Origin: a bacterium | Lineage (GTDB): Bacteria; Patescibacteriota; Microgenomatia; Daviesbacterales; UBA10151 | Reading direction: 5' to 3' | DNA: 64,000 nt | Assembly: GCA_021786105.1 (NCBI GenBank) | Contig: JAJYNW010000018.1 | Span: forward strand, 1-64,000 | Shown: one piece after another, positions 1 through 64,000 of the stretch | Position numbering within the stretch: position 1 is the first letter of the stretch | Layout of the letters: every line of letters starts with the position of its first letter | Translations under genes and position numbers: made by a program | The notes under the pieces: model-generated | Told to the model about the DNA's origin: nothing | Database searches by the model: none | Seen by the model: the letters and a program-made list of their open reading frames with translations, nothing else

Positions 1-81
1 CCTTCTCTTTCGATATTTTGGTATGAAGGTAAAGTGATAGATATACTCACCAACTGAATGATTGTACTTTTTTAATCCCAC
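1..81 (-). mobile_element. tnpA: IS200/IS605-family Y1 transposase TnpA, 5' part (runs off the window edge)
   Basis: Manual translation from GTG at 81 gives MGLKKYNHSVGEYIYHFTFIPKYRKRR, matching the TnpA N-terminal HSV...YHxxFxPKYR motif. Not in the ORF track. Confidence 0.85.
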
Positions 82-111
82 CTAGATATTTTACCCTACC
101 AGTTTTGTGCT

Positions 112-157
112 TACCGCTTTCCGCCCCGCCCTAAAAGGGCGGAGTTACCAGCGGTTA
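112..157. mobile_element. Subterminal hairpin, probable left end of the IS200/IS605 element
   Basis: CCGCCC-TAAAA-GGGCGG stem-loop nested in ACCGCT...AGCGGT, 30-75 nt upstream of the tnpA start. Confidence 0.7.
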
Positions 158-160
158 ATT

Positions 161-523
161 ATGTATTTTAAATTTTTTATGGTTATCTTTATTTGGGGAT
201 CAATACCCCTACTTATTCCAAAAGATCTAATTCCACTACTTGGACTGCATTTAACCTCTCTTCAAATCAAACTATTAAGAGTATGGGGGCTGATTGTCTT
301 GCTAGATTCACTTGTATATTTGTATATCTATAAGAGACCTCATAATAAATTGGCAAAATATCTGTTGATGTTTAGTGTCATAGATAATGGAGGAATCGGT
401 GTAATGCTTCTGGTTTTGACATTAATTTTCAAACTTCCTTGGGGATTTTGGATTAATATCCCCTTTCAACTATTCTTTGGATATTGGTTCTGGCAGTTTT
501 ATAAAAAAGGTGAGTTTGTATAA
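161..523 (+). CDS. Small integral membrane protein, about 4 TM, unknown function
   Basis: Hydrophobic ORF; ATG at 161 chosen because the upstream extension runs through the IS end hairpin. Confidence 0.7.
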   Translation: MYFKFFMVIFIWGSIPLLIPKDLIPLLGLHLTSLQIKLLRVWGLIVLLDSLVYLYIYKRPHNKLAKYLLMFSVIDNGGIGVMLLVLTLIFKLPWGFWINIPFQLFFGYWFWQFYKKGEFV

Positions 524-546
524 GCATTTGCTTTTTCTGCAATTGA

Positions 547-714
547 TGCAGAGACCGTTAAAAAAACTCGTAGCAAGGCAACCGGGGGAACCGGAAACTG
601 ACACCACGAATAGTGGAGAATTTCCGAGGGGGTAAGCCCCCGTTAACGAGCGGAGAGTTTTTAGGTCGAACATCACTTGCAGGAGTTTTGGACACTTTTG
701 CGACCAAAAGTGTC
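547..714. repeat. Multi-stem structured intergenic element (MITE-like or ncRNA)
   Basis: Nested inverted repeats: AAAAACTC/GAGTTTTT, CGGAAA/TTTCCG, CCAC/GTGG, GGGGG-TAAG-CCCCC, GACACTTTTG-CGAC-CAAAAGTGTC. Confidence 0.55.
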
Positions 715-735
715 AATAAAAAATAGCAAATAATA

Positions 736-772
736 GAGATTGCCACGGCCACTTTGTGGCCTCGCAATGACA
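736..772. repeat. GTCA-tagged palindromic (REP-like) element
   Basis: GAGATTGCCACGGCCACTTTGTGGCCTCGCAATGACA; similar copies at 5469 and 56661. Confidence 0.75.
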
Positions 773-783
773 AAAATAGAAAG

Positions 784-2277
784 TTAGATAACTCTGAAGG
801 ATTCGACCACGTCACCAATTGTAAAATCTACAATTGGATCAAACAGCATGCCGCAATCATTACCTTTTTCCACCTTATTGACCTCCTCTTTCACCTTTTT
901 CAAAGATTTGAGCTTGGTTTCCCCAATAATTTCCCCTTCCCGCAGAAGTCTGAGTCTTTGCCCTTTGGCAATCGTCCCCTCAGTCATCCGACAACCGGCA
1001 ATCCTTTCAACCTTGCCGTGGGGAAATTCGGCAATAATATTAGCCCGGCCAATTACTTCTTCCAATTGTCCCACTTCAAGTAAGGTGCTGACAACTTCTT
1101 CCACATCTTCTAACAATTCATAAATAATATTGTAAGTCCTGATTAATACATGTTCAGTTTCGGCAAGTTTTTGGGCAGTTGGAGCCATTTTGACATTAAA
1201 CCCAATTACAATTGCTCCCACCGTGGCCGCCAATTTAATGTTTTCCTCACCAATATCACCGGTTCCGGAAAATACATAATCCACCACTTTTTGCTCCTGA
1301 TTGAATTTATCCAATGAGGCTTGAATAGCCTCCAAAGAACCTTGTCTATCAGCTTTAATTACCACTTTTAAGGTTTTAGTTTTACCCTGTCTGAGTTTAT
1401 CCACTAAGGACTGAACCGCTTCGGCTTCTTTTACTTCCGGTAACTCTCCAAGCACCGCCCCCACTGCTGGCACTCCTTCCAAACCTAACACCTCCACAGG
1501 AGTTGACGGACCGGCGCTGTCAACTGATTTACCGCTATAGTCAAACAATCCCCTGATTTTTCCCTTAACTCCCCCTACCATAATTTGATCACCTTTTTTC
1601 AAGGTACCGTTTCTAACTAAAATTGTGGCCACCGAACCTTTAAATTTATCCAAAGTTGCCTCAATCACTACCCCAGCAGCCGGAAGAGCCGAATCACCCT
1701 TTAATTCATGTAGTTCCGCCACCAACAAAATTATTTCCAGTAATTTATCCACTCCCTCCCCGGTTTTGGCAGAAATTGGCACCAATGGCACATCTCCGCC
1801 ATATTCTTCCAAATTGATTTTTTGATCAGATAATTGCTTTTTCAGCTTCTCCATTGCAATTTTAAGTTGTGGATTAGAAAAATCCGTTTTACGTTCGCCG
1901 CTAGGCGAAGGCAAGGGCGACATCAAGTCGACCTTATTAACAGCCACAATCATCGGCACTTTGGCTGCCTGAATATGCTTAATGGCCTCTGTAGTTTGCG
2001 GCATAACTCCGTCATCAATAGCCACCACCAAAATGGCAATATCTGCTACATTAGCCCCTCTAGAACGCATTTTTTCAAAAGCTGCATGCCCTGGGGTATC
2101 TATAAAAGTAATTAATTTACCATCATGAGTCACTTGATAAGCGCCGATATGCTGGGTAATTCCGCCATACTCTTTGGCCGCCACGGAAGATTTACGGATA
2201 AAATCGAGTAAGGTAGTCTTACCATGATCAACATGGCCAAGTATAGTTACTATTGGCGGTCTTTGTTGTTCTGCCAT
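784..2277 (-). CDS. infB: Translation initiation factor IF-2, short form lacking the N-terminal domain
   Basis: [40 protein letters not shown] and NKVD GTPase motifs; AAGGAG upstream. Confidence 0.98.
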
Positions 2278-2352
2278 AATCTTATCTCCTTTTCAAAAAG
2301 AGTAAGCGGCCAGAACTAAGAATTGAGGTCTTGAAGGTCAATTTTCATAGCT

Positions 2353-3756
2353 TCATTCTTGATTCTTTTCGCTTGCTTCTTCTTGTTCTTTAGTTTCTAC
2401 ATCTTCAGCCGGAGCTGTTTCTGACGGTAAAGGCTCGTGATCTCCAATCAAATCTCCCCGCTCTGCCTCCGGAATTTCCTCCATCGACCCTTGCTCTTCT
2501 GTCAGCTTCTCTTTTTCAGTCTCTTCGTCTGCAGATTCAATATCAGCTTCAGCATCAGCTGCTGCTTGCGGTTCAGCCGGCTGATCCTCTTCCAATTCCC
2601 CACCCTTAGATTCATCTTGTTCTGCCTGGGTAATATTTTCCTCAGCAGCTTCTGCTATAGCTTCACCTTCAGTTTTATTTGGATCAGTAGCCTCTGCTTT
2701 TTCATCCTCGGCTGAAGTTTCCTCTGCTGGAAGCTGAACCGTGACTGCTTCGCCAGCTTGAGGCTCTTCTTTTTGTTCTCCAATCACTTCCGGTTCCTCT
2801 GCCCCCACAATATCAATCTTCCAACCGGTTAATTTAGCTGCCAGCCGGACATTTTGTCCGCCTTTACCGATAGCCAAAGACAGCTGAGATTGTGGCACGG
2901 TCACAGTGGCAATTTTATCAGCTTCATTTAGTCTAACCTGAATATCTTTGGCCGGAGATAAAGCCGCGGCAATAAATCTGGCGGGATCATCAGAATAACT
3001 AATAATATCAATCTTTTCCTCACCTAATTCACCAATCACTGCCTGAACCCGCACGCCTTTTTGACCAACTAAACTGCCAACCGGGTCAACGCCATCCTGA
3101 GTAGAAACAGCGGCAATCTTGGCTCTGGAACCGGCTTCCCGGGCAATTACTTTAATTTCCACCGCCCCGGATTGAATCTCCGGCACCTCTAAAGCAAATA
3201 GAGCTTTGACTAAATTTGTATCAGAACGTGACACTATTACTTCTGATCCGCGGTTAGTTTCCCGAATTTCTTTAACCAAAAACTTTAATCTTTGGTTTTG
3301 GTGATACATTTCAGTATGAACCTGCTCTGAGGGAGGCAGAACTCCTTCAGCCCGACCCAAATCTACAAAAAAAGTATTGCCTTCTTGTCTTTGGATGCTG
3401 CCGGAAATCACCGCCCCGATTTTGCTTTCATATTCTGCCAAAATCGTACCCCTTTCTGCCTCATTTAATCTCTGCATGATAACTTGTTTGGCAATTGAGG
3501 CAGCAATCCGGGCAAATCCGGGAGGAGTCACATTTTCTTCCCCATGCAGAATGGAAATTCCGCCGGTTACCGAATCAACTTCTGAGGTAAACTCTTCAAA
3601 ATCTTCCGGAATTGGTTCATTTCGCAGCATCAAATCTTTTTTGTAGGCGGCTAAAGCAGCCATTTTGATCGCATCTAATACCACGCTCACCTCTACCCCT
3701 TTTTCTGAGGCTATTTGATTTAATGCTGCTGCAAATTCTGTTCGTGCTTGTGCCAT
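2353..3756 (-). CDS. nusA: Transcription elongation factor NusA with long acidic C-terminal tail
   Basis: FARIAASIAKQVI, AREAGSRAKIA, DPVGSLVGQKG and SLAIGKGGQNVRLAAKLTGWKIDI motifs. Confidence 0.97.
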   Translation of the reverse strand: MAQARTEFAAALNQIASEKGVEVSVVLDAIKMAALAAYKKDLMLRNEPIPEDFEEFTSEVDSVTGGISILHGEENVTPPGFARIAASIAKQVIMQRLNEAERGTILAEYESKIGAVISGSIQRQEGNTFFVDLGRAEGVLPPSEQVHTEMYHQNQRLKFLVKEIRETNRGSEVIVSRSDTNLVKALFALEVPEIQSGAVEIKVIAREAGSRAKIAAVSTQDGVDPVGSLVGQKGVRVQAVIGELGEEKIDIISYSDDPARFIAAALSPAKDIQVRLNEADKIATVTVPQSQLSLAIGKGGQNVRLAAKLTGWKIDIVGAEEPEVIGEQKEEPQAGEAVTVQLPAEETSAEDEKAEATDPNKTEGEAIAEAAEENITQAEQDESKGGELEEDQPAEPQAAADAEADIESADEETEKEKLTEEQGSMEEIPEAERGDLIGDHEPLPSETAPAEDVETKEQEEASEKNQE

Positions 3757-3762
3757 AAGTTT

Positions 3763-3788
3763 AAAAAAGGTGGGACTAGCCCACCTCT
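3763..3788 (-). promoter_or_regulatory. rimP-leader-like hairpin/attenuator upstream of nusA-infB
   Basis: On the minus strand AGGTGGG-CTAGT-CCCACCT followed by a T-run just before the nusA ATG; matches the GTGGG...CCCAC leader of rimP-nusA-infB operons. Confidence 0.7.
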
Positions 3789-3983
3789 TAAGTCCTTTGA
3801 TTACGATCGCTTGCGCTTCCGATAATCTTTTTGATTATTAACCACCAACATTTTAATCCTTTGCCTAATTGAAGTCAAGAATGAACCCCCTTAAGGAACA
3901 GATATTTCGAGCTTTCATCCTTCGCAGTTTATTACAAGGTATTGCCGCTCAAAATAAACGTATGATAATGTGGTATTTCACCC

Positions 3984-4370
3984 ATGGGAATTAATTTTAA
4001 AAGGTATTTTTTGTATTTGGTCAGATGGCAATTAAGCACGCCTATTTTAGCCCCGGTGGTAGCCTATTTTAAACACTCACCTTCCATTTTCGGCACCACT
4101 GAAGACTGGATCGGTTCAACGGTGGCCAATTTAATCGGCGGCTTAATCTTTTTCTGGGTGGACAGGTTCATTTTTACCTCCAAAATGCTCCAGTCTCAGT
4201 GGGAAATTAAAGAAAATGCTGAATGTGCCGACTGCGGGGAAGTTACCAGAGGCTACCGGCTGGCTAAATCTGCCAATTACGATCGGCTATCTGCCCAACC
4301 TGAGTTCAGATGTGAAGACTGCTCACAGAAAAAAACTGCCCAACTCCGGGCCCAAGGCGTAACGGTTTAA
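3984..4370 (+). CDS. Hypothetical membrane protein with C-terminal Zn-ribbon (CADC...CEDC)
   Basis: Two hydrophobic segments (GtrA-like NLIGGLIFFWVDRFIF) and two CxxC motifs; TTGCCG...GATAAT promoter-like site upstream. Confidence 0.75.
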   Translation: MGINFKRYFLYLVRWQLSTPILAPVVAYFKHSPSIFGTTEDWIGSTVANLIGGLIFFWVDRFIFTSKMLQSQWEIKENAECADCGEVTRGYRLAKSANYDRLSAQPEFRCEDCSQKKTAQLRAQGVTV

Positions 4371-4443
4371 AGCTAAAACCAGCCTTTTTTCTTGAAAATA
4401 TGCCTCAACGATGAAAATGACAGAATTGTCGGATTGTTTTAAG

Positions 4444-5406
4444 CTAGAATTTAGCGTAGATGCCTTCAAGAACAGCTTTTATTGGACCGATAAAAAGCTG
4501 ATCAAATTGATTTTGCTCTTCTTGTATAGATTTCTGTTGATCTGCGTTTAAAGGCATAACAATCTCTCCGCTCTGAGTTGCTGTATGCTCGAGCTTTGAC
4601 AAAATAACATCATCAGGTCCAACACAAGGCATGACCGAGGTAAAGGACATAACTGAACCGACTTGACTACAGGCCAATACGCTGATTTTCAAATCATCAA
4701 AGGCGCTTACATCAATCTTCGTTTTACTATTTGTAGTAATCTTGGCTAAATGCTGCTGATACCAATTGTTTAAATCACTGGAATTTTGAGCCCATTTATC
4801 TTTTGGAAAAACATAAATAGCATAACTTTTGGTACCAAACGGTCTATTTATTTCTAGTGAAATTTGTCTGATGCCGCTACCTAAATAATTCTGCTTGGTT
4901 ATGGCAGGATAGATATTCCCCATCGGAGGAAGCCTATATCCCTCTGAAACTAGTTTTGTTATAAGTCTTACAAATCCAAGCATAGGTATGTTTCTATAGC
5001 TTAGTAATAGCGGAGACGAAGAGAACTTTACTCCATTCGGCAAAGTTATTTCTGCAATAATCTGTCTTCCTCCAATATCTGGGATTACAGTATAAGAAGT
5101 CACTGTTGCTTCCAACTCACCTAAAGCATCTGTTTTATTATTTCCTTGTAAAATTTCATCACCTGGCTGTCCCGTCCCATCATTATCAACAAATTTTAAT
5201 TTTACTTGGCAATCATTACATAATTCTCTACGGCTTTCATCACGATAAACAGTTAAACTTACAGTATAGCTATCACCAGGATTAAGCGCTCCTTTAGGAG
5301 AAACATTAAAAATCACTGGCTCCTCAGCTGCAAAAACTTTTGTAAAGGATGGCAAACTGAATAAAACTAATAACAACATCGTAAAAGGTAAATAAGCTTT
5401 CTTCAT
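4444..5406 (-). CDS. Secreted hypothetical protein, possible Ig-like domain
   Basis: Signal peptide MKKAYLPFTMLLLVLFSL...VFA; KTDALGELEATVTS resembles Big-1 domains. Start moved to ATG 5406. Confidence 0.7.
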   Translation of the reverse strand: MKKAYLPFTMLLLVLFSLPSFTKVFAAEEPVIFNVSPKGALNPGDSYTVSLTVYRDESRRELCNDCQVKLKFVDNDGTGQPGDEILQGNNKTDALGELEATVTSYTVIPDIGGRQIIAEITLPNGVKFSSSPLLLSYRNIPMLGFVRLITKLVSEGYRLPPMGNIYPAITKQNYLGSGIRQISLEINRPFGTKSYAIYVFPKDKWAQNSSDLNNWYQQHLAKITTNSKTKIDVSAFDDLKISVLACSQVGSVMSFTSVMPCVGPDDVILSKLEHTATQSGEIVMPLNADQQKSIQEEQNQFDQLFIGPIKAVLEGIYAKF

Positions 5407-5468
5407 ATTTACTATCTTAAACTCTTCAGCCTGGAACTTCAATTTAAATAATTTAATTAGCTTGAAAG

Positions 5469-5499
5469 GTTGCCACACCCCTTCGGGATCGCAATGACA
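5469..5499. repeat. GTCA-tagged palindromic (REP-like) element
   Basis: GTTGCCACACCCCTTCGGGATCGCAATGACA, same termini as the copy at 736-772; just downstream of the dnaJ stop. Confidence 0.7.
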
Positions 5500-5507
5500 A
5501 AAGGAAG

Positions 5508-6431
5508 TTAAAACCACCCTTTTTTCTCAGCAGATAAATTTTTCAGTTCTTCGTAAAGCTGTTTTTCCTGTTTGGATGGGTTTTGCGGAACCTCCAGATT
5601 GACCCGGACATAGTGATCGCCGTGGCCGCTACTACCTAAACGGGGAACGCCTTTACCTTTTAATTTAACCAGCGATCCGGGCTGAGTACTCGGCGGCACC
5701 TTAACTTTAACCCGGCCCTGCACAGTATTAACTTCAAAGATATCTCCTAACACCAACTGCGGAATATTGACCGTAATCTCAGAAAAAATATCCGCCCCTT
5801 CCCGGATAAATTCCGGGTTTCTGGCCACATTAAAAACAATATCCAAATCATCAAACCTCATTTTGGTACCGTTATCTACCCCGGCCGGCACTTTAATCTT
5901 CATTCTTTTTCTTTGGATCCTGCCATCCGGATTCCTGGATTCAATTTCCACTTCTTTAGTCACCCCATGAATAGCTTCATCAAAGCTCAAGCTTAACTGG
6001 TAAGTAGGACGTCTTCTAAATTGTTGGCCAAAAGGGGAGCCGCCACCAAAAATTTGGGAAAATAATTCAAATGGGTCTTCAAACCCACCAAAATCCCCAC
6101 CAAAAGGATTTCCGCCACTGGAAGACCAAGAATATGTTTGCCAACCACCCCCGCCTCCAAATGGATTACCTCCTCCAAAAGGCCCACCCGCTCCGGCACC
6201 ACCACGATCAAATGCCGCTTGGCCAAATTGATCATAAGCTCCCTTTTTCTGCGAGTCGGATAAAACTTGGTAAGCCTCAGAAATTTCTTTGAATTTTTCC
6301 GCTGCTCCGGCAGCTTTATCTATATCCGGGTGATGTTTCCGGGCCAATTTCCGGTAGGCAGACTTAATCTCCGCCTCCGAAGCGTTTTTAGTAATACCCA
6401 AAACTTCGTAGTAATCTCTTTTTGCAGCCAT
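5508..6431 (-). CDS. dnaJ: DnaJ co-chaperone, class B (J domain, G/F linker, CTD, no Zn finger)
   Basis: [12 protein letters not shown] motif, G/F-rich region, KGKGVP...GDHYV; no CxxCxGxG repeats. Confidence 0.93.
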
Positions 6432-6476
6432 AATTAATCTCCGGATTGTCTATTATACATTGTACATCTTATATTT

Positions 6477-6500
6477 AAAAAAGCCCCGGTCTCCCGAGGC
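6477..6500 (-). terminator. Intrinsic terminator between the dnaK-orphan unit and dnaJ
   Basis: Minus strand GCCTCGG-GAGA-CCGGGGC followed by TTTTTT; a TATAAT box follows before dnaJ. Confidence 0.7.
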
Positions 6501-6529
6501 AAACATTCACTTCTTCATTCAAATTTCAT

Positions 6530-6799
6530 TTATCGTCTTCTGTTTTCTAAGTCCGCAACGACCTGCGCTAACTCAGCATAACCCTTGTTATTAATCTTTA
6601 TTTGCTCGGGCGGGAGCGGTTTGTATGTTGTTCTTCGGAACTCCTCTATAACGCTTGGTAAAACATCTCCAAGTCTGTGCGTCCTATTTGTTCTTTTCCC
6701 AAATTGTCTGAGCCGGATCTGGTCGTAAGTCCGATGGATACACTCCTCAGGCTCTTCAGTAGCAATTCTTTCTTCCGGAGCAATCTCTCTAGTAATCAT
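6530..6799 (-). CDS. Orphan hypothetical protein coupled to dnaK
   Basis: 89-aa ORF whose ATG overlaps the dnaK stop (TAATG). Confidence 0.65.
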   Translation of the reverse strand: MITREIAPEERIATEEPEECIHRTYDQIRLRQFGKRTNRTHRLGDVLPSVIEEFRRTTYKPLPPEQIKINNKGYAELAQVVADLENRRR

Positions 6800-8715
6800 T
6801 ATTTCTTCTCTTCTTCCACCACTTCTCCTTCAACCGCTTCTTCTTTTTTTGGTCCGGCTTCACCGGATTCGCCTTGAGTCTGTTCACCAGCTGGCTGCTC
6901 TCCGCCGGGCTGTCCCTGACCTGGTTGCTGATACATAGCTGCCCCCACTTTTTGCAAAGTCTCTGACAAAACTTCCATCTTCGGTTTTAAATCTTCAGGC
7001 GAAGCGGTTTGGATCACACCTTTGAGGTCATTTAGCTTTTGTTCTACATCGGTCCTAACATCCGCAGAGATCTTATCGCCGGCATCTTTTAAAGTACGTT
7101 CTGCAGTAAATACTAAAGTATCAGCCTGATTCCGGATCTCTACTGCCTCTTTTTTCTTCTTATCTTCCTCAGCATGAGCTTCTGCCTCTTTAGTCATCTT
7201 TTCCACTTCTTCCTTGGATAGACCGGTGGAACCGGAAATAGTAATCTTTTGCTCTTTGCCAGTGGCTTTATCTTTGGCTGACACATTCAAAATCCCATTA
7301 GCATCAATATCAAAAGTCACCTCAATTTGCGGCACACCACGGGGAGCTGGTGGAATCCCGTCTAAAGTAAACCTGCCCAAAGATTTATTATCTGCCGCCA
7401 TTTCCCGCTCGCCTTGCAAAACATTAATTTCCACGGCCGGCTGGTTGTCAGCAGCAGTTGAAAAAACTTCTGATTTGGAAGTCGGGATGGTGGTATTTCT
7501 GGCAATCAACGCCGTTCTAACCCCGCCTAAAGTTTCAATACCTAAAGTCAGGGGAGTCACATCCAATAGTAATACGTCTTTAACTTCCCCGCCTAATACT
7601 CCGCCCTGAATAGCTGCACCAACTGCCACCACTTCATCCGGGTTAATTCCTTTATGCGGTTCTTTACCGAAAAAGTCTTGGACGGCTTTTTGCACTGACG
7701 GCATCCGGGTCATTCCTCCCACCAATACCACCTCATTAATTTGTTTGGCCTCTAGCTTGGCGTCTTTTGAAGCTGCTTTCACCGCCTCAAAGGATTTATC
7801 AATCAAAGGCTTAACCATCGCTTCCAGCTTGGCTCGGGACAGCTTCGTTTCTAAATGTTTTGGTCCGGAAGAATCAGCAGTAATAAACGGTATGGAAATT
7901 TCTGCCTCCATTGAGGAAGAAAGCTCAATTTTGGCCTTTTCCGCCGCATCCCGCAGTCTTTGCAAAGCCTGCCGGTCACTCTTTAGATCAACCCCCTGCT
8001 CTTTTTTAAACTCTTCTACTAACCAATCGATAATAACTTGATCAAAATCATCACCGCCCAGATGGGTATCGCCGTTAGTAGATTTGACTTCAATTACGCC
8101 GTCACCCAGTTCCAGAATAGAAATATCAAAAGTTCCGCCACCCAAATCATAAACCGCAATAGTGTGAGCGTGGGATTTATCCAAACCATAAGCCAGTGCG
8201 GCTGCCGTTGGTTCATTAATAATTCTTTGAACATTTAATCCGGCAATTTCCCCGGCTTGCTTGGTAGCTTGTCTCTGAGCATCATCAAAATACGCCGGCA
8301 CTGTAATCACTGCGTCGGTGACTTTTTCACCCAAGTAGGATTCGGCATCAGCTTTTATCTTTCCTAAAATTTGGGCGGAAATTTCCTGTGGGGTGTATTC
8401 ATGGCCTTCCACTTCCACTACCGCCATCCCTTCCCGGCCTTCTTTAATGGTATAAGGCAACCATTTCATATCCCTCTGCACTTCTGGATCAGTAAATTTG
8501 CGACCCATTAGCCTCTTGATAGAAAAAATGGTTTCTTTGGGATTAACAATTGCCTGTCTTTTGGCCACCCGCCCGACGATATTCTTAATCGGATTCACCA
8601 CTGAAGGAATTGTATTTTCCCCCTCAGCTGAGTGGATAACTTTGGGCTTGCCGCCCTCCATCACTGCCACACATGAATTAGTTGTACCTAAATCAATTCC
8701 TACAATTTTAGCCAT
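6799..8715 (-). CDS. dnaK: Chaperone DnaK (Hsp70)
   Basis: [23 protein letters not shown] and [16 protein letters not shown] motifs. Confidence 0.99.
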
Positions 8716-9178
8716 TTGCTTGTTCCTTTCTACCTACCACTACGGCTGCCGGCCTTAACACTTTACCGTTTAAAGTGTAGCCCTTGCGGACTACTTCTAA
8801 TATTTTATTATCATCCCCCGCCCTTGTGTCAACAGCCTCCTGCAAAGCGGGATTAAATTCACCCTCAGCATCAACTTCTTCCAATCCCTCAGACTGCAAT
8901 ACCTGTTTCAGCTCTTTTACAGCCAGCTCCACTCCTCTAAACCAACCCGATTGCCTATCAGCCTCACTTGCACCAACTAACGCTTGCGCCAGATGATCCA
9001 AAACAGGCAGAATCTTAACCAGCAGCTCTCCGGTACCCCACTTGGTTAACTCTGACCGGCCTTCCGCCACTCTTTTTTCCAAATTATGGTAATCGGCTAC
9101 CGCTCTTTTAAGTTGCGCATCGAGCTGATTAACCTTTTCTTCTAATTCTGTAACTTTGTTGTCTTGTTTCTTAGTCAT
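8708..9178 (-). CDS. grpE: Nucleotide exchange factor GrpE
   Basis: [21 protein letters not shown] and [17 protein letters not shown] motifs; position in hrcA-grpE-dnaK. Confidence 0.97.
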
Positions 9179-9182
9179 AATT

Positions 9183-9911
9183 TTAGATTCTTATCGCTTC
9201 ATTTAACAAATCTCTGACATATTTAACATAAGGCAGCACCAACGGAAAGTTCATCCGCGCCGGCCCGATAACCCCAATCACTCCGTCTTTGTTATTGCCT
9301 GCATTGTACTTTGTAAATACAAAGCCGGTCGGGCGAAGATATTCAAACTCCATATCTTCCCCAAACAATATATGGACTGGATCAGACCCGACTGCTCTAC
9401 CAATTATTTCCTGCAGCCTGGGATTTTCATCAAAAAGTGACAAAACATACCTGGCTACATCAATATCGTAAAATTCCGGCCAATCCAAAATATTAGCTGC
9501 CCCGGCATAGACGCTCCGACCTTCTTCATCAATTGCCAATCCCAACATATCCAGCCGTTGAGCCAAAGCAGTCACTGCTTCTTTCAAAAGCCTTTCCTGC
9601 TTGTGCCTTTGAGCCATCATTTTATCTTTGATGGACACTTCAGCCGCCACCGGCAAGGTTTTTTCCTTCATCAGTTCAGCAATAAAAAACTTCATACCCA
9701 TTGATGTCGGTGCCCGTCCGGCTGACGTGTGCGGTTGTCTCAAATAACCCATGTCGGTTAAGCGACCCATTTCAATCCGAATGGTGGCAGGGGAAACCCC
9801 CAAATTATGCTTTCTTTCGATCACTTCAGAACCCACCGGCTCCGCCGCTTCAATATATTCTTCTACGATTGCTTTTAAAAGTGCTTGTTGTCGATCCGTT
9901 AGATCTGCCAT
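9183..9911 (-). CDS. hrcA: Heat-inducible transcription repressor HrcA
   Basis: LTDRQ..LLKAIVEEYI..AEPVGS, SPATIR, QPHTSAGRAPT and GVIGPARMN motifs. Confidence 0.96.
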   Translation of the reverse strand: MADLTDRQQALLKAIVEEYIEAAEPVGSEVIERKHNLGVSPATIRIEMGRLTDMGYLRQPHTSAGRAPTSMGMKFFIAELMKEKTLPVAAEVSIKDKMMAQRHKQERLLKEAVTALAQRLDMLGLAIDEEGRSVYAGAANILDWPEFYDIDVARYVLSLFDENPRLQEIIGRAVGSDPVHILFGEDMEFEYLRPTGFVFTKYNAGNNKDGVIGVIGPARMNFPLVLPYVKYVRDLLNEAIRI

Positions 9912-9921
9912 ATGTTAAGAA

Positions 9922-9958
9922 CTAGCACTAACATATCATGACTGCTAACTGTTGTCAA
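9922..9958 (-). promoter_or_regulatory. CIRCE operator overlapping the sigma-70 promoter of hrcA
   Basis: Minus strand TTAGCAGTC-N9-TAGTGCTAG (9948-9922; consensus TTAGCACTC-N9-GAGTGCTAA); TTGACA at 9958-9953 with TATGTT 17 nt downstream. Confidence 0.85.
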
Positions 9959-10135
9959 GGCCCGATTTAACTGAAGTTATTCCACCTTTATCACACAAGT
10001 TTACGCTTCAACCTTTAGGGTTGCGGGCTAAACTTATGGATATATCAATTACCTGTACGATCGCACACTAAATTGTCATTTTTTATGACATTCTGTCATA
10101 GGTTTGGGCCATTTTGGATATGATATGATTAATTT

Positions 10136-10785
10136 ATACAAAAAGGACAAACTTTAATTTTCCTTTTAGCAGGAGTGCTGGTTATTGCTGCAATTGCCGG
10201 AGCATTTTACTTGGGCAAATCAACCCTTCGCCAAAATTCCTCTGGGCAAGCTACCCCTACTTCTCCAACCCCAGTTACCACTCCAAAACCCCCACAACCA
10301 ACTTTAGCTTCCAGTTCTAGCCCTGCACCAACTAATCCTGATGAGTCTGCCAATTGGAAAACCTATACAAATGATATTTTTTCTTTTCAATATCCTAATA
10401 ACTGGTATGTTAATAAATATTTAGGATCATCAAACTTTGCTTATTTTGTTCAGGTAAGTGACGTTGAGAGTTCATATACTTCTATTCAAGGTATGAGTGA
10501 TACGCATACAGGATAGATATAGGTAACAATGCTAATCCTATACCATCAAGCTTTCCTTATACTAATGACTCATCTACAAATAATACTATTAAACCATTTA
10601 ACATAAATACATTAAGTGGAATAAGGGGACAAGAAACTAGCGAAGCAGGACTCATTGATGCTGTTTATTTACAAAATCCTAAAGGTGGATACGTTTTTTT
10701 ACAATTAACTCTCCTTACTAATAATAAAGAAGCTTCAGAAGAAATATTTAATAAACTACTTTCCACCTTTAAATTTACCCAATAA
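10136..10785 (+). pseudogene. Frameshifted CPR surface protein (prepilin-like N-terminus, PsbP-like C-terminus)
   Basis: In-frame ATA-QKGQTLIFLLAGVLVIAA (likely lost ATG); first frame stops at 10516; a second frame continues RIDIGNN...EIFNKLLSTFKFTQ* to 10785. Confidence 0.75.
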
Positions 10786-10821
10786 ATACAAAATATACAA
10801 CGATCGTCGTATATTTTGTAT
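10786..10821. terminator. Long hairpin between convergent genes
   Basis: ATACAAAATATAC...GTATATTTTGTAT inverted repeat. Confidence 0.55.
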
Positions 10822-10865
10822 AAAGTTTAAGCTTACATCTCAGAGGTATAAAGCTAAATTCTGAT

Positions 10866-12089
10866 TTATTCATTAATCCGGTAATTACGGAATTTGGGAC
10901 TAAGAAAAGCAATCACCGAAGTAATTAAGACTGTCCCCATTCCGCCCAATACCACCGACACCGGCCCACCCACTAATGACGCCAAAAATCCAGCCTCAAT
11001 ATCCCCCAGCTGCGGCCCGCCCTGGAAGAAAATTCTCATGATTGAGGACATTCTGCCACGTAAGTGGTCCGGGGTAATCATCTGTCTGATAGTATTTCTT
11101 ATGGTGGCCGAAATCATGTCCCAAAAGCCTACCAAGGCCAAAAAAGTTATAGAAATAAAGAAATTTTTAGACAAACCAAACCCAATAGTAGATATTCCAT
11201 AAAAAATCACTGCCAGAATAATTATTTTGCCCTGATTCCTGATATGGTTATGCAAAAAGGCAATCAATATTCCGGCCACCACGGCCCCAATAGCCGGGGC
11301 CGAATACAAGAATCCGAGTCCTTGCGGGCCTACATGCAAAATATCCTGGGCAAATACTGGCATTAAAATCGTGGCTGTGCCAAAAAAAGTAGCCAAAAAG
11401 TCTAAAATCATGGTGGAATAAAGAATCGGAGTTGTCAAAACAAAATGAAGACCGTGCCGGATTGAATCCAAATTAAACTCCACTTCAATGTTTGAAGTAT
11501 TAACCGGAATTTTAATTGACAACAAACTAATGATAAAAAACAAAAAAGACACCACATTAAACAGGTAAACCGCCTGCACTCCCCAACCACCAATTAGAAA
11601 TCCTCCAATAGCCGGGCCAATCAAGGTAGCTGACTGGAATTGTAGAGACTGCAAAGACACGGCATTCAAAAGAAAATGTTTTGGCACTAAATTAGGCAGC
11701 ACAGCCTGTCTAGCCGGCAAAGAAAATGAAGAAGCAGTGGAATGAAACACCAGAATTAAATAAATCATCCAGGGATTAATCAGATGAAGAATAGTTAAAA
11801 TAAATAAAGTCAAAGCCGCAATGGCCAAAGAGCTTTGACTGATCAGCAGCAATTTTCTTCTATTGAGCTTATCAGCAGCCAATCCGCCGATTAAAGAAAA
11901 CACCAGTATTGGCAAAAAATTGGCAAGACCAATCAAGCCTAGAGAAGCGGGGTTACGAGTCAACTCGTATACCTGCCACGCCACACCCACTGTTTGCATT
12001 TGGTTGCCGATTTCGGAAATAAAAGATCCAGCCAAAAAATTTCTAAAAGTTGGCACTTTAAGGGATTGAAGGGGTGAAATCTTCGTCAT
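10866..12089 (-). CDS. MFS transporter (EntS/H+ antiporter-like)
   Basis: About 12 TM; GLAADKLNRRKLL motif A; TPDHLRGRMSS. Confidence 0.92.
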   Translation of the reverse strand: MTKISPLQSLKVPTFRNFLAGSFISEIGNQMQTVGVAWQVYELTRNPASLGLIGLANFLPILVFSLIGGLAADKLNRRKLLLISQSSLAIAALTLFILTILHLINPWMIYLILVFHSTASSFSLPARQAVLPNLVPKHFLLNAVSLQSLQFQSATLIGPAIGGFLIGGWGVQAVYLFNVVSFLFFIISLLSIKIPVNTSNIEVEFNLDSIRHGLHFVLTTPILYSTMILDFLATFFGTATILMPVFAQDILHVGPQGLGFLYSAPAIGAVVAGILIAFLHNHIRNQGKIIILAVIFYGISTIGFGLSKNFFISITFLALVGFWDMISATIRNTIRQMITPDHLRGRMSSIMRIFFQGGPQLGDIEAGFLASLVGGPVSVVLGGMGTVLITSVIAFLSPKFRNYRINE

Positions 12090-12121
12090 ATGAATGTAAT
12101 ATTTTAGTATAAGGGTATAAT

Positions 12122-12871
12122 ATGCCCAGTTCAATGAAGACATTGCTTGTTGGTAAAAATTCCAAAGATATCGCCGGGTTGGTCAAACAGCTTGGTTTTC
12201 AAATCGTCACAGAGCATCCCGACGTCATTATTAGCTACGGCGGAGACGGGACTTTGCTTTATGCAGAAAGAATGCACCCCGGAGCCCCTAAACTACCAAT
12301 CAGGGATAGCTCTGTTTGTAAAAAATGCCCCCAACACGGCGAAAAAGTTTTGCTGGAAAAATTACTGGCTGGCAAGTTACAACTCAAAGAATATAGAAAA
12401 CTGGAAACCACTATTTTATATCAGACATTTTATGCTTTAAATGACTCTGTCATCCGCAATCTGCACCCTATGCACACAATCCGTTTTAAGGTGACGAGTT
12501 CAACGAGTCATCCCGGACTTGATCCGGGATCCATAAATAATAAATTACTAATTGGGGATGGTATCGTAGTAGCTACTCCTTTTGGTTCCACCGGTTATTT
12601 TCATAGCATTACCAGGAAGTCTTTTGAACAAGGTTTTGGGGTGGCTTTTAATAATACTACGGAAAAAGTTGACCCGCTTTTTTTAAAGGACGAAGATGAA
12701 GTAACTTTCAAATTAATCAGAGGCAATGCTACCTTATCTTTTGACAATAATCCTGACTTATTTAATATTGATGCAGGTTCGGAGATTACTTTTAAATTAT
12801 CAAACCAGGTGGCCAAAATTTACGAGCTGGAATCCCTTAGGTGTCCTGATTGCGAGGTTACAAGAGGTTAA
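12122..12871 (+). CDS. nadK: NAD(+) kinase
   Basis: GGDGTLL, ALND and GDGIVVATPFGSTGY motifs; start may be ATG 12134. Confidence 0.88.
   Translation: MPSSMKTLLVGKNSKDIAGLVKQLGFQIVTEHPDVIISYGGDGTLLYAERMHPGAPKLPIRDSSVCKKCPQHGEKVLLEKLLAGKLQLKEYRKLETTILYQTFYALNDSVIRNLHPMHTIRFKVTSSTSHPGLDPGSINNKLLIGDGIVVATPFGSTGYFHSITRKSFEQGFGVAFNNTTEKVDPLFLKDEDEVTFKLIRGNATLSFDNNPDLFNIDAGSEITFKLSNQVAKIYELESLRCPDCEVTRG
12507..12533. repeat. GTCA-tagged palindromic element inserted in frame in nadK
   Basis: GTCATCCCGGACTTGATCCGGGATCCA, translated as SHPGLDPGS. Confidence 0.75.
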
Positions 12872-13842
12872 TTTACCGTTGATTCTAAAAAGTTCAATTC
12901 TTTTTTAGCAGTATCAAAAGCAACTTTAATCCCCACCGGCATGGGGATATTAACCGTAAAATGACCAAAATCCAAATTAGCCATAATGGGGAATTTATAA
13001 TCTTTCAAAATATCCAAAACCATCTCCTTCAAGGTTGGTTCCACAATCTCTTTTTCCCTGGCAGGTTTAATGTAAGTTATTTTTCCAATCAATAGCCCGG
13101 AAATTTGCTCAAAAATCCCTAAATATTTTAGTTGTGTTAAATACCTGGCAATATCATGTAAAGATTCCCCTACTTCTTCAAAATATAAAATAGCTCCTTT
13201 AAAAACTTCCTTAGGCGGAAAATATTCTGTTCCTGCAAGCTGACACATCAAGTGTAAGTTCCCCCCCACCAAAATCCCGTCGGCCTTCCCTTTTTGCCAC
13301 TCTTCCCAGTCTGTTAAAGGACTGACGATGCTTGCCGGCTTTGCCTTAGTTAAAAATTTCATAAATACTTCTGTATCGAATTCTCCCAAATGTTCCTCTC
13401 TCTCGCTCCAGGGATGGCCCAATCCAAAGGTCACATCGTCCATATGAAATCCGACCAATCCTGTTTTGGCAAACAAAGCCAAATGGAAATTGGTCACATC
13501 ACTCATACCAATAAAAGGTTTTGGGTTTTTGGTTATCAGTTTATAATCTAAATACTCCAAAACAGTGATCGCCGAATAACCGCCGGTTTGCGCCATAATA
13601 GCTTTTATATTTTTATCAGCAAACATGGAGTTGATATCCTCTGCCACTTCTTTGGGCGTCCCAGCTGTCCACCACCTGGCTTTCCCGATAGTTTTCCCCT
13701 CTCTAATCTTAAAGCCCAAATCAGTCAGGATCTTTTTCCCTCTTTCATAATTTTCTTGAAATGAAGGCAGAACCGGCAAAGACGAGGCTACAATGCCAAT
13801 AGTATCTCCAATATTCAATTTTTTCGGTTTGATTATTTTCAT
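12868..13842 (-). CDS. LD-carboxypeptidase (peptidase S66, MccF-like)
   Basis: GDTIGIVASS, GGYSA, PKPFIGMSDVT, GGNL, LYFEEV and DFGH motifs. Confidence 0.93.
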   Translation of the reverse strand: MKIIKPKKLNIGDTIGIVASSLPVLPSFQENYERGKKILTDLGFKIREGKTIGKARWWTAGTPKEVAEDINSMFADKNIKAIMAQTGGYSAITVLEYLDYKLITKNPKPFIGMSDVTNFHLALFAKTGLVGFHMDDVTFGLGHPWSEREEHLGEFDTEVFMKFLTKAKPASIVSPLTDWEEWQKGKADGILVGGNLHLMCQLAGTEYFPPKEVFKGAILYFEEVGESLHDIARYLTQLKYLGIFEQISGLLIGKITYIKPAREKEIVEPTLKEMVLDILKDYKFPIMANLDFGHFTVNIPMPVGIKVAFDTAKKELNFLESTVN

Positions 13843-13860
13843 AAAAACATTATATAAAAA

Positions 13861-14373
13861 TTAATGCTTCAAAGCCTTTTCAACCATTTCGTCTATTAAA
13901 GGGCTTTTTATTTTTATATACACTTCCCTATTCTCATTTGCTTTTTCAGCAGCAATTTTCTTGATCTCTGAATATTTTTTCACTTCTTCAGGATGTGTCC
14001 GTAAATAACCTCTGAAAACAATTACATTATCCCACTCTTGGCTTTCTTTGAAAGTCAAATGCACATGGTATATCCTAAGTTTTTTATTCTCGTCTTTCAA
14101 TGATATTTTGTGGAATAATCGTTCAGCTGACCCACCTTTAGGACCAAATTCATAACCTATTTCTTGTATTTTTTTGGATACAGCCTTTAAGTTCTTTTTA
14201 TTGGTAGCAATACAAATGTCGATTATGCCTTTACCGCCTAAACCCGGTACTGATGTACTGCCAATATGCTCAATTAAATCATTCTCCCCTAAAATTTTTC
14301 TGATTCGGTTTTTTTCTAATTCAAAAAGCTTTGGGAAGGCTGGATCATAAGGCTTAAAAATATATTTTTTCAT
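13861..14373 (-). CDS. GrpB-family protein
   Basis: YDPAFP..FE.E, IEHIGSTSVPGL.GK.IIDI and FRGYLR.HP..Y..IK motifs. Confidence 0.9.
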   Translation of the reverse strand: MKKYIFKPYDPAFPKLFELEKNRIRKILGENDLIEHIGSTSVPGLGGKGIIDICIATNKKNLKAVSKKIQEIGYEFGPKGGSAERLFHKISLKDENKKLRIYHVHLTFKESQEWDNVIVFRGYLRTHPEEVKKYSEIKKIAAEKANENREVYIKIKSPLIDEMVEKALKH

Positions 14374-16163
14374 CAGCTTTTCAAGATGCTTAAAAATGCT
14401 TCTTGGGGGATTTCGACTCGGCCGATCATTTTCATTTTCTTTTTACCCTTTTTTTGTTTTTCCAATAATTTATCTTTTCTGGTTCTATCCCCACCGTAAA
14501 GCTTAGCAGTAACATCTTTTCTAAAAGGAGAGACTGTTTCCCTGGCAATAATTGTCCCTCCAATGGCGGCCTGGATAGCTATCACAAAATTTTGTCTGGG
14601 CAAAACTTCTTTTAATTTTTCCACCATATTCCTGCCAAACGAAGCAGCTTTCGGCCGAAAAACTATGGTAGAAAGCGCATCCACTTTTTCACCGGAAACC
14701 ATAATATCCACCCTGACTGCATCTGTTTCCCGAAAATCTATTAATTCCCAGTCAAGTGAAGCAAAACCTGAAGACACTGATTTTAATTTGTCATAAAAAT
14801 TAGCCACCATTTCCGAAAGCGGCATTTCATAAGTCATTTCCACTGCCACCCCAAAATGCTGCATATTTAAAAACTTACCCCGCTTTTCCTGTACTAATTC
14901 CATCACCGGACCAATATAAGTTTGCGGCACAAAAATCCGCAGCTTTACCCAAGGTTCTTTTAACCCCTTAATATTCTCTCCCTGAGGCAATTCGCTGGGC
15001 GAAGTAATCGGTTCCTCATTTAACAGATACTCCACCGAGGGAGCGGTAGCCAACAAATCCACATTAAACTCCCCGGACAATCTTTCCTGCACCACTTCTG
15101 CATGCAAAAGTCCCAAAAACCCGCACCGAAAACCCGCCCCTAAAGCATCGGAGTGCTCAGGGATATAGGAAAAAGCCGGGTCAGTCAATCTAAATTTTGC
15201 CAAAGCTTCTTTTAGTTCAAAATATTCATCAGCATCAATCGGGAAAAGCCCCACAAAAACCATTGGTTTAACCTCCTTGTAACCTGGCAATTGCTCGGCA
15301 TTAAAATCAGCAGCGATTGTATCACCTACCCGCACTAAATCCGGTTCTTTAATACCGGTAGCAATATAACCAATCTCCCCGGCTTTTAACCCTTCATTCG
15401 GCACCAGCTGTGGGGCAAAAAAGCCAGTTTCTAAGACATGACCAGCGGCCTGAGTTTGGAGAAAATAAATAGGAGTGTTAACTGGAGGAGTCTGCCCATC
15501 AATGATCCTTACCTCCGCCACCACCCCTTTAAACAGGTCATAAAAAGAATCAAAAATCAGCCCCCGAAACTTCCACCTCGGGGGTGGAATTGTAGCTGCA
15601 CCTCGGGATTTTGGGGCGGGAATACGCTCAACTATAGCCTTTAAAAGTTCTTCCACCCCCTCCCCGGTTTTGCCGGATACCAGCAATATTTCTTCCTCGG
15701 AAAAGCCAAAAGTATCAACCAGCTGTTTTTTAACCCCCTCAACATCCGCATTCGGCAGATCGATTTTGTTAATCACTGGAATCAAAGTCAGATTTTGTTC
15801 TAAAGCAGCCAGACCGTGGGCCAAAGTCTGGGCTTGAATTCCTTGGGTAGCATCCACCAGCAAAACCGCTCCTTCCACTGCGGCCAGCGCCCGGGAGACT
15901 TCATAGGAAAAATCCACATGGCCCGGAGTATCAATCAGGTTTAGAGTATATTCCACGCCTTGATGGTTATATTTCAACCTTACAGGAGCCAATTTAATAG
16001 TAATCCCCCGCTCCCGCTCCAAAGCCAAAGAATCCAGCAGTTGCGGCTGCAATTTATCTTTCAGCACGGTACCAGTTATTTCCATTAGCCTGTCTGCCAA
16101 AGTTGATTTCCCATGGTCTATGTGGGCCACTATAGTCAGATTACGAATATTAGATTGTTGCAT
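14373..16163 (-). CDS. lepA: Elongation factor 4 (LepA) with a non-canonical N-terminus
   Basis: AHIDHGKSTLADR, ERERGITIK, LIDTPGHVDF, GFRCGFLGLLH and KDVTAKLYGGD..RK.KLLEKQK motifs. Confidence 0.98.
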   Translation of the reverse strand: MQQSNIRNLTIVAHIDHGKSTLADRLMEITGTVLKDKLQPQLLDSLALERERGITIKLAPVRLKYNHQGVEYTLNLIDTPGHVDFSYEVSRALAAVEGAVLLVDATQGIQAQTLAHGLAALEQNLTLIPVINKIDLPNADVEGVKKQLVDTFGFSEEEILLVSGKTGEGVEELLKAIVERIPAPKSRGAATIPPPRWKFRGLIFDSFYDLFKGVVAEVRIIDGQTPPVNTPIYFLQTQAAGHVLETGFFAPQLVPNEGLKAGEIGYIATGIKEPDLVRVGDTIAADFNAEQLPGYKEVKPMVFVGLFPIDADEYFELKEALAKFRLTDPAFSYIPEHSDALGAGFRCGFLGLLHAEVVQERLSGEFNVDLLATAPSVEYLLNEEPITSPSELPQGENIKGLKEPWVKLRIFVPQTYIGPVMELVQEKRGKFLNMQHFGVAVEMTYEMPLSEMVANFYDKLKSVSSGFASLDWELIDFRETDAVRVDIMVSGEKVDALSTIVFRPKAASFGRNMVEKLKEVLPRQNFVIAIQAAIGGTIIARETVSPFRKDVTAKLYGGDRTRKDKLLEKQKKGKKKMKMIGRVEIPQEAFLSILKS

Positions 16164-16992
16164 ATTTTACACTCCCCTTCTCTATTCTGGCCTTAATGTT
16201 ATCTTCGCAAATAATCATACATTGCATTCTACCCTTATGTGTAATAAAAGGCTTTATTTTATTTATAAATTTAAGCAGTGAAATTGCTTGATTAACATTA
16301 ATTCTCCATAAATCCTTTTTGAATCTTGAACCATCCGCAGCTAATGCTCCTCTTTTAGAGATACATCTAGCTCGAGCTAAAATACCACAATTAGTCAATC
16401 TGCTTACCATCCAAGTAATAATATCTTTATCATAAGAATCAATTTTGAATCTTGCTCTCTTTTGGTTTAAGATAAAGTTCCCCTCTGCATCGGTATATCC
16501 TGCTATAAATGCCGCAATAAGCTGATCGTCAGCATCAATCCATTTAGGTACTTTTTTATGTTTAGGTATTAAAAAATCAAAAGATTTATTCAGATGACAA
16601 TTAACACTAACCCTATCTTTACCTTTAGATACAGTTACTTGACCATATTTAGAAAACATATTTTTCATCAAATTGATTTGAGCTTCTTGTGTTGTATTAC
16701 ACCTAGCCACTATTAAATCTGATAGCGCACTTGTTTGATACACATTTAAATCTCCTAACCTAAACCCAATCATATAAGCCTTTTCTGCTAAATTATCCGA
16801 AAAATCATACTTCCTGTATCTCATTCTTGCTTCAGAGGACGATCTTTTCGGTATACCATACTCCCGCATTCTCGTCCTAACAGTTACCGCATCACATTTA
16901 TAAAGTTTGCCTATTTTCAAAGGAGATAGATATTTTTTCCAATATAGCTGCTCAAGCTCCTCCGGAGGTATAAAGACTTTAGCTCTCGGCAT
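16150..16992 (-). mobile_element. Free-standing double-motif LAGLIDADG homing endonuclease with N-terminal HTH
   Basis: AYMIGFRLGDLN and AAFIAGYTDAEGNF helices; HTH-like LYWKKYLSPLKIGKLYKC..VTVRTRMREYGI; visibly AT-richer than lepA; overlaps lepA by 14 nt. Confidence 0.88.
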
Positions 16993-17020
16993 TAATTAAT
17001 TATATCTAATTAAACTCAAG

Positions 17021-17053
17021 TTATGCAATAATAGAAAAATTTCTTATGTTCAT
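17021..17053 (-). pseudogene. lepA: Displaced original 5' end of lepA (MNIRNFSIIA*)
   Basis: ATG AAC ATA AGA AAT TTT TCT ATT ATT GCA TAA encodes the canonical LepA start NIRNFSIIA, stopping exactly before HIDHGKST; TAAAAT 7 nt upstream. Confidence 0.88.
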
Positions 17054-17097
17054 GGAGCATATTTTAACAGGTTATCATCCTGAATTCAGCCAAAAGA

Positions 17098-17331
17098 CTA
17101 CCTAGTGAAAACAGAAGTTAACTGATAAGTTAATTTTATCTGAATAAGCAATAAGATAAAAATAATAACTAGAAGGAGTAACGCTAATTTCAACCAATGA
17201 AATCTCTTCTGCTTGATATCCATAATAGCTCCGAGCAATATGGCAACGAAACTAGCTGGTAATCCAAAAGAAGTAATATAATTTAAAATCCGGATGGTAA
17301 TAAAAAGATAATCCATAAATTTTCTAAACAC
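17098..17331 (-). CDS. Small membrane protein (2 TM)
   Basis: Hydrophobic 77-aa ORF overlapping the murJ stop. Confidence 0.55.
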   Translation of the reverse strand: MFRKFMDYLFITIRILNYITSFGLPASFVAILLGAIMDIKQKRFHWLKLALLLLVIIFILLLIQIKLTYQLTSVFTR

Positions 17332-18958
17332 TTTCCGGCAGGATCTCTTTGGATTTTAATTTCTCCTGGAACCTGCCCATTCTCTTTAAAAGCTCAATGT
17401 AAGTATCCAGCTCCCTAACCTGCAAAAACCTTACCAAAATTACATACACCGTTAAAGCAAACATGGAGGATAGCCCAGTCAGAGCCAGCAAGTTTACAGT
17501 TCTGGTAGTATCAAAGATCACCTGGTCCAAAAGTTTAATGGGAATATATAGGAAAACTCCCATAATTATTGCTGACATCAGCATTTTCAAGAAGGGAATA
17601 ATTGCTGCCTTTAGGTCAAATTTACCCACCCTTAAATGCAGCATCCAAAACAGCAGTATGGCCGAAATAATCGCGGCAATAGAATTAGCCAGGCCAATAC
17701 TCCAAACATCAAACTTTAAAATCATAATCAGATACAAGCTGAGGACAATATTTAATACCACCACAATCAAAGATACTATCACCGGCGTCTTGGTATCCTT
17801 AAGCGCATAAAAACCCCTGACAAAAAGCAGGGAAACCGCCTGGGCAGACAGTCCGATAGCCAGGTAGGCCAAGGTGGCACCGGTTAAAACGGTGGCCTGC
17901 CAGTTAAATTGGGAGGCACCAAAAACTAACCTGACCACCGGCACCCTGATCACAATCAAAATGGCAATGGCCGGCAGCGTCAGAAACAGAATTTGGTGCA
18001 TGGTGGTCAGGATGGTAACTTTAAATTCTTCCATCTTGCCCCGGGCTTTTTCCGACGATAAAACCGGCAAAGCTGCCTGGGCCAAAGTCGCCCCGAAAAG
18101 TCCAATTGGCACAACTTGCAGGTGTTGAGCAAAAGTTAAATATGTCACAGACCCCACAGATGCCAAAGTGGCTAAAGCCAGTCCTACTTTCTCATTGATT
18201 TGTTCAGCAGCCAACCCAATGGTCCTAACACTCATCAGCTGCATAATCTCTTTTACTCCGGGGTTGAAAAACTTCGGCGGGAATTTGAATCTAAAACCCA
18301 TGGACCGGACCAGCGGTAATTGTATTGCAGCATGTAAAAATGCCCCTATCACTACCCCATATGCCGCACCCATCACCCCAAAACTCTTAGAAAGGAAAAC
18401 AATCCCCACAATAATTCCCAAATTGTAAAATACCGGCGCCAGAGACGGGATAATAAACCTTTGAAAAGATTGCGAAATACCGATAAAAAAGGATCCAATC
18501 ACCAAAATCACCTGGCCAAAAAGAATTACTCTTGCCAGCTCTACGACCTGTGATTGTCTAACCGGGGTAAACCCGGGTGCTATAAAACTGGAAATAAGTG
18601 GCTGGGCAAAAATAAAAATTAAGACCGTAACTACAATAAAGATTGCCAAAGACACATTCAAAACTGCCCGCGCCATCTCAAAAGCATCCTCTTTGCCTTT
18701 ATTTTCCAAATGCTCTGTAAATACAGGGATGAAAGCCACAGACAAGGCGCCTAAAATGATTATTTGAAATATTAAATCCGGTAATGCAAATGCAGCCCAA
18801 AAAATATCGATTTTTTCCGGCAAGAACACATGAGCCAGCAACCGGTCTCTAACCAAACCTAACACCTTGGAAAGCATCATGGTGGCCATGATGATCGAAG
18901 CAGCTGACAATATCGATGTTTGTCTTGAATAAAGAAGGGAGAATAAATTCTTAACCAT
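17324..18958 (-). CDS. murJ: Lipid II flippase MurJ (MviN)
   Basis: SKVLGLVRD, AF.LPDL, GALSVAFIPVF and RGFYALKDTKTP motifs. Confidence 0.95.
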   Translation of the reverse strand: MVKNLFSLLYSRQTSILSAASIIMATMMLSKVLGLVRDRLLAHVFLPEKIDIFWAAFALPDLIFQIIILGALSVAFIPVFTEHLENKGKEDAFEMARAVLNVSLAIFIVVTVLIFIFAQPLISSFIAPGFTPVRQSQVVELARVILFGQVILVIGSFFIGISQSFQRFIIPSLAPVFYNLGIIVGIVFLSKSFGVMGAAYGVVIGAFLHAAIQLPLVRSMGFRFKFPPKFFNPGVKEIMQLMSVRTIGLAAEQINEKVGLALATLASVGSVTYLTFAQHLQVVPIGLFGATLAQAALPVLSSEKARGKMEEFKVTILTTMHQILFLTLPAIAILIVIRVPVVRLVFGASQFNWQATVLTGATLAYLAIGLSAQAVSLLFVRGFYALKDTKTPVIVSLIVVVLNIVLSLYLIMILKFDVWSIGLANSIAAIISAILLFWMLHLRVGKFDLKAAIIPFLKMLMSAIIMGVFLYIPIKLLDQVIFDTTRTVNLLALTGLSSMFALTVYVILVRFLQVRELDTYIELLKRMGRFQEKLKSKEILPESV

Positions 18959-19110
18959 ATTCTTCTGGACTAATTTGGTACGTATCTTTGGACTTTTATT
19001 TAGCATTATCTGCCAAATTGTCCACTACGACCATTAGTTGTTATCTAACCTCAAATAATTATAGTAGATAAACTTGCTTTGCAATAGGGGCATATGATAA
19101 CATAACCGCC

Positions 19111-19422
19111 ATGCCTATCATAAAATCTGCAATTAAAAAAGTCAGGAAAGATAAAGTCAGAACAGCCCGCAATAAAAAGCGGGAAAATACTTTGAAGTCT
19201 TTAGTCAAAAAAGCTAGAGTCACCAAGACTGCTAAAGATTTACAAGCAGCATTCTCAGCTTTAGACAAAGCTGCCAAAGTTAAGCTGATTCACCCCAATA
19301 AGGCTGCTCGATTGAAATCAAGACTGTCGAAATCAATGTCGCAGCCTTATTCCGCAAGCGAAAGTAAAGCTGCTAGGTTAAAATCAAGATTATCCAAAGG
19401 TGTTAGTAGTATTAAAAAATAA
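19111..19422 (+). CDS. rpsT: 30S ribosomal protein S20 with duplicated C-terminal helix
   Basis: MPIIKSAIKKVR, LDKAAK..LIHPNKAARLKSRL; KAARLKSRLSK occurs twice. Confidence 0.95.
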   Translation: MPIIKSAIKKVRKDKVRTARNKKRENTLKSLVKKARVTKTAKDLQAAFSALDKAAKVKLIHPNKAARLKSRLSKSMSQPYSASESKAARLKSRLSKGVSSIKK

Positions 19423-19466
19423 CTAACCCCTATCCCCTAAACCCTAGACCCTAGTATAATGAATTT

Positions 19467-20051
19467 ATGCCCAAATCTAAGCATAAGCTTGGTATTGACT
19501 TAAACCTACTAAAACCCCAAAGCAATCCGGAAAAACTTCCCGCCAAATTACTCAGTTGGCTGCTCTCCTCCGGCCGGTATATCTTTGTCTTAGTAGAAGC
19601 TCTGGTGTTAATAGCATTTGGCGCCAGGTTTAAGCTGGATGCAGATTTAGCTGCCAAAAAAGAAGCCATTGAAGATCAAATTCCCTATATCGAAAGCCTT
19701 AAGCCTTATGAAGTTTTAATCAGAGATACCCAGCTTAAATTATCAACTATAGATAATGCAAAACGTAATTCGCTGGATTGGCCGATGGTATTAAAAAAAA
19801 TTGCTGACCAAACCCCATTTAGCGTTAAACTTAGCAGCGTCAATATTACAAAAAATGCTGGCAACGGCGGTATCCACATCATCGGTCAAACCCCCAGCGG
19901 CAACGACCTAATTAGCTTTATTGCCGGCTTAAAGGGGGATAATGCATTCAGTAATGTTGATCTGGAAAATATTGGGGTCGATCAAACAATGATTTCCTTT
20001 ACAATAAGCACCTCAGTGAGACTAGGAGGCATGGAGGGAAAAAGCCTCTAA
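19467..20051 (+). CDS. Type IV pilus assembly PilN-like protein
   Basis: IDLNLL N-terminus, single TM, coiled coil, W..VL..IA..TP..V.L; precedes pilO. Confidence 0.75.
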   Translation: MPKSKHKLGIDLNLLKPQSNPEKLPAKLLSWLLSSGRYIFVLVEALVLIAFGARFKLDADLAAKKEAIEDQIPYIESLKPYEVLIRDTQLKLSTIDNAKRNSLDWPMVLKKIADQTPFSVKLSSVNITKNAGNGGIHIIGQTPSGNDLISFIAGLKGDNAFSNVDLENIGVDQTMISFTISTSVRLGGMEGKSL

Positions 20052-20054
20052 TCT

Positions 20055-20660
20055 ATGCAAAGCAAATCCACTCTCTATTCCAGATATTTTACCTATATCA
20101 AGCCGATTACCAGACTTCCGATCGTAAAAAATTATGGTCCGACCATCTTTACTTTACTAACCGTATCTGTACTGGCGTATTTTGCCATCAAACCGACGAT
20201 TGAAACCATTGTGGTGCTGCAAAAAAAGCTGGCTGATTCAGAAGTAATGCTGAAAAAGGTTACCGAAAAAGCCAATAACTTATCTTTAGCTAAAAAAAAT
20301 TATGATAATTTAAACCAAGGCATTAAAGAAAAGATTGTTGCCGCCATCCCTGATACGGTCAGCTTAAAAACGATTACCCAAACTTTGGAAACTACTGCCC
20401 AAGCCCACGAGGCATCAATATCAGCGTTACAATTCCAACCGCTGGTCATAGAAGCCAAAACTAAAGCTAAAACAGGTTCGCCGGCTGAAATCCCTTTTAC
20501 CTTCAATATTGCCGGCGATTACAAAAACTTAGTTGCCCTCTTGCAAGACCTTAAAACAAGTAGTAGGTTAATCACCATCGATAACCTGTCTATATCTAAA
20601 ACAAGTGACGGTACGGCAATAATTATGTCCTTATCCGGAAAGGCTTATTATTTCAAATGA
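20055..20660 (+). CDS. pilO: Type IV pilus assembly protein PilO
   Basis: Single TM, coiled coil, GDYKNL..LL..L.TSSRLITIDNLSI. Confidence 0.8.
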   Translation: MQSKSTLYSRYFTYIKPITRLPIVKNYGPTIFTLLTVSVLAYFAIKPTIETIVVLQKKLADSEVMLKKVTEKANNLSLAKKNYDNLNQGIKEKIVAAIPDTVSLKTITQTLETTAQAHEASISALQFQPLVIEAKTKAKTGSPAEIPFTFNIAGDYKNLVALLQDLKTSSRLITIDNLSISKTSDGTAIIMSLSGKAYYFK

Positions 20661-20839
20661 CGAGAAAAGAATGGTTGTTAGCTGCAATTTTTACTTTTGC
20701 AACAATTATGGCCTGGGTTATATCGGATGTTTTCCATGCCCGGTCTCAGGTGGAAGTATCTCCAAAACTGCAGGAGGTTATTGAACCAATTAACCCTAAT
20801 TTTAATACGGATAGCTTAGAATCTACGCCATCACCATGA
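20657..20839 (+). CDS. Small single-TM protein in the pil operon
   Basis: ATGA overlaps on both sides; one TM. Confidence 0.7.
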   Translation: MTRKEWLLAAIFTFATIMAWVISDVFHARSQVEVSPKLQEVIEPINPNFNTDSLESTPSP

Positions 20840-21810
20840 TGAATTTCATCACCAAATTAAAGATACCCACTGTTTTAGGGCTTGGCGTAATCCTTGCGGG
20901 AACTGTAGCCGGAGTGTATTTAAACCTTCAGGAACAAGTCTTTCTTTCCCGGGCCGCGCCTAATTTAACCCCTCAAAATATTACCGTAGCAAATATTACC
21001 GATACTTCAGTGGCAATTTCCTGGGAGACAAATTCCGAGGGCTCTTCTTTTATTACTTACGGTCAAAATAACCCCGGCGAACAAACAACTCTGGATGACA
21101 GAGATAACGGCACTCCCCAACCTCATTCCACCCACTACGTCACTCTGAAAAACCTTCTGCCTAAAACCGCTTATCAATATAAAATTATTTCCGGGAAAAT
21201 TACCTCCGATGTGGAAAAATTCGAAACCGCTCAACCTCTAACTAACCAAACAGAATTTGCCCCGGTCATCGGAACCGTATTAGATGACAACAAACCTTTG
21301 GAAGACGGCGTTGTTTATTTAGCCATCCCCGAGGCTGCTATTCAATCGGCGCTGGTTAAAATCGGCGGTAATTTTCTGATCCCGCTTTCACAAATTAGAA
21401 AAACTGATTTATCAGATTATCAACTAGCAGAAGGATTAAACGCCAAACTGACAATCCGTTCTGATAAAGGAGAAGCAAATATGCTTTTTAAATTAAAGGC
21501 AACCTCTTCACCTCTTCCACCGATAAAAATCGGACAAAGTATTGATTTGGCCACGCCGGAGGAAACACCAGTCCCAACACCTAATGAAAATTTAGGAAAA
21601 TATGATTTAAATGGGGATGGGAAAATAAACGCAGCGGATTATGCCATCTTGTCAGCTTGTTTTAGCAAACGCACTAGCCTGGTTTTACCCGGAAAAATAT
21701 CCTGCACCAAAGCAGATCTTAATGAAGACGAAGTCATAAACCAAAAAGATTTGGAGTTGATGAATCAAAAGTTTAAAGAATTAGGCGTCCCGGCAGTAGA
21801 ATCACAATAA
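20836..21810 (+). CDS. Surface protein: TM anchor, FN3/purple-acid-phosphatase-N-like domain, dockerin-like EF-hand pair
   Basis: V.NITDTS..ISW.T...H.VTLKNLLPKTAYQYKI; DLNGDGKINAADY and DLNEDEVINQKDL. Confidence 0.8.
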   Translation: MMNFITKLKIPTVLGLGVILAGTVAGVYLNLQEQVFLSRAAPNLTPQNITVANITDTSVAISWETNSEGSSFITYGQNNPGEQTTLDDRDNGTPQPHSTHYVTLKNLLPKTAYQYKIISGKITSDVEKFETAQPLTNQTEFAPVIGTVLDDNKPLEDGVVYLAIPEAAIQSALVKIGGNFLIPLSQIRKTDLSDYQLAEGLNAKLTIRSDKGEANMLFKLKATSSPLPPIKIGQSIDLATPEETPVPTPNENLGKYDLNGDGKINAADYAILSACFSKRTSLVLPGKISCTKADLNEDEVINQKDLELMNQKFKELGVPAVESQ

Positions 21811-21828
21811 AATTATCCTAAACTGGAT

Positions 21829-24057
21829 TTAAGCAGCTTTCTCCTTAACTTGTTCAGCAAGATCAGCCACGCGTTCAAGATTAACCTTATCAGGGAAACC
21901 ATCATAGGTTAAGCTAATCCAGGGTTTATTATATCGTCTTGAGATATGCTCTGAAAAAGCCGCTACAATTCCACCCGGCATACAACCATGCGGCATCACT
22001 GAAATCACTCCAGCAAAATGCCGATTGCGCATCTGACGAAGACCCGTTCCGATCGATAAAACAGCTTCGCTGCCGTTACGGCTGGGCAGGTAAACACCCG
22101 ACTCCTTTAGCAACTCCCAGGTGTGCGGTTCATACTCTGGAATAACTTTGTCACCCCAAGAAGCCACACCACGTTCACGCCACAATAACGCTAGTTCTCT
22201 TATAGTACCCCAGAATAATCGCCCTGGTTGTCTAAAATTCCAGGCATCCTCCAAGTTTCTCCAGGTGATGTATTTGAGCCATTCGCTCATTGGCGCCACT
22301 TCCGCCTCCAATCCATTAGCCTCACACACCTCTACAAGACCCTTATTACAAAATCTATTAGCTCTAAGATAAATCTCCCCATTAATACCTACCAAAGGAC
22401 GACGGGGTTTATTGGGATCTCGCGCTTCTGCAAATTTAGCTGTAGTTTCCCTCATCAACGGTTCAACTGGTTGACCAATCTCCATTAATTTTAACAACTC
22501 ACCCAAAGATTCCTCGTAAAGTTTATTCACTTGTCCTCCTTGACGCTCATACGATCTAGTCATCCATAGCAATCGTTGCAAAAGATCGGTAGCTAATATC
22601 CCTTCCCAAGCCCGAAGTTCAAACTTTTTACCCAAACCTAAATCTGCGTAGGCGTTATTGGAAACTGTAGTCACTACCTCCACATCTATACCTAAATCAC
22701 GAAGAATCTTTTGTTGCTCCTGAGCATATTTACCTAACCGACAAGCACCATACGAACCAGCCATCAAGGCCCGAGCTTTTTTTGGAAGAGTACCATCCTT
22801 CGCCATCCGGAGAAACCCACCAAGTGTGTCTCGGAAAGGTAAGCATTCCTTGCCGCTAGTCACATCCCGGCTAAGAGCCATACTTCTCTCATCAGACTCA
22901 GGCAAAACCTGCGCCTCCACCCCAAAAGATCGCATAACAGCAGCAACCACTGCAGCATGGTCAGACATTTGCGGGATAAATACATACTGACCAGAGTGCA
23001 GTATTGTGGGAACTGACCGGTAATAGTTTTCCGGTTTACCCATCAGATGCAATTTAGCGCGCTTGTAACCTCTGATAGTATTCACAAATGCTTCCAATCG
23101 GGTTATGTAACCAGCTTCAGCGGCATGTTCATCAAGCTCAATCTGACCCAAAGGTTTTCCTCCCATGATATCCTCAACAATGTTTTGAATAAATGAGTTA
23201 GGACCACAACCGAAGTTTGATAGGAATATTCCAAATAACTGCGGATTTTCTGCAATGATCCGGGAAGCAGCCAGAATTTTATTTTCATAATTCCAATAAG
23301 GCCGATCAGAAATCTTTTTAACATCGACACTGCCCAAAGAAAGATAGTCCATAGGAATTGGCACTACTCCTAGTTTTTGCAACTGCGTATCCATACCTAA
23401 GTTAGCACCCTCATCTTGAGCATTATAAGCACGAGCAAGCAGTACAACACCCAAAGCACTTGAATCAACTTTTAACTTTTCTAATGCCAGCTGACCTTCT
23501 ACTTGTAGTTGACTCTCAAATTGCTTTTGCGCCTCTATCCCTCCCTGAGCAGCTCTCAACCCCTCCCTCCAGCTAAAACCCAATTTCCTTTGAGCAATCC
23601 TTGCCAGACTCTTGACTAAAATCTTATCGCCTCTTGATAGATCTATCACTGGATCCAATATATCTATAGGAAGAAGGCCGCGCGCGAGACGATTGTCTGG
23701 ATTAAAAACCGTGCGGATAATATAAGGCGAAGCTTGAACTAAAGGGCAGGAATAACGCTGATTTTCATCCCCATCCATCCGGCCCATTCTGATCGCATTA
23801 GGAATAAGGATTTTATTTACACCTCGCTCCACCAACTCAGCCACATGGCCATGCAGCAACTTTACTGGGAAACAAGTTTCCGAATAAGCCAGTTCCAGCG
23901 ATTTCTCAATAGTCTGCTTATTCGTGGGTGTAGAAAAAACCATTGGCACCTTAAGGTTGTGCAAAAAACCTCCCAGTAGCGGCGCTAAATCAAAAGTCAT
24001 GAGCGCTTTCGGTATACCAACTGTACCCGGTTCCAATTCAATTTCTTGTCTGTGCAT
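21829..24057 (-). CDS. 2-hydroxyacyl-CoA dehydratase/reductase-like subunit (DUF2229; PlsR/Ger reductase-like, two domains)
   Basis: VGIPKAL, ETCFPVKLLHGHV, YSCP, NFGCGPNS, ELDEH..EAG..TRLEAF, GKECLP, GACRLGKY and PHGCMPG; AAGGAGG before ATG 24057. Confidence 0.85.
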   Translation of the reverse strand: MHRQEIELEPGTVGIPKALMTFDLAPLLGGFLHNLKVPMVFSTPTNKQTIEKSLELAYSETCFPVKLLHGHVAELVERGVNKILIPNAIRMGRMDGDENQRYSCPLVQASPYIIRTVFNPDNRLARGLLPIDILDPVIDLSRGDKILVKSLARIAQRKLGFSWREGLRAAQGGIEAQKQFESQLQVEGQLALEKLKVDSSALGVVLLARAYNAQDEGANLGMDTQLQKLGVVPIPMDYLSLGSVDVKKISDRPYWNYENKILAASRIIAENPQLFGIFLSNFGCGPNSFIQNIVEDIMGGKPLGQIELDEHAAEAGYITRLEAFVNTIRGYKRAKLHLMGKPENYYRSVPTILHSGQYVFIPQMSDHAAVVAAVMRSFGVEAQVLPESDERSMALSRDVTSGKECLPFRDTLGGFLRMAKDGTLPKKARALMAGSYGACRLGKYAQEQQKILRDLGIDVEVVTTVSNNAYADLGLGKKFELRAWEGILATDLLQRLLWMTRSYERQGGQVNKLYEESLGELLKLMEIGQPVEPLMRETTAKFAEARDPNKPRRPLVGINGEIYLRANRFCNKGLVEVCEANGLEAEVAPMSEWLKYITWRNLEDAWNFRQPGRLFWGTIRELALLWRERGVASWGDKVIPEYEPHTWELLKESGVYLPSRNGSEAVLSIGTGLRQMRNRHFAGVISVMPHGCMPGGIVAAFSEHISRRYNKPWISLTYDGFPDKVNLERVADLAEQVKEKAA

Positions 24058-26029
24058 GTTCCTCCTTCTTTTCAAAATTACCAAATAACAACTCATTCCG
24101 ACGGGTATAGTGAGTTCTAACTTTTCCCTGTTTCAGATGTATTCCAGTAGCATCATAGCGGTCACAGCGCGAACCATAATACAATCTATGCCCGCCTTCA
24201 GTAGTCATCATACTGATAACACACAGATTTTCACAATGATGGCAGGTAAAATTTGTTAATTTGTAACTGGCTTCCGCTAGCTGAGAAAAGCCTTTAAATT
24301 GTGATAATTTATCTGCCGGCTGCTCTTCCAAAGCTAATAGCGCGGCGCCAATCGCCCCTGTCACCTCTTTATGCACAGGAACGACGAAAGTTTTATCCGG
24401 ATATTCGGCCCGGAAAGCCGACACTGCCGCCTCGTTGTAAAAAACGGCTCCTGTCAGGACAATGTGATTACCCACTCTGCGCATACCTACTACTTTAGAA
24501 CGATAGTTCTTAGCAAGCGAGATAGACAAACTGGATACGATCTTCTCAAGGGATGCTCCAGCATGTTGAGCCGCAGTTACCGCCTGACTCATAAAGGCTG
24601 CGCACTTCTCCCCAAGATCCAGCTGCTCCTCTGCATCAAAGGCTTTACGAGCAAATTCCCCGTTTCTGGTAGAAACTCCCAGCTGTTCGGACAACTCATC
24701 AATAAAACTGCCAGTACCGGCAGCGCAAGCTTTGTTCATCTGGTACTCCAAAACCACGCCGTTCTCCAAATAGACATACTTGGAATCCTGACCACCCATC
24801 TCAAAAATCGTATTTACCTGGGGATCAATGTTGAGAGCGGCTCTAGTTTGGGCAGTAATCTCATCTCTGATTAAATCAGCACCAATAAAGTTGCCGACCA
24901 GATAACGGCCCGAACCGGTTACCCCGACAGCCTTCACCATTACCCTACCTTCAACCATTGGCACTAAATTAGCCATCACCTGTTTGATTGCCTCCAAAGG
25001 CTGACCAGCTGTCATCAAATATGTTTTAGCCAGCACCTCGCCGCCAGGAGTAATTACCGCCGCCTTAGTACTAGTCGAGCCAACATCTACTCCCAAACCC
25101 ACCTCTCTTATTTCTGGACCTAATTCAATCGGTTTCCAGCCATCTGGCAAAATCTCCGGCTTTAATTGACATGGAACATAAGTTAATTCATTATTACTCT
25201 GCCGGAGCGGAGAAAATTCCTTTGGACTACATGACTCGTTTCGGGCTAACAAAGCAGCACCAATCGCCCCGCGACTGGCATGCTGGGACGGTACTATCAC
25301 TTGTTCGCCTAAAACACCAGAGAAAGCCCGCACCACCCCCTGGTTTCCGGCGACACCTCCAATAAGAATTACTGGTGACTCAAAGGTGCCTTTCCATTGC
25401 GCCCTTACCATCCTAGCCACGCTATCGGAAAGCCCGGCCAGCATCGCTGGTATAGGTGTGCCTTTTTGTTGAAGATGAATCAGATCCGATTTGGCAAACA
25501 CAGAACAACGGGCAGCGATTCGGGGTGGGTCCTCTGTCCACTCCAGAGCTTTTGACCCAAATTCCTCAATGGATATGCCCAAACGCGAAGCCTGCTGCTC
25601 CAAAAACCGGCCGGTGCCTGCAGCACATAAAGACGAACGGGCAACTCGCCAAGGTTTATTAAGTCGGTCTTCTAAACCAATCACTAAAGAGGTTTGGCCG
25701 CCAACTTCAACAATTGTTTTGGGGTTAGGATGATCCAACAACACTCCAACGATTGCGGCGTAAGGAGAACTGAAAATCTGCCACCCTTCCTGATCTTCGT
25801 AAATCCTACGTCCTGAACCAGTTACTCCGGCACTCACGATTCGATCCAAAGACACATAAGTCTGGACCCGCTCCCATAAGGCTTTTGTAGCTGCAACCGG
25901 CCCTTCTTGGATACGTTCGCAATCTAGATAGATTGGTTGGCCTGATTTATCTACCAAGGCGACTCGGGCATTTACCGAACCAATATCTAATCCTGCAAAT
26001 AAAGGACCTCCATCTGATTGTTCGATCAT
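24038..26029 (-). CDS. CoA-substrate-specific enzyme activase (two BadF/BcrAD ASKHA ATPase domains, Fe-S)
   Basis: GLDIGS and GVDVGSTSTK, GVTGSGR twice, CAAGTG twice, RCSVFAKSD, CAAFM, C-terminal CHHCENLC. Confidence 0.92.
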   Translation of the reverse strand: MIEQSDGGPLFAGLDIGSVNARVALVDKSGQPIYLDCERIQEGPVAATKALWERVQTYVSLDRIVSAGVTGSGRRIYEDQEGWQIFSSPYAAIVGVLLDHPNPKTIVEVGGQTSLVIGLEDRLNKPWRVARSSLCAAGTGRFLEQQASRLGISIEEFGSKALEWTEDPPRIAARCSVFAKSDLIHLQQKGTPIPAMLAGLSDSVARMVRAQWKGTFESPVILIGGVAGNQGVVRAFSGVLGEQVIVPSQHASRGAIGAALLARNESCSPKEFSPLRQSNNELTYVPCQLKPEILPDGWKPIELGPEIREVGLGVDVGSTSTKAAVITPGGEVLAKTYLMTAGQPLEAIKQVMANLVPMVEGRVMVKAVGVTGSGRYLVGNFIGADLIRDEITAQTRAALNIDPQVNTIFEMGGQDSKYVYLENGVVLEYQMNKACAAGTGSFIDELSEQLGVSTRNGEFARKAFDAEEQLDLGEKCAAFMSQAVTAAQHAGASLEKIVSSLSISLAKNYRSKVVGMRRVGNHIVLTGAVFYNEAAVSAFRAEYPDKTFVVPVHKEVTGAIGAALLALEEQPADKLSQFKGFSQLAEASYKLTNFTCHHCENLCVISMMTTEGGHRLYYGSRCDRYDATGIHLKQGKVRTHYTRRNELLFGNFEKKEEHAQTRN

Positions 26030-26091
26030 TTTTTAAGCTTTTTATTTAGTCAGGAAATATTTAATCTGGATTATACCGGGATTATTACAAT

Positions 26092-26736
26092 TTATTCAAG
26101 GCTGAGGAATTTATTAACCAGCAAAAACTCTGCCTGGGGTTTTTCTAGTTTTCCTGATTTAATTTTGAAATCAATCTCTAAAACCTCTTTATAAAGACTG
26201 GCAATTTTTTCCATAGGAAAGTTTTTTCTTTGCCTTTGCAGTTTATCTTTAACAAATTGCGGGGCATTTTTGGGAGTTACTGCCAAATTCCTTAACAGGT
26301 AAAAAACCATGGTCAGACAATAATGAATATCAAAACCGGCCAGTTTTAATTTTTCCAGCTCCACAAAAGCTTTTTGATCTCCAGCTGCCAATAAATCTAA
26401 AAACGGAAAAACCGATACCTCTCTACCTTCCGGAAAAAGCAAAGCTTCAAATCCTGGCCATTTTTTGGGATCAACTTCCCGATCAAACCATAAAATTAGG
26501 GTATAGGGTGTAGAGTGTAGGGTGTAGTTAGCAAATTCAGTGGGAGGGTTTTCTAAAATTACTAATTGCTGATCCTCAAATAGTGATTGGGCAGACAAAC
26601 CAGTTTTGATGGTTGATAAATCAGTCCCTTCTTCGTAGACCACTACATTATTGGGGTCAAATTTTTGCTTTAAATCTATCAGTTTTTTTCTTGAGGCAAC
26701 TTTAGCGGGTCCGTGCAGCAGCAGTGGCTTCATCAT
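26092..26736 (-). CDS. holA: Probable truncated DNA polymerase III delta subunit-like protein
   Basis: LLLHG, QSLFEDQQLVILE and EIDFKIKSG motifs. Confidence 0.6.
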   Translation of the reverse strand: MMKPLLLHGPAKVASRKKLIDLKQKFDPNNVVVYEEGTDLSTIKTGLSAQSLFEDQQLVILENPPTEFANYTLHSTPYTLILWFDREVDPKKWPGFEALLFPEGREVSVFPFLDLLAAGDQKAFVELEKLKLAGFDIHYCLTMVFYLLRNLAVTPKNAPQFVKDKLQRQRKNFPMEKIASLYKEVLEIDFKIKSGKLEKPQAEFLLVNKFLSLE

Positions 26737-27937
26737 TTATCAGTTCTCCTGTGAGTATCTTTTTAACATATCCCTGGATGGTAGAAAAGTCATCATCTAA
26801 AGACACCAGTACATAAGCCCCGCCATAATCACCCCGGGGCGGATTAACCAATAGTGATTGCCGGTTATTTGGCAAACCGGTTTTTGGAGAATCGTCCAGC
26901 ACAAAAGTATCCATCTTACCGGCTTTACGGGATAATTTGAAAAACTCAATCACGTCCTGAACTGAAATATCCGTATCAATACTACGGCCAAAAGTATTTA
27001 ACAACTCCGAAATTTTACCTGGACTAGTTAGCGTTTCCCAGGACAATACCTTCTCCTTAATGGCAGTTATCACCTTCTCCTGCCTTTTAGACCTGGCAAA
27101 ATCAGACGATTCCCAATTAGTACCATGCCTCGACCGGACAAATTTTAAGGCAGTTTCCCCATCCAGATGAAGCGGGCCTTTATCAAAGCGGAGATGTTCA
27201 TACCGGCAGGTGAAATATTTGGCGCCCATATCCTCCTGGGCTGAATCTGTGGCTATGCTGCCGTCGGGGGCAAAAAAGAATTTTCTTTTGCCGGGCTGAA
27301 CGCCCATTTGTTTGGCCTGATCGTCTGAAACATCAATCTCTTTCTCGGTATAACCGCATAGATCATTTTCCTTACCCTCAATAGGATAGTTGTAATCATC
27401 AAAAGTTTTATCCACCGTAATATCCAACCCGCCCAAGGTGTCAACAACTCGGACAAACCCCTGAAAATCAATCCTTAAAGCATAATGTATGGGCAAACCT
27501 AAAATGTTGCCAATAGCAGTTTTGGTTAATCCCAAGCCATTATTTTGCGACAGGCCCATTTGATAAACCCCGTTGACTTTAGTTTGCAAAGACGGCAGCC
27601 ATAAATCTCTGGGGATAGAAATCAGATTAATTTGGTTAGTCTTCAGATTATAGGAAGCTACCATTATGGTATCAGTCAAATTTGGCCCATCATGATCACC
27701 CCCGCCTATCCCCAACAGCAATATATTAACCCGGTCATTAGTAGATTTTAAGGAAGTTCCGGAAAGAATGTGAGTAACATAAGAACTGGTACCGGACCGG
27801 GTCACCAGAAAAAAAGCAAACGATATCAAAACACCAACCACCAACAGCAGGAGGCTTAATTTTTTAAAAATATTTTTGGCGCGTTTCTCTTTGGAGGAAT
27901 TTTCTCTCCCGAGTCTTACAAGTCTTAAATTCTTCAC
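26702..27937 (-). CDS. LCP (LytR-CpsA-Psr) family phosphotransferase
   Basis: NILLLGIGG, LTDTIMV, SIPRDLW, ALKFVRSRH and SDFARSKRQ motifs. Confidence 0.95.
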   Translation of the reverse strand: MKNLRLVRLGRENSSKEKRAKNIFKKLSLLLLVVGVLISFAFFLVTRSGTSSYVTHILSGTSLKSTNDRVNILLLGIGGGDHDGPNLTDTIMVASYNLKTNQINLISIPRDLWLPSLQTKVNGVYQMGLSQNNGLGLTKTAIGNILGLPIHYALRIDFQGFVRVVDTLGGLDITVDKTFDDYNYPIEGKENDLCGYTEKEIDVSDDQAKQMGVQPGKRKFFFAPDGSIATDSAQEDMGAKYFTCRYEHLRFDKGPLHLDGETALKFVRSRHGTNWESSDFARSKRQEKVITAIKEKVLSWETLTSPGKISELLNTFGRSIDTDISVQDVIEFFKLSRKAGKMDTFVLDDSPKTGLPNNRQSLLVNPPRGDYGGAYVLVSLDDDFSTIQGYVKKILTGELINDEATAAARTR

Positions 27938-28615
27938 CTAAATCTTCTCCGAAACTTGCTGGCAGATCTTCACAAACCCTTCCGCATCTAAAGAAGCTTT
28001 ACCGATTAATACTCCGCTGATATTTGGCTGGCTGACAAAAGCTGAAACATTATCGGCAGTCACACTGCCACCGTATAAAACTTCCAGACCTGAACCATTT
28101 TTTTCTTTTAAACTCTCAGCCACTTGATTAGCGTTTTCTGAAGTATCCGGGTTTCCAGTACCGATGGCAAATACCGGCTCATATGCTATTAATTTACAAC
28201 CCTGGGGAACCGGAGTCTCCGCACTTTGGACACATACTAATGGAGTGATATTATTTACCAAAGCCTGTTCGACTTTTTTGGCAACCATCTCGTCAGTTTC
28301 GCCAAAATTTTGCCGGCGCTCAGAATGGCCCAAAATCGCCAGGTTAATCAGTTGATTCAAAATTGGGGCCGACTCTTCGCCGGTATAAGCACCCGTTCCA
28401 AATGGCGATAAATTCTGCGATCCTACCATAATAGGAAAATTACCTACCGTGATAGTTTTTTTGACCTCCGATAAATCAGTAAAGGTGGGACAAACTACCA
28501 CCTTTAAATTATCATCTTTAGAAATATGCGGTCCAACTTGTGAAATCCACTCCAAAGCTTCACTGATATTTTTGTTAGATTTCCAGTTAGCAATAATCCA
28601 AATAGTTTTATTCAT
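27938..28615 (-). CDS. tpiA: Triosephosphate isomerase
   Basis: ANWKSN, GAYTGE, LGHSERR, AYEPVFAIGTG and LYGGSV motifs. Confidence 0.96.
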   Translation of the reverse strand: MNKTIWIIANWKSNKNISEALEWISQVGPHISKDDNLKVVVCPTFTDLSEVKKTITVGNFPIMVGSQNLSPFGTGAYTGEESAPILNQLINLAILGHSERRQNFGETDEMVAKKVEQALVNNITPLVCVQSAETPVPQGCKLIAYEPVFAIGTGNPDTSENANQVAESLKEKNGSGLEVLYGGSVTADNVSAFVSQPNISGVLIGKASLDAEGFVKICQQVSEKI

Positions 28616-28626
28616 AATTAATATTT

Positions 28627-28776
28627 AAGGTGGCAAAGTCACAAAGTACAAAAGCAATTAGAAAGTTTTGTGTGCAGATACTAGTCACAAAACTTTCCTA
28701 TAGCGAGACTAGAGAATTAACTTAATGTTTCAGCTTCCACTAGTCAAGCGGTGCTTTTTACTGTGACGAGCCACTT
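28627..28776. repeat. About 150-nt multi-stem structured intergenic element
   Basis: Outer GTGGC/GCCAC, GTCACA/TGTGAC, AAAAGCA/TGCTTTT; inner GAAAGTTTTGTG/CACAAAACTTTC and GACTAG/CTAGTC. Confidence 0.6.
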
Positions 28777-28806
28777 ATTTTCTGCGACCACGGCGAGCTG
28801 ATTTAT

Positions 28807-29106
28807 TCAACCAAACCAGCCATACTTTTCCAAGTTTATCATGAAATCCTTACTTACTTCTATGCCCTCTTGCTCAAGCAGTGCCTTCTGGAGATTCCTG
28901 GAGTGCTCTAGACATTTGGTGGAAATAAAACCATGGCGGTTGACTACCCGGTGCCAAGGAAGGCTTTCCATATTAAAATGTAAGACACCTCCCACAAACA
29001 AACCTCCTTGGGGAAACCCGGTTAAGGCCGCCACTGTTCCATAAGTGGTAACACGACCAGCGGGAATTTGTGCAACAATTTTGAGAACTTTATCTTTAAA
29101 ATTCAA
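28807..29106 (-). CDS. Alkyltransferase-like protein (MGMT family, Trp instead of catalytic Cys)
   Basis: IPAGRVTTYG and PWHRVVN motifs. Confidence 0.9.
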   Translation of the reverse strand: MNFKDKVLKIVAQIPAGRVTTYGTVAALTGFPQGGLFVGGVLHFNMESLPWHRVVNRHGFISTKCLEHSRNLQKALLEQEGIEVSKDFMINLEKYGWFG

Positions 29107-29360
29107 CTTTGAAGTAATTTTAATAAATCTTCTTTCGAGGTCACACCAATTTTCCTGCCGACTTCTTTTCCATCTTTTAAAACAACATAGGTAGGAATAC
29201 TCATCACACCATATCTGGCCGCTTCTTCTGCTTTTTCATCCACATTAATCTTTTCTATTTCCACCTTGCCAGCCAGCTCTTTTTCCAGCTCTTCGATCAC
29301 CGGGTTCATCATTTGGCAGGGACCGCACCAGGGCGCCCAAAAATCTAAAAGTTTGGTCAT
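29103..29360 (-). CDS. trxA: Thioredoxin
   Basis: DFWAPWCGPC and GVMSIPT motifs. Confidence 0.95.
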   Translation of the reverse strand: MTKLLDFWAPWCGPCQMMNPVIEELEKELAGKVEIEKINVDEKAEEAARYGVMSIPTYVVLKDGKEVGRKIGVTSKEDLLKLLQS

Positions 29361-29473
29361 AAGGAATAAAATAATACCACTACCAAAAATTTTGTAAAGA
29401 CTTAAAAGCCGGTTCGTATCGTTTTCTTACTTTCAAAGTTAACAAACTACTTTTGAAAACAATTAGCTAAAAT

Positions 29474-29851
29474 TTACGATTTAATGATACCAAGCTGTAT
29501 TAGTGCAATCATAAATATTAATTCCACACCAATAATGATAAAAGAATATTTATTTGCTTGGCTAGCCTTCTTTTGGAATTGATTTTTCCAGCAATAATAA
29601 TAAAACGCTCCTGCTATTGCCGGATTCAGTGCTTCTGTAACTATTACCTGTATTTTTTCATTTCCACTTAAAGCAACATTACCCTGTCTAGAATTTTCAA
29701 CCCTTTTAATCAAGTAGAGTACGTATACTAAAATTAGCAAAAATATTACATTTGCATTTAAATAGTTCTTAGCCAAAAAATTAATCAAAAGAAATGGCAA
29801 ATTTAAAATAGCTATTAGAGTAAAGACAATATATCTTTTAATCATTTTCAC
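29474..29851 (-). CDS. Hypothetical membrane protein
   Basis: AT-rich, 3-4 hydrophobic segments. Confidence 0.6.
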   Translation of the reverse strand: MKMIKRYIVFTLIAILNLPFLLINFLAKNYLNANVIFLLILVYVLYLIKRVENSRQGNVALSGNEKIQVIVTEALNPAIAGAFYYYCWKNQFQKKASQANKYSFIIIGVELIFMIALIQLGIIKS

Positions 29852-29900
29852 CTCTTTTCTGGGAAAAGGATATAAAATTATAGTAACACATTTCTACAGC

Positions 29901-30332
29901 CTAAAAGGTAATTGCATTTGAAGACAATACAACGCTTAACCCTAAAAGAGTTATTACAAGTATTTCAAGAATTGATACTCTCAGTACTCCTAACCGTTTA
30001 TTCCAATCAAATTTCGGGAAGAATGCAGATACAAAATTGACAATTCCAAAAACTAAGGCTACCCATCCATAAGCAGTGAATATATTTCCAAGCTTTTGTT
30101 GTAATACCAGTAGCCCTTGAGACACCAGAAAAATCCCGTCTACTAACCACTGCGCTCTATCTTTAAATAGTGGATTTTGTTTAATATGTGCCAAAATCGG
30201 CGTCTCTCTTTGCATAGATACATATACACCAGGAGTCATCTTTCCAGTTTGGAGAGCAAAAAGATTTAATATATAACCGATTGGAGTCAAATATAATAGC
30301 GTCAGCAAAACTTGCTGAGCAAAACGCTTCAT
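29901..30332 (-). CDS. Hypothetical membrane protein
   Basis: Hydrophobic ORF; TACAAT 6 nt before ATG 30332. Confidence 0.65.
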   Translation of the reverse strand: MKRFAQQVLLTLLYLTPIGYILNLFALQTGKMTPGVYVSMQRETPILAHIKQNPLFKDRAQWLVDGIFLVSQGLLVLQQKLGNIFTAYGWVALVFGIVNFVSAFFPKFDWNKRLGVLRVSILEILVITLLGLSVVLSSNAITF

Positions 30333-30391
30333 ACCACCATTGTAACAAATCAACCAATTTCTGATTTAAATATGCTAATATATCCTCCGCT

Positions 30392-32293
30392 ATGCCCAAC
30401 CTCTTAGATGATCTCAACCCCCAACAACAAGAAGCTGTTAAATCTACTGAGGGCCCATGTTTGATTTTGGCTGGAGCTGGTTCCGGCAAAACCCGTGTTT
30501 TAACCTACCGGGTGGTTTATTTAATTTCCGAGAAAAAAGTTCCGCCGGAAAATATTTTAGTTTTGACTTTTACCAATAAAGCCGCCGGTGAAATGATGGA
30601 AAGAATCAGAAAACTAATCTCTCATGATCCAAATACAATTGGTCACGAACCGATGATGGGAACATTTCATTCATTTTGCGCCAAAATCTTACGCCGGGAA
30701 GGCAAAGTTTTAGGCTTGCCGCCTGGTTTTGCCATTTACGATGAGGGCGACGCTTTGGATGCAATCAAAGAAGCTATGGGTAATTTAAATATTCCCACCC
30801 AAAAAACTTCTCCCTACGCTGTCAGACATACTATTTCCGGGGCCAAAAACGAATTGATCTCCTCTTTGGAATATCCGCAATATGCCCGGGGTTATTTTCA
30901 GGAAATTGTGGCCAAAATCTATCTGGAATACCAAAATATTTTAGAAAGAAATCATGCTCTGGATTTTGATGATTTATTACTATATACGATTAAATTATTT
31001 AAAACAGACCCGGCAATCCTAACCAGGTACCAAATCCAATTTCAATACATTCTAATTGATGAATACCAGGACACCAACCCGGCCCAGTATTTAATTTCCA
31101 AATTTTTGGCCAACCGCCACAAAAATATTTGTGTAGTGGGTGATGCCTCCCAATCAATTTATTCTTTCCGCGGGGCAGATTTTCGCAACATTGTTAATTT
31201 TCAGAAAGATTATCAGGGAGCCAAAGTTTTTAATTTAGAACAAAATTACCGTTCCACTCAAAATATTTTGGATGCAGCCCATGCAGTCATCTCCAAAAAC
31301 CGGTCCCACCCTATTTTAAAACTCTGGACCGATAAAGACGGCGGCGAAAAAATCGAGGTAGTGGAAGTCAGAAACGAAGTCGAAGAAGCTCTTTTTATAA
31401 TCTCCAAAATAACTGGGCAGGAGCAAGTGAGCGGGATTGCCGACCGAAATACTGTTCTGTCCAATTTTGCCATTCTTTACCGCACCAATGCCCAATCCCG
31501 GTCTCTGGAAGAACAATTCTTAAAAGCCGGCATCCCCTACAAATTGGTCGGCGGCGTCAGTTTTTACGAAAGAAAGGAAATCAAAGATGTCCTGGCCTAT
31601 TTGCGCTTACTGCAAAATCCCAAAGATTCGGTTTCATTAAAAAGGGCTGAAAAAATCGGTAAAGGCAGACTGGCTAAAGTAATGGAGCTGGTTGCCGAAA
31701 TTTCCCCACAACTGGAAAAATATGCCACTTTAGATTTACTGGACCGAATTTTGCAAAAAACCGGCTATTTGGCTTACATTGACGACAATACGGAAATCGG
31801 TAAAGCCCGGGTAGAAAATGTCAAAGAACTGCGTTCAGTGGCAGAAGAATTTCCTAATTTGGTGGAATTTTTGGAAAATGTGGCTTTGGTGGAAGCTTCC
31901 GACTCGCCGAAACACCGACACACTGATACACTGACCAATGATGCCGTCACCTTAATGACACTGCATTCTGCTAAAGGCTTAGAATTTCCGACCGTATTTA
32001 TGGTAGGAATGGAAGAAGGCTTGTTTCCTCATTCTAGATCCATGCTGGATATGCGGGAACTGGAAGAAGAAAGGCGATTGTGTTATGTCGGCATTACCCG
32101 AGCCAAGGAAAAATTATATTTAACATATGCTAGACAAAGGTTGTATTTTGGTCAAAGAAGTAATAACTTAGTATCCAGATTTTTAACTGATATACCGGAA
32201 AGCTTAATTACCAGTAATATTAGTTACAAAGATGAAAATAGTTTTAATGATAAACTTATGGATGCTGATGAGGAAGATTGGCTGAATGCCTAA
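30392..32293 (+). CDS. pcrA: ATP-dependent DNA helicase PcrA/UvrD
   Basis: LAGAGSGKTR, TFTNKAA, DEYQD, VGDASQSIYSFRGA, LMTLHSAKGLEF and EEERRLCYVGITRA motifs. Confidence 0.97.
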   Translation: MPNLLDDLNPQQQEAVKSTEGPCLILAGAGSGKTRVLTYRVVYLISEKKVPPENILVLTFTNKAAGEMMERIRKLISHDPNTIGHEPMMGTFHSFCAKILRREGKVLGLPPGFAIYDEGDALDAIKEAMGNLNIPTQKTSPYAVRHTISGAKNELISSLEYPQYARGYFQEIVAKIYLEYQNILERNHALDFDDLLLYTIKLFKTDPAILTRYQIQFQYILIDEYQDTNPAQYLISKFLANRHKNICVVGDASQSIYSFRGADFRNIVNFQKDYQGAKVFNLEQNYRSTQNILDAAHAVISKNRSHPILKLWTDKDGGEKIEVVEVRNEVEEALFIISKITGQEQVSGIADRNTVLSNFAILYRTNAQSRSLEEQFLKAGIPYKLVGGVSFYERKEIKDVLAYLRLLQNPKDSVSLKRAEKIGKGRLAKVMELVAEISPQLEKYATLDLLDRILQKTGYLAYIDDNTEIGKARVENVKELRSVAEEFPNLVEFLENVALVEASDSPKHRHTDTLTNDAVTLMTLHSAKGLEFPTVFMVGMEEGLFPHSRSMLDMRELEEERRLCYVGITRAKEKLYLTYARQRLYFGQRSNNLVSRFLTDIPESLITSNISYKDENSFNDKLMDADEEDWLNA

Positions 32294-32296
32294 GTC

Positions 32297-32995
32297 ATGA
32301 TGGAAAAATATTTAGGCATTCTTTTAATCATTGTCCTAACCATATTTGCCAAAAGCGTATGGCGGGCACCGGCTGTTTTAGGAGAATCTACTCCTTCTTT
32401 GCAGGAAACCCTGCCGGTTAATCAACCCGTTCACACTGAATCCTCTTTTACGGAAAAACTGCAGGAAGAAACTGAGGTTTTACCTAAAAAAACCGTTTAT
32501 GAAGATGATCCGGAAACAGAGGCCGGTGAAGAAAAAGTGTTAGAGGAAGGCACAGATGGCAAGAAAACCAAGATTTACAAAATCACCTATTCCAAAGACG
32601 GCGAAGAATACGACCGGGATTTGGTATCAGTAGAAACCACGCCAGCCAAAGATAAAAAAATCTCCCGCGGCACTAAAATTGTCTGGAGAACTTTGGATAC
32701 ACCCGATGGATCTATTCAATATTGGAAAAAAATGCGGGTTTACGCCACTCACTATGATTCCCATTGTCCGGGTTGTGATGAATGGACGGCCATCGGCATG
32801 AGGCAAGGCAAAGGCGTAATCGCCGTTGACCCAAAAGTTATCAAGCTCCGTTCTAAAGTTTACATTCCCGACTATGGCATGGCAGTAGCCGGTGATACCG
32901 GCGGGGCCATTAAAGGCAATATTATTGATCTTGGCTTTGAAGATGCCAAAACAGCTGGTTGGAGTGCGCACTTTGTGGATATCTACCTTTTGTAA
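32297..32995 (+). CDS. G5 plus 3D domain cell-wall protein
   Basis: G5 segment (GEEKVLEEGTDG...RGTK); 3D motif IAVDPKVI...GMAVAGDTGGAIKGNIIDL. Confidence 0.9.
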   Translation: MMEKYLGILLIIVLTIFAKSVWRAPAVLGESTPSLQETLPVNQPVHTESSFTEKLQEETEVLPKKTVYEDDPETEAGEEKVLEEGTDGKKTKIYKITYSKDGEEYDRDLVSVETTPAKDKKISRGTKIVWRTLDTPDGSIQYWKKMRVYATHYDSHCPGCDEWTAIGMRQGKGVIAVDPKVIKLRSKVYIPDYGMAVAGDTGGAIKGNIIDLGFEDAKTAGWSAHFVDIYLL

Positions 32996-33004
32996 AACAA
33001 AAAG

Positions 33005-33149
33005 CAAGCTCTGCTTAATTCCGAGTCTTCGAGGAATCAAGCTCTGCTTAATTCCGAGTCTTCGAGGAATCAAGCTCTGCTTAATTCCGAGTCTTCGAGG
33101 AATCAAGCTCTGCTTAATTCCGAGTCTTCGAGGAATCAAGCTCTGCTTA
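33005..33149. repeat. Perfect 33-bp tandem repeat, 4 full copies plus 13 nt
   Basis: CAAGCTCTGCTTAATTCCGAGTCTTCGAGGAAT at 33005, 33038, 33071, 33104 and partial at 33137; no spacers. Confidence 0.95.
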
Positions 33150-33150
33150 T

Positions 33151-33798
33151 TTATTGTAAAAACTTAAAGCCGGATAAGATTTTCTCCCCGTTCTCCCCGA
33201 TGATCCTCAAAAGATACATCCGGCCTTGATTTGATAAATATAGGTATTTTGGCGAACCGGGCTGATATAACACAATTTTATATTTGGTAGTTTGACCGGC
33301 AACGACGACTTCTTCATCAGGAGTGACATGCCCTTTTGAAGCCCAGTCAAACACCCCCCAAAGAAAAGGGTAATACCAATATTTATCAAACCATTTATCA
33401 GCAATCAAATTATCCGGATTATCAAATACCCATACAGAAAAGGGATTGTTGTCATAATTCTGATCTTTTCCTAAAACCACCACAACTCCCGCAACTTTAC
33501 CCGGCTCGTATTGCACATAGTTGGCAAAATTCCGTCTAAAATTCCCACCACCTCTTTTGCTGTATTCCTCCTCCGAGTCTTCTTTCACCTGAAAATCTTT
33601 TGGATATTGGAATGCTAAGCCCAAGTTGTTGTCATTGTAAGTTTGGATTTGCAGAGTTTGCACCGGAGTTTTCCAAATTTTTGGTACGGCTAAAACTGAA
33701 GGTGAAGGTTTTATTAAACCTAGAAAGAGCAGACTAATCAAACCGACAATAATCAGTACAATAATCACAAGAAAAAGAGTGGCAGTACCCTTTTGCAT
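33151..33798 (-). CDS. CPR surface protein (prepilin-like N-terminus, PsbP-like domain)
   Basis: MQKG plus hydrophobic stretch; TYNDNNLGLAFQYP; ends KILSGFKFLQ like the pseudogene at 10136. Confidence 0.75.
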   Translation of the reverse strand: MQKGTATLFLVIIVLIIVGLISLLFLGLIKPSPSVLAVPKIWKTPVQTLQIQTYNDNNLGLAFQYPKDFQVKEDSEEEYSKRGGGNFRRNFANYVQYEPGKVAGVVVVLGKDQNYDNNPFSVWVFDNPDNLIADKWFDKYWYYPFLWGVFDWASKGHVTPDEEVVVAGQTTKYKIVLYQPGSPKYLYLSNQGRMYLLRIIGENGEKILSGFKFLQ

Positions 33799-33863
33799 GA
33801 TAACTCCATCATAGCATAAATTCACTCTTGCCAAGATGCAACCAGTTCTGTTATTATCGGTCA

Positions 33864-34520
33864 ATGATGAAGAAACCTACTTCAAAACCTAAATCAGACC
33901 GACCCTTTAGCAAAATTAATAGCTTACTTGAAAAGTTTTCATCTGCTAGAAATCTGAAGTCATCAAAAACATTTTATCTTATTCTGATCATTGCCGGTCT
34001 TTTACTTTTGGCAATCTATAAAAAGAATTGGTTTGTAGCCGCCACAGTTAACGGCTCGCCTATCACTAACCTGGAATTGCAATCCCGCCTAAATCAGCAA
34101 TTCCGGACTCAAACCTTAAATCAACTTATTGATGAAAAAATCATTTTAGGGGAGGCGGCTAAGAAAAACGTCGTAGTAACCGAGACGGATATTGATAAAA
34201 AAATCTCGGAAATAGAAGCGCAGGTGGGAGGAGCACAAGCTTTGGATTCTCTACTGGCTCAGCAGGGACAGGACAGAAATAGTATCAAGCAACTCATCAA
34301 ATTACGGTTGATTGTTGAGAAGCTCTATACCAACGAGGCCACGGTTTCCGCAGAAGAAGTTAACAGTTTTATAGAACAGAATAAAAACCAACTGCGGGCT
34401 ACAGATTCTGCCGGACAAGAAAAAGAAGCCTACGATGCCATTAAAAGCCAAAAATTATCCCAAATCTCTGCACAAAAATTCCAGGAACTCAAACAAAAAG
34501 CCAAAACCCAACTATTTTAG
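33864..34520 (+). CDS. SurA N-terminal domain / PrsA-like foldase lacking a PPIase domain
   Basis: VAATVNGSPIT, TLNQLIDEKII..EA, ends ELKQKAK. Confidence 0.8.
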   Translation: MMKKPTSKPKSDRPFSKINSLLEKFSSARNLKSSKTFYLILIIAGLLLLAIYKKNWFVAATVNGSPITNLELQSRLNQQFRTQTLNQLIDEKIILGEAAKKNVVVTETDIDKKISEIEAQVGGAQALDSLLAQQGQDRNSIKQLIKLRLIVEKLYTNEATVSAEEVNSFIEQNKNQLRATDSAGQEKEAYDAIKSQKLSQISAQKFQELKQKAKTQLF

Positions 34521-34575
34521 TTTTTGATTCTCACGAAAAACTCCTTATAATCTCTTCCTGTTATATAATTGTTAG

Positions 34576-35649
34576 ATGAATCTTAAAACAATCAAAGATA
34601 ACCAGAAAAAAGAATATAACAAATTAGCCACTCATGTTATCCAATCTTGGGAATGGGGAGAATTTAGAAAAACCTTAGGAATCCCCCTCCTCCGATATGG
34701 TTTATACCAAAACGGCAAATTATCAAAAGTCTTCCAATTAACCTTACACAAAATTCCCTTTACTAATCAATACGTTGGCTATTTGCCCAAAGGACCTTTC
34801 CCGGATGCTGAACTGGCAGAGGCTTTAACAGAAATCGGCAAAAAAAATAACTGCGCTTTCGTCAAAGTTGAACCGAATGTAGTTACTTCTGTCATTCCTG
34901 CGAATGCAGGAATCCAAAAAACGGACTCTAGTTCGGAATCGGATCCCGACATTCGTCGGGATGACAAAACTATAGATTCTAGTTTTATTAAATCCCCCAA
35001 GCCCCTGTTTACCAAATATAATTTCGTCCTTGATTTAACAAAATCAGAAACAGATCTTTTAAAAAATATGCATTCCAAAACCAGGTACAACATTAAGGTG
35101 GCCAAAAAACACGGAGTGGAAGTGAAAGAGCTATCAGACAATGGAGCCTTTGAAATTTATTTAAAACTTTATTTTGAAACCACCCGCCGACAAGGTTACC
35201 ACGGACACAACGAATATTACCACCGGCAAGCCTGGAAAACTTTAAAGGAAGCTGGTTTAGCCAGATTACTGATTGCTTTTTATCAGGGCGAGCCATTGAC
35301 GGCCTGGATGCTGCTAAATTTCCAAGATACTCTTTATTATCCTTACGGCGGCTCCTTAAAAGCTCACCCGGAAGTCATGGCCAATAACTTGGTGGCCTGG
35401 GAAGCTATTAATTTGGGCAAAAAATTAAAGCTAAAAAATTTTGACATGTGGGGAGCGCTGGGGCCTGATGCTGACCCAAAAGATCCCTGGTATGGATTCC
35501 ATAAGTTTAAACAAGGATACGGAGGAAAATTAACTGAATATGTCGGTACTTATGATTTAGTTTTTAATTGGCCCATTTATTGGCTGTTTACAGTTATCGA
35601 TAAATTAACCCCGCTTAAAATCTTTTTATTGAAATTGCTTAGAAAATAA
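34576..35649 (+). CDS. FemAB/FemX-family peptidoglycan bridge aminoacyltransferase
   Basis: IQSWEWGEF, YLPKGP, KTRYNIKVA, YYPYGGS, FDMWG and GFHKFKQGYGG motifs. Confidence 0.93.
   Translation: MNLKTIKDNQKKEYNKLATHVIQSWEWGEFRKTLGIPLLRYGLYQNGKLSKVFQLTLHKIPFTNQYVGYLPKGPFPDAELAEALTEIGKKNNCAFVKVEPNVVTSVIPANAGIQKTDSSSESDPDIRRDDKTIDSSFIKSPKPLFTKYNFVLDLTKSETDLLKNMHSKTRYNIKVAKKHGVEVKELSDNGAFEIYLKLYFETTRRQGYHGHNEYYHRQAWKTLKEAGLARLLIAFYQGEPLTAWMLLNFQDTLYYPYGGSLKAHPEVMANNLVAWEAINLGKKLKLKNFDMWGALGPDADPKDPWYGFHKFKQGYGGKLTEYVGTYDLVFNWPIYWLFTVIDKLTPLKIFLLKLLRK
34890..34966. repeat. Double GTCA-tagged palindromic element inserted in frame in femX
   Basis: TGTCATTCCTGCGAATGCAGGAATCC...GGATCCCGACATTCGTCGGGATGACA, translated as VIPANAGIQ...DPDIRRDD. 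Confidence 0.85.
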
Positions 35650-35656
35650 ATTTAAT

Positions 35657-36157
35657 ATGGACACCAGCTTAATCATTTCCGGCGGCATACTTCTTGGTTG
35701 CATTATCGGCTTATCCTGGTTTGCAGGATCCGATGCCCCTTTTGTTCCTACCAAGATGGACCAAATTAGAAAGATCTTAAAATTGGCCGGGGTGAAAAAA
35801 GGCAAAAAATTTTATGAATTAGGATCAGGGGACGGCCGGGTGGTATACGAGGCAGCCAAGTTGCATGCAAAAGCCTTTGGAGTTGAACAGTCCTGGCTCC
35901 GGGTTTTGTATTCTAAATATAAAGCCCACCGCTTAAATTTAATGAGTGCCAAATTTATGCATGGTAATATTTTTGCTAAAACTTATGGCGATGCCGATAT
36001 TATCTATATCTATCTTTTACATAAGGGGGTTAAAAGACTGGAAGACAAATTAAAAAAAGAATTAAAAAAAGGGTCAACAGTCATTACTCAAACTTATCAT
36101 TTCCCCAACTGGAAACCGTTTAAAAAAGAAGATAATTTTTACCTCTACCGCGCTTAA
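35657..36157 (+). CDS. Class I SAM-dependent methyltransferase
   Basis: APFVPT and YELGSGDGRV motifs. Confidence 0.88.
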   Translation: MDTSLIISGGILLGCIIGLSWFAGSDAPFVPTKMDQIRKILKLAGVKKGKKFYELGSGDGRVVYEAAKLHAKAFGVEQSWLRVLYSKYKAHRLNLMSAKFMHGNIFAKTYGDADIIYIYLLHKGVKRLEDKLKKELKKGSTVITQTYHFPNWKPFKKEDNFYLYRA

Positions 36158-36181
36158 GACCCAAAGGATCGCAAGCTTTGC

Positions 36182-36793
36182 TTAAAAACCCAATACTTCA
36201 CCAACTATAATTAAATCAATTCTATTTTGTTTAACTTCCTTATCAATAATTAGAATTTTATTAACTGAACTGCCCTTACCGTAGACTTTTTTCGCCCTTT
36301 CAATTTCTAGTGGCAAACAGTGTTCGTAAATCCGCTTTATCCCCTCATCGTTATTTTTAACAATTTTTTGAGCACCCGCTACCCAAATTACATGGGCTGA
36401 TCCAAAAACATAAGCCGGCAGCTGACTGCCACCCTGAGAAGCAATCAAAACATGTCCATCTTCAGTGATTGCATGAATACTACCAATCACCCACTCCGGC
36501 GCCGCTCCCAATTTCAGCATTGCCAAACCCTGCGTATCTTTATCCATACTCGTCAATTTTTTCCGAACTGAATTATATCTTCCGGATTCTACGATTTCTT
36601 GAGCAATCCCCAAAGTATCCAGAGTCACTGAAGTCATATTCATGATTTCTGCTCCTTTTGGAATTAAAGCAAAAACTTCTTTTCTCGCCTCTTCCCCGTT
36701 TTGAACAAATTTGGCATTAATGCCATTTGCAGCAAGTGCTTCAACAGTTTTATTAATTGTTTCTTGATTAGGTAATTTGTCCCATTTACTCAT
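36182..36793 (-). CDS. LUD-domain (lactate utilization C-like) protein
   Basis: GSIHAITEDG..LIAS..GSQL and VAGAQKIV motifs. Confidence 0.85.
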   Translation of the reverse strand: MSKWDKLPNQETINKTVEALAANGINAKFVQNGEEARKEVFALIPKGAEIMNMTSVTLDTLGIAQEIVESGRYNSVRKKLTSMDKDTQGLAMLKLGAAPEWVIGSIHAITEDGHVLIASQGGSQLPAYVFGSAHVIWVAGAQKIVKNNDEGIKRIYEHCLPLEIERAKKVYGKGSSVNKILIIDKEVKQNRIDLIIVGEVLGF

Positions 36794-37875
36794 AGTGAAA
36801 TTATCTTCTTTGTGGCATCAGTTAATTGCTTAAGCTTATCATCCTGTAAAACAAACAAATCTTCAATTCTCACTCCGCCAAAATCCGACAAATATATCCC
36901 CGGTTCAATGGAAAAAACCATGCCTGCTTTTAAAATATCTTTACTTTTCGGTGACAAATGCGGCCCCTCATGGACTTCTAAACCCACTCCATGACCCAAA
37001 GAATGAGGAATACTCGAATAACCTTTGGCAATAATATAATCTCTGGCTATTTTATCCACCTCAGCTGCTGTGATTTCTTTCTTAGCTTTAATGGCAGAAT
37101 TTATAAAATCTACTGCTTTTTGCTGGGCAGCTAAAACAACATCATAAATTTCTTTTTGTTTTACAGTTGGTTGGCCAACAAATATAGTCCGGGTCATATC
37201 AGAACAATAATTATTAAGCTTGACTCCAAAATCCAGCAACACAAAATCGTTTCCAGTTAGCTTGGTCTCCCCGGTTTGGTGATGCGGCACCGAAGAGTTT
37301 TTGCCAAAAGCCACAATGGTAGGAAAAGAAATTCCTGCCCCCCGGCATTTAATAAAATTTTCCATCTCCTGGGCAATTTCTTTTTCCGTCACTCCCACTT
37401 TAAATTTTTTTAAAATATGTTTAAAAGCTAAATCTCCTAATCTGCAGGCTTTTTCTATTTTATTAATTTCTTTCGGAGTTTTAATGCTTCTTAAATGGCT
37501 AACCTCAAAGTGTTTTGTATTTTTGAAATGCTTGCTAAAAACTTTATATTCAGCAACCGTTAAATTATCTTCTTCTATTCCTAAACTTTTGATTTCTTTT
37601 TTATGCTTTTTAAAAAGATCCGCTGTGGTTTTTTTATGTCCCCTTTCAAAAAGGGTTAGGTGAGAAACTTCCCTTTTGACTGCTTCCGTATACCTACCAT
37701 CGGTAATAATATAAGCAAAATCTTGACCAACAAAAACATAAGATTCCCGCTCATCTTTGGAAAAATTAGTAAAACCAGTAAGATAGACAATGTTGGCTAC
37801 ATCAGAAATTAGCACTGCATCAACTTTATCCTTTTCTAATTTTTGTCGTAGATCTTTTATTCTGCGTTGAAACAT
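36790..37875 (-). CDS. Xaa-Pro aminopeptidase (M24B)
   Basis: LDFG..YCSDMTRT, HSLGHGVGLEVHE and SIEPGIY..GGVRIED motifs. Confidence 0.95.
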   Translation of the reverse strand: MFQRRIKDLRQKLEKDKVDAVLISDVANIVYLTGFTNFSKDERESYVFVGQDFAYIITDGRYTEAVKREVSHLTLFERGHKKTTADLFKKHKKEIKSLGIEEDNLTVAEYKVFSKHFKNTKHFEVSHLRSIKTPKEINKIEKACRLGDLAFKHILKKFKVGVTEKEIAQEMENFIKCRGAGISFPTIVAFGKNSSVPHHQTGETKLTGNDFVLLDFGVKLNNYCSDMTRTIFVGQPTVKQKEIYDVVLAAQQKAVDFINSAIKAKKEITAAEVDKIARDYIIAKGYSSIPHSLGHGVGLEVHEGPHLSPKSKDILKAGMVFSIEPGIYLSDFGGVRIEDLFVLQDDKLKQLTDATKKIISL

Positions 37876-37885
37876 GAACCCCTTT

Positions 37886-38347
37886 TTAAAAAGACTTTGG
37901 TTTTAACGATGGTGGAGTTTCAGCCATTACTGTAAAACCTGGGCTTAAAGTTAAAGCTTCAACAATCTCTCTGCTAATCTCCCGTGCTGTTATATTAGTC
38001 GGGATATGTCGTTTAGGATGCAAAGCATAAGATTGTTCTTTTAAAGAGATTGTTTGTCTTTTTAAAGAAACAAAAATTTCTCCCGCATCAATTTGAACAC
38101 TATTTGAATCAGCTAATCTTCTAGCTACATATAGAAATTTCGGCACGTCATTAGCACCTAAACCCGGCTCCACAATTATACTTTCGTGGTTTACCCCCAT
38201 TCCATCGGGAGAGACCAAAACCAATTTACCAATTCTTACAAACTTTGCATAGCTAATTCCTTCTTGAGGTCCTTGAAAAACCTGACCTTTTAAAAAACTT
38301 AATGCCAAGTTTTTTGGGCTATATATAATCTTGTCTCTTTCAACCAT
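37886..38347 (-). CDS. Orphan hypothetical protein
   Basis: Co-oriented ORF filling the gap between the helicase and the peptidase; start uncertain. Confidence 0.6.
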   Translation of the reverse strand: MVERDKIIYSPKNLALSFLKGQVFQGPQEGISYAKFVRIGKLVLVSPDGMGVNHESIIVEPGLGANDVPKFLYVARRLADSNSVQIDAGEIFVSLKRQTISLKEQSYALHPKRHIPTNITAREISREIVEALTLSPGFTVMAETPPSLKPKSF

Positions 38348-38393
38348 AATGCTCAGAATTATAATTATCTTTCGGATTATTTGCAAAACTAAT

Positions 38394-41300
38394 CTACATG
38401 GTTAAATTTTTTAACTGGCAATATTCACACTTAGGGTCATCACAACGCCTATCCCAAAATTCCAAATTAATAATTTCTTTGGCAGTTTGCAAAATTTTCT
38501 GTTCCAAATTTTTGACCAACTCCTCGGTCATGTCAAACCGTTCGCTTTTAAACCTCCCTTTCTCGTCCGGCTCCACAAAATCAATCACTCCTTCGGTCAT
38601 TTTCATCAGTCCGTTTTTATAGCGGTCCAGCAAAATTTTATAAAAGACCAATTGCTGTAAATAATTACGTTCACTTTTTTCATTAGACCCATCAATCTGG
38701 CTGCGCGATTTCGCCTTTCCGGTTTTAAAATCATAGACAGCCACATCACTGCCGGAAAGCATTTCAATCATATCCAACCGCCCGGTAAGAACCACTTCAT
38801 CCGACAGCTTGACCCCCCTGATAATCAACTCACTTTGGATATCCTTGCCCCAAGTCGGAATTACGTTGTCAAAATACCCCAGCAGCGCCCGCTCTCCCCG
38901 TTCAAATAATGCTTTCCGGTCCGGCTCACTCAACGCCTCTTTATCCAACACCTCACGGAACCTTTCTACCAGGAAATAACCAGTCAAAGCTTTGTTTTTC
39001 CTTTGGCGGATATAACAATCTAAAGCATGGTGGATGGCGGTGCCAAACTTCATATAATTTTCTTTAACCTCCGGAAACTGCAATAAATTGCGGTAGAAAA
39101 ATTGCCAGGGGCATTTTTGGTAATTGCTTAAAGCGGTGGCCGACAATCCCCGGATTAAAAAAAGCTGCCGGAAAAATTCTTTTTTCTCAGAGAGAAGAGC
39201 TTGCTCGTTTTTGGCTGGTAAGATTGACGCTGGTCTGGGGTTAAAAATCATATCCTTATTGGCTAAGAATTGTTTTTCAAATTTTTGAGTATTAATTTCC
39301 TCAACCAGCCTTTTGTCAATTTCTGATAAAAATTGCGAGGGGCTACGCTCGTTTCCCTCCATTCCACGGGTGGAAAAGGTAAGCATAATATCTTTTCTGG
39401 CCCGGGTCATCCCCACATAAAACAGTCTTCTTTCGTCCTCATCTTCCGTAGATTCCAAATTTAATTTAATCCCTAAAATATCCCAAGGAATCTGAAAACC
39501 GGCTGACCGTTTTCTGGCGTTACCCCAATGACCATCATAAACATTAACTATATAAACATAATCAAACTCCAAACCCTTGGAGCGATGAGCTGTCATCAAC
39601 CGGACGGCGTTTTGGCTGACAGTCTCCACATGGCTTTTAAGCGGCAGCTCATGTTTTTGGCAAAGTTCGAGGTAATTTAAATAATCACCCAAATTAAAAT
39701 TAGGCTCTTTTTCCACCAGCACTTTAATTTCTTCGAACAAAGCAGTTAGTTTATCCAGCAGTTCATACCGCCGGCTATGTTTTAGCATCGCTTCACGGAA
39801 ACCCGACTTTTCCACCACCCCAATAAACAATTTTTCAAATGTATCGTTATACGCATCCTTTTGCCAGGCAGTTAACGTCTGATAAAACTTAACTAAGTTT
39901 TCAAAACTAGACAGTCTTAATTTCTCCTCCGACTTCTGCATCAGCCGGCGTAACACCTCGTAAACCGGCAGCTTATTTTGCCGGGAAAAATCCATTATTT
40001 TGTAAATATCCAAAGGTTCAATATCAAACAAATCCAGATGCATCGCTTTTAGCAAATCCCGCTCTGAGCCAATATTCCAGATTGCCCTGAGGGTAAAAAT
40101 TAATTTTTGGATATACAAATCCTGTAAAATATTTTGGTCTGAATGAATCACAAAAGGAATGCCGCATCTTTCCAAAGTTTCCGCCGCCAGGTTTAAGTCT
40201 TTATTATTGCGACCAATGATTGCAATATTTTCCGGCGGCACCCCCTGCTTAATCTTTTTTTGGATATCTTCAGCAATGAACTGGTACTCGGCAAAATAAT
40301 CATTTAAAACCGCCAGCTTAATCGGCTCAGCCTGTTTTTGCTGGGAATGCAAATTAATCTTTTTGGGCAACAGCAGGTTAGCGGTAATGTTGTTGGCGAT
40401 CAGACTGTCCGCCGCGTCCAAAATTTGCTGGTGCGAACGGTAATTTTCACCCAAATGGACTAATTTAGCATGGGGATAAATCTTTCGAAAATACAAAAAA
40501 TTTTCAAAAGATGCTCCCTGAAAACGGAAGATTGCCTGTTTTTCATCGCCAACCACAAAGATATTAGGATTATCTTCAAAATAACTGCCCAAAAATTCCA
40601 CGATTTTATTCTGGGCATTATTGGTATCTTGATGCTCATCAATCAAAATATACTGGTATTTTTCCTGCAGGCGCAGCAATAAATCCTTATCTTTTTCCAA
40701 GGCTGTTTTTACCACAAGCAGCATGTCATTAAAATCATATTTTTGTAAGTCTTTAAGCGCTTTTTGATAAGCCTGATAAATAATCAGCAGTTCCCCGGCT
40801 TTTAAAATCTCTCTTTGTAAATCCCGGTACTTGCCTTTCATTTCACCTTTATACCTGCCCTTGTCGTGATATAAATCCTCTGTGGCATCAAAGTTTTCCT
40901 GCCAAATTTTTAGGGCTTTTTCCAAATCCTCCGGACCTACCCCTTCCTTTTTCAAATTACTGATTTCTGAAAGTGCCGGCCTGAGGTAATACAATGGGTC
41001 CCCCATTGGTTTTAAGTAGGTTAAGTCTAATCCGGTAATAATTTTTTCCAATAGCTGGATTTGCTCCACCTCGGTGATACTGTCGGCAGAAATTAAGTGG
41101 GGAAAATTTTCCGGATGGCGCTTGATCACTTCATTGCAAAAACCATGAAAGGTGTAAATTTCCACCTTGTAGCCCGGGGTACCAATCATATCCACCAGCC
41201 GCTCCCGCATTTCCGATTTGGCTGACTCGGTAAAAGTTAAAGCTAAAATATTTTCCGGGTTAACTTGGGTTTTTAGTAAAATATTGGCAATCCGTAAAGT

Positions 41301-41426
41301 TAAAATTTGCGTTTTACCGGTACCCGGACCAGCCACCACCATCACCGGACCTTCTATCTCATCAACCGCCTGTTTTTGCTCACGGTTTAATTTTGAATAC
41401 AGACTCTTGAATTGAGAAGAAACCAT
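38394..41426 (-). CDS. UvrD-family helicase fused to a C-terminal PD-(D/E)XK nuclease (AdnA/B- or AddA-like)
   Basis: AGPGTGKT, DEHQD, GDEKQAIFRFQGA, RRLFYVGMTRA; nuclease SATALSNYQKCP, GRLD..YDFKTG, QL.FY, C..CEYC. Confidence 0.92.
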   Translation of the reverse strand: MVSSQFKSLYSKLNREQKQAVDEIEGPVMVVAGPGTGKTQILTLRIANILLKTQVNPENILALTFTESAKSEMRERLVDMIGTPGYKVEIYTFHGFCNEVIKRHPENFPHLISADSITEVEQIQLLEKIITGLDLTYLKPMGDPLYYLRPALSEISNLKKEGVGPEDLEKALKIWQENFDATEDLYHDKGRYKGEMKGKYRDLQREILKAGELLIIYQAYQKALKDLQKYDFNDMLLVVKTALEKDKDLLLRLQEKYQYILIDEHQDTNNAQNKIVEFLGSYFEDNPNIFVVGDEKQAIFRFQGASFENFLYFRKIYPHAKLVHLGENYRSHQQILDAADSLIANNITANLLLPKKINLHSQQKQAEPIKLAVLNDYFAEYQFIAEDIQKKIKQGVPPENIAIIGRNNKDLNLAAETLERCGIPFVIHSDQNILQDLYIQKLIFTLRAIWNIGSERDLLKAMHLDLFDIEPLDIYKIMDFSRQNKLPVYEVLRRLMQKSEEKLRLSSFENLVKFYQTLTAWQKDAYNDTFEKLFIGVVEKSGFREAMLKHSRRYELLDKLTALFEEIKVLVEKEPNFNLGDYLNYLELCQKHELPLKSHVETVSQNAVRLMTAHRSKGLEFDYVYIVNVYDGHWGNARKRSAGFQIPWDILGIKLNLESTEDEDERRLFYVGMTRARKDIMLTFSTRGMEGNERSPSQFLSEIDKRLVEEINTQKFEKQFLANKDMIFNPRPASILPAKNEQALLSEKKEFFRQLFLIRGLSATALSNYQKCPWQFFYRNLLQFPEVKENYMKFGTAIHHALDCYIRQRKNKALTGYFLVERFREVLDKEALSEPDRKALFERGERALLGYFDNVIPTWGKDIQSELIIRGVKLSDEVVLTGRLDMIEMLSGSDVAVYDFKTGKAKSRSQIDGSNEKSERNYLQQLVFYKILLDRYKNGLMKMTEGVIDFVEPDEKGRFKSERFDMTEELVKNLEQKILQTAKEIINLEFWDRRCDDPKCEYCQLKNLTM

Positions 41427-42604
41427 TATTCTTCGACTACTTCTTCCAAAACACTAATTTCTCTTTCTTCCTCAATTTCAAAACCAGCCAGCTGGGGGAG
41501 CGATCTTCCTATGATTCCCTGCAAGTCCCCATACATACCATGGGTATGATCTAAAACTTTTCTGATCTCTTTTTCCTGCCGCCCCCATTTAACACTGAAC
41601 CACCTTTTTTCTCTTTCTAACTCATCTTGTAAACCGCTAAAAGCTTCGACTATAGCTTCTACCCTTTGTTTAAATTCTGTTCCGGTTAAATATTGATAAA
41701 GAATTTCTTTCTTTTCATTTTTCCCTTCACTTAATGATTTTTCGTGATTAAGGCTAATTAAATTAAATCTCAAAGCCAGCGCTAACGGAATTACAAATTG
41801 CCAGGTAGTCAACCATACTCCTTCCCTATAAGTAAACGTCTCCAAACCCTCCGGCTTATGTATTGTCACTAAAACAGCTAAATCTGCCTTTTTAGCTCTT
41901 TGGTCTTCTTTTAGCTTCGTAATCCAATCATTTTTCCATTGCGCATTTTTCGATTCCCATAAAATAGTCCCACTATTTCTTCCGAGCTTATCTACAACCC
42001 GATGGACAATATCTGCCCCGCGTTCACCTTTTTTAACCTCTTCTAAAATATCCATTAGGAATTCTTGTTTAAGCGCTTTTTCTAACTCCAGTTCCAATAC
42101 CTCTCCTTGAGTCTGCTGTGAACCTTGCTGCATTTGATTTTGAAGTTCATCTAATTTTTTTAACGCATCATTGAGTTTTTTGTCTTTTTCCAAATTCTTG
42201 AGCTGATTTTCCTCTTCTGCTTGTTTCCTAACCTCACTCCTTATTCTCTCCTCGTCTTCCATCGCCTTCTTTTTCATTTCAATTTCTCTTTCTTCATCTT
42301 TTCTTCTAAGCGCTTTAAAATCATCCAATAATTCACTCATTTGTGAAGTTAATTTTTTATTTCTTTCTTTCTCCTCATCATTCTCTTTTTGCATCCTTAC
42401 CATTTGGATTCCAAATTGTTCCTTGGCATTTTTCTCAGCCTTCTCTTCCGCCAATCTTGTGGCTTCTTCAATTTCGCTTTTATGTTTTTGTTCTAAAGAG
42501 GCTGATACTTGTTCTTCCATTTGATGAGTCAAAGCCTCGCCAATGGAGAATTTATGCTGGCATTTGGGGCAGGTAACAGTAACTTGGTTTGTTGGGGAAC
42601 TCAT
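41426..42604 (-). CDS. DUF2130-family coiled-coil protein
   Basis: CPKC N-terminus, QGSQQTQGEVLELELE, KGERGADI and ILWESKN..W..DWITKLKEDQR motifs. Confidence 0.85.
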   Translation of the reverse strand: MSSPTNQVTVTCPKCQHKFSIGEALTHQMEEQVSASLEQKHKSEIEEATRLAEEKAEKNAKEQFGIQMVRMQKENDEEKERNKKLTSQMSELLDDFKALRRKDEEREIEMKKKAMEDEERIRSEVRKQAEEENQLKNLEKDKKLNDALKKLDELQNQMQQGSQQTQGEVLELELEKALKQEFLMDILEEVKKGERGADIVHRVVDKLGRNSGTILWESKNAQWKNDWITKLKEDQRAKKADLAVLVTIHKPEGLETFTYREGVWLTTWQFVIPLALALRFNLISLNHEKSLSEGKNEKKEILYQYLTGTEFKQRVEAIVEAFSGLQDELEREKRWFSVKWGRQEKEIRKVLDHTHGMYGDLQGIIGRSLPQLAGFEIEEEREISVLEEVVEE

Positions 42605-42689
42605 AAAACCTGAACGGTTTCGACTATACCACGATTGCTATTTGTAAAAAAGATATCGTTTCTGGATCTTTTTGAGTTACAATTAGTTT

Positions 42690-43070
42690 ATGTCCAGAAT
42701 TATTTCAAAAATTATTCCTGCTTTGATCTTTTGGGGAGCCTTTGTGGGAGTAGTTTTAAATGTTCCTTACCCAGATAGCTTTGCCCAGGCAAATTTTAAC
42801 CAGATCATTCCCTTCTCTGTCTGCTTTTTTTTGGCATTACTTTTCACTGCCAATATCTTCTTAAAAAATATTTTGCAGTCATTTTCCCTTGCCTTAGGCT
42901 TATTTTTTTTATTAGTTTTAAAAGCCTTAGATTCTTTAAACTTAGTCACCGGAACTTTAACCCTGACCGCCACCGGCTTACTTTTCAGTTATTTCCATAA
43001 AGGAAAGAAGAATAATTTGACTAAACAGTCAAAAATCCCCAGACTAACAAAGCTCTCAAAACAAAAATAA
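42690..43070 (+). CDS. Hypothetical membrane protein (4 TM)
   Basis: Hydrophobic ORF with basic tail. Confidence 0.7.
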   Translation: MSRIISKIIPALIFWGAFVGVVLNVPYPDSFAQANFNQIIPFSVCFFLALLFTANIFLKNILQSFSLALGLFFLLVLKALDSLNLVTGTLTLTATGLLFSYFHKGKKNNLTKQSKIPRLTKLSKQK

Positions 43071-43111
43071 AATTTGCAAAATACGCTTCTCTAAGATATT
43101 ATCCGCCAGAA

Positions 43112-44824
43112 ATGGCTATCGACCAAGAACGAGAAACATCAACAGAAAACTCTGCGGCAAGACCTTCAAGGCCAAAAAGGAGAATCTCCAAAGCCTTAGA
43201 GCTGGCAGCCAACACCCTTGTCGCTTTCACTATTCTCGGTACCAGTGGATGCACAGCCTGGAGTATATGGAATACCATTCAAGACCGCAGACAGATCGAA
43301 GAATTATATAAAAAAGCTTCCGCCACGCTAGACGAACGCTTTAATCCTCATTTTCCTAGCTTTAATCCGGGAAATATTAATTTGGAACCAGACCAACAAA
43401 AAATCGATTTACAACCAAAGCTATTTCAACTACGGAAAGAGACAGATATATTAAATGGAGCTTTCTTTGAATTCGCCAAACGTCCTAACGCCGAATTAGC
43501 AAACGCCGAAACAACTTTTCGCCAAATCGCTACTGAACACCTTTTTGACTATTTGCAATTACTTAACACCACTAATCCTCAGCAAAAAGCCATATTTGTA
43601 AACAAAAACGGCAGATCAGAAGTTCAACTCGACAATGAAATTTACGACCTTTCAAACCCTCTTCAGTTTCAAACACTTTTCGCCGTCACCTCGCTTAAAT
43701 TAGAAACGGCAAGCTTAGATCAAGAAATCGACAAGACAACTGATCAAACCACTAAAGAGATTTTGCTGAGAAGAAAAAGCATTACCATGCTAAGCCAGCA
43801 ATCCGCCATCTGGCTTAAAGACCAGGATATTCGCTTAGGCATTGCTGAAAATGGCATACTTTTAGCCAGCCCTTTAAGTTTTGCCAGTTTTGCCCGGACC
43901 CTACAGCTTACCAACGATCTCGGCTATCCTCTACCTCGGACTGGAATCTTTGGTCCCAATCCAAAATACGGCGGCGAATATCTTGAGAAAGACTCAATTT
44001 CTAGTAAAAGCACAATTATTGACTACTTAGATCCTTACGGCTCTCTTGATTCTTTAGTACACGAAACCGGACATTATGTAAGTGATGTATCAACCTCTAT
44101 CCGCCCGCAGTTTTCCCAATCAGCCTTTGAGGCACAAGCGTTACAATCAGAGACAGGAGGCTTAGCCACAGTCCGCGACCCCAAAAATGTCCACTATTTC
44201 CTGGCTGATCGTGAAAGAAATAACCGGAAGGAACAATATGCCGAGCTTTTTGCCCAGTATATAACAAAAGGTAAAGTAGTGAGAGAAAAACTCATCCAAC
44301 TTCAATCTGACGATCCTGCTGCGGCGCAAATCTTACAAGCAGAATATGACTTTTTCAAAACTTTTTTTCAGGGAAGAGAATTTATCGAAGGAGGTTTTAC
44401 CCAAGCAGAAATCAACCAACAAATTGTAAAAATTACCAAAGAGGCTGAGACCGCAATAACACAAGAATTACCAAAAAAACGGGTTTATACTGTCGGAGAA
44501 AAGGTAACTATTGTTGACAAAGATACCAAGCGCCCCGGTATCCTGCTTAAAGATCTTCCTAATAACCCGACTAAAGCCGATTCGCCGGCCGTGTTTGACT
44601 ATGATGTTGTAGAAATAATCGAGGGGCCGGTTGAACTAGCAACCGAGTATAATCTAGACAAAAAAACTATGACATTTATACCTAAGAATAGTAAATGGTG
44701 GAAAGTCCAACTTAAAATGCAAGGCGGTCAAAGCTATTCCCGAATTGGTTTCCGAGGCGGAGAAACCGGATGGATTGAAGAAAAATGGTTAGGCGATACT
44801 TACAAACAAGCGCCTTCTAATTAA
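43112..44824 (+). CDS. Orphan membrane-anchored protein with HExxH zinc-metallopeptidase motif
   Basis: N-terminal TM; LVHETGH...EQYAELF; C-terminal WWKV...GETGWIEE SH3-like segment. Confidence 0.7.
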   Translation: MAIDQERETSTENSAARPSRPKRRISKALELAANTLVAFTILGTSGCTAWSIWNTIQDRRQIEELYKKASATLDERFNPHFPSFNPGNINLEPDQQKIDLQPKLFQLRKETDILNGAFFEFAKRPNAELANAETTFRQIATEHLFDYLQLLNTTNPQQKAIFVNKNGRSEVQLDNEIYDLSNPLQFQTLFAVTSLKLETASLDQEIDKTTDQTTKEILLRRKSITMLSQQSAIWLKDQDIRLGIAENGILLASPLSFASFARTLQLTNDLGYPLPRTGIFGPNPKYGGEYLEKDSISSKSTIIDYLDPYGSLDSLVHETGHYVSDVSTSIRPQFSQSAFEAQALQSETGGLATVRDPKNVHYFLADRERNNRKEQYAELFAQYITKGKVVREKLIQLQSDDPAAAQILQAEYDFFKTFFQGREFIEGGFTQAEINQQIVKITKEAETAITQELPKKRVYTVGEKVTIVDKDTKRPGILLKDLPNNPTKADSPAVFDYDVVEIIEGPVELATEYNLDKKTMTFIPKNSKWWKVQLKMQGGQSYSRIGFRGGETGWIEEKWLGDTYKQAPSN

Positions 44825-44887
44825 AACGCTTGCATTTCAGATCTTTTGCCTCGAAAAAATACCTCGAAAATGCTAAACTAGTGGGCA

Positions 44888-46300
44888 ATGAAGAAATTTT
44901 ACATAACAACAGCCATACCATATGTCAACGGCCTACCGCATGTTGGCCATTCTCTGGAATACTTCCAGGCTGACACGGTCAGAAGGTATCACCGACTGAA
45001 AGGCTACGATACCCTGCTTTTGTCAGGGGCGGATGAAAACGCCTTAAAAAATGTCCAGGCGGCGGAAAAAGAAGGCCTGCCAGTCCAGCAGTTTTTAGAC
45101 CGAAATTCTAAAATTTGGCACGATACTTATGAATTTTTAGGAGTGCATTTGGATGTTTTTCAACGAGGCTCGGATCAAAAAAAACATTGGCCGGGAGTAC
45201 AAAAATTATGGAAACTCTGCGCCGAAAATGGAGATATTTATAAAAAAGCATATGAAGGTTTGTATTGCGTTGGTTGCGAATCATTTAAAACTGAAGGGGA
45301 ATTAGTGGACGGACTGTGTCCGATTCATCAAAAAAAACCGGAGCTAGTCAAAGAAGAAAATTATTTTTTTAAATTATCAAAATACCAGGAAAAATTAATT
45401 CAGTTAATAGAAAGCAACGAATTTAAAATTACTCCGGCCAATAAAAAAGCCGAAGCTTTATCCTTTATCAAATCCGGTTTGGAAGATTTTAGCGTGTCCC
45501 GGTCAAACGAGCGGGCCCGGGGTGTTGGAGTGCCAGTCCCGGGCGATCCCAGCCAAAAAATTTATGTCTGGTTTGACGCTTTGGATATTTATATGACCGG
45601 CGTTGGTTTCGGCTGGGACGAAAAAGAATGGGAAAAATGGTGGCCGGCTGATTTACATATTATCGGCAAAGATATTAATAGATTTCATACAGTGTATTGG
45701 CCAGCCATGCTATTATCTGCCAAGTTGCCTTTACCAAAACAAATCCTAATCCATGGCTTTGTTAATTTGAAGGGTGAAAAAATCAGCAAATCTGTGGGTA
45801 ATGTCATCTCGCCGCAAGAAGTAGTCAAAGAATACGGGCTCGAGCCGCTTCGCTATTTTATGCTGTCACAAATCCCGATTGATGCTGACGGAGATTTTTC
45901 ATACGAAAGATTTGAGGAAGTTTATAATGCCGACTTGGCTAATGGTTTAGGGAATCTGGTGGCCAGGGTGGCCAAATTAAGTGAGAAAAATAATATTTCC
46001 GGCCCCCAAACAAAACAGGTATGGAATGAAAAAGTTGAAACATTTTTAGGACAATATCGTTTTAATGAAGCGCTCACTAGTATTTGGAAAGAAATTTCCG
46101 AGGCAGATAAAGTGATTAATCAAGAAAAACCATGGGAATTATCAGAAGAAGCAGCCAAACCGGTTTTGGAAGGTTTGGTCAAAAGAATACAAGGTATTGC
46201 TTTTAATTTACAACCATTCCTTCCGGAAACTGCTGATAAAATTTTGCAACAATTTTCCGGGGCCATCAAGTCTGCCCCACCACTTTTTCCCCGGCTATGA
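44888..46300 (+). CDS. metG: Methionine--tRNA ligase (short form)
   Basis: YITTAIPYVNG.PHVGH, YCVGCE, YVWFDAL, GKDI.RFH..YWPA and KISKS motifs. Confidence 0.97.
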   Translation: MKKFYITTAIPYVNGLPHVGHSLEYFQADTVRRYHRLKGYDTLLLSGADENALKNVQAAEKEGLPVQQFLDRNSKIWHDTYEFLGVHLDVFQRGSDQKKHWPGVQKLWKLCAENGDIYKKAYEGLYCVGCESFKTEGELVDGLCPIHQKKPELVKEENYFFKLSKYQEKLIQLIESNEFKITPANKKAEALSFIKSGLEDFSVSRSNERARGVGVPVPGDPSQKIYVWFDALDIYMTGVGFGWDEKEWEKWWPADLHIIGKDINRFHTVYWPAMLLSAKLPLPKQILIHGFVNLKGEKISKSVGNVISPQEVVKEYGLEPLRYFMLSQIPIDADGDFSYERFEEVYNADLANGLGNLVARVAKLSEKNNISGPQTKQVWNEKVETFLGQYRFNEALTSIWKEISEADKVINQEKPWELSEEAAKPVLEGLVKRIQGIAFNLQPFLPETADKILQQFSGAIKSAPPLFPRL

Positions 46301-47160
46301 ACTTAATCGATACTCATGCCCATCTTTATTGGGAATCATACAAAGAAGATTTTGATCAAATGATTCAACGGACGGTTGATAATGGGATATCCACCATTAT
46401 CAACATTGGAGTAGATTTAACAACTAGCCAGCAAGCTTTAGACCAAGTTTTAAATACCAACTGGCCCAAAGATTTATCAGTTTATTCCTCTATAGGTATC
46501 CATCCTCACGAAGCCATTACTTTTGCCGAGAATCCAGCTGAATTCCTACAAAAAGCCATGGATAAACTGGAAAAAATTTATCAAGGTAGTCCCCAAAAAG
46601 TAGTAGGTGTTGGTGAATGTGGTTTGGATTTCTTTTTCGGAAACAATCCCGGTTTTATTCCTCCATCTATCTCTATTGAAAAAGTTAAGGATTTACAGAG
46701 ACAACTATTTCAGGCCCAAATTGATTTGGCCAAAAAATTAAGCCTGCCTTTAGTAGTCCATTGCCGCGACGACCGATCAAAAGATCCACAAAACTCCGAA
46801 GCCTGGGACGATGCCTTAAAAATGATTGGCGACCACCCTGCTATCTTGCATTGTTATTCTGGTTTATCCCATACTACCAACTACGTACTGCAAACTACCA
46901 ACCTATACGTTTCTTTTGCCGCCAATATCACTTATCTCAAAAATGATTATTTAAGGGAAGCTGCCAAACTTTTGCCTCTTAATAAGATCCTTTTGGAAAC
47001 TGACTCCCCTTTTTTAGCACCCCAGTCTAAAAGAGGCCAGAGAAACGAACCCTCTTCAGTCAAAGAAATTGCTACCATCATTGCTAATTTAAAAGGCATT
47101 TCGTTTAAAGAAGTAGCAAGTCAAACTACAAAAAATGCCAAACGAATATTTGCTTTCTGA
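46297..47160 (+). CDS. TatD-family hydrolase
   Basis: IDTHAHL, GIHPH, VGECGLD, VHCR, HCYSG and ETDSPFLAP motifs. Confidence 0.95.
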   Translation: MNLIDTHAHLYWESYKEDFDQMIQRTVDNGISTIINIGVDLTTSQQALDQVLNTNWPKDLSVYSSIGIHPHEAITFAENPAEFLQKAMDKLEKIYQGSPQKVVGVGECGLDFFFGNNPGFIPPSISIEKVKDLQRQLFQAQIDLAKKLSLPLVVHCRDDRSKDPQNSEAWDDALKMIGDHPAILHCYSGLSHTTNYVLQTTNLYVSFAANITYLKNDYLREAAKLLPLNKILLETDSPFLAPQSKRGQRNEPSSVKEIATIIANLKGISFKEVASQTTKNAKRIFAF

Positions 47161-47190
47161 GGCTGAAATGAGTACACTTATGAATACACC

Positions 47191-48966
47191 ATGCGAATAT
47201 TATTGTTCTTTTTTATTGGCTTTCTGTCCTTTTTCTATTTTTCGGAAATCCTGCGCCGTATAAGCAAAAATATCCGCTATAGCTTTATCGGGGTATTTTT
47301 TGTAGTGCTGGGATTTTTGGTCGGCTTTCTGGGCCGGCCTTTTTTTGCCGGCGGGGTCAACGTGTTAACCTCTCTTTTCTTAATCGGTGCCGGCCTGGGG
47401 CTGATCATCCATCATTTATTGTCCCGGCGTTTCATTTTTTTCCAAAAACCGGAAAGGGACTTTGCCTTCAAACACGAAAATAGTTTTGAAAGGTTTTTAG
47501 AAATCTTACCTGGCTCCTTAACCTGGCTGGCTTTAACTTCTCCCATCTGGTTATCTTTTACCCTGCCCTATGCTGTCGCTTATTTAATTTTGATTGCCGA
47601 TGTTTACTGGCTGCTGACTGCTTTTCGGATTGCAATTCTGGTTTTACTGGGCTACAGAAAAATGGAAGGAGCCAAAAAAGAAGATTGGCAAAAACTTTTG
47701 GAAGGTGATTTCCCTCAAAATTGGGAAAAATATTATCAGCTGGTATTGGTGCCAACCTATAAAGAAGCTTTGTATATTTTAAAGCCTACTTTCGACGCTA
47801 TTACCAATTGCACTTATCCAAAGAAAAAAATATTCATCGCCGTTGGGTTTGAGGAAAGAGATGACCCACAAAAAATTAAGGAAACAAAGGAGTATTTGAA
47901 GAAAATTGAAGGAAAAATTGCCGGCGTTTTTACCACCATTCACCCCTATAATTTACCCGGTGAAGTGGCTGGCCAGGGATCAAATAAAAATTGGATGATC
48001 AAACACATCGTGCCGGAGCTGGAAAAACAAGGCGTTAAAATAGAAGACGTCTTTGTCACCACTTTAGATGCAGATTTTACCATCCACCCGCAATTTTTAT
48101 CGGGCGCTTTATACACTTATTTATCCTTGCCAACTGACGAGCGCGATAAAAGAACTTTTACCGGCGTATTTTTATACCATAACAACTATTGGCAAACCCC
48201 CACTCCGATGAGGCTAATGGCGGCCGGCACCAGCTTTTGGCAACTGGCGGAAATGGTGGGCTCGGATAAATACATGAACTATTCTTCCATGTCTATTTCC
48301 CTGAAAGCACTTTTGGATATTGGCGGCTGGATACCGGATAAAGTTAATGACGATAACGGTTTTTACTGGAAAGCCTATTTCCATTTCAACGGGGATTATA
48401 AAGTTATTCCGCATTTCTTGCCGATTTCCGGCGATGCCGTCCAGGACACCACCCTTTTAAAAACTTTCCAAAATCAATATCAACAAATTAAAAGATGGGC
48501 TTACGGTGTGGAACATATCCCATTTATTGTCAAACAATATTTCACTAAAGATATTGATTTCTGGAACAAAACCGACCGGGTACTTTTCAAATTCTGGGGA
48601 GATTTAAAATGGGGATTTTTAGCGATCTTTGTCACCTTTGGCAGCTTATTGATTCCAGTGGTTAACCCTAACTTTAAAGCCTCGGTAATGTCGGTTAACC
48701 TACCCATTGTTTCCTCCTGGATTTTAACAGTCACCTTTTTTGGACTGTTTGCCACCATTTATGTCCATGAAAAAGTGGCACCTAAACGGCCGGAAAATTG
48801 GTCTGCCTTCAGAAAAATCTGGTCATACATTCAGTGGCTATTGGTGCCGCTGATTTTGATCACCATCTCCTCTTTGCCGGCTATTGATGCTCAAACTTCT
48901 TTAATGTTTGGCAGAAAATTAGAGTTCCGGGTTACTAACAAGGCTCGACTACTAAAGAAAGGTTAA
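47191..48966 (+). CDS. Membrane GT2-family processive glycosyltransferase
   Basis: VPTYKE, TTLDAD, DD and QIKRWAYG (QxxRW) motifs with flanking TMs. Confidence 0.88.
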   Translation: MRILLFFFIGFLSFFYFSEILRRISKNIRYSFIGVFFVVLGFLVGFLGRPFFAGGVNVLTSLFLIGAGLGLIIHHLLSRRFIFFQKPERDFAFKHENSFERFLEILPGSLTWLALTSPIWLSFTLPYAVAYLILIADVYWLLTAFRIAILVLLGYRKMEGAKKEDWQKLLEGDFPQNWEKYYQLVLVPTYKEALYILKPTFDAITNCTYPKKKIFIAVGFEERDDPQKIKETKEYLKKIEGKIAGVFTTIHPYNLPGEVAGQGSNKNWMIKHIVPELEKQGVKIEDVFVTTLDADFTIHPQFLSGALYTYLSLPTDERDKRTFTGVFLYHNNYWQTPTPMRLMAAGTSFWQLAEMVGSDKYMNYSSMSISLKALLDIGGWIPDKVNDDNGFYWKAYFHFNGDYKVIPHFLPISGDAVQDTTLLKTFQNQYQQIKRWAYGVEHIPFIVKQYFTKDIDFWNKTDRVLFKFWGDLKWGFLAIFVTFGSLLIPVVNPNFKASVMSVNLPIVSSWILTVTFFGLFATIYVHEKVAPKRPENWSAFRKIWSYIQWLLVPLILITISSLPAIDAQTSLMFGRKLEFRVTNKARLLKKG

Positions 48967-48971
48967 AGTTT

Positions 48972-49301
48972 ATGCTAAATAAATCTCATTTTTGGATCGG
49001 ACTTTTCCCGCTAATCTTAGGCATAATCACCACCTTAACTATTGTAGTTTTATTAAATTTTTTGCCTCCCAAATTACCTCTTTTTTATTCATTACCTTGG
49101 GGAGAAGGACAGTTAGCTACTCGCCAGCAGTTTTTCATTATCCCGGCTAGCATTTTTCTCATTACACCTTTAAATTTAGTCATCTCTTGGCAACTGCATC
49201 CCTCCCAAATTTTTTTGAAAAAAGTCCTGCTTATCTCCTCCACCGTAGTAAGCTTCATCCTGACCGTCGCACTAATTAAAATTGTCCTAATGTTTATCTA
49301 A
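48972..49301 (+). CDS. Small membrane protein (DUF1648-like)
   Basis: LPPKLPLFYSLPWG between TM helices. Confidence 0.7.
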   Translation: MLNKSHFWIGLFPLILGIITTLTIVVLLNFLPPKLPLFYSLPWGEGQLATRQQFFIIPASIFLITPLNLVISWQLHPSQIFLKKVLLISSTVVSFILTVALIKIVLMFI

Positions 49302-50359
49302 TGGATTTAACATTACCAGCCATAATCTCATTTTTAATAACTATTTTGGCCATTCCTCCGACTATTATTTTTGCCAAAAAATTTAAATTGCTGGATAACC
49401 CCCAAATCAGACAACATCCGGCTCATACCCAAAAACGAACCGTGCCACGGGCGGGCGGACTGGCAGTTTTTTTAGGACTAATATTTACCATCTTAATCTT
49501 TATTCCTTTCCAAAATTCCACGGCCGGAATCCTGATTGGACTTTTTATTTTATTAGTAGTGGGCCTTTTGGATGATAAATACCATAATCTTTCCCCCTAT
49601 ATCCGCCTAATCGCCCAATTTCTGGCGGCCTTAGCAGCAGTGGGAAGTGGCATCGGGATTGCTTTTATCACTAATCCTATGGGCGGTATCCTTCACTTTG
49701 ATACTACCCCACAGATAATAACTCTCGCTAATTTTTTGACTTTAGTTTGGATCGTGTGGGTCATGAACATGATCAACTGGTCAAAAGGAGTAGACGGACA
49801 GATGCCGGGCATTGTAGCTGTGGCCGCTTTTATTTTAGGGTTATTATCTTTAAAACTCAGCTTACTGTCTGATCCGACCCAGATTAATGTGGCCAAGCTT
49901 TCTTTCATCACTTCCGGCACTGCCGCCGGTTTATTAATTTTTAACTGGCATCCGGCCAAAATTTTTCCCGGTTTTTCCGGATCAACTATTTTAGGGTTTA
50001 TGATTGCCGTTCTGGCCATTCTTTCCGGAGGAAAACTGGCCACCGCCGGACTAGTGCTTTTAATCCCGGCCACTGATTTTGCCTATACTTTCCTAAGAAG
50101 AATCTTGCAGGGCAAATCGCCGGTTTGGGGCGATCGAGGACACTTACATCACAAGCTGCTGGAGGCTGGGCTCTCTCATCAACAAATTGCCTTGTTTTAC
50201 ATTTTAGGAAGTGTTATTCTTGGTGCAGCAGCCCTCAGCTTGTCTTCCAAAGGTAAGCTGTTTGCAGCTACGCTGGTGGGGATCATTATTTTAGGAGCAA
50301 TTTTATGGTTAAACTTTTTTGGGCAATTCTCAAAGCCTCACGACCAAGACAATGGATAA
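49301..50359 (+). CDS. Undecaprenyl-phosphate GlcNAc-1-P transferase (WecA/TagO/MraY family)
   Basis: PRAGGLA, VGLLDD, NMINWSKGVDG, FNWHPAKIFPG and DRGHLHH motifs. Confidence 0.92.
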   Translation: MDLTLPAIISFLITILAIPPTIIFAKKFKLLDNPQIRQHPAHTQKRTVPRAGGLAVFLGLIFTILIFIPFQNSTAGILIGLFILLVVGLLDDKYHNLSPYIRLIAQFLAALAAVGSGIGIAFITNPMGGILHFDTTPQIITLANFLTLVWIVWVMNMINWSKGVDGQMPGIVAVAAFILGLLSLKLSLLSDPTQINVAKLSFITSGTAAGLLIFNWHPAKIFPGFSGSTILGFMIAVLAILSGGKLATAGLVLLIPATDFAYTFLRRILQGKSPVWGDRGHLHHKLLEAGLSHQQIALFYILGSVILGAAALSLSSKGKLFAATLVGIIILGAILWLNFFGQFSKPHDQDNG

Positions 50360-51237
50360 AAAACTTTGCTGTCTTTGCCGGTTTAATCTTCTCCGGCACA
50401 CTGCTTGATCCGACCAACCAAATTAAAACTTTTGAAGCTTTTGCACTATTTTGCGCTTTTTCTTCTGCTACATATCTTCTCAACGATGTTTTCGATATTG
50501 AACGCGACCAGCTTCATCCGTTTAAAAGGAAACGGCCGATTGCCTCCGGGCTGATTCCTATTCCTTTAGCGGTAGGGCTGGCTCTGGCTGCCATCGCAGT
50601 TTCCCTGCCTTTGTCTTACGGGCTTTCCCCTAACTTTTTCTTTGCCGGCTTAACATACCTCACGCTGCAGCTGTTCTATTCATCTTACCTCAAACAAGTT
50701 ATTTTAATTGATGTTTTAGTAATTGCCGCCGGGTTTGTCTTAAGAGTCTACGCCGGAGTTTGGGCCATTGATGCGCATTTGAATGTCTGGTTCCTGTTGT
50801 CCGTCACCAGTTTTGCTCTTTTCCTGGCTATCGGGAAAAGACGATCCGAACGGACTTTAATGGAATCCCAAGCTGCCCGCCACCGGGAAACCTTACTGCA
50901 CTATCCGGAAAATTTGTTGGATATACTAACCTCTATGTTTGCCAATTCCACCTGGCTGACTTATGCCTTTTTTGCTTTCCTCCAATCTCCTATCCAAGCC
51001 GGGCACGTGGTTACCAGATTTTTAGGCGGCTTTGAAATTCCTTTTTCTGAGGCTAAGTATTTGATGGTTACGGTACCGGTGGTGCTTTATGCTGTCATGA
51101 GATACCTTTACATCATTTATGAGAAAAAAGAAGGCGAGTCACCGGAACGGGTAATTTTAACCGATACGCCGCTGCTGGCCGCTGTCTTAATCTGGGCCGT
51201 TTTAGTTTTGGGAATCATCTATTATTTAGGCGCCTAA
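50305..51237 (+). CDS. UbiA-family prenyltransferase (decaprenyl-phosphate phosphoribosyltransferase-like)
   Basis: RPRQWIKN, YLLNDVFDIERDQLHPFKRKRPIASG, GFVLRV.AG and KRRSE motifs. Confidence 0.9.
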   Translation: MVKLFWAILKASRPRQWIKNFAVFAGLIFSGTLLDPTNQIKTFEAFALFCAFSSATYLLNDVFDIERDQLHPFKRKRPIASGLIPIPLAVGLALAAIAVSLPLSYGLSPNFFFAGLTYLTLQLFYSSYLKQVILIDVLVIAAGFVLRVYAGVWAIDAHLNVWFLLSVTSFALFLAIGKRRSERTLMESQAARHRETLLHYPENLLDILTSMFANSTWLTYAFFAFLQSPIQAGHVVTRFLGGFEIPFSEAKYLMVTVPVVLYAVMRYLYIIYEKKEGESPERVILTDTPLLAAVLIWAVLVLGIIYYLGA

Positions 51238-51282
51238 TCCCTTAAGTTGTCCGACTTGGTAAAATTTAGTAAAATATGCAAG

Positions 51283-51942
51283 ATGGAGAAGGAAGCTTCG
51301 GAAAAGCTCAATAATTTCTTCTCTGGATCAAAAAAAATCTCGTTTAAAAAAGGCGAAACAATCTTACGTCCAGACGATGAACCTCATGGTGTTTTCTATC
51401 TCAAAGAAGGCTATACCCGGCTTTACTCTATTTCTAAAAATGCCCAGGAATTAACTTTGATAATTTATAAACCTGGTGAGTTCTTCCCCTTAGTCTGGGC
51501 CATCAACAACACTCATAATGCTTACTATCTGGAAGCCCTAACTAATGTTGAAATCTATCGGGCACCGCGGAACGAATTTATTAAGTTTATCAAAAGTAAC
51601 AATGAATTGATGTATGAAATAAACGTCCGGATTTTGCAAAGATTAGAAGGCGCCCTAAGGAGAATGGAATATGCCATGTTTGGTAATGCCCGCAGTAAAG
51701 TCGCCTCAATCATCCTGATTTGCGCGGAAAGATTCGGTGACAAAAATAAAAATCAGGTCCTGATCAAAGTTCCCTTAACCCACCAGGATATTGCCAAACT
51801 CATCGGCATGGCCCGCGAAACGGTTAGTATTGAAATGAAAAAACTGCAGCAAATGGGCCTGATTGATTACAAAGGAAAACATCTGGTGGTCAAAGATTAT
51901 TCGAAACTCAAAGGTGAATCAGCGCTCGGACTTATTGATTAA
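51283..51942 (+). CDS. Crp/Fnr-family transcriptional regulator
   Basis: cNMP-binding fold (FKKGETI, PGEFF) and HTH LTHQDIAKLIGMARETVS. Confidence 0.93.
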   Translation: MEKEASEKLNNFFSGSKKISFKKGETILRPDDEPHGVFYLKEGYTRLYSISKNAQELTLIIYKPGEFFPLVWAINNTHNAYYLEALTNVEIYRAPRNEFIKFIKSNNELMYEINVRILQRLEGALRRMEYAMFGNARSKVASIILICAERFGDKNKNQVLIKVPLTHQDIAKLIGMARETVSIEMKKLQQMGLIDYKGKHLVVKDYSKLKGESALGLID

Positions 51943-52741
51943 CAACCTTCTTTTCCACATATGTTGAAGAGACAAATCCTTCCGCACCATTGGATAACCG
52001 TACCCGGTCCCAGGAACCTTGTTCTTCCAATAGCACCAGTGTGTCCCCCGGCTTGACCTGGGCAATCTCTTTACCGTTTAAACCGGCTTTATCCCTGACC
52101 CGCAAAAATCCCGTGGGAGTTTGTTTGACTGAAACTGTTGGCGTTTGGGTGATAACCGGGTTAGTAACGGTTGTTAAATCCGCCTCGGAAAGGGCTAAAT
52201 CTACCGAAATAGCCAAGTTAAAATTTTTGGGTAAATCGGCCCTGATGCTTCTTTTTAAATAATTAGGATGGCTGATTAGAATAGTATGTTCCCCGGCATC
52301 TATGTCTATGGTAGTTGGAGTTTTGCCAAAAGATTTCCCGTCTATTTCTATATTGGATGCGGTGGGATTAGAAATAATGGTTAACCCTTTACCTCTTTCC
52401 AAATTTAAAATCTCCCCGGAAGAAGAGGCCGGATCAGGTGCCAAGTCCCGGTTAACGACAGCCACAGTACCGGCGGTAAGCGTAACCTTGCCTTGCCAGG
52501 AAGATTTATCTTTTTCAATCCTAATAGTCCGGACTCCGACCGGTAGATTTTTATCCTCATACGGTGTCTTACCGGCTTCTTGATCATTAAGATAAACTGT
52601 AGCCTCAGAAGGAGTTGATAGAATGGAAATACCGCTGGTTGGTTTAATTCCCAAAAAAACTTCTGCTATCTTGTCGGAAAAACGTAAAAGCAAAGCCATT
52701 AAACTAAATAATACCAAAAGCCAAACCAGAAACTTTTTCAC
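51932..52741 (-). CDS. PEGA-domain plus SH3 cell-surface protein
   Basis: Two S.P..A.V..D...GKTP PEGA units; C-terminal LRVRD...WDRV...EGFVSSTYV. Confidence 0.88.
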   Translation of the reverse strand: MKKFLVWLLVLFSLMALLLRFSDKIAEVFLGIKPTSGISILSTPSEATVYLNDQEAGKTPYEDKNLPVGVRTIRIEKDKSSWQGKVTLTAGTVAVVNRDLAPDPASSSGEILNLERGKGLTIISNPTASNIEIDGKSFGKTPTTIDIDAGEHTILISHPNYLKRSIRADLPKNFNLAISVDLALSEADLTTVTNPVITQTPTVSVKQTPTGFLRVRDKAGLNGKEIAQVKPGDTLVLLEEQGSWDRVRLSNGAEGFVSSTYVEKKVVNQ

Positions 52742-52762
52742 TAGATAATTATACTCTAATTT

Positions 52763-53467
52763 TTGACAATGGAGCTCAAATTTGGTATTATACGCACTTG
52801 TTCATTTAAATTCATTACAGTATTCGCTTTGAAAAAACAAAGCAAAAACCTTCTGTCTACGATAATTTCTGAAAGGGATGCCCTAACCAGTAAATTATCT
52901 AAAATCAAGCTAAGGTTCCCAGGGGGGTTTAAACGGCTTGCCATAATTTCCTTTGTACTGTTTACTTTATCAGGTTACTACCCAACTTTAGCTATTCCAC
53001 CAGTCAAACGGTCAGTGGTTAAAGCTCAGGCTGCCGAGCAAGCCGGGGAAGTCATCGCCGAATCTTTTTCCAAACCTTTAGTCTTGCCGCATCCCGGCTA
53101 TTTATCAACCAGGTTTTCCGCCTGGCATCCGGGAATTGATATTGCCACCGGTTTAGGTATGCCTATTCACCCGATTACTGACGGAGAAGTTACGGAAGTA
53201 GGAAGAGATTTGTTTGGCTTGGGTAATTTTGTAGTAGTAACTCACGAAAATGGTTTCAAATCGAAATATGCCCACATGGGTAGAATTTATGTCAAAGTAG
53301 GCGATAAAGTTACTTCGGAAAATACTTTGGGCGAAGTCGGGTTAACCGGTCATACTTCGGGTCCCCACACTCATCTGGAGGTTACCTTAAACGACAAGTA
53401 CATCGACCCTCAACCTTTACTGCCGGAAATCCCTGATATGCCCATTCAAGTTGTGGCTAAGAAATGA
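52763..53467 (+). CDS. M23 family metallopeptidase
   Basis: HPGIDIA, YAHM and GLTGHTSGPHTHLE motifs; start uncertain. Confidence 0.92.
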   Translation: MTMELKFGIIRTCSFKFITVFALKKQSKNLLSTIISERDALTSKLSKIKLRFPGGFKRLAIISFVLFTLSGYYPTLAIPPVKRSVVKAQAAEQAGEVIAESFSKPLVLPHPGYLSTRFSAWHPGIDIATGLGMPIHPITDGEVTEVGRDLFGLGNFVVVTHENGFKSKYAHMGRIYVKVGDKVTSENTLGEVGLTGHTSGPHTHLEVTLNDKYIDPQPLLPEIPDMPIQVVAKK

Positions 53468-54053
53468 TCTCTCCTTCTACTTCCGTTAGATTCACTCCCC
53501 GAAGGCCAAATTGCTCTCTTTCCCGATTTATCAACCTTTCCAGTAAATTCTTTAGCTCCAAAGGATAGTCTACATACTTCAGGCTAATTTCTCCTTTATT
53601 CATACCGGCCGTGTTAACAATGATGTTGCCATGATGCAAAAGTAATCTATCCATTATTGACTGATCCACCTCCAGATGAGTAATCTTATCAAACAGCGCC
53701 GCAGTTAATTTGACTGAAAACAAACCTTTTTTAATAACCACTCTCCTGGTAGTCAGCAAATATCTGTTGGCATGATAAACATGCAAAATCCTAATGACGG
53801 CGGACAAAAACATCAACACCAGGCCCAAAACTAAAGCCCAAATCCTGCCAATTCCCAACAACCACCCTAATCCCAAACCCAAGCCCAAAAAAAGCATACC
53901 CGGGAAAAGTATATACATAATAAATTGAGACCTGGTGTAGGCCTTAGATAAACCGGTTACTAAAACCAGCTCTTCATCTTCTGATAAATACTTTTTGAAG
54001 GTATTTTTTTGCTTTTCAGTCGGTGACTCGCGATAATGAAACTTAGCCATCAA
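53457..54053 (-). CDS. Bacterial PH-domain membrane protein
   Basis: Two TM then YLLTTRRVVIKKGLF...DKIT..EVDQSI..RLL..G.I..NTAG. Confidence 0.85.
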   Translation of the reverse strand: MMAKFHYRESPTEKQKNTFKKYLSEDEELVLVTGLSKAYTRSQFIMYILFPGMLFLGLGLGLGWLLGIGRIWALVLGLVLMFLSAVIRILHVYHANRYLLTTRRVVIKKGLFSVKLTAALFDKITHLEVDQSIMDRLLLHHGNIIVNTAGMNKGEISLKYVDYPLELKNLLERLINREREQFGLRGVNLTEVEGEIIS

Positions 54054-54109
54054 GAGTATTGTAACAGAAATCTTTCCTAATCTGCATTTGACACAAAAGA
54101 ATTAGATTT

Positions 54110-55729
54110 TTAATATTCAGGCATGCCGCCGGGAGGCATCGGGGGTTGTGGTGCAGATGGTTCTGGTTTATCAGTAATCAGGCAATTTGTAGTCATGACC
54201 ATGACTGCCACCGATGCCGCATTTTGCAAAGCTGACCTGGTCACTTTCACCGGATCAATCACGCCGGCTTTAACTAAATCTTTTACTTCCCCATCCATCA
54301 CATCAATTCCCATATTGCCGGCAGAACCCATCACCTTGGACAAAGCAATTCCATCATCCATGCCGGCATTCTCCACCAGTTTCCTAAACGGTTGCTCCAG
54401 CGCTCTTTTGACAATCTCCACGCCAACTTTCTCTTCACCTTCAGCTTTTACAGAATCCAAGGTTTTACCAGCTCTCAACAAGGCTATTTCCCCTCCGGGC
54501 ACAATTCCTTCTTCAATCGCCGCTTTAGTGGCAGCCACTGCATCAATCACCCGCTCTTTTTTCTCCTTCAGTTCGATCTCGGTGGCGGCTCCGACATTAA
54601 TCACCGCTACTCCGCCGGTTAATTTCGCCAGTCTTTCCTGCAACTTTTCTTTATCAAATTCAGAGTCTGATGAAGCCAGCTCTCTTTTGATTTGCGCAAT
54701 TCTACCGTCAATGGCACTCTTTTTGCCTTTACCGTCGACAATCAAAGTATTATCTTTATTAGAAGTGACTCTGCCGGCTCTTCCCAAATCTTCCACTTCT
54801 ACTGATTCTAATTTTGTTCCGGTTTCCTCAGAAATTACTCTTCCTCCGGTTAAAATGGCAATATCCTCAAGCATCTCCTTACGTCTGTCGCCAAACCCCG
54901 GGGCTTTAACTACTAACACATTAAAGGTTCCGCGCAGTTTGTTAACTATCAAAAGCGCCAAAGCCTCGCCATCAACATCATCAGCAATAATGACCAAATT
55001 TTTAGAAACTTGGACAAATTTTTCCAAAAACGGCACTAAATCAGAAGCGGAAGAAATCTTTTTATCAGTGATTAGAATATAGGGGTCCTCAATAGAGGAT
55101 TCCATTTTATCCGTATCAGTCACAAAATACGGAGAGACAAAGCCTTTATCAAATTCCATACCCTCTTTATAACTCACGTTCATTTCCATAGTTTTACCTT
55201 CTTCCACCGTCACTACCCCGTCTTTACCCACTTTTTGTAAAGATTCGGCAATTAAATTGCCGATTTGGGCGTCAGCGGCGGAAATGGTAGCTACTTGGGC
55301 CACTTCTTCTTGGGAAACAATTTTCTTGCTCATTTTTTTAAGTTCTTCCACTAAAACATCCACTGCTTTTTCAATCCCATGCCTTAAAATCATTGGGTTA
55401 GAACCGGCCTGGATATTTTTTAGTCCTTCTGAAACAATTGCCTTGGCCAAAATAGTAGCAGTAGTAGTTCCGTCTCCGGCCACATCAGCGGTTTTAGAAG
55501 CAGCTTCTTTTAACAGTTGCGCCCCCATATTTTCAAACGGATCTTCCAAATCAATTTCTTTAGCCACTGTTACACCGTCGTGAACTACATTTGGTGCTCC
55601 CCACTTTTTATCCAAAGCCACATTGCGGCCTTTGGGTCCTAAGGTAGTTGCCACCGCCTCAGTTAAGGTATTAATACCTTTTAATAATTTCTCTCTTGCT
55701 TCACTATCAAATTTCAAAATCTTTGCCAT
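54110..55729 (-). CDS. groL: Chaperonin GroEL
   Basis: [33 protein letters not shown] and KLQERLAKL motifs. Confidence 0.99.
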
Positions 55730-56046
55730 TATCTAATTTCTCTCCTTCTTGCTTGTTCTTGTTGTATTAAACCATCTACCTTACGACAAAATACTTCTCC
55801 CATCAAACCAGTTACAGCTAATAAAGCGCCTCCTGCAAAAGAAGCTCTAGAAACAAACCTAGCAACTTTATTTTCTTTATACCTATTAAAAGCAGTACCA
55901 GCTCCTAAACCAACCATACCGAGAATTGCCGCAACCCTTGCTCCGGCTATAAGGTCAAAAAGCTCTCTTCTTTCTGCCATTAAATCAGCTTTTCTTAAGT
56001 TATAACTAATCTCATCCCAAAGACTTCCATAAGTTCTTTCTTTCAT
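55729..56046 (-). CDS. Orphan 2-TM protein inserted between groES and groEL
   Basis: Starts 3 nt after the groES stop; its stop overlaps the groEL ATG (TAATG). Confidence 0.7.
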
Positions 56047-56049
56047 ATT

Positions 56050-56373
56050 TTATCCTTCCAATATTGCCATCAAGTCATCAAACTTGACCAGCTTTAATTC
56101 CTTTCCATCCACTTTAATTTCATCCCCGCCCCATTTCTTGTAAACTACCTTATCGCCAACATTAACCGGACACTTCATTACTTTGCCGTTTTCAAAAACC
56201 ATCTCATCACCGCAAGCTACCACTTTTCCCTGGGCCGGTTTTTCCTGAGCTGATTCGGGAAGAATTATACCGGAAGAAGTTTTGGTTTCAGCGGAGGAGG
56301 GCTCAACTAACACATAACCCATGAGGGGTTTTATTGAAACTTTAGTACTATTATTTAATTTAGTTCTAGCCAT
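56050..56373 (-). CDS. groS: Co-chaperonin GroES
   Basis: IKPLMGYVLV, TSSGIILPESAQEKP and VGDKVVYKKWGG motifs. Confidence 0.97.
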   Translation of the reverse strand: MARTKLNNSTKVSIKPLMGYVLVEPSSAETKTSSGIILPESAQEKPAQGKVVACGDEMVFENGKVMKCPVNVGDKVVYKKWGGDEIKVDGKELKLVKFDDLMAILEG

Positions 56374-56385
56374 AGTGAATGAATT

Positions 56386-56453
56386 TGTCATCCTGAACGA
56401 AGTGAAGGATCTCTAGATTAATCTTGAGATTCCTCGTTTCACTCGGAATGACA
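56386..56453. repeat. Double GTCA-tagged palindromic element in the groES 5' leader
   Basis: TGTCATCCTGAACGAAGTGAAGGATCT...AGATTCCTCGTTTCACTCGGAATGACA. Confidence 0.8.
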
Positions 56454-56472
56454 GAGGAGCAGTGCAAAAGAA

Positions 56473-56512
56473 TATATACCAGAGATTAGCACTTCTTGTC
56501 AAGGACTGATTA
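56473..56512 (-). promoter_or_regulatory. groES promoter with a degenerate CIRCE overlapping the -35 box
   Basis: TTGACA at 56502-56497 and TGGTATATA downstream; TTAGCACTT-N9-GACTGATTA at 56486-56512. Confidence 0.6.
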
Positions 56513-57407
56513 TTTTTTTCAAGTTTTGTTGGTATTGGGATAAAATTTCCAGCCGGCAATCCTCCGGATGGAAATACAACGCCCCCTCTTCTATCCGCTC
56601 CAGACCTTGCGGCTTTTGCATGTACCATAATTGAAATTTCCTAGCTACATTTTCCATGCTCGTCATTGCGAGAGACCGAAGGGAGCGTGGCAATCTGGAT
56701 TTGGGACTAATCCGACCCAAATTGCTTCGTCGTTTCACTCCTCGCAATGACGTATCGATAGAACCTACCCAGTTTGGTAGGTATTTAAACACCCATTGGT
56801 TATCCTCAAGGTACTTCTCATAAATCCCGCCTCTTTGCCACAACACCTTCATTTGTAAAATCTCATGAGCAGTAAAAATATCTTTATTGGCCTGCTCTAA
56901 CTTATCCTCCTCCAGTAAAATATTTACACAAAGCTTTCCGGCTGCCCTCCTACCCTTTTCCCCCACCTTCCGTTTTTGCCTGGTCAAAGATAATAATCCT
57001 AAAGCCAACAGCCGGGAAACCCACAAGCGGTTTTTAGAAGTAATAATAAACAAATCAATGTCATCGGTTTTCCCGGCATTATTTACCGCCAGTCCTCCGG
57101 AAATACCCACCAATTTTATCCAAGGAATAATTTTTAGGATTTGAGAAAGAGCTCTGACTTTCCTTAAATATTTTGCAGACTGCTCTTCTCGCCGGCGTCT
57201 TTGACTAATCAACCCATTTTTTTTCTTCAGAAAATAATAATCACTCTGCATCTTACACTTTTTACTTTGCACCAATTTCCCAAGCGTTTTTTCTATCTGC
57301 CTTAGTGTCACTTTTTTATCAATTAACCATTTATGGATCTCATAAATAGTCAGGGGATAATCAAACAAATCAGCATAAATTAGAGTTTTAAGAATCGCTT
57401 TTTCCAT
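56499..57407 (-). CDS. Hypothetical protein with a Pol-beta-type nucleotidyltransferase motif
   Basis: TLIYADLFDYPLT, GISGGLA....DDIDLFII and DIFTAHEI motifs. Confidence 0.7.
   Translation of the reverse strand: MEKAILKTLIYADLFDYPLTIYEIHKWLIDKKVTLRQIEKTLGKLVQSKKCKMQSDYYFLKKKNGLISQRRRREEQSAKYLRKVRALSQILKIIPWIKLVGISGGLAVNNAGKTDDIDLFIITSKNRLWVSRLLALGLLSLTRQKRKVGEKGRRAAGKLCVNILLEEDKLEQANKDIFTAHEILQMKVLWQRGGIYEKYLEDNQWVFKYLPNWVGSIDTSLRGVKRRSNLGRISPKSRLPRSLRSLAMTSMENVARKFQLWYMQKPQGLERIEEGALYFHPEDCRLEILSQYQQNLKKIISP
56661..56752. repeat. Double CGTC/GTCA-tagged palindromic element inserted in frame
   Basis: CGTCATTGCGAG...GTGGCAATC...ATTGCTTCG...CTCGCAATGACG with 12-bp perfect terminal inverted repeats; translated as SLRGVKRRSNL...LPRSLRSLAMT. 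Confidence 0.88.
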
Positions 57408-57452
57408 ATCCTGTAATTTAGCATATTAACCCAAGATAGTATAATATTGTCT

Positions 57453-58397
57453 ATGCTGAAACTTGAAGATAACTTTCCCTTAAAAAATATCACCACCTTA
57501 CAAATTGGTGGGCCGGCCAAAAAATTTGTTGCAGTAAAAACCCAGGAAGATTTGATTGAAGCCATCGCATACGCCAAAAACAACCAAATACCCTACTTAA
57601 TAATTGGCGGCAGCAGCAATTTATTAATCGCTGATGAAGGGGTAAATGGTTTGGTAATTAAAAACGAAATCTCCGGCATCGAATCAATATCACACCTCGG
57701 AGGTGTAACATTGAAAGTTAAATCAGGTACTATTTTGCAAGATGTAGTTGACTATGCCATTAACCACAACTTGGCTGGTTTAGAAAAGTTGACCAAAATT
57801 CCTGGCACGGTGGGCGGAGCAGTTTATGGCAATGCCGGCGCTTATGGTCAAACCATTTCCGACCACATAACCCGCGTTGTCATTCTGAGCGAAGCGAAGA
57901 ATCTCAAGACTTTAACTAAAAGCAAATGTAAGTTTGGTTACCGAAACAGTATCTTCAAAAAGAATAAATACCCAATTATAGAAGCCGCATTCCAGCTGGA
58001 AACTGGTAATCCGGAAAATCTGCAAATGGCCGCCAAGGCAGTGGCGTGGAAAAGATTTGTCAAATATCCGCCTGGTCTAAAATGCCCGGGCTCTTTTTTC
58101 AAGAATTTAGTGGCGGCGGATATTCCCGAAGAAATCTTAAAAAATATTCCGCCGGAAAAAATTGTTTACGGCAAATTGCCTGCCGGAGCACTGCTGGAAG
58201 AAGTGGGTGCCAAAGGGCAGTCCTTAAACGGCATCGCCATTTCGGACCGCCATGCCAACTTGTTTATCAACCAAGGCACCGGCACCGCCCAGGCTTTTTA
58301 TAATCTAGCCAAAACTTATGCCCAAAAAGTGAAAGAAAAATTTGGTATTACCTTAGAACCCGAAGTCCAATTAATCAACCTGCCGCCATTTTCTTAA
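57453..58397 (+). CDS. murB: UDP-N-acetylenolpyruvoylglucosamine reductase
   Basis: TTLQIGGPA, IGGSSNLL, IPGTVGGAVYGNAGAYG, GSFFKN, HANLFIN and LEPEV motifs. Confidence 0.96.
   Translation: MLKLEDNFPLKNITTLQIGGPAKKFVAVKTQEDLIEAIAYAKNNQIPYLIIGGSSNLLIADEGVNGLVIKNEISGIESISHLGGVTLKVKSGTILQDVVDYAINHNLAGLEKLTKIPGTVGGAVYGNAGAYGQTISDHITRVVILSEAKNLKTLTKSKCKFGYRNSIFKKNKYPIIEAAFQLETGNPENLQMAAKAVAWKRFVKYPPGLKCPGSFFKNLVAADIPEEILKNIPPEKIVYGKLPAGALLEEVGAKGQSLNGIAISDRHANLFINQGTGTAQAFYNLAKTYAQKVKEKFGITLEPEVQLINLPPFS
57878..57905. repeat. Single GTCA-tagged element inserted in frame in murB
   Basis: TGTCATTCTGAGCGAAGCGAAGAATCTC, translated as VILSEAKNL; closely similar to the left half of 56386-56453. Confidence 0.8.
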
Positions 58398-58930
58398 CTT
58401 TTAGATATATTCCAAAAGTAGCGGAAATTGTTTATATTTTTCACTAGCTTCCAAGTTAAAATGTTTTTCTCCTGCATGATTTTACTCTGCCTGATACCAC
58501 AATCATAAGGATCGTTATCAGAAGCAAAAAAGAAGAAATTCTGACACGAATCTTTAATCTTATTCCAGTTAAAAGGAATTTTTAACAAATCTGCTTTATA
58601 TTTGGATAATTCCGGAATACTTCCTTTATCAGCAAATCCGGCAACTAAAATCGCCTTATCGATTCTTTTACCAGGAGGTAGCTTTTCTAAAATTCTTAGG
58701 ATTAGTGTGGCGCCGGACGAATGTCCCACTATTACTGACTCTTGATTAAAATCCCAATCTTTATTGGCAAAAACTGTGTCCAACCAATCTTCTAAAATTG
58801 GCGTCTCAGAATTAGGCAAATCAGGAGACCAAACTTGATAGCCCTTCTCCGCTAAAACCCATTTCAGCCAAGGGAACCAATTGCCGGAAGAATTATTTCC
58901 CGCTCCATGTAAAATTAAAATATTTTTCAT
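58394..58930 (-). pseudogene. RBBP9/YdeN-family alpha/beta hydrolase, frameshifted before the catalytic His
   Basis: ILHG, WFPWL, VGHSSG and SDNDPY present; HFNLEASEKYKQFPLLLEYI* lies in another frame at 58463-58401. Confidence 0.75.
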
Positions 58931-59253
58931 AACTCTTCTTCTCCTATTAACTGGTAAATTTCCAAGGGGATTTCTTCATAAGGATGAGAGGTTTTAATAG
59001 CCGTTACCACACTTTTCACTTTATCTTTTTGACAAATTACTTCAATTCTTTCTTCCTCTACTTCTTCCAATTTACCAATTTCCCCAATGGTTGGATGCGC
59101 TCCTTCTCCTGGAATAAATCTACCAATACCTTTGGTAGAAAAAGAAGCATGATGATAATTTCCCAGCACTCCGGCCCCGGCATCGCCCATGGCAATTCTG
59201 ACTTTTTGAGCATCTGCCACCGGTACAAATGTCACAATTTTAACCATTTCCAT
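58927..59253 (-). CDS. YqfO/NIF3-related PII-like small protein
   Basis: KIVTFVP, AGAG.LGNY...SF...G.GRF.P..GA.P.IG and SHPYEE motifs. Confidence 0.88.
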   Translation of the reverse strand: MEMVKIVTFVPVADAQKVRIAMGDAGAGVLGNYHHASFSTKGIGRFIPGEGAHPTIGEIGKLEEVEEERIEVICQKDKVKSVVTAIKTSHPYEEIPLEIYQLIGEEEL

Positions 59254-59256
59254 AAA

Positions 59257-60570
59257 TCATTGACCGCTTGGCACCGGTTGCGATTTAGTGTATTTATCCA
59301 GCACCTGCTTAACTCCTTTATCAACTGTTTGCAAGGCAGCTGCCGGATCAGTTCCGGCCAAAGTGGCATTAATACCATCTTCAAAATATTTAATCATTTC
59401 ATCATTCATGCCGTTATCAAAAGTGTTGGAAGATAAATACCAGAATTTATAAATTGGCCCTTGGGTGACAAAAGCACCTACAATCGGGTCGCTGGCCAGT
59501 TCATTTGATAAACTGGCTAAAGAATAAGGCTCCCCAAATAATCTTACTTGCGCCGCTTGTTGGTAGGCCAACTTCTCTGTTTCAACCGAGGTTAAGAACT
59601 TGATGAATTTCCAGGCTTCTGCCGGGTTTTGCGATTTGGCAGATACAACTTGGCCCCAAAAAGTGGCCCAATCAACATTTTTCCCGGACAGTTGCGGCAC
59701 CGGCGCCACTTTAAATTTTAAATCAGGATTAGCCACCCGCAATTCATGTGCCCGCCAGGAAGGGGCAAAGTAAAAACCTAAACGTCCTTGGGCAAACATG
59801 TCCGTGGATTTTGGCATATTTACATCCCAGGTCTTTTTCCGGGGATCTGTGACAAAACCGGTATAAAACTGCAGCACTTCTGCTGCCTGCGGGGAAGCCA
59901 GATTATTAAAATCCACCCCCGGTTGCTGCAAAAGAAGCAATCCTAAAATATCTGACCAGTGATCCACGTTGCCCGCCGTTCCCAAAGCCGCTCCGGCAGT
60001 TTGAAGATTACCGGCGGTGTCTTTGACAGTCATTTTAGTCGCCTCATCCATAAATTCCTGCCAATTTTTCGGCGGGGTGCCGCCAATGGCATTTAGCATT
60101 TCCTCATTGTAAAAAAGTGCCAGGCCGTCTACTTCCATGGGTGCACCAAGGATGACATTCCCTTTTACAAAACTATCGGCAGCCACTGGATAAAAGGCAC
60201 TCTTATATTCCGGCACAGCAAAAACGTCGGCAGGAGCGGGAGCTAGATCATATTGGAACATCGGCAGCCAGGAGTTATGGATCATAAATACATCCGGCCC
60301 TACCCCGGCCCGAATTTGGGTTTGAACGCGGGTCCGGTAATTAACCGAAGATTGCCGTTCGTAATTGATCACAATATTGGGGTGCTGGTTTTGGTATTGG
60401 GCAATTAACGGTTTAATTAAATTATCATCTTCCCATAAACCCCAATAAGTCAAAGTTATCGGGCCTTGTGGTTTGGATTTGTTAAAAAGGGAAATACTGG
60501 GCCCAAACTTCCAAAAGACAAACCCCAGCACAATACTCAAACTCAAAGCGATGATAATCACGCGTTTCAT
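59257..60570 (-). CDS. Extracellular solute-binding protein (sugar-type, family 1)
   Basis: ITLTYWG, GPDVF, LALFYNEEML, PPKNWQEF and AWKFIKFL motifs. Confidence 0.9.
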   Translation of the reverse strand: MKRVIIIALSLSIVLGFVFWKFGPSISLFNKSKPQGPITLTYWGLWEDDNLIKPLIAQYQNQHPNIVINYERQSSVNYRTRVQTQIRAGVGPDVFMIHNSWLPMFQYDLAPAPADVFAVPEYKSAFYPVAADSFVKGNVILGAPMEVDGLALFYNEEMLNAIGGTPPKNWQEFMDEATKMTVKDTAGNLQTAGAALGTAGNVDHWSDILGLLLLQQPGVDFNNLASPQAAEVLQFYTGFVTDPRKKTWDVNMPKSTDMFAQGRLGFYFAPSWRAHELRVANPDLKFKVAPVPQLSGKNVDWATFWGQVVSAKSQNPAEAWKFIKFLTSVETEKLAYQQAAQVRLFGEPYSLASLSNELASDPIVGAFVTQGPIYKFWYLSSNTFDNGMNDEMIKYFEDGINATLAGTDPAAALQTVDKGVKQVLDKYTKSQPVPSGQ

Positions 60571-60607
60571 CTTTGTAAATTATACCTCAAAACAGTACAA
60601 TATCGGC

Positions 60608-62389
60608 GTGGCTAAAGCGAAGAAAAAGCTCCCCTTTCAAATCCTTAAAAAAAACCTACTGCCGATTATTTTATCCGTCCTGCTTTTTATCCTAATAATT
60701 ATTACTTACCTGATAACCATCTCAGATAAATATTATCCTTTAACTTTTGTCGGGGATACCAACATTTCTTTTTTAACCGAGGGCCAAGCCATTAAATTAG
60801 TCCAGGCCAATTTCCAAAAAAGGGCCAGGCAGAAATTAAGCTTCACTCTTTCCACCGGCTCGGCCTCAGCTTTTACCATTGACTTGGCCACCAGCTCGGC
60901 TGCCTTGGATTATACTGCCCTGGATAAAAATTTCCAGATTAACCATAATGTCTCTTTCTGGCATCAAGCCCAGGCTCAACTCCAAACCCTGTTCGCCCCT
61001 GCAGAAATCGATCCGGAAATCACTTTGTCTTTGGAAAGACAACTTGATACCATTGCCTCAGCAGTTAATCAGGAACCGCAAAATGCAGAGTTAATCTTTA
61101 ACGAAACACCTGAATCACCAGACAGCACTCCTTCTGCCTCAATTAAAATCAAAGAGGGTGTCGACGGCCGGTCGCTGGATAAAAATACCGCAGAAAAGTT
61201 AATTAAGGAATTTTTGTTAACCGGTAAATGCTCGCCTCTGCTGCCTTTGAAATCCACTCCACCCAAGATTACTACTGACCAAGTCAATCAGGCTAAAGAA
61301 GCTCTAGAAGCAGTCATCAAAGTACCGATTAAATTAACGTTTGCGGATAAAACATTTGTTTTAGACGCCAAACAACTACTGACCCTTTTGGATTTAACTA
61401 AGGGAGAAAATTCCCTTTTGGACCGGGACCAAACCTACATTTATTTGAAAAGTATTGCCCAGGAAATTGACCAAAATGTCCAGGAGGGTTTATTTGAATT
61501 TGATCCAACCACTAAAAGAGTTTCGGCTTTCCGTCCCTCCAGTGAAGGCCGGAAATTAGACATCAATAAAACAGTGGATCTTTTAAATGATGCTTTAACC
61601 GGCTCCTCGACTAAAACTATTACCTTGCCGGTTGAGGTTGTCAAACCTAAAATTGAAACTTCTGATGTTAACAAATTAGGAATTAAAGAGTTATTGGGCC
61701 GGGGAGTTTCTAATTTTGCCGGGTCAATCGACAACCGGATTTATAACGTGAGACTGACTGCTTCCAAAATCAATGGCGTGCTAATTGCTCCTGGTGATAC
61801 TTTTTCTTTTAACCAAACAGTCGGCGATATTTCCGCCGCCACCGGTTTCAAACAAGCTTATGTGATTAAAGAAGGCCGGACAGTTTTAGATGACGGCGGA
61901 GGAGTCTGCCAGGACTCCACCACCCTGTTTCGGGCAGTGTTAAATGCCGGCTTACCGGTAATCCAAAGAACCGCCCACGCTTACCGGGTCGGTTATTACG
62001 AACAAGGCTTTCCGCCGGGCTTGGATGCCACAGTATTTTATCCCAGTGTCGATTTCCAATTTAAAAATGACACTGCCAACCACATTTTAATCCAGGCCTA
62101 TACTGTTGGCACCACGCTATATTTTGATTTATACGGCACTTCTGATGGCAGAACAGTAAGTTTAACCCGGCCGGTAATCACCAACCAAACGCCCCCACCC
62201 CCTGAGCTGCGCCAGGACGACCCGACTCTACCCAAAGGCACAGTTAAACAAGTGGACTGGTCAGCTTGGGGCGCCACTGTTACTTTTAAAAGAACTGTGA
62301 CCAAAAATGGTCAGGTAATCGCCAATGAAACCTGGAAATCTGCCTATAAACCATGGCAGGCTGTCTTTTTAGTAGGGACAAAGGAATAG
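60608..62389 (+). CDS. VanW-family protein with peptidoglycan-binding repeats
   Basis: NRIYNV, NGVLIAPGDTFSFNQTVG, GGGVCQDSTT, GLDATV and DFQFKND motifs; start placed at GTG 60608. Confidence 0.92.
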   Translation: MAKAKKKLPFQILKKNLLPIILSVLLFILIIITYLITISDKYYPLTFVGDTNISFLTEGQAIKLVQANFQKRARQKLSFTLSTGSASAFTIDLATSSAALDYTALDKNFQINHNVSFWHQAQAQLQTLFAPAEIDPEITLSLERQLDTIASAVNQEPQNAELIFNETPESPDSTPSASIKIKEGVDGRSLDKNTAEKLIKEFLLTGKCSPLLPLKSTPPKITTDQVNQAKEALEAVIKVPIKLTFADKTFVLDAKQLLTLLDLTKGENSLLDRDQTYIYLKSIAQEIDQNVQEGLFEFDPTTKRVSAFRPSSEGRKLDINKTVDLLNDALTGSSTKTITLPVEVVKPKIETSDVNKLGIKELLGRGVSNFAGSIDNRIYNVRLTASKINGVLIAPGDTFSFNQTVGDISAATGFKQAYVIKEGRTVLDDGGGVCQDSTTLFRAVLNAGLPVIQRTAHAYRVGYYEQGFPPGLDATVFYPSVDFQFKNDTANHILIQAYTVGTTLYFDLYGTSDGRTVSLTRPVITNQTPPPPELRQDDPTLPKGTVKQVDWSAWGATVTFKRTVTKNGQVIANETWKSAYKPWQAVFLVGTKE

Positions 62390-62525
62390 GTGTAAAGCTA
62401 TCTCACCCGGAGGGTGTAAACTTAAATGCACATTAATGCTACGGTCGTAATATTAATGTCAACAAATTGATACATTATAGAGGCAACTTTCTTCATCTAA
62501 ACAATTTTAGTGTATACTTAAAAAC

Positions 62526-63458
62526 ATGATTACCGTCACCGGCTCCCTGGCTTTTGATCACATTATGGATTATCCGGGGAAATTTTCCGATCACATCATG
62601 TCGGATAGAATTCATCAAATCAATCTGTCTTTTTTGGTCACCACTTTAAAAAAACAAAATGGCGGCACTGCCGGCAACATTGCCTATAACCTGGCCCTTC
62701 TTAAAACTCCGGTGTCTATTGTTGGGATGGCTGGAGTTGATTTTTTGGATTATGCCAAGTTTTTAGAAGAAGCCGGGGTGGATATTTCAAATATCCAAAC
62801 TGCGAAAAATAATTTAACCTCTTCGGCCTTCATTATGACCGATCAAACAGATAATCAAATTACCGCCTTTTATCCCGGCGCCATGGAAGATACCCATAAA
62901 TTATCTTTGGAAAGCATGGCGACTGATTTTGCCGTTATTTCTCCCAACAATCCCCAAGCCATGGTTAAGTTTGCGGCTGATTGCCAAAAGCAAGCCATCC
63001 CTTATATGCTAGACCCGGGTATGCAGCTGCCAGCCCTTTCTCCCGGCGATTTAAAAGACATGCTCAAAGGTGCCAAAATTTTAATCGGCAATGATTATGA
63101 AATTGCTTTGTTGAAAGAAAAGCTATTCTTATCTGACTCCCAGCTTTTAGACAAGGTCAAAATATTAATCACTACCTTAGGGGAAAAGGGTTCAGTAATT
63201 CAAACTAAAGACCAAACTTTACAAATCGATTCCGGCAAAGTTACCGAGGCTGTTGATCCCACCGGCGCCGGCGATGCTTATCGGGCCGGATTTTTGGCTG
63301 GTTTTACCAAAGGTTGGAATTTAAAGACTTGCGGGCAAATGGGATCAATTGCCGCTTGTTTCGCAGTCGAAAAATATGGTACAACTAGCCATACATTTTC
63401 TTTGGAAGAATTTAAAAAAAGATATCAAGAGAACTTTGGAGAAGACTTAAATTTATGA
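62526..63458 (+). CDS. PfkB-family kinase (adenosine kinase-like)
   Basis: GSLAFDHIM, GGTAGNIAYNL, DPG.Q, NDYE, TLGEKGS and DPTGAGDAYRAG motifs. Confidence 0.92.
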   Translation: MITVTGSLAFDHIMDYPGKFSDHIMSDRIHQINLSFLVTTLKKQNGGTAGNIAYNLALLKTPVSIVGMAGVDFLDYAKFLEEAGVDISNIQTAKNNLTSSAFIMTDQTDNQITAFYPGAMEDTHKLSLESMATDFAVISPNNPQAMVKFAADCQKQAIPYMLDPGMQLPALSPGDLKDMLKGAKILIGNDYEIALLKEKLFLSDSQLLDKVKILITTLGEKGSVIQTKDQTLQIDSGKVTEAVDPTGAGDAYRAGFLAGFTKGWNLKTCGQMGSIAACFAVEKYGTTSHTFSLEEFKKRYQENFGEDLNL

Positions 63459-64000
63459 AATCAGATGTAAAAGATCTAAAACTGGCGCCGAAAGGCAAAC
63501 TGCGGATTGAATGGGCTGGTTCCCAGATGAAAGTGTTGGAACTAATCAAAAAACGCTTTCAAAAAGAACAACCGCTCAAAGGGGTTAAACTGGGCGCTTG
63601 CCTGCACGTTACCGCTGAAACTGCCAACTTAATGATTGCTTTAAAGACAGGCGGAGCCGAGCTGTCTTTATGTGCCTCCAACCCTTTATCTACTCAAGAT
63701 GATGTGGCCGCCTCGCTCATCGAAGATTACAACATCCCCACTTATGCTATTAAAGGCGAGGATAAAGACACCTATTATAAACACCTAAACGAAGTCTTAG
63801 ATTTTAAACCGCAAATTACCATGGATGACGGGGCTGATTTAGTCACCCTTTTACACACCGAAAGGAAAGATCAACTCAAAGATGTCATTGGTTCCTCTGA
63901 GGAAACCACCACCGGCGTCATTAGACTGCATGCCATGTTCAAAGACGGTACCTTACAAATCCCAGTGATTGCCGTTAATGATTCCAACACCAAACATATG
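63455..64000 (+). CDS. ahcY: Adenosylhomocysteinase, 5' part (runs off the window edge)
   Basis: Manual translation: MKSDVKDLKLAPKGKLRIEWA...GACLHVTAETANL...ASNPLSTQDD...DDGADL...EETTTG; ATGA overlap with the kinase. Confidence 0.96.
   Translation, partial: MKSDVKDLKLAPKGKLRIEWAGSQMKVLELIKKRFQKEQPLKGVKLGACLHVTAETANLMIALKTGGAELSLCASNPLSTQDDVAASLIEDYNIPTYAIKGEDKDTYYKHLNEVLDFKPQITMDDGADLVTLLHTERKDQLKDVIGSSEETTTGVIRLHAMFKDGTLQIPVIAVNDSNTKHM

Follow-up and report, generated by a model that had tools for sequence, protein, structure and literature searches.

Short palindromes that begin GTCAT and end ATGAC recur in this small bacterial genome of the candidate phyla radiation (CPR), both between genes and inside genes that stay open, raising the questions of which repeat family they represent, whether they lengthen the proteins that carry them, and what copies them. 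We addressed these in the window (the whole 64,000-nt stretch of DNA analysed), in the 1.04-Mb genome to which it belongs (G000), and by a comparison of orthologues that drew on 18 same-genus genomes.

A tagged hairpin family between and within genes

All seven places flagged in a first-pass annotation of the window hold the hairpins described there, which amount to ten units arranged, as had been noted, both singly (four) and head to head (three pairs; Table 1). Each of the ten begins GTCAT on its own strand, with the GTC tag directly 5' of the palindrome, and in eight a clean AT foot precedes a C; the other two are 56720–56751, which has a CAAT-T end, and the degenerate unit at 5468–5498. 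The latter falls within the first codons of an ORF called from GTG, and is probably upstream of the true start. The common layout is therefore a GTC tag, a hairpin with an AT...AT foot and, usually, a C. A-type units have a perfect 8-bp stem, whereas in B- and C-type units a foot of 5 bp leads through an internal loop (GAG/CGAAG or GAG/CGTGG) to an inner stem that varies; across the genome unit length ranges from 25 to 47 nt. The B/C-type units fold weakly alone (−1.2 to −2.2 kcal mol−1), and their membership is based on sequence and not on stability.

Table 1. Units, host and neighbouring genes, and unit-flanked GIY-YIG genes. Positions are those of the window unless a contig is given.
Feature	Position	Strand	Context
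Single C-type unit (GTC, ATTGCGAG, inner stem, CGTGGCAAT, C)	738–771	−	Intergenic, just downstream of infB; dG −9.0
infB	784–2277	−	Pfam match
Single degenerate C-type unit, foot CAAC rather than CAAT	5468–5498	−	Between ORFs 4444–5517 and 5508–6431
Divergent NAD kinase gene nadK	12122–12871		Host ORF of the 12507–12532 unit
Single A-type unit, perfect 8-bp stem, 5-nt loop	12507–12532	+	In frame in nadK; dG −8.2
FemAB-family gene femX	34576–35649		Host ORF of the 75-nt pair
Head-to-head A-type pair, 75 nt (25 codons)	34891–34915 and 34941–34965	+ and −	In frame in femX
groES	56050–56391	−	
Head-to-head B-type pair, 66 nt	56387–56411 and 56428–56452	+ and −	Intergenic, groES / ORF 56499–57407
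DUF5457-like ORF	56499–57407	−	Weak N-terminal DUF5457 match
Head-to-head C-type pair, 90 nt (30 codons)	56662–56695 and 56720–56751	+ and −	In frame in DUF5457-like ORF
murB	57447–58397		Host ORF of the 57879–57903 unit
Single B-type unit	57879–57903	+	In frame in murB
GIY-YIG gene	C3:5300–5584		Inverted units on both sides
GIY-YIG gene	C9:18123–18401		Inverted units on both sides

A genome-wide repeat family exists and is far above chance. Regular expressions for the A and B/C types, both post hoc in that they were designed once the family was known, found 88 units in the genome (28 and 60, respectively), against a shuffle mean of 0.1 each over ten shuffles. GTCAT with an enclosing hairpin of DNA dG ≤ −6 kcal mol−1 occurs 35 times, compared with 0, 2 and 2 in three Markov-3 shuffles, and GTC-tagged AT...AT hairpins of strictly 8 bp number 39, compared with 3–8 in five shuffles. 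Positions 7 and 8 of the A-type stem, which the A expression leaves unconstrained, are each paired in 27 of the 28 units, among which there are 12 distinct left arms. One unit, GTCATCCCGACGAATGTCGGGATCC, is found five times, at unlinked loci. Pairs are oriented head to head in 24 cases and tail to tail in none; in the gene-less head-to-head pairs the GTC tags face outward, and the base preceding GTC is T or C in most of the pairs compared.

At a stem threshold of 6 bp the GTCAT tag was unremarkable among the 64 tags, but at 8 bp it stood out. A tally of three-base flanks over all hairpins was uninformative, being dominated by AT-rich hairpins, as was the pattern GTCAT-N(10-40)-ATGAC, whose single, unrelated match is meaningless because the gap is too short for the 66–90-nt pairs. 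The ATGAC ends of units are not enriched as ORF starts, with 12 of 78 units opening an ORF of at least 80 codons compared with 20.6% of all ATGAC sites.

The presence of one family in intergenic DNA as well as in frame within intact ORFs is borne out in the window, where all four host ORFs (nadK, femX, DUF5457-like and murB) are intact, and in the genome. With coding and non-coding DNA assigned by greedy ORF picking, not a gene caller, 34 of the 88 units lie deep within 24 long ORFs; ORFs make up 91% of the genome, and units are depleted in coding DNA. Approximately 24 of some 1,070 ORFs carry in-frame units. The length of a pair is divisible by three in 8 of 10 coding pairs but only 4 of 14 non-coding ones, and the reading frames of coding units are unevenly used. 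Of the 88 units, 20 adjoin gene ends. Unit-bearing genes include those for UvrA, PolA, RecG and an ATP-dependent DNA ligase, echoing the replication and repair bias described for CGTC-tagged REPs (Di Nocera, De Gregorio and Rocco 2013, PMC3733652).

In-frame units compared with same-genus orthologues

The first-pass annotation proposed that the palindromes add peptide loops to enzymes. The proposal holds for nadK and femX, whose inserts are, on alignment with same-genus orthologues, true in-frame insertions. The nadK unit is translated as SHPGLDPGS, part of an insert of approximately 12 residues that 6 of 16 same-genus sequences carry, G000 among them, and the other 10 lack. The femX pair is translated as VIPANAGIQ...DPDIRRDD, a gain of approximately 20–25 residues over orthologues, and is found in six genomes and partially in G012; its two hairpins are also paired at two other loci, on contigs C22 and C3. 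As was anticipated for surface loops, both inserts are predicted to fall in low-confidence loops of AlphaFold (AF2) models: nadK loop 128–138, where the block has a pLDDT of 60, and femX residues 113–125, with pLDDT below 50. The stems of the nadK unit stay perfect at the orthologous site while their sequence varies (G000, G013, G006 and G016). An insert-masked nadK tree, poorly resolved, is compatible with one origin or several: four changes are needed on it, but its well-supported branches allow one.

Little is gained in the DUF5457-like ORF. Here the pair, translated as SLRGVKRRSNL...SLRSLAMT and also present in G012, is located in a hypervariable linker, and because the length of this linker varies in every genome the net gain is only approximately 7–12 residues over the shortest forms. 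The label ‘nucleotidyltransferase-like’ previously given to this ORF found no backing, as searches returned the weak DUF5457 match and nothing from NCBIfam or from PDB sequences.

The proposal fails for murB. The unit, translated as VILSEAKNL, brings no gain in length (18 residues in G000, compared with 17–19 in the others), and orthologues that lack the palindrome have a peptide of matching length that can be aligned at this position. The effect of the unit is to recode a hairpin turn. The native sequence there already reads GTCAC, and real inserts occupy the site in the sister genomes G017, G013, G018 and G005.

Linkage to Ssn-type GIY-YIG genes

A search for a GIY-YIG gene flanked by the repeats was productive. 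Three small GIY-YIG ORFs are present in the genome (Pfam GIY-YIG), two of which each lie between inverted units (Table 1). The first-pass annotation, which identified no cognate mobiliser in the window, missed these candidate partners, which lie outside it. They encode single-domain proteins of 95 and 94 aa that are 49% and 48% identical, over 86–90 residues, to a 95-codon open frame of Neisseria gonorrhoeae (E values of 5e-34 and 8e-27). That frame has nine NTS matches within 1.46 kb, and from these flanks we infer that it is ssnA. The third ORF is only 39% identical to it. The NCBIfam matches of the GIY-YIG ORFs were all weak and sub-threshold, and a PDB sequence search with the C3 protein found no relative. 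On sequence, the two unit-flanked genes are homologues of the Ssn nuclease family (cd10448) and putative nucleases.

The units are linked to the Ssn gene. Among 30 loci in relatives, a unit lies within 400 nt of 16 of 17 strong GIY-YIG homologues, compared with 1 of 13 weak matches. A homologue from Planktothrix (61% identical) has B-type units on its flanks that almost match the one in murB, and another from Rhizobium has A-type units resembling the nadK unit. In the window, the ends of the pair at 56387–56452 match those of the C9 GIY-YIG cassette, with TTAA in place of the gene.

SsnA has been published as a nuclease, not a transposase: it is a small GIY-YIG single-strand DNA nuclease of Neisseria whose binding depends critically on the C that follows the palindrome, while the three upstream bases (GTC) matter for cleavage (Chenal et al. 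2025, PMC11893778). Its targets, the NTS or Ssn-related motifs (SRM), which include Neisseria NTS/dRS3, share with the present units the (C/T)GTC tag, a palindrome starting AT and then C, an abundance far above chance, and a single-domain GIY-YIG gene of approximately 95 aa between inverted units, here 48–49% identical to the NTS-flanked Neisseria gene. They differ in that local stems have a lower GC content, most local units (60 of 88) have a B or C shape with an internal loop and a variable inner stem, the host belongs to the CPR, and nuclease activity is here predicted. The published SRM string, HGTCWYN(0-2)YYVSBRHN(0-5)WNVSBRGN(0-2)RNCYNB, matches only the nadK unit among the ten of the window and has 8 matches in the genome, compared with shuffle means of 1.7 and 2.85 (20 shuffles each). 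The low GC of local stems accounts for so few matches, and as the string is tuned to GC-rich stems, we take the misses to reflect a variant stem and not exclusion.

The same end tag, short palindromes (20–40 bp in that family), high copy number, frequent head-to-head dimers, intragenic copies encoding approximately 20–30 residues, hosts enriched in replication and repair genes, and RAYT genes that are never flanked by units are all features shared with the CGTC REPs described in PMC3733652. No dedicated enzyme was found in that account, whereas a GIY-YIG gene is linked both here and in PMC11893778. The units also recall the Rickettsia palindromic elements (RPEs), in which a palindromic repeat lies in frame in housekeeping genes and adds a peptide while the gene survives; the host is different, and here there is a linked nuclease gene in the same genome. 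RPE-1 is longer, at 100–150 bp. The suggested kinship of CGTC-tagged REPs and RPEs is stated in PMC3733652, which equates RPE-4 and RPE-6 with CGTC REPs. Taken together, we put the probability that the ten units belong to the CGTC/GTCAT-tagged REP superfamily, that is, to NTS-like or Ssn-related motifs, at roughly 0.8.

A literature search turned up no description of such inserts in the CPR; in the main text of PMC11893778, ‘Patescibacteria’ and ‘in-frame’ have no occurrences, and CPR genomes or these unit types may yet be listed in the supplements of that paper and of PMC3733652. The repeats are of a widespread kind, and this is a known phenomenon in a fresh example, from a phylum that neither paper names.

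Proposed copying, persistence and turnover of the units

In the mechanism that we favour, the Ssn genes nested between inverted units are the partner, and gene-less head-to-head pairs, with their outward-facing GTC tags, resemble a non-autonomous form. Copies would land genome-wide and most hits in genes would be lost, those surviving in coding DNA being the ones in surface loops, linkers or turns with a stop-free frame and a length divisible by three; these are predicted to be translated as short disordered peptides. Whether Ssn, or a host process that Ssn triggers, copies the units we regard as evenly balanced. Perfect stems appear to persist through copy-to-copy conversion or hairpin-templated repair and not through protein-level selection.

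The words ‘selfish’ and ‘mobile’, applied to the family earlier, are inferential: neither transposition, nor a target-site duplication at the five pairs compared, nor an empty-site allele in the contigs of four metagenome runs from two studies was seen, the last data being contigs only, in which rare alleles would be lost. In those contigs, depth spikes and loose ends fall exactly at unit borders, indicating that those communities harbour these units in many other contexts.

Selection for a use to the host is the alternative that fares best. Units would then be DNA or RNA structures serving as terminators, as mRNA stabilisers or in the control of recombination or DNA uptake as in Neisseria, where NTS with SsnA modulate transformation (PMC11893778), with coding copies kept for a hairpin or peptide role. 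The perfect nadK stems at orthologous sites despite sequence change, and the units that adjoin gene ends, are consistent with such a role. However, most sister species are without the inserts and have intact genes, the inserts model as disordered loops, and units are depleted from coding DNA. Moreover, the type of hairpin differs among species at the same codon position, which fits turnover better than a fixed function, and we consider this explanation unlikely.

Less probable still is a REP/REPIN-like nature of the units, with movement by an IS200/RAYT-type Y1 transposase and the GIY-YIG genes as bystanders. There is common ground with the REP/REPIN-RAYT system in short tagged hairpins in inverted pairs (the head-to-head pairs resemble REPINs), a partner gene between repeats, and a lack of target duplication, the last also as with IS200/IS605 elements. 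The genome has five Y1_Tnp matches above the Pfam cut-off (one of 144 aa and four of 216–231 aa) and no IS110-type transposase. However, the tag is GTC(AT) where REPs have GTAG, a GIY-YIG nuclease takes the place of a Y1 transposase as partner, and none of the five Y1 loci has a convincing unit within 2.5 kb, three being without any and two having only weak GTCAT hairpins that look unlike the family. A repeat-flanked HUH/RAYT gene, suggested as an alternative partner, was not found among these loci, and RAYT genes are likewise not flanked by CGTC units in what PMC3733652 reports. An origin of the coding palindromes in situ, through local template switching at quasi-palindromes present by chance and with a merely apparent family resemblance, would suit murB, with its unchanged length and native GTCAC, but is highly improbable given identical units at unlinked loci (GTCATCCCGACGAATGTCGGGATCC, five times), the reuse in femX of the two hairpins of the C22 and C3 pairs, and the nearly identical B unit beside an Ssn gene in a cyanobacterium.

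Returning to Ssn-linked copying, the orthologue series hints at what may follow insertion. At the same codon position of femX, G000 carries an A pair, G015 a C pair, and each of G013, G007, G005 and G006 a B pair; at that of nadK there are A-type units in four species and a B-type unit in G007. Across species the outer GTCAT...ATGAC borders are fixed and the stems perfect. A unit once in a gene could therefore act as a landing pad, with site-specific replacement or conversion between dispersed units ongoing, perhaps begun by an Ssn nick on single-stranded DNA, although we hold this to be doubtful. If true, CPR genomes would be continually altering the surface loops of their essential enzymes at hot spots that stay fixed, of which murB, with four different inserts and one length-neutral recoding, would be an illustration.

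These findings extend the Ssn/SRM (CGTC-REP) system to a Daviesbacteria (CPR) genome, one of 1 Mb with little spare DNA, in which many unit hosts are essential enzymes of cell-wall synthesis, DNA repair and translation. For annotation, VILSEAKNL, VIPANAGIQ and SLRGVKRRSNL in CPR proteins are to be read as repeat-derived loops, not functional motifs. The nadK, femX and murB orthologue series provide a natural experiment on the survival and renewal of hairpins inside genes, and bear on how CGTC/SRM repeats spread.

Hairpin units between and within genes

The source genome comprises 1,037,274 bases in 26 contigs at roughly 40% GC, and the window is positions 1-64000 of its contig C21. Reading the seven places where the first-pass annotation had reported GTCA-tagged palindromes, together with a scan of the window, confirmed that these palindromes are real and gave ten units. 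All ten start on their own strand with GTCAT, followed by a hairpin with an AT...AT foot, and in eight of them a C directly follows the foot. Three shapes can be distinguished (see the table): A has a perfect 8-bp stem and a 4-5-nt loop; B has the foot ATYCT/AGRAT, a GAG...CGAAG internal loop and a short inner stem; and C has the foot ATTGC/GCAAT, GAG...CGTGG or GAG...CGAAG, and a variable inner stem.

Units of the hairpin family and related loci in the source genome (window numbering where no contig is named)
Feature	Position	Shape or type
Single unit	738-771	C
Single unit	5468-5498	C
Unit in nadK	12507-12532	A
Pair in femX	34891-34965	A
groES ORF, minus strand	56050-56391	
Intergenic pair	56387-56452	B
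Pair in DUF5457-like ORF	56662-56751	C
Unit in murB	57879-57903	B
Head-to-head pair, 87 nt, same contig past the window end	C21:69953-70039	B
Locus (L118, 1040-1520) with nested pairs 3' of the C3 GIY-YIG gene	C3:5239-5719	A within C
Four paralogous ORFs, 216-231 aa	C20:58288-58521; C12:12192-12422; C26:9088-9339; C14:12447-12701	partial Y1_Tnp (IS200-like) over the Pfam cut-off
ORF of 144 aa	C23	canonical Y1_Tnp

GTCAT with an enclosing hairpin of dG <= -4 was found 57 times in the genome against 5-7 times in three Markov-3 shuffles, and at dG <= -6 the counts were 35 against 0-2. Similarly, there are 39 GTC-tagged strict 8-bp hairpins, compared with 3-8 in shuffles. Regular expressions composed post hoc, once the family was known, detect 60 B/C and 28 A units (shuffle mean 0.1 each), and the stem positions that the A expression leaves free are paired in 27 of the 28, across 12 different left arms. 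All 24 pairs of units lying within 120 nt of each other are head-to-head, their GTC tags facing outward, and the opposite arrangement does not occur.

Against our own greedily picked set of 1,072 ORFs, which covers 91% of the genome, the 88 units divide into 34 deep within 24 long ORFs, 34 in intergenic DNA and 20 that touch the end of an ORF. A single family occupies both kinds of site, as had been proposed, and since only 34 units lie deep in ORFs the family is depleted from genes; about 2% of ORFs in this set carry a unit. Among the hosts that Pfam identifies are RecG, MurT, L4, UvrA, YchF, a Wzy-like protein, ATP-dependent DNA ligase, CarB, PolA, CysS and a CCA-adding enzyme. The length from GTCAT to ATGAC is divisible by three in 8/10 coding pairs versus 4/14 non-coding pairs; the 75-nt femX pair, missed by the regular expression and not among the ten, is also divisible by three. 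Reading frames are used unevenly, with 10 units read as GTC-ATx, 8 as xGT-CAT, 12 as GAT-GAC on the other strand, and 2 in each of the two remaining observed frames.

The first in-frame ATG of the groES ORF is the CAT of a GTCAT tag in the intergenic pair (56387-56391). Because the Cpn10 domain of this 113-residue ORF does not begin until residue 20, the true start may be downstream. On contig C9 the gatA start too falls within a unit tag, and genome-wide the use of tags as ORF starts is not enriched (12/78 units).

Inserts in the four host genes

Orthologues of the four host genes in the window, drawn from 18 genomes of the same genus and 12 of the same class, were aligned. The in-frame inserts claimed for nadK and femX were borne out. 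At one site in nadK, 11-17 extra residues are present in 6/16 same-genus sequences (the source genome and relatives G006, G007, G013, G016 and G017) and absent from the other ten. The borders of the inserted DNA are conserved (CGAGTCAT ... GGATCYATAAATAA), while the enclosed hairpin stems differ yet pair; in G007 the site holds a B-type unit. In femX about 20-25 extra residues are found in six genomes, and partly in G012, with the same right-hand junction adjoining an A pair in the source genome, B pairs in G005, G006, G007 and G013, and a C pair in G015. The G011 orthologue (L037) has another insert at this site, a GACAATG-type short tandem repeat (read QWTMDNGQ) with an inverted copy, which is not a GTCAT unit.

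AlphaFold2 models of both proteins, built with the orthologue alignments, were confident overall (mean pLDDT 84 and 91). As the first-pass annotation had suggested checking, the inserts were located on them: that of nadK falls in a loop joining two strands (residues 128-138, with a block pLDDT of 60) and that of femX in a stretch, residues 113-125, with pLDDT < 50.

The other two cases fared less well. The unit pair in the DUF5457-like ORF (56499-57407) is present, and is common to the source genome and G012, but the linker that holds it has a different length in each genome, and the small net gain leaves the insert claim weak. In sister genomes (L082, L084, L085, L086, L091) this linker holds other long repeat-like peptides, ARLGSGDFGRQPRSLA... 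in G011 and G016 and VARRGAKKRSHGRDLLTCENF... in G007, G013 and G018, which may be other repeat families at the same tolerant site. For murB the claim was wrong in detail: the peptide VVILSEAKNLKTLTKSKC equals its palindrome-free counterparts in length, and the unit, shared with G007, therefore adds nothing. The native sequence at this site is GTCAC, and the same turn carries real inserts of other units in G005, G013, G017 and G018.

Partner GIY-YIG genes

The window contains no cognate mobiliser, as first reported; the three small GIY-YIG ORFs of the genome all lie outside it, and two of these, on contigs C3 and C9, are enclosed by inverted units, the repeat-flanked arrangement that had been proposed for checking. 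Upstream of the C3 gene, at a distance of 26 nt, is a C unit; downstream of it are an A pair and a further C unit. This A pair is nested within a C pair, and thus one cassette combines two unit types. The C9 gene lies between gatA and gatC in the order GTCAT-hairpin-ATCTCTAGA, gene, TCTAGAGAT-hairpin-ATGAC, and the intergenic pair in the window has the same ends with only TTAA in between. No units were found at the third locus (C14).

The alternative partner put forward, a repeat-flanked HUH/RAYT gene, did not materialise: none of the five Y1_Tnp matches in the genome is flanked by family units. The four paralogues of 216-231 aa are RAYT-like in size.

Among 30 loci in relatives, a unit lies within 400 nt of 16/17 strong homologues, mostly 2-50 nt from the gene, and of 1/13 weak GIY-YIG matches. 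Identity to a 95-codon Neisseria gonorrhoeae frame is 49% for the C3 protein (E 5e-34) and 48% for the C9 protein (E 8e-27), and this frame is surrounded by nine matches to the NTS repeat within 1.46 kb. The N. gonorrhoeae records NZ_CP119142.1 and NZ_CP119140.1, both of 2.17 Mb, are filed as plasmids though chromosome-sized and are nearly unannotated (17 features in one). The B units flanking a Planktothrix homologue of Ssn, a small GIY-YIG single-strand DNA nuclease, nearly match the murB unit, and the A units flanking a Rhizobium homologue resemble that of nadK. On Planktothrix agardhii plasmid NZ_LR882964.1 (L164, 18447-19513) the Ssn homologue has tandem partial B-type units on both sides and belongs to a defence island, its neighbours being an MmeI-type restriction-modification gene and DISARM drmA.

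Movement and relation to published families

Movement of the units is not shown. No target duplication was seen at five compared pairs, and no empty-site contig among those from four metagenome runs of two studies; many other contigs match only inside units and diverge exactly at unit borders. The nadK tree is compatible with one origin or several.

Chenal et al. 2025 (PMC11893778) give the Neisseria repeat NTS as CGTCATTCCCGCGMAVGCGGGAATCYRG and describe SsnA as a 94-aa single-domain GIY-YIG nuclease that binds this motif solely when it is single-stranded and cleaves a few bases upstream of it; binding depends crucially on the C that follows the palindrome, and the three bases preceding the palindrome are important for cleavage. 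Published ssn genes often have the motif on both flanks (PMC11893778), as do the C3 and C9 genes. The published degenerate SRM search string matches only 8 places in the genome and 1/10 window units, indicating that most local units are variants, with AT-richer stems or internal loops. CGTC-tagged REPs, including dimers, are described from five phyla; their intragenic copies encode 20-30 residues, their hosts are biased to replication and repair genes, RPE-4 and RPE-6 are identical with them, and they are reported without a linked RAYT gene (Di Nocera et al. 2013, PMC3733652). The repeat family and its partner enzyme are thus already published; in the text available from the two papers CPR bacteria are named in neither, and 'Patescibacteria' occurs 0 times in the main text of PMC11893778. 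The one lead that merits pursuit is that sister species differ in hairpin type at fixed codon positions.

Follow-up and report, generated by a model that had tools for sequence, protein, structure and literature searches.

In engineered 'recoded rescue' gene drives of the homing type, an essential gene is cut and the drive itself brings a copy of that gene recoded to resist cleavage. Phage free-standing homing endonucleases, such as the seg and mob enzymes of T4 and F-CphI, perform intronless homing with co-conversion of the flanks, their genes sitting between genes and cutting the neighbouring gene. Free-standing homing endonuclease genes are usually deemed to be confined to intergenic sites, because harmlessness within a gene would need an intron or an intein (PMC13619312). 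The known exception to this rule comes from a few elements of fungal mitochondria, which bring a foreign C-terminus with them. Mobile ORF elements (mORFs) of this kind, forming 'gene hybrids' with foreign C-termini, are described for atp6 of Allomyces macrogynus, for atp6, atp9, cox2 and nad3 of Glomus sp., for atp9 of Rhizopus and for cox2 of Mortierella (PMC3630166), and in Endoconidiophora partial duplications of the C-terminal ends of cob and atp6 have HEG ORFs on their flanks (PMC6279837). LAGLIDADG genes also occur in rRNA insertions of CPR bacteria (PMC11270868). Our literature search, with subscription journals and supplements outside its range, found no homing endonuclease in lepA, no bacterial or archaeal case of a free-standing endonuclease gene that replaces a terminus, and no precedent at a 5' end; such precedents may exist.

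Here we describe a locus in a 64,000-nucleotide stretch of bacterial DNA (the window; contig JAJYNW010000018.1), in which an 899-bp insertion (17023-16125, minus strand) splits the P-loop motif AHIDHGKST of lepA between its first two codons, Ala and His. The insertion is very probably a mobile cassette that homes into lepA and replaces the gene end it disrupts. The window and roughly 150 related loci compared with it (80 from a genome collection and 69 from metagenomes) point to gene-end replacement as a systematic strategy of elements in prokaryotic chromosomes, one that extends to 5' ends, at which the translation start must be supplied as well.

Anatomy of the lepA locus and its endonuclease

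Table 1. Features of the interrupted lepA locus in the window
Feature	Coordinates	Strand	Basis
TAAAAT box, -10-like, in the native lepA promoter region 5' of the stub	17061..17066	-	Putative promoter function
Displaced native lepA 5' stub, MNIRNFSIIA followed by TAA	17021..17053	-	Read from the sequence and compared with relatives
28-nt spacer, 5' end of the inserted element	16993..17020	-	Sequence reading
Gene for a free-standing LAGLIDADG homing endonuclease with two motifs, 280 aa; N-terminal region helical and HTH-like	16150..16992	-	Motifs, profiles and fold
Shine-Dalgarno-like AAGGGGAG within the endonuclease ORF, 8 nt 5' of the new lepA ATG	16172..16179	-	Putative function
Element-borne recoded lepA 5' end (MQQSNIRNLTIVA)	16125..16163	-	Sequence comparison with stub and relatives
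Native lepA body, His codon of HIDHGKST through stop codon	14373..16124	-	82-88% protein identity to same-genus LepA

The cassette comprises a short leader at its 5' end, in which a -10-like box lies, the gene for a monomeric double-LAGLIDADG endonuclease and a diverged copy of lepA codons 1-10 (Table 1). This copy, fused to the 3' end of the endonuclease gene, brings three extra codons, an ATG of its own and the Shine-Dalgarno-like site. Every coordinate in an earlier, sequence-only reading was borne out, together with its order of stub, spacer, ORF and second lepA start. The stub consists of ten codons and a stop (ATG AAC ATA AGA AAT TTT TCT ATT ATT GCA TAA), and the segment around the upstream box, ...CTGTTAAAATATGCTCC-ATG, resembles the ...CTGCTA(A/C)AAT... 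stretch found directly 5' of lepA in relatives. The lepA ORF now runs from 16163 to 14373 (minus strand) with the start MQQSNIRNLTIVAHIDHGKST, its first 14 nt overlapping the last codons and the stop of the endonuclease. No second copy was found in the window's genome, a 26-contig draft.

A TATAAT hexamer (17004-16999, minus strand) lies 6 nt 5' of the endonuclease ATG at 16992, and a -10-like hexamer ends exactly 6 nt 5' of the endonuclease start in 21/28 lepA-type loci, a count made without a shuffled control; these hexamers may serve as promoter elements. A consensus promoter scan listed no sigma-70-like site 5' of the endonuclease, with -35 matches of 3/6 only. The remnant of the native lepA codons, hereafter the relic, was considered as a -35 box of the endonuclease (TTGCAC or TTGCAT) and rejected, as the relic-to-TATAAT spacing varies from ~7 to 18 nt between loci and this site is missing from the scan output.

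Two LAGLIDADG-type helices are present in the protein, each with a terminal predicted catalytic acidic residue (D81 and E170). The first motif reads ...IGFRLGDLN (G80, D81) and the second ...IAGYTDAEGN (A169, E170, G171), and all 43 aligned sequences have G80-D81 and A169-E170-G171 unchanged. As evidenced in an AF2 model (pLDDT 92.4, pTM 0.84) and the Foldseek comparison, the protein has two alpha-beta-beta-alpha-beta-beta-alpha domains of the DNA-binding saddle type. Foldseek matches in the PDB included PI-PfuI (1dq3, 5.7e-9), I-DmoI (2e-8), I-AniI and I-SceI, with E values of 6e-9 to 3e-7 overall; the query-normalised TM scores are 0.40-0.51 because the N-terminal helical region is unmatched. 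A PDB profile search returned 1dq3 (2.9e-6) and 4efj (4e-6), while in Pfam LAGLIDADG_3 scored 22.3 bits against a cut-off of 22.5 and LAGLIDADG_1 16.3 against 23.1, and PF14528 is listed in the precomputed annotation of many homologues. Membership of the LAGLIDADG family is settled by the profile search together with the fold search on the predicted structure. The HTH that the sequence-only reading proposed for this ORF is a tentative label, given three short helices at residues 10-44 of the model and one weak PDB profile match (E 0.11), against no HTH match in Pfam at E <= 0.1.

Empty alleles, recurrence at lepA and sister clades

The stub and the recoded copy are identical at 16/27 nt and use different codons at 8/9 positions. 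The nine residues that follow Met in the stub are the LepA start of 16/17 same-genus loci, and the native 5' ends of relatives share a mean of 21.1/27 nt with the stub against 17.5/27 with the recoded copy (16 loci compared); judged from these comparisons, the match of the stub to the canonical LepA start is not due to chance. The inserted copy of the terminus is diverged and in phase, with three residue changes (F->L, S->T and I->V) at positions that are uniform in 16/17 same-genus loci, and the displaced segment, with 9/9 residues, is the one nearer to the relatives.

The predicted empty alleles were recovered: endonuclease-free relatives carry MNIRNFSIIAH[IV]DHG contiguously. Sixteen of 17 same-genus lepA loci read NIRNFSIIAH[IV]DHGKST without a break and the seventeenth NIRNFCIVSH, and both the endonuclease and the MQQSN start are absent from the lepA loci of all 17. 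The promoter-to-ATG spacer of the relatives runs directly into an uninterrupted lepA, and both flanks of the insertion are syntenic with theirs (murJ upstream, the lepA body downstream). Codon-aligned comparison of lepA with six close relatives in 25-codon windows detected no co-conversion tract beyond the recoded codons, and past the first 25 codons none of the windows stands out as divergent, at the low resolution afforded by relatives of only ~75% DNA identity. A 77-aa ORF between murJ and the stub gave a chance-level match only (E 0.006) in 40 relatives.

The endonuclease stop overlaps the lepA start by 1-68 nt in 15/80 genome-collection loci. These are every genome-collection match of at least 43% identity except L042, which is without a called start and whose arrangement, by eye, is like that of the lepA-type loci. 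The same overlap is found in 14/69 metagenome loci (L116-L129), that is, in all matches of at least 43.7% identity with a readable 3' flank, some of which duplicate genome loci (L119 equals L120 and is near L039, L126 is near L045 and L129 near L056). This endonuclease clade is exclusively tied to the same exact lepA position, and the recurrence anticipated from the window, of homologues sitting between a relic and a recoded start, proved broader than foreseen, covering these 15 genome and 14 metagenome loci and equivalents at metG, yebC, uvrA and groEL.

For the lepA-type loci, a nucleotide count of the relic was used in place of the flank-similarity screen, because the window's own flank scored 33 in that screen, below the null 95th percentile of 40.6, its duplicate being only nine residues long. 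Allowing up to 3 mismatches, 22/27 loci have the F-C-I-I-A-H codons preserved as a 17-nt relic in the 120 nt 5' of the endonuclease start, compared to 1/905 control windows, with the relic consensus drawn from the very loci in which it was then counted. Relic and functional copy differ at 5-10 of the 17 nt in all 27 loci. Some cassette alleles keep the canonical residue string, for example NFSIIAH in L121, and therefore any immunity must be at the nucleotide level. Distribution of the endonuclease is sporadic, with strong matches in 13/401 genomes of the class and in 2/18 same-genus relatives, both at targets other than lepA.

Sister clades of the endonuclease occupy the 5' ends of metG and yebC and the 3' ends of uvrA and groEL, again with diverged duplicated termini (nucleotide identity 0.49-0.79, never identical), and at the 3' ends the endonuclease is convergent with the host gene. 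In a tree of 81 rows, the lepA loci form one clade (16/16 rows, SH-aLRT 100), SH-aLRT values are 98 for groEL, 97 for uvrA and 95 for yebC, and the target labels change 11 times against a minimum of 10 and a shuffled mean of 42.4, the neighbour genes having been classed by regexes and by reading of termini, with Pfam scans for 20 representatives. Flank duplication scores are 60-160 for seven uvrA loci and 41-69 for seven metG loci, compared to the null 95th percentile of 40.6; the minus-strand metG duplication matches of L098 and L100 resemble low-complexity noise and were rejected. At least 550 proteins match the family at E <= 1e-5.

A proposed homing route and its alternatives

Homing would begin with cleavage of an intact lepA at the conserved ...TTT TGT/TCT ATT ATT GCA CA(Y) ATT GAT CAT GG... 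site. Repair of the break would be templated by the cassette allele, with the left arm formed by the native 5' codons and the right arm by the lepA body, so that the cassette is copied in and the first ten codons of the recipient are left behind as a dead stub. LepA would be spared because the cassette brings a new in-phase start, and re-cutting may be avoided because both junctions break the site, the left one joining the relic to the cassette leader and the right one joining the recoded codons to HIDHG, which would make the recoded site resistant. Transcription of lepA would then run through the endonuclease gene, and its translation would probably be coupled, starting at the ATG that overlaps the endonuclease stop.

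The insertion might instead be a fixed remnant that is no longer mobile, the result of one past homing into lepA, now inherited vertically and kept because lepA depends on it for read-through transcription, a ribosome-binding site and a start codon. Consistent with this, the identities of endonuclease and LepA body rise together (r = 0.86 over 66 pairs from 12 cassette loci with full-length LepA), the endonuclease being the more similar of the two in just 15/66 pairs, a co-variation that seems to fit long vertical persistence or kin-biased transfer better than frequent long-range homing. The lepA start also overlaps the endonuclease ORF in 16/16 genome-set loci, where deletions and perhaps nonsense mutations would be penalised. 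However, the window's genome is the sole carrier of the lepA cassette among the 18 same-genus genomes (itself included) inspected at the lepA 5' end, its stub is an intact ORF of near-native sequence, suggesting a recent arrival, and both predicted catalytic residues are intact. Moreover, the ORF is uninterrupted from its start codon in 78/80 genome-collection homologues, the exceptions being L042, without a start, and L111, with 17 stops. We consider a fixed remnant unlikely on balance. It is far less probable that the element landed between genes 5' of lepA, its true target being elsewhere and the stub an unrelated local duplication, given that the relic ends at one codon, Ala-His, and lies 19-31 nt from the endonuclease start in 26/27 loci, that the spacer of the relatives leads straight into a contiguous gene, and that the duplicate is diverged at every locus, unlike a slippage duplication.

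Splicing of a group I or group II intron or of an intein, which would join the stub to HIDHG, is very hard to credit. By eye only, the ...ATT of the stub and the ...GTG before GCC CAC can be read as U and omega-G splice boundaries. Against this, no Rfam intron family matched at E <= 10 on either strand of 15500-17600, where only chance-level snoRNA/sRNA matches appeared, and the endonuclease ORF occupies 843 of the 899 inserted bases. Pfam gave no Hint or intein match at E <= 0.1, and an intein is excluded because the stub, the endonuclease and lepA are three ORFs in three different frames, with TAA ending the stub. The absence of intron core and intein motifs suspected from the letters alone was thereby upheld. 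An intron would also have no use for the conserved, in-phase and LepA-like N-terminus that 29 other loci carry along with a start of its own, and the convergent orientation of sister clades with the host gene argues the same way. As for an assembly chimera, the genome is metagenome-assembled and in 26 contigs, but the same architecture is repeated in those 29 other, independently assembled loci and the flanks are syntenic with relatives, which makes the chance of an artefact negligible.

Beyond the home-and-replace account of the lepA cassette, the window's element and its sister clades may form part of one large family of 'home-and-rescue' drives that occur naturally in bacteria and archaea of ultra-small size (CPR, DPANN and some Chloroflexi), each clade specialised on a conserved motif near the end of a housekeeping gene; we put this forward tentatively and stop short of calling it probable. 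At 5' ends the targets would be the LepA P-loop, the HIGH region of MetRS and the N-terminus of YebC; at 3' ends they would be the tails of UvrA and GroEL. Each would be reached by a compact travelling cassette that combines a leaderless-type promoter with the endonuclease and a recoded terminus as replacement, and the stranded relic could double as a short upstream homology arm, making the cassette portable between genomes with different neighbours. Overlap of the host start with the endonuclease stop would tie host expression to an intact endonuclease ORF, which would explain the near-universal uninterrupted copies. If confirmed, the family would offer dozens of natural LAGLIDADG enzymes with targets readable from relic and gene body, and a natural counterpart to engineered recoded-rescue gene drives. 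It would also account for odd N- and C-termini and small 'orphan' ORFs beside lepA, metG, yebC, uvrA and groEL in candidate-phyla bacteria and DPANN archaea, and would alert annotators that an element is the source of such LepA and MetRS starts.

Comparison with known systems

Similar to the phage T4 seg/mob genes and F-CphI, the window's element is a free-standing gene for which we propose carrier immunity through target differences and spread by double-strand-break repair, whereas its insertion point lies within a coding sequence and it carries a replacement terminus. With the LAGLIDADG enzymes of introns and inteins (PI-PfuI, I-DmoI, I-AniI and I-SceI) it shares the fold and motifs, highly conserved targets and an overlap of hosts in CPR bacteria and archaea; unlike them, it has no splicing element and would be harmless through gene-end replacement. 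Recoded-rescue drives likewise rely on homology-directed copying and pair a nuclease with a recoded, presumably resistant replacement for the portion of a conserved gene that is cut, but the window's element is natural, protein-guided and prokaryotic and replaces a 13-codon terminus only.

By analogy, the fungal mitochondrial mORFs are the closest precedent. As in these, the endonuclease ORF of the window sits inside a coding gene without an intron or intein, and a diverged in-phase terminal copy is carried while the displaced native segment is closer to relatives. The 'third strategy' that the sequence-only reading saw in a bacterial housekeeping gene is therefore not wholly new, mORFs with a foreign C-terminus being known, as that reading itself mentioned (PMC3630166). 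The fungal cases are mitochondrial and at the 3' end, often with the endonuclease in phase with the gene, whereas the window's element is in a bacterial chromosome and at the 5' end, a position that obliges it to provide for transcription, ribosome binding and the start codon as well; its uvrA and groEL relatives do replace 3' ends. Unlike the mORFs, it also has its place in a prokaryotic family whose clades are each specific to a target and whose 3'-end members are convergent with the host gene.

The lepA locus and its counterparts in the genus

Reading of the minus strand from 14000 to 17400 together with an ORF listing recovered every element that the sequence-only reading had described at the 5' end of lepA (table below). 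The functional gene encodes complete GTP_EFTU, EFG_C and LepA_C domains (Pfam); its first 14 nt overlap the 3' end of the 280-aa ORF, and its ATG is preceded at 8-nt spacing by the Shine-Dalgarno-like AAGGGGAG. The stub (the displaced 5' codons of lepA), the 280-aa ORF and lepA occupy three separate reading frames, and 16 of 27 nt are common to the stub and the new lepA 5' copy.

Features of the lepA locus in the window
Feature	Coordinates	Strand	Source
murJ-like ORF, 560 aa	19006-17324	minus	ORF listing
77-aa ORF, after murJ-like ORF	17331-17098	minus	ORF listing
TAAAAT box	17066-17061	minus	sequence reading
Stub, 11-codon ORF ATG AAC ATA AGA AAT TTT TCT ATT ATT GCA TAA (MNIRNFSIIA*)	17053-17021	minus	sequence reading
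28-nt spacer between stub and endonuclease ORF		minus	sequence reading
TATAAT in spacer, ending 6 nt before ATG	17004-16999	minus	sequence reading
Endonuclease ORF, 280 aa	16992-16150	minus	ORF listing
lepA, 596 aa, begins MQQSNIRNLTIVAHIDHGKST	16163-14373	minus	ORF listing

When 40 relatives and the window's own genome were searched for LepA, 34 of the 41 genomes proved to have the gene, and 30 loci were retrieved; the P-loop lies in an open frame at 27 of the 29 foreign loci, L020 and L026 falling outside the pattern used. The proposal that a homing endonuclease had invaded lepA and supplied a recoded N-terminus anticipated contiguous empty alleles in relatives, and a contiguous 5' end was present in 17/17 same-genus loci, 16 of which start with the residue string of the stub, (M/V)NIRNFSIIAH[IV]DHGKST. 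Endonuclease-free relatives sharing the recoded start, which would speak against the proposal, did not appear, the MQQSN start being absent from all 17 same-genus loci; nor was the endonuclease found beside lepA in any relative examined. When the 27 nt are compared with the native lepA 5' ends of 16 relatives in the genus, the stub agrees at 21.1 positions on average and differs only synonymously; the functional copy agrees at 17.5 on average and has the replacements F->L, S->T and I->V. It is the stub that preserves the native beginning of lepA, and the functional start that is unusual. The lepA body, with 82-88% protein identity to the genus and, at low resolution, no unusually divergent 25-codon window beyond the first, appears native in behaviour.

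Several features of these loci were recorded separately. The remaining same-genus lepA (L017, genome G016) is the only one with a variant start, VNIRNFCIVSH; it has no adjoining endonuclease and might be the scar of a lost cassette (the inserted endonuclease plus recoded start) or plain variation. The murJ-lepA gap is ~25-30 nt in most same-genus loci, and in the window the 77-aa hydrophobic ORF, or ~270 nt of extra DNA, separates murJ from the stub; no credible homologue of this ORF was found among the 40 relatives. LepA of three relatives (L019, G001; L024, G010; L031, G028) contains in-frame low-complexity insertions of ~25-45 residues in the G domain, directly before the ...LNLIDTPGH strand, which are not intein-like.

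The inserted enzyme

The 280-aa protein scores just below the Pfam LAGLIDADG_3 threshold (22.3 versus 22.5 bits). In a 43-sequence alignment G80-D81 and A169-E170 are invariant within two LAGLIDADG-like helices, and the derived profile matches solved LAGLIDADG enzymes (1dq3, 2.9e-6; 4efj, 4e-6). An AlphaFold model (pLDDT 92.4) gave Foldseek matches to PI-PfuI, E-DreI, I-DmoI, I-AniI, I-Tsp061I and I-SceI (E 6e-9 to 3e-7). Profile and fold place the protein in the LAGLIDADG homing endonuclease family. Motifs, profile and fold bear out that part of the original labelling; the accompanying HTH label is weakly supported (profile match E 0.11), three short helices being modelled at residues 10-44. 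The gene is single-copy in the 1.04-Mb, 26-contig genome; this small size and the named hosts of homologues suggest that the host is probably a candidate-phyla bacterium.

Splicing elements had been reported as invisible, and this holds: no Rfam intron family matched around the insertion at E <= 10, Pfam found no Hint domain, a stop follows the stub and the frames differ. The endonuclease ORF takes up 843 of the 899 inserted bases.

Recurrence at lepA and at other gene ends

A protein search returned 550 endonuclease homologues at E <= 1e-5, and a survey of prokaryotic genomes, one per species, yielded 101 relatives, of which 80 loci were kept; the taxonomic labels of several homologue assemblies are clearly unreliable. 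As the sequence-only reading had suggested might be the case, homologues recurrently lie between a relic (the trace of the old gene terminus) and a recoded lepA start, with sister clades at other genes. In 15/80 genome loci the endonuclease stop overlaps the lepA start by 1-68 nt and the lepA N-terminus is extended and non-canonical; these comprise every match of at least 43% identity bar L042, for which no start was called and which shows the same arrangement by eye. A metagenome scan (69 loci) added 14 lepA-type loci (L116-L129), partly duplicating genome loci and representing all matches of at least 43.7% identity with a readable 3' flank.

Upstream sequence was long enough in 27 lepA-type loci to look for a 17-nt relic of the F-C-I-I-A-H codons, its consensus derived from these same loci; the relic occurs within 120 nt upstream of the endonuclease start in 22 at <=3 mismatches and in 25 at <=4, compared with 1/905 and 5/905 control windows of the same loci. 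It ends 19-31 nt before the endonuclease start in 26/27 loci and, set against the functional copy, has 5-10 mismatches over its 17 positions in every one of the 27; the full stub with its start codon is kept in the window, L037, L039 (= L119, L120), L041 and L118. In 21/28 loci, counted without a control, exactly 6 nt separate the end of a -10-like hexamer from the endonuclease ATG, which suggests a leaderless or near-leaderless endonuclease mRNA. In L043, L047 and L049 a tyrosine-recombinase-like ORF (by eye), ending ...HSLRHSFATHLLENG...RTTQIYT..., stops immediately upstream of the relic.

Targets were classified in 82 rows (79/80 loci, the window and two same-genus loci identical to L104 and L103), backed by Pfam scans of 20 representatives: metG 5' end (36), lepA 5' end (16), groEL 3' end (10), uvrA 3' end (9), yebC 5' end (4), single cases at ileS, an rsmI-like methylase, arsA, leuD and an M20 peptidase (5), and unclear (2). 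At 5' ends the endonuclease reads in the same direction as the host gene and mostly overlaps or abuts the host start; at 3' ends the two genes converge and overlap at their stops. Whichever end is occupied, the functional replacement terminus flanks the endonuclease on its 3' side, with the relic on the 5' side. A flank-versus-flank peptide screen (null of 150 mismatched pairs; 95th percentile 40.6, 99th 57.7) revealed duplicated UvrA C-termini of 25-56 residues in seven loci (score 60-160) and duplicated MetRS N-termini in seven (41-69); LepA stubs score 44-50 in three loci and 33 in the window. DNA identity of the duplicated termini is 49-79%, with none identical.

In a maximum-likelihood tree of 81 endonucleases, the enzymes associated with lepA, groEL, uvrA and yebC each group into a single clade (SH-aLRT 100, 98, 97 and 95), and target labels have to change 11 times, where the minimum is 10 and shuffled labels average 42.4. 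Three same-genus genomes hold three family members at three targets (lepA in the window's genome, metG in G017, groEL in G003) and 13/401 genomes of the class have a member; the family therefore has the patchy distribution of a mobile element.

Individual loci illustrate further arrangements. In G003 (L033 = L103, 1380-2580), groEL has a replacement tail, ...EKSPPTPPMPPGGGMDY, at its end, followed by a convergent 333-aa family endonuclease and, beyond it, the displaced tail ...KTPQMSAGGMGGY*. In L097 (2842-5262, plus strand) a single 806-aa ORF joins a family endonuclease to a complete MetRS, the two being read in one frame without an intervening stop. In metG-type elements a well-conserved promoter-like TTGAC(T/A)-17/18-TA(T/A)AAT stands just before the endonuclease start (L032 1447-1482; L148-L152, L154, L156, L158, L163, L167, L169, L171).

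Proposed mechanism and comparison with known systems

The element interrupts the lepA coding sequence between the Ala and His codons, leaving the native stub on one side and a foreign-looking replacement on the other; its LAGLIDADG enzyme is intact, and clades of the family are specific to particular targets. By established homing biology, the endonuclease would cut intact lepA at a conserved site spanning the junction, repair from a filled allele would copy the cassette in, and the site would be destroyed at both new junctions; lepA would be expressed via read-through and the start embedded in the endonuclease's last codons. More speculatively, the relic may be kept as the sole upstream homology available between unrelated genomes, and the stop/start overlap may tie lepA expression to an open endonuclease frame; 78 of the 80 homologues from the genome collection have an uninterrupted frame. 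The identities of the endonuclease and of the LepA body co-vary (r = 0.86, 66 pairs), which argues against frequent long-range transfer.

In the full-text literature, subscription journals and supplements aside, no description turned up of an element like this one in lepA or on any bacterial or archaeal chromosome, and the introduction of a 2026 paper still describes free-standing genes of this kind as generally confined to the space between genes (PMC13619312). The closest published parallels are the fungal mitochondrial mobile ORFs that enter atp6, atp9, cox2 or nad3, bring a foreign C-terminus and displace the native one (PMC3630166; PMC6279837). The element in the window would work in the same way; unlike them, it sits in a bacterial chromosome and belongs to a large, diversified prokaryotic family whose 3'-end members are convergent with the host gene, and it lies at a 5' end, where a start codon and a ribosome-binding site have to come with it.
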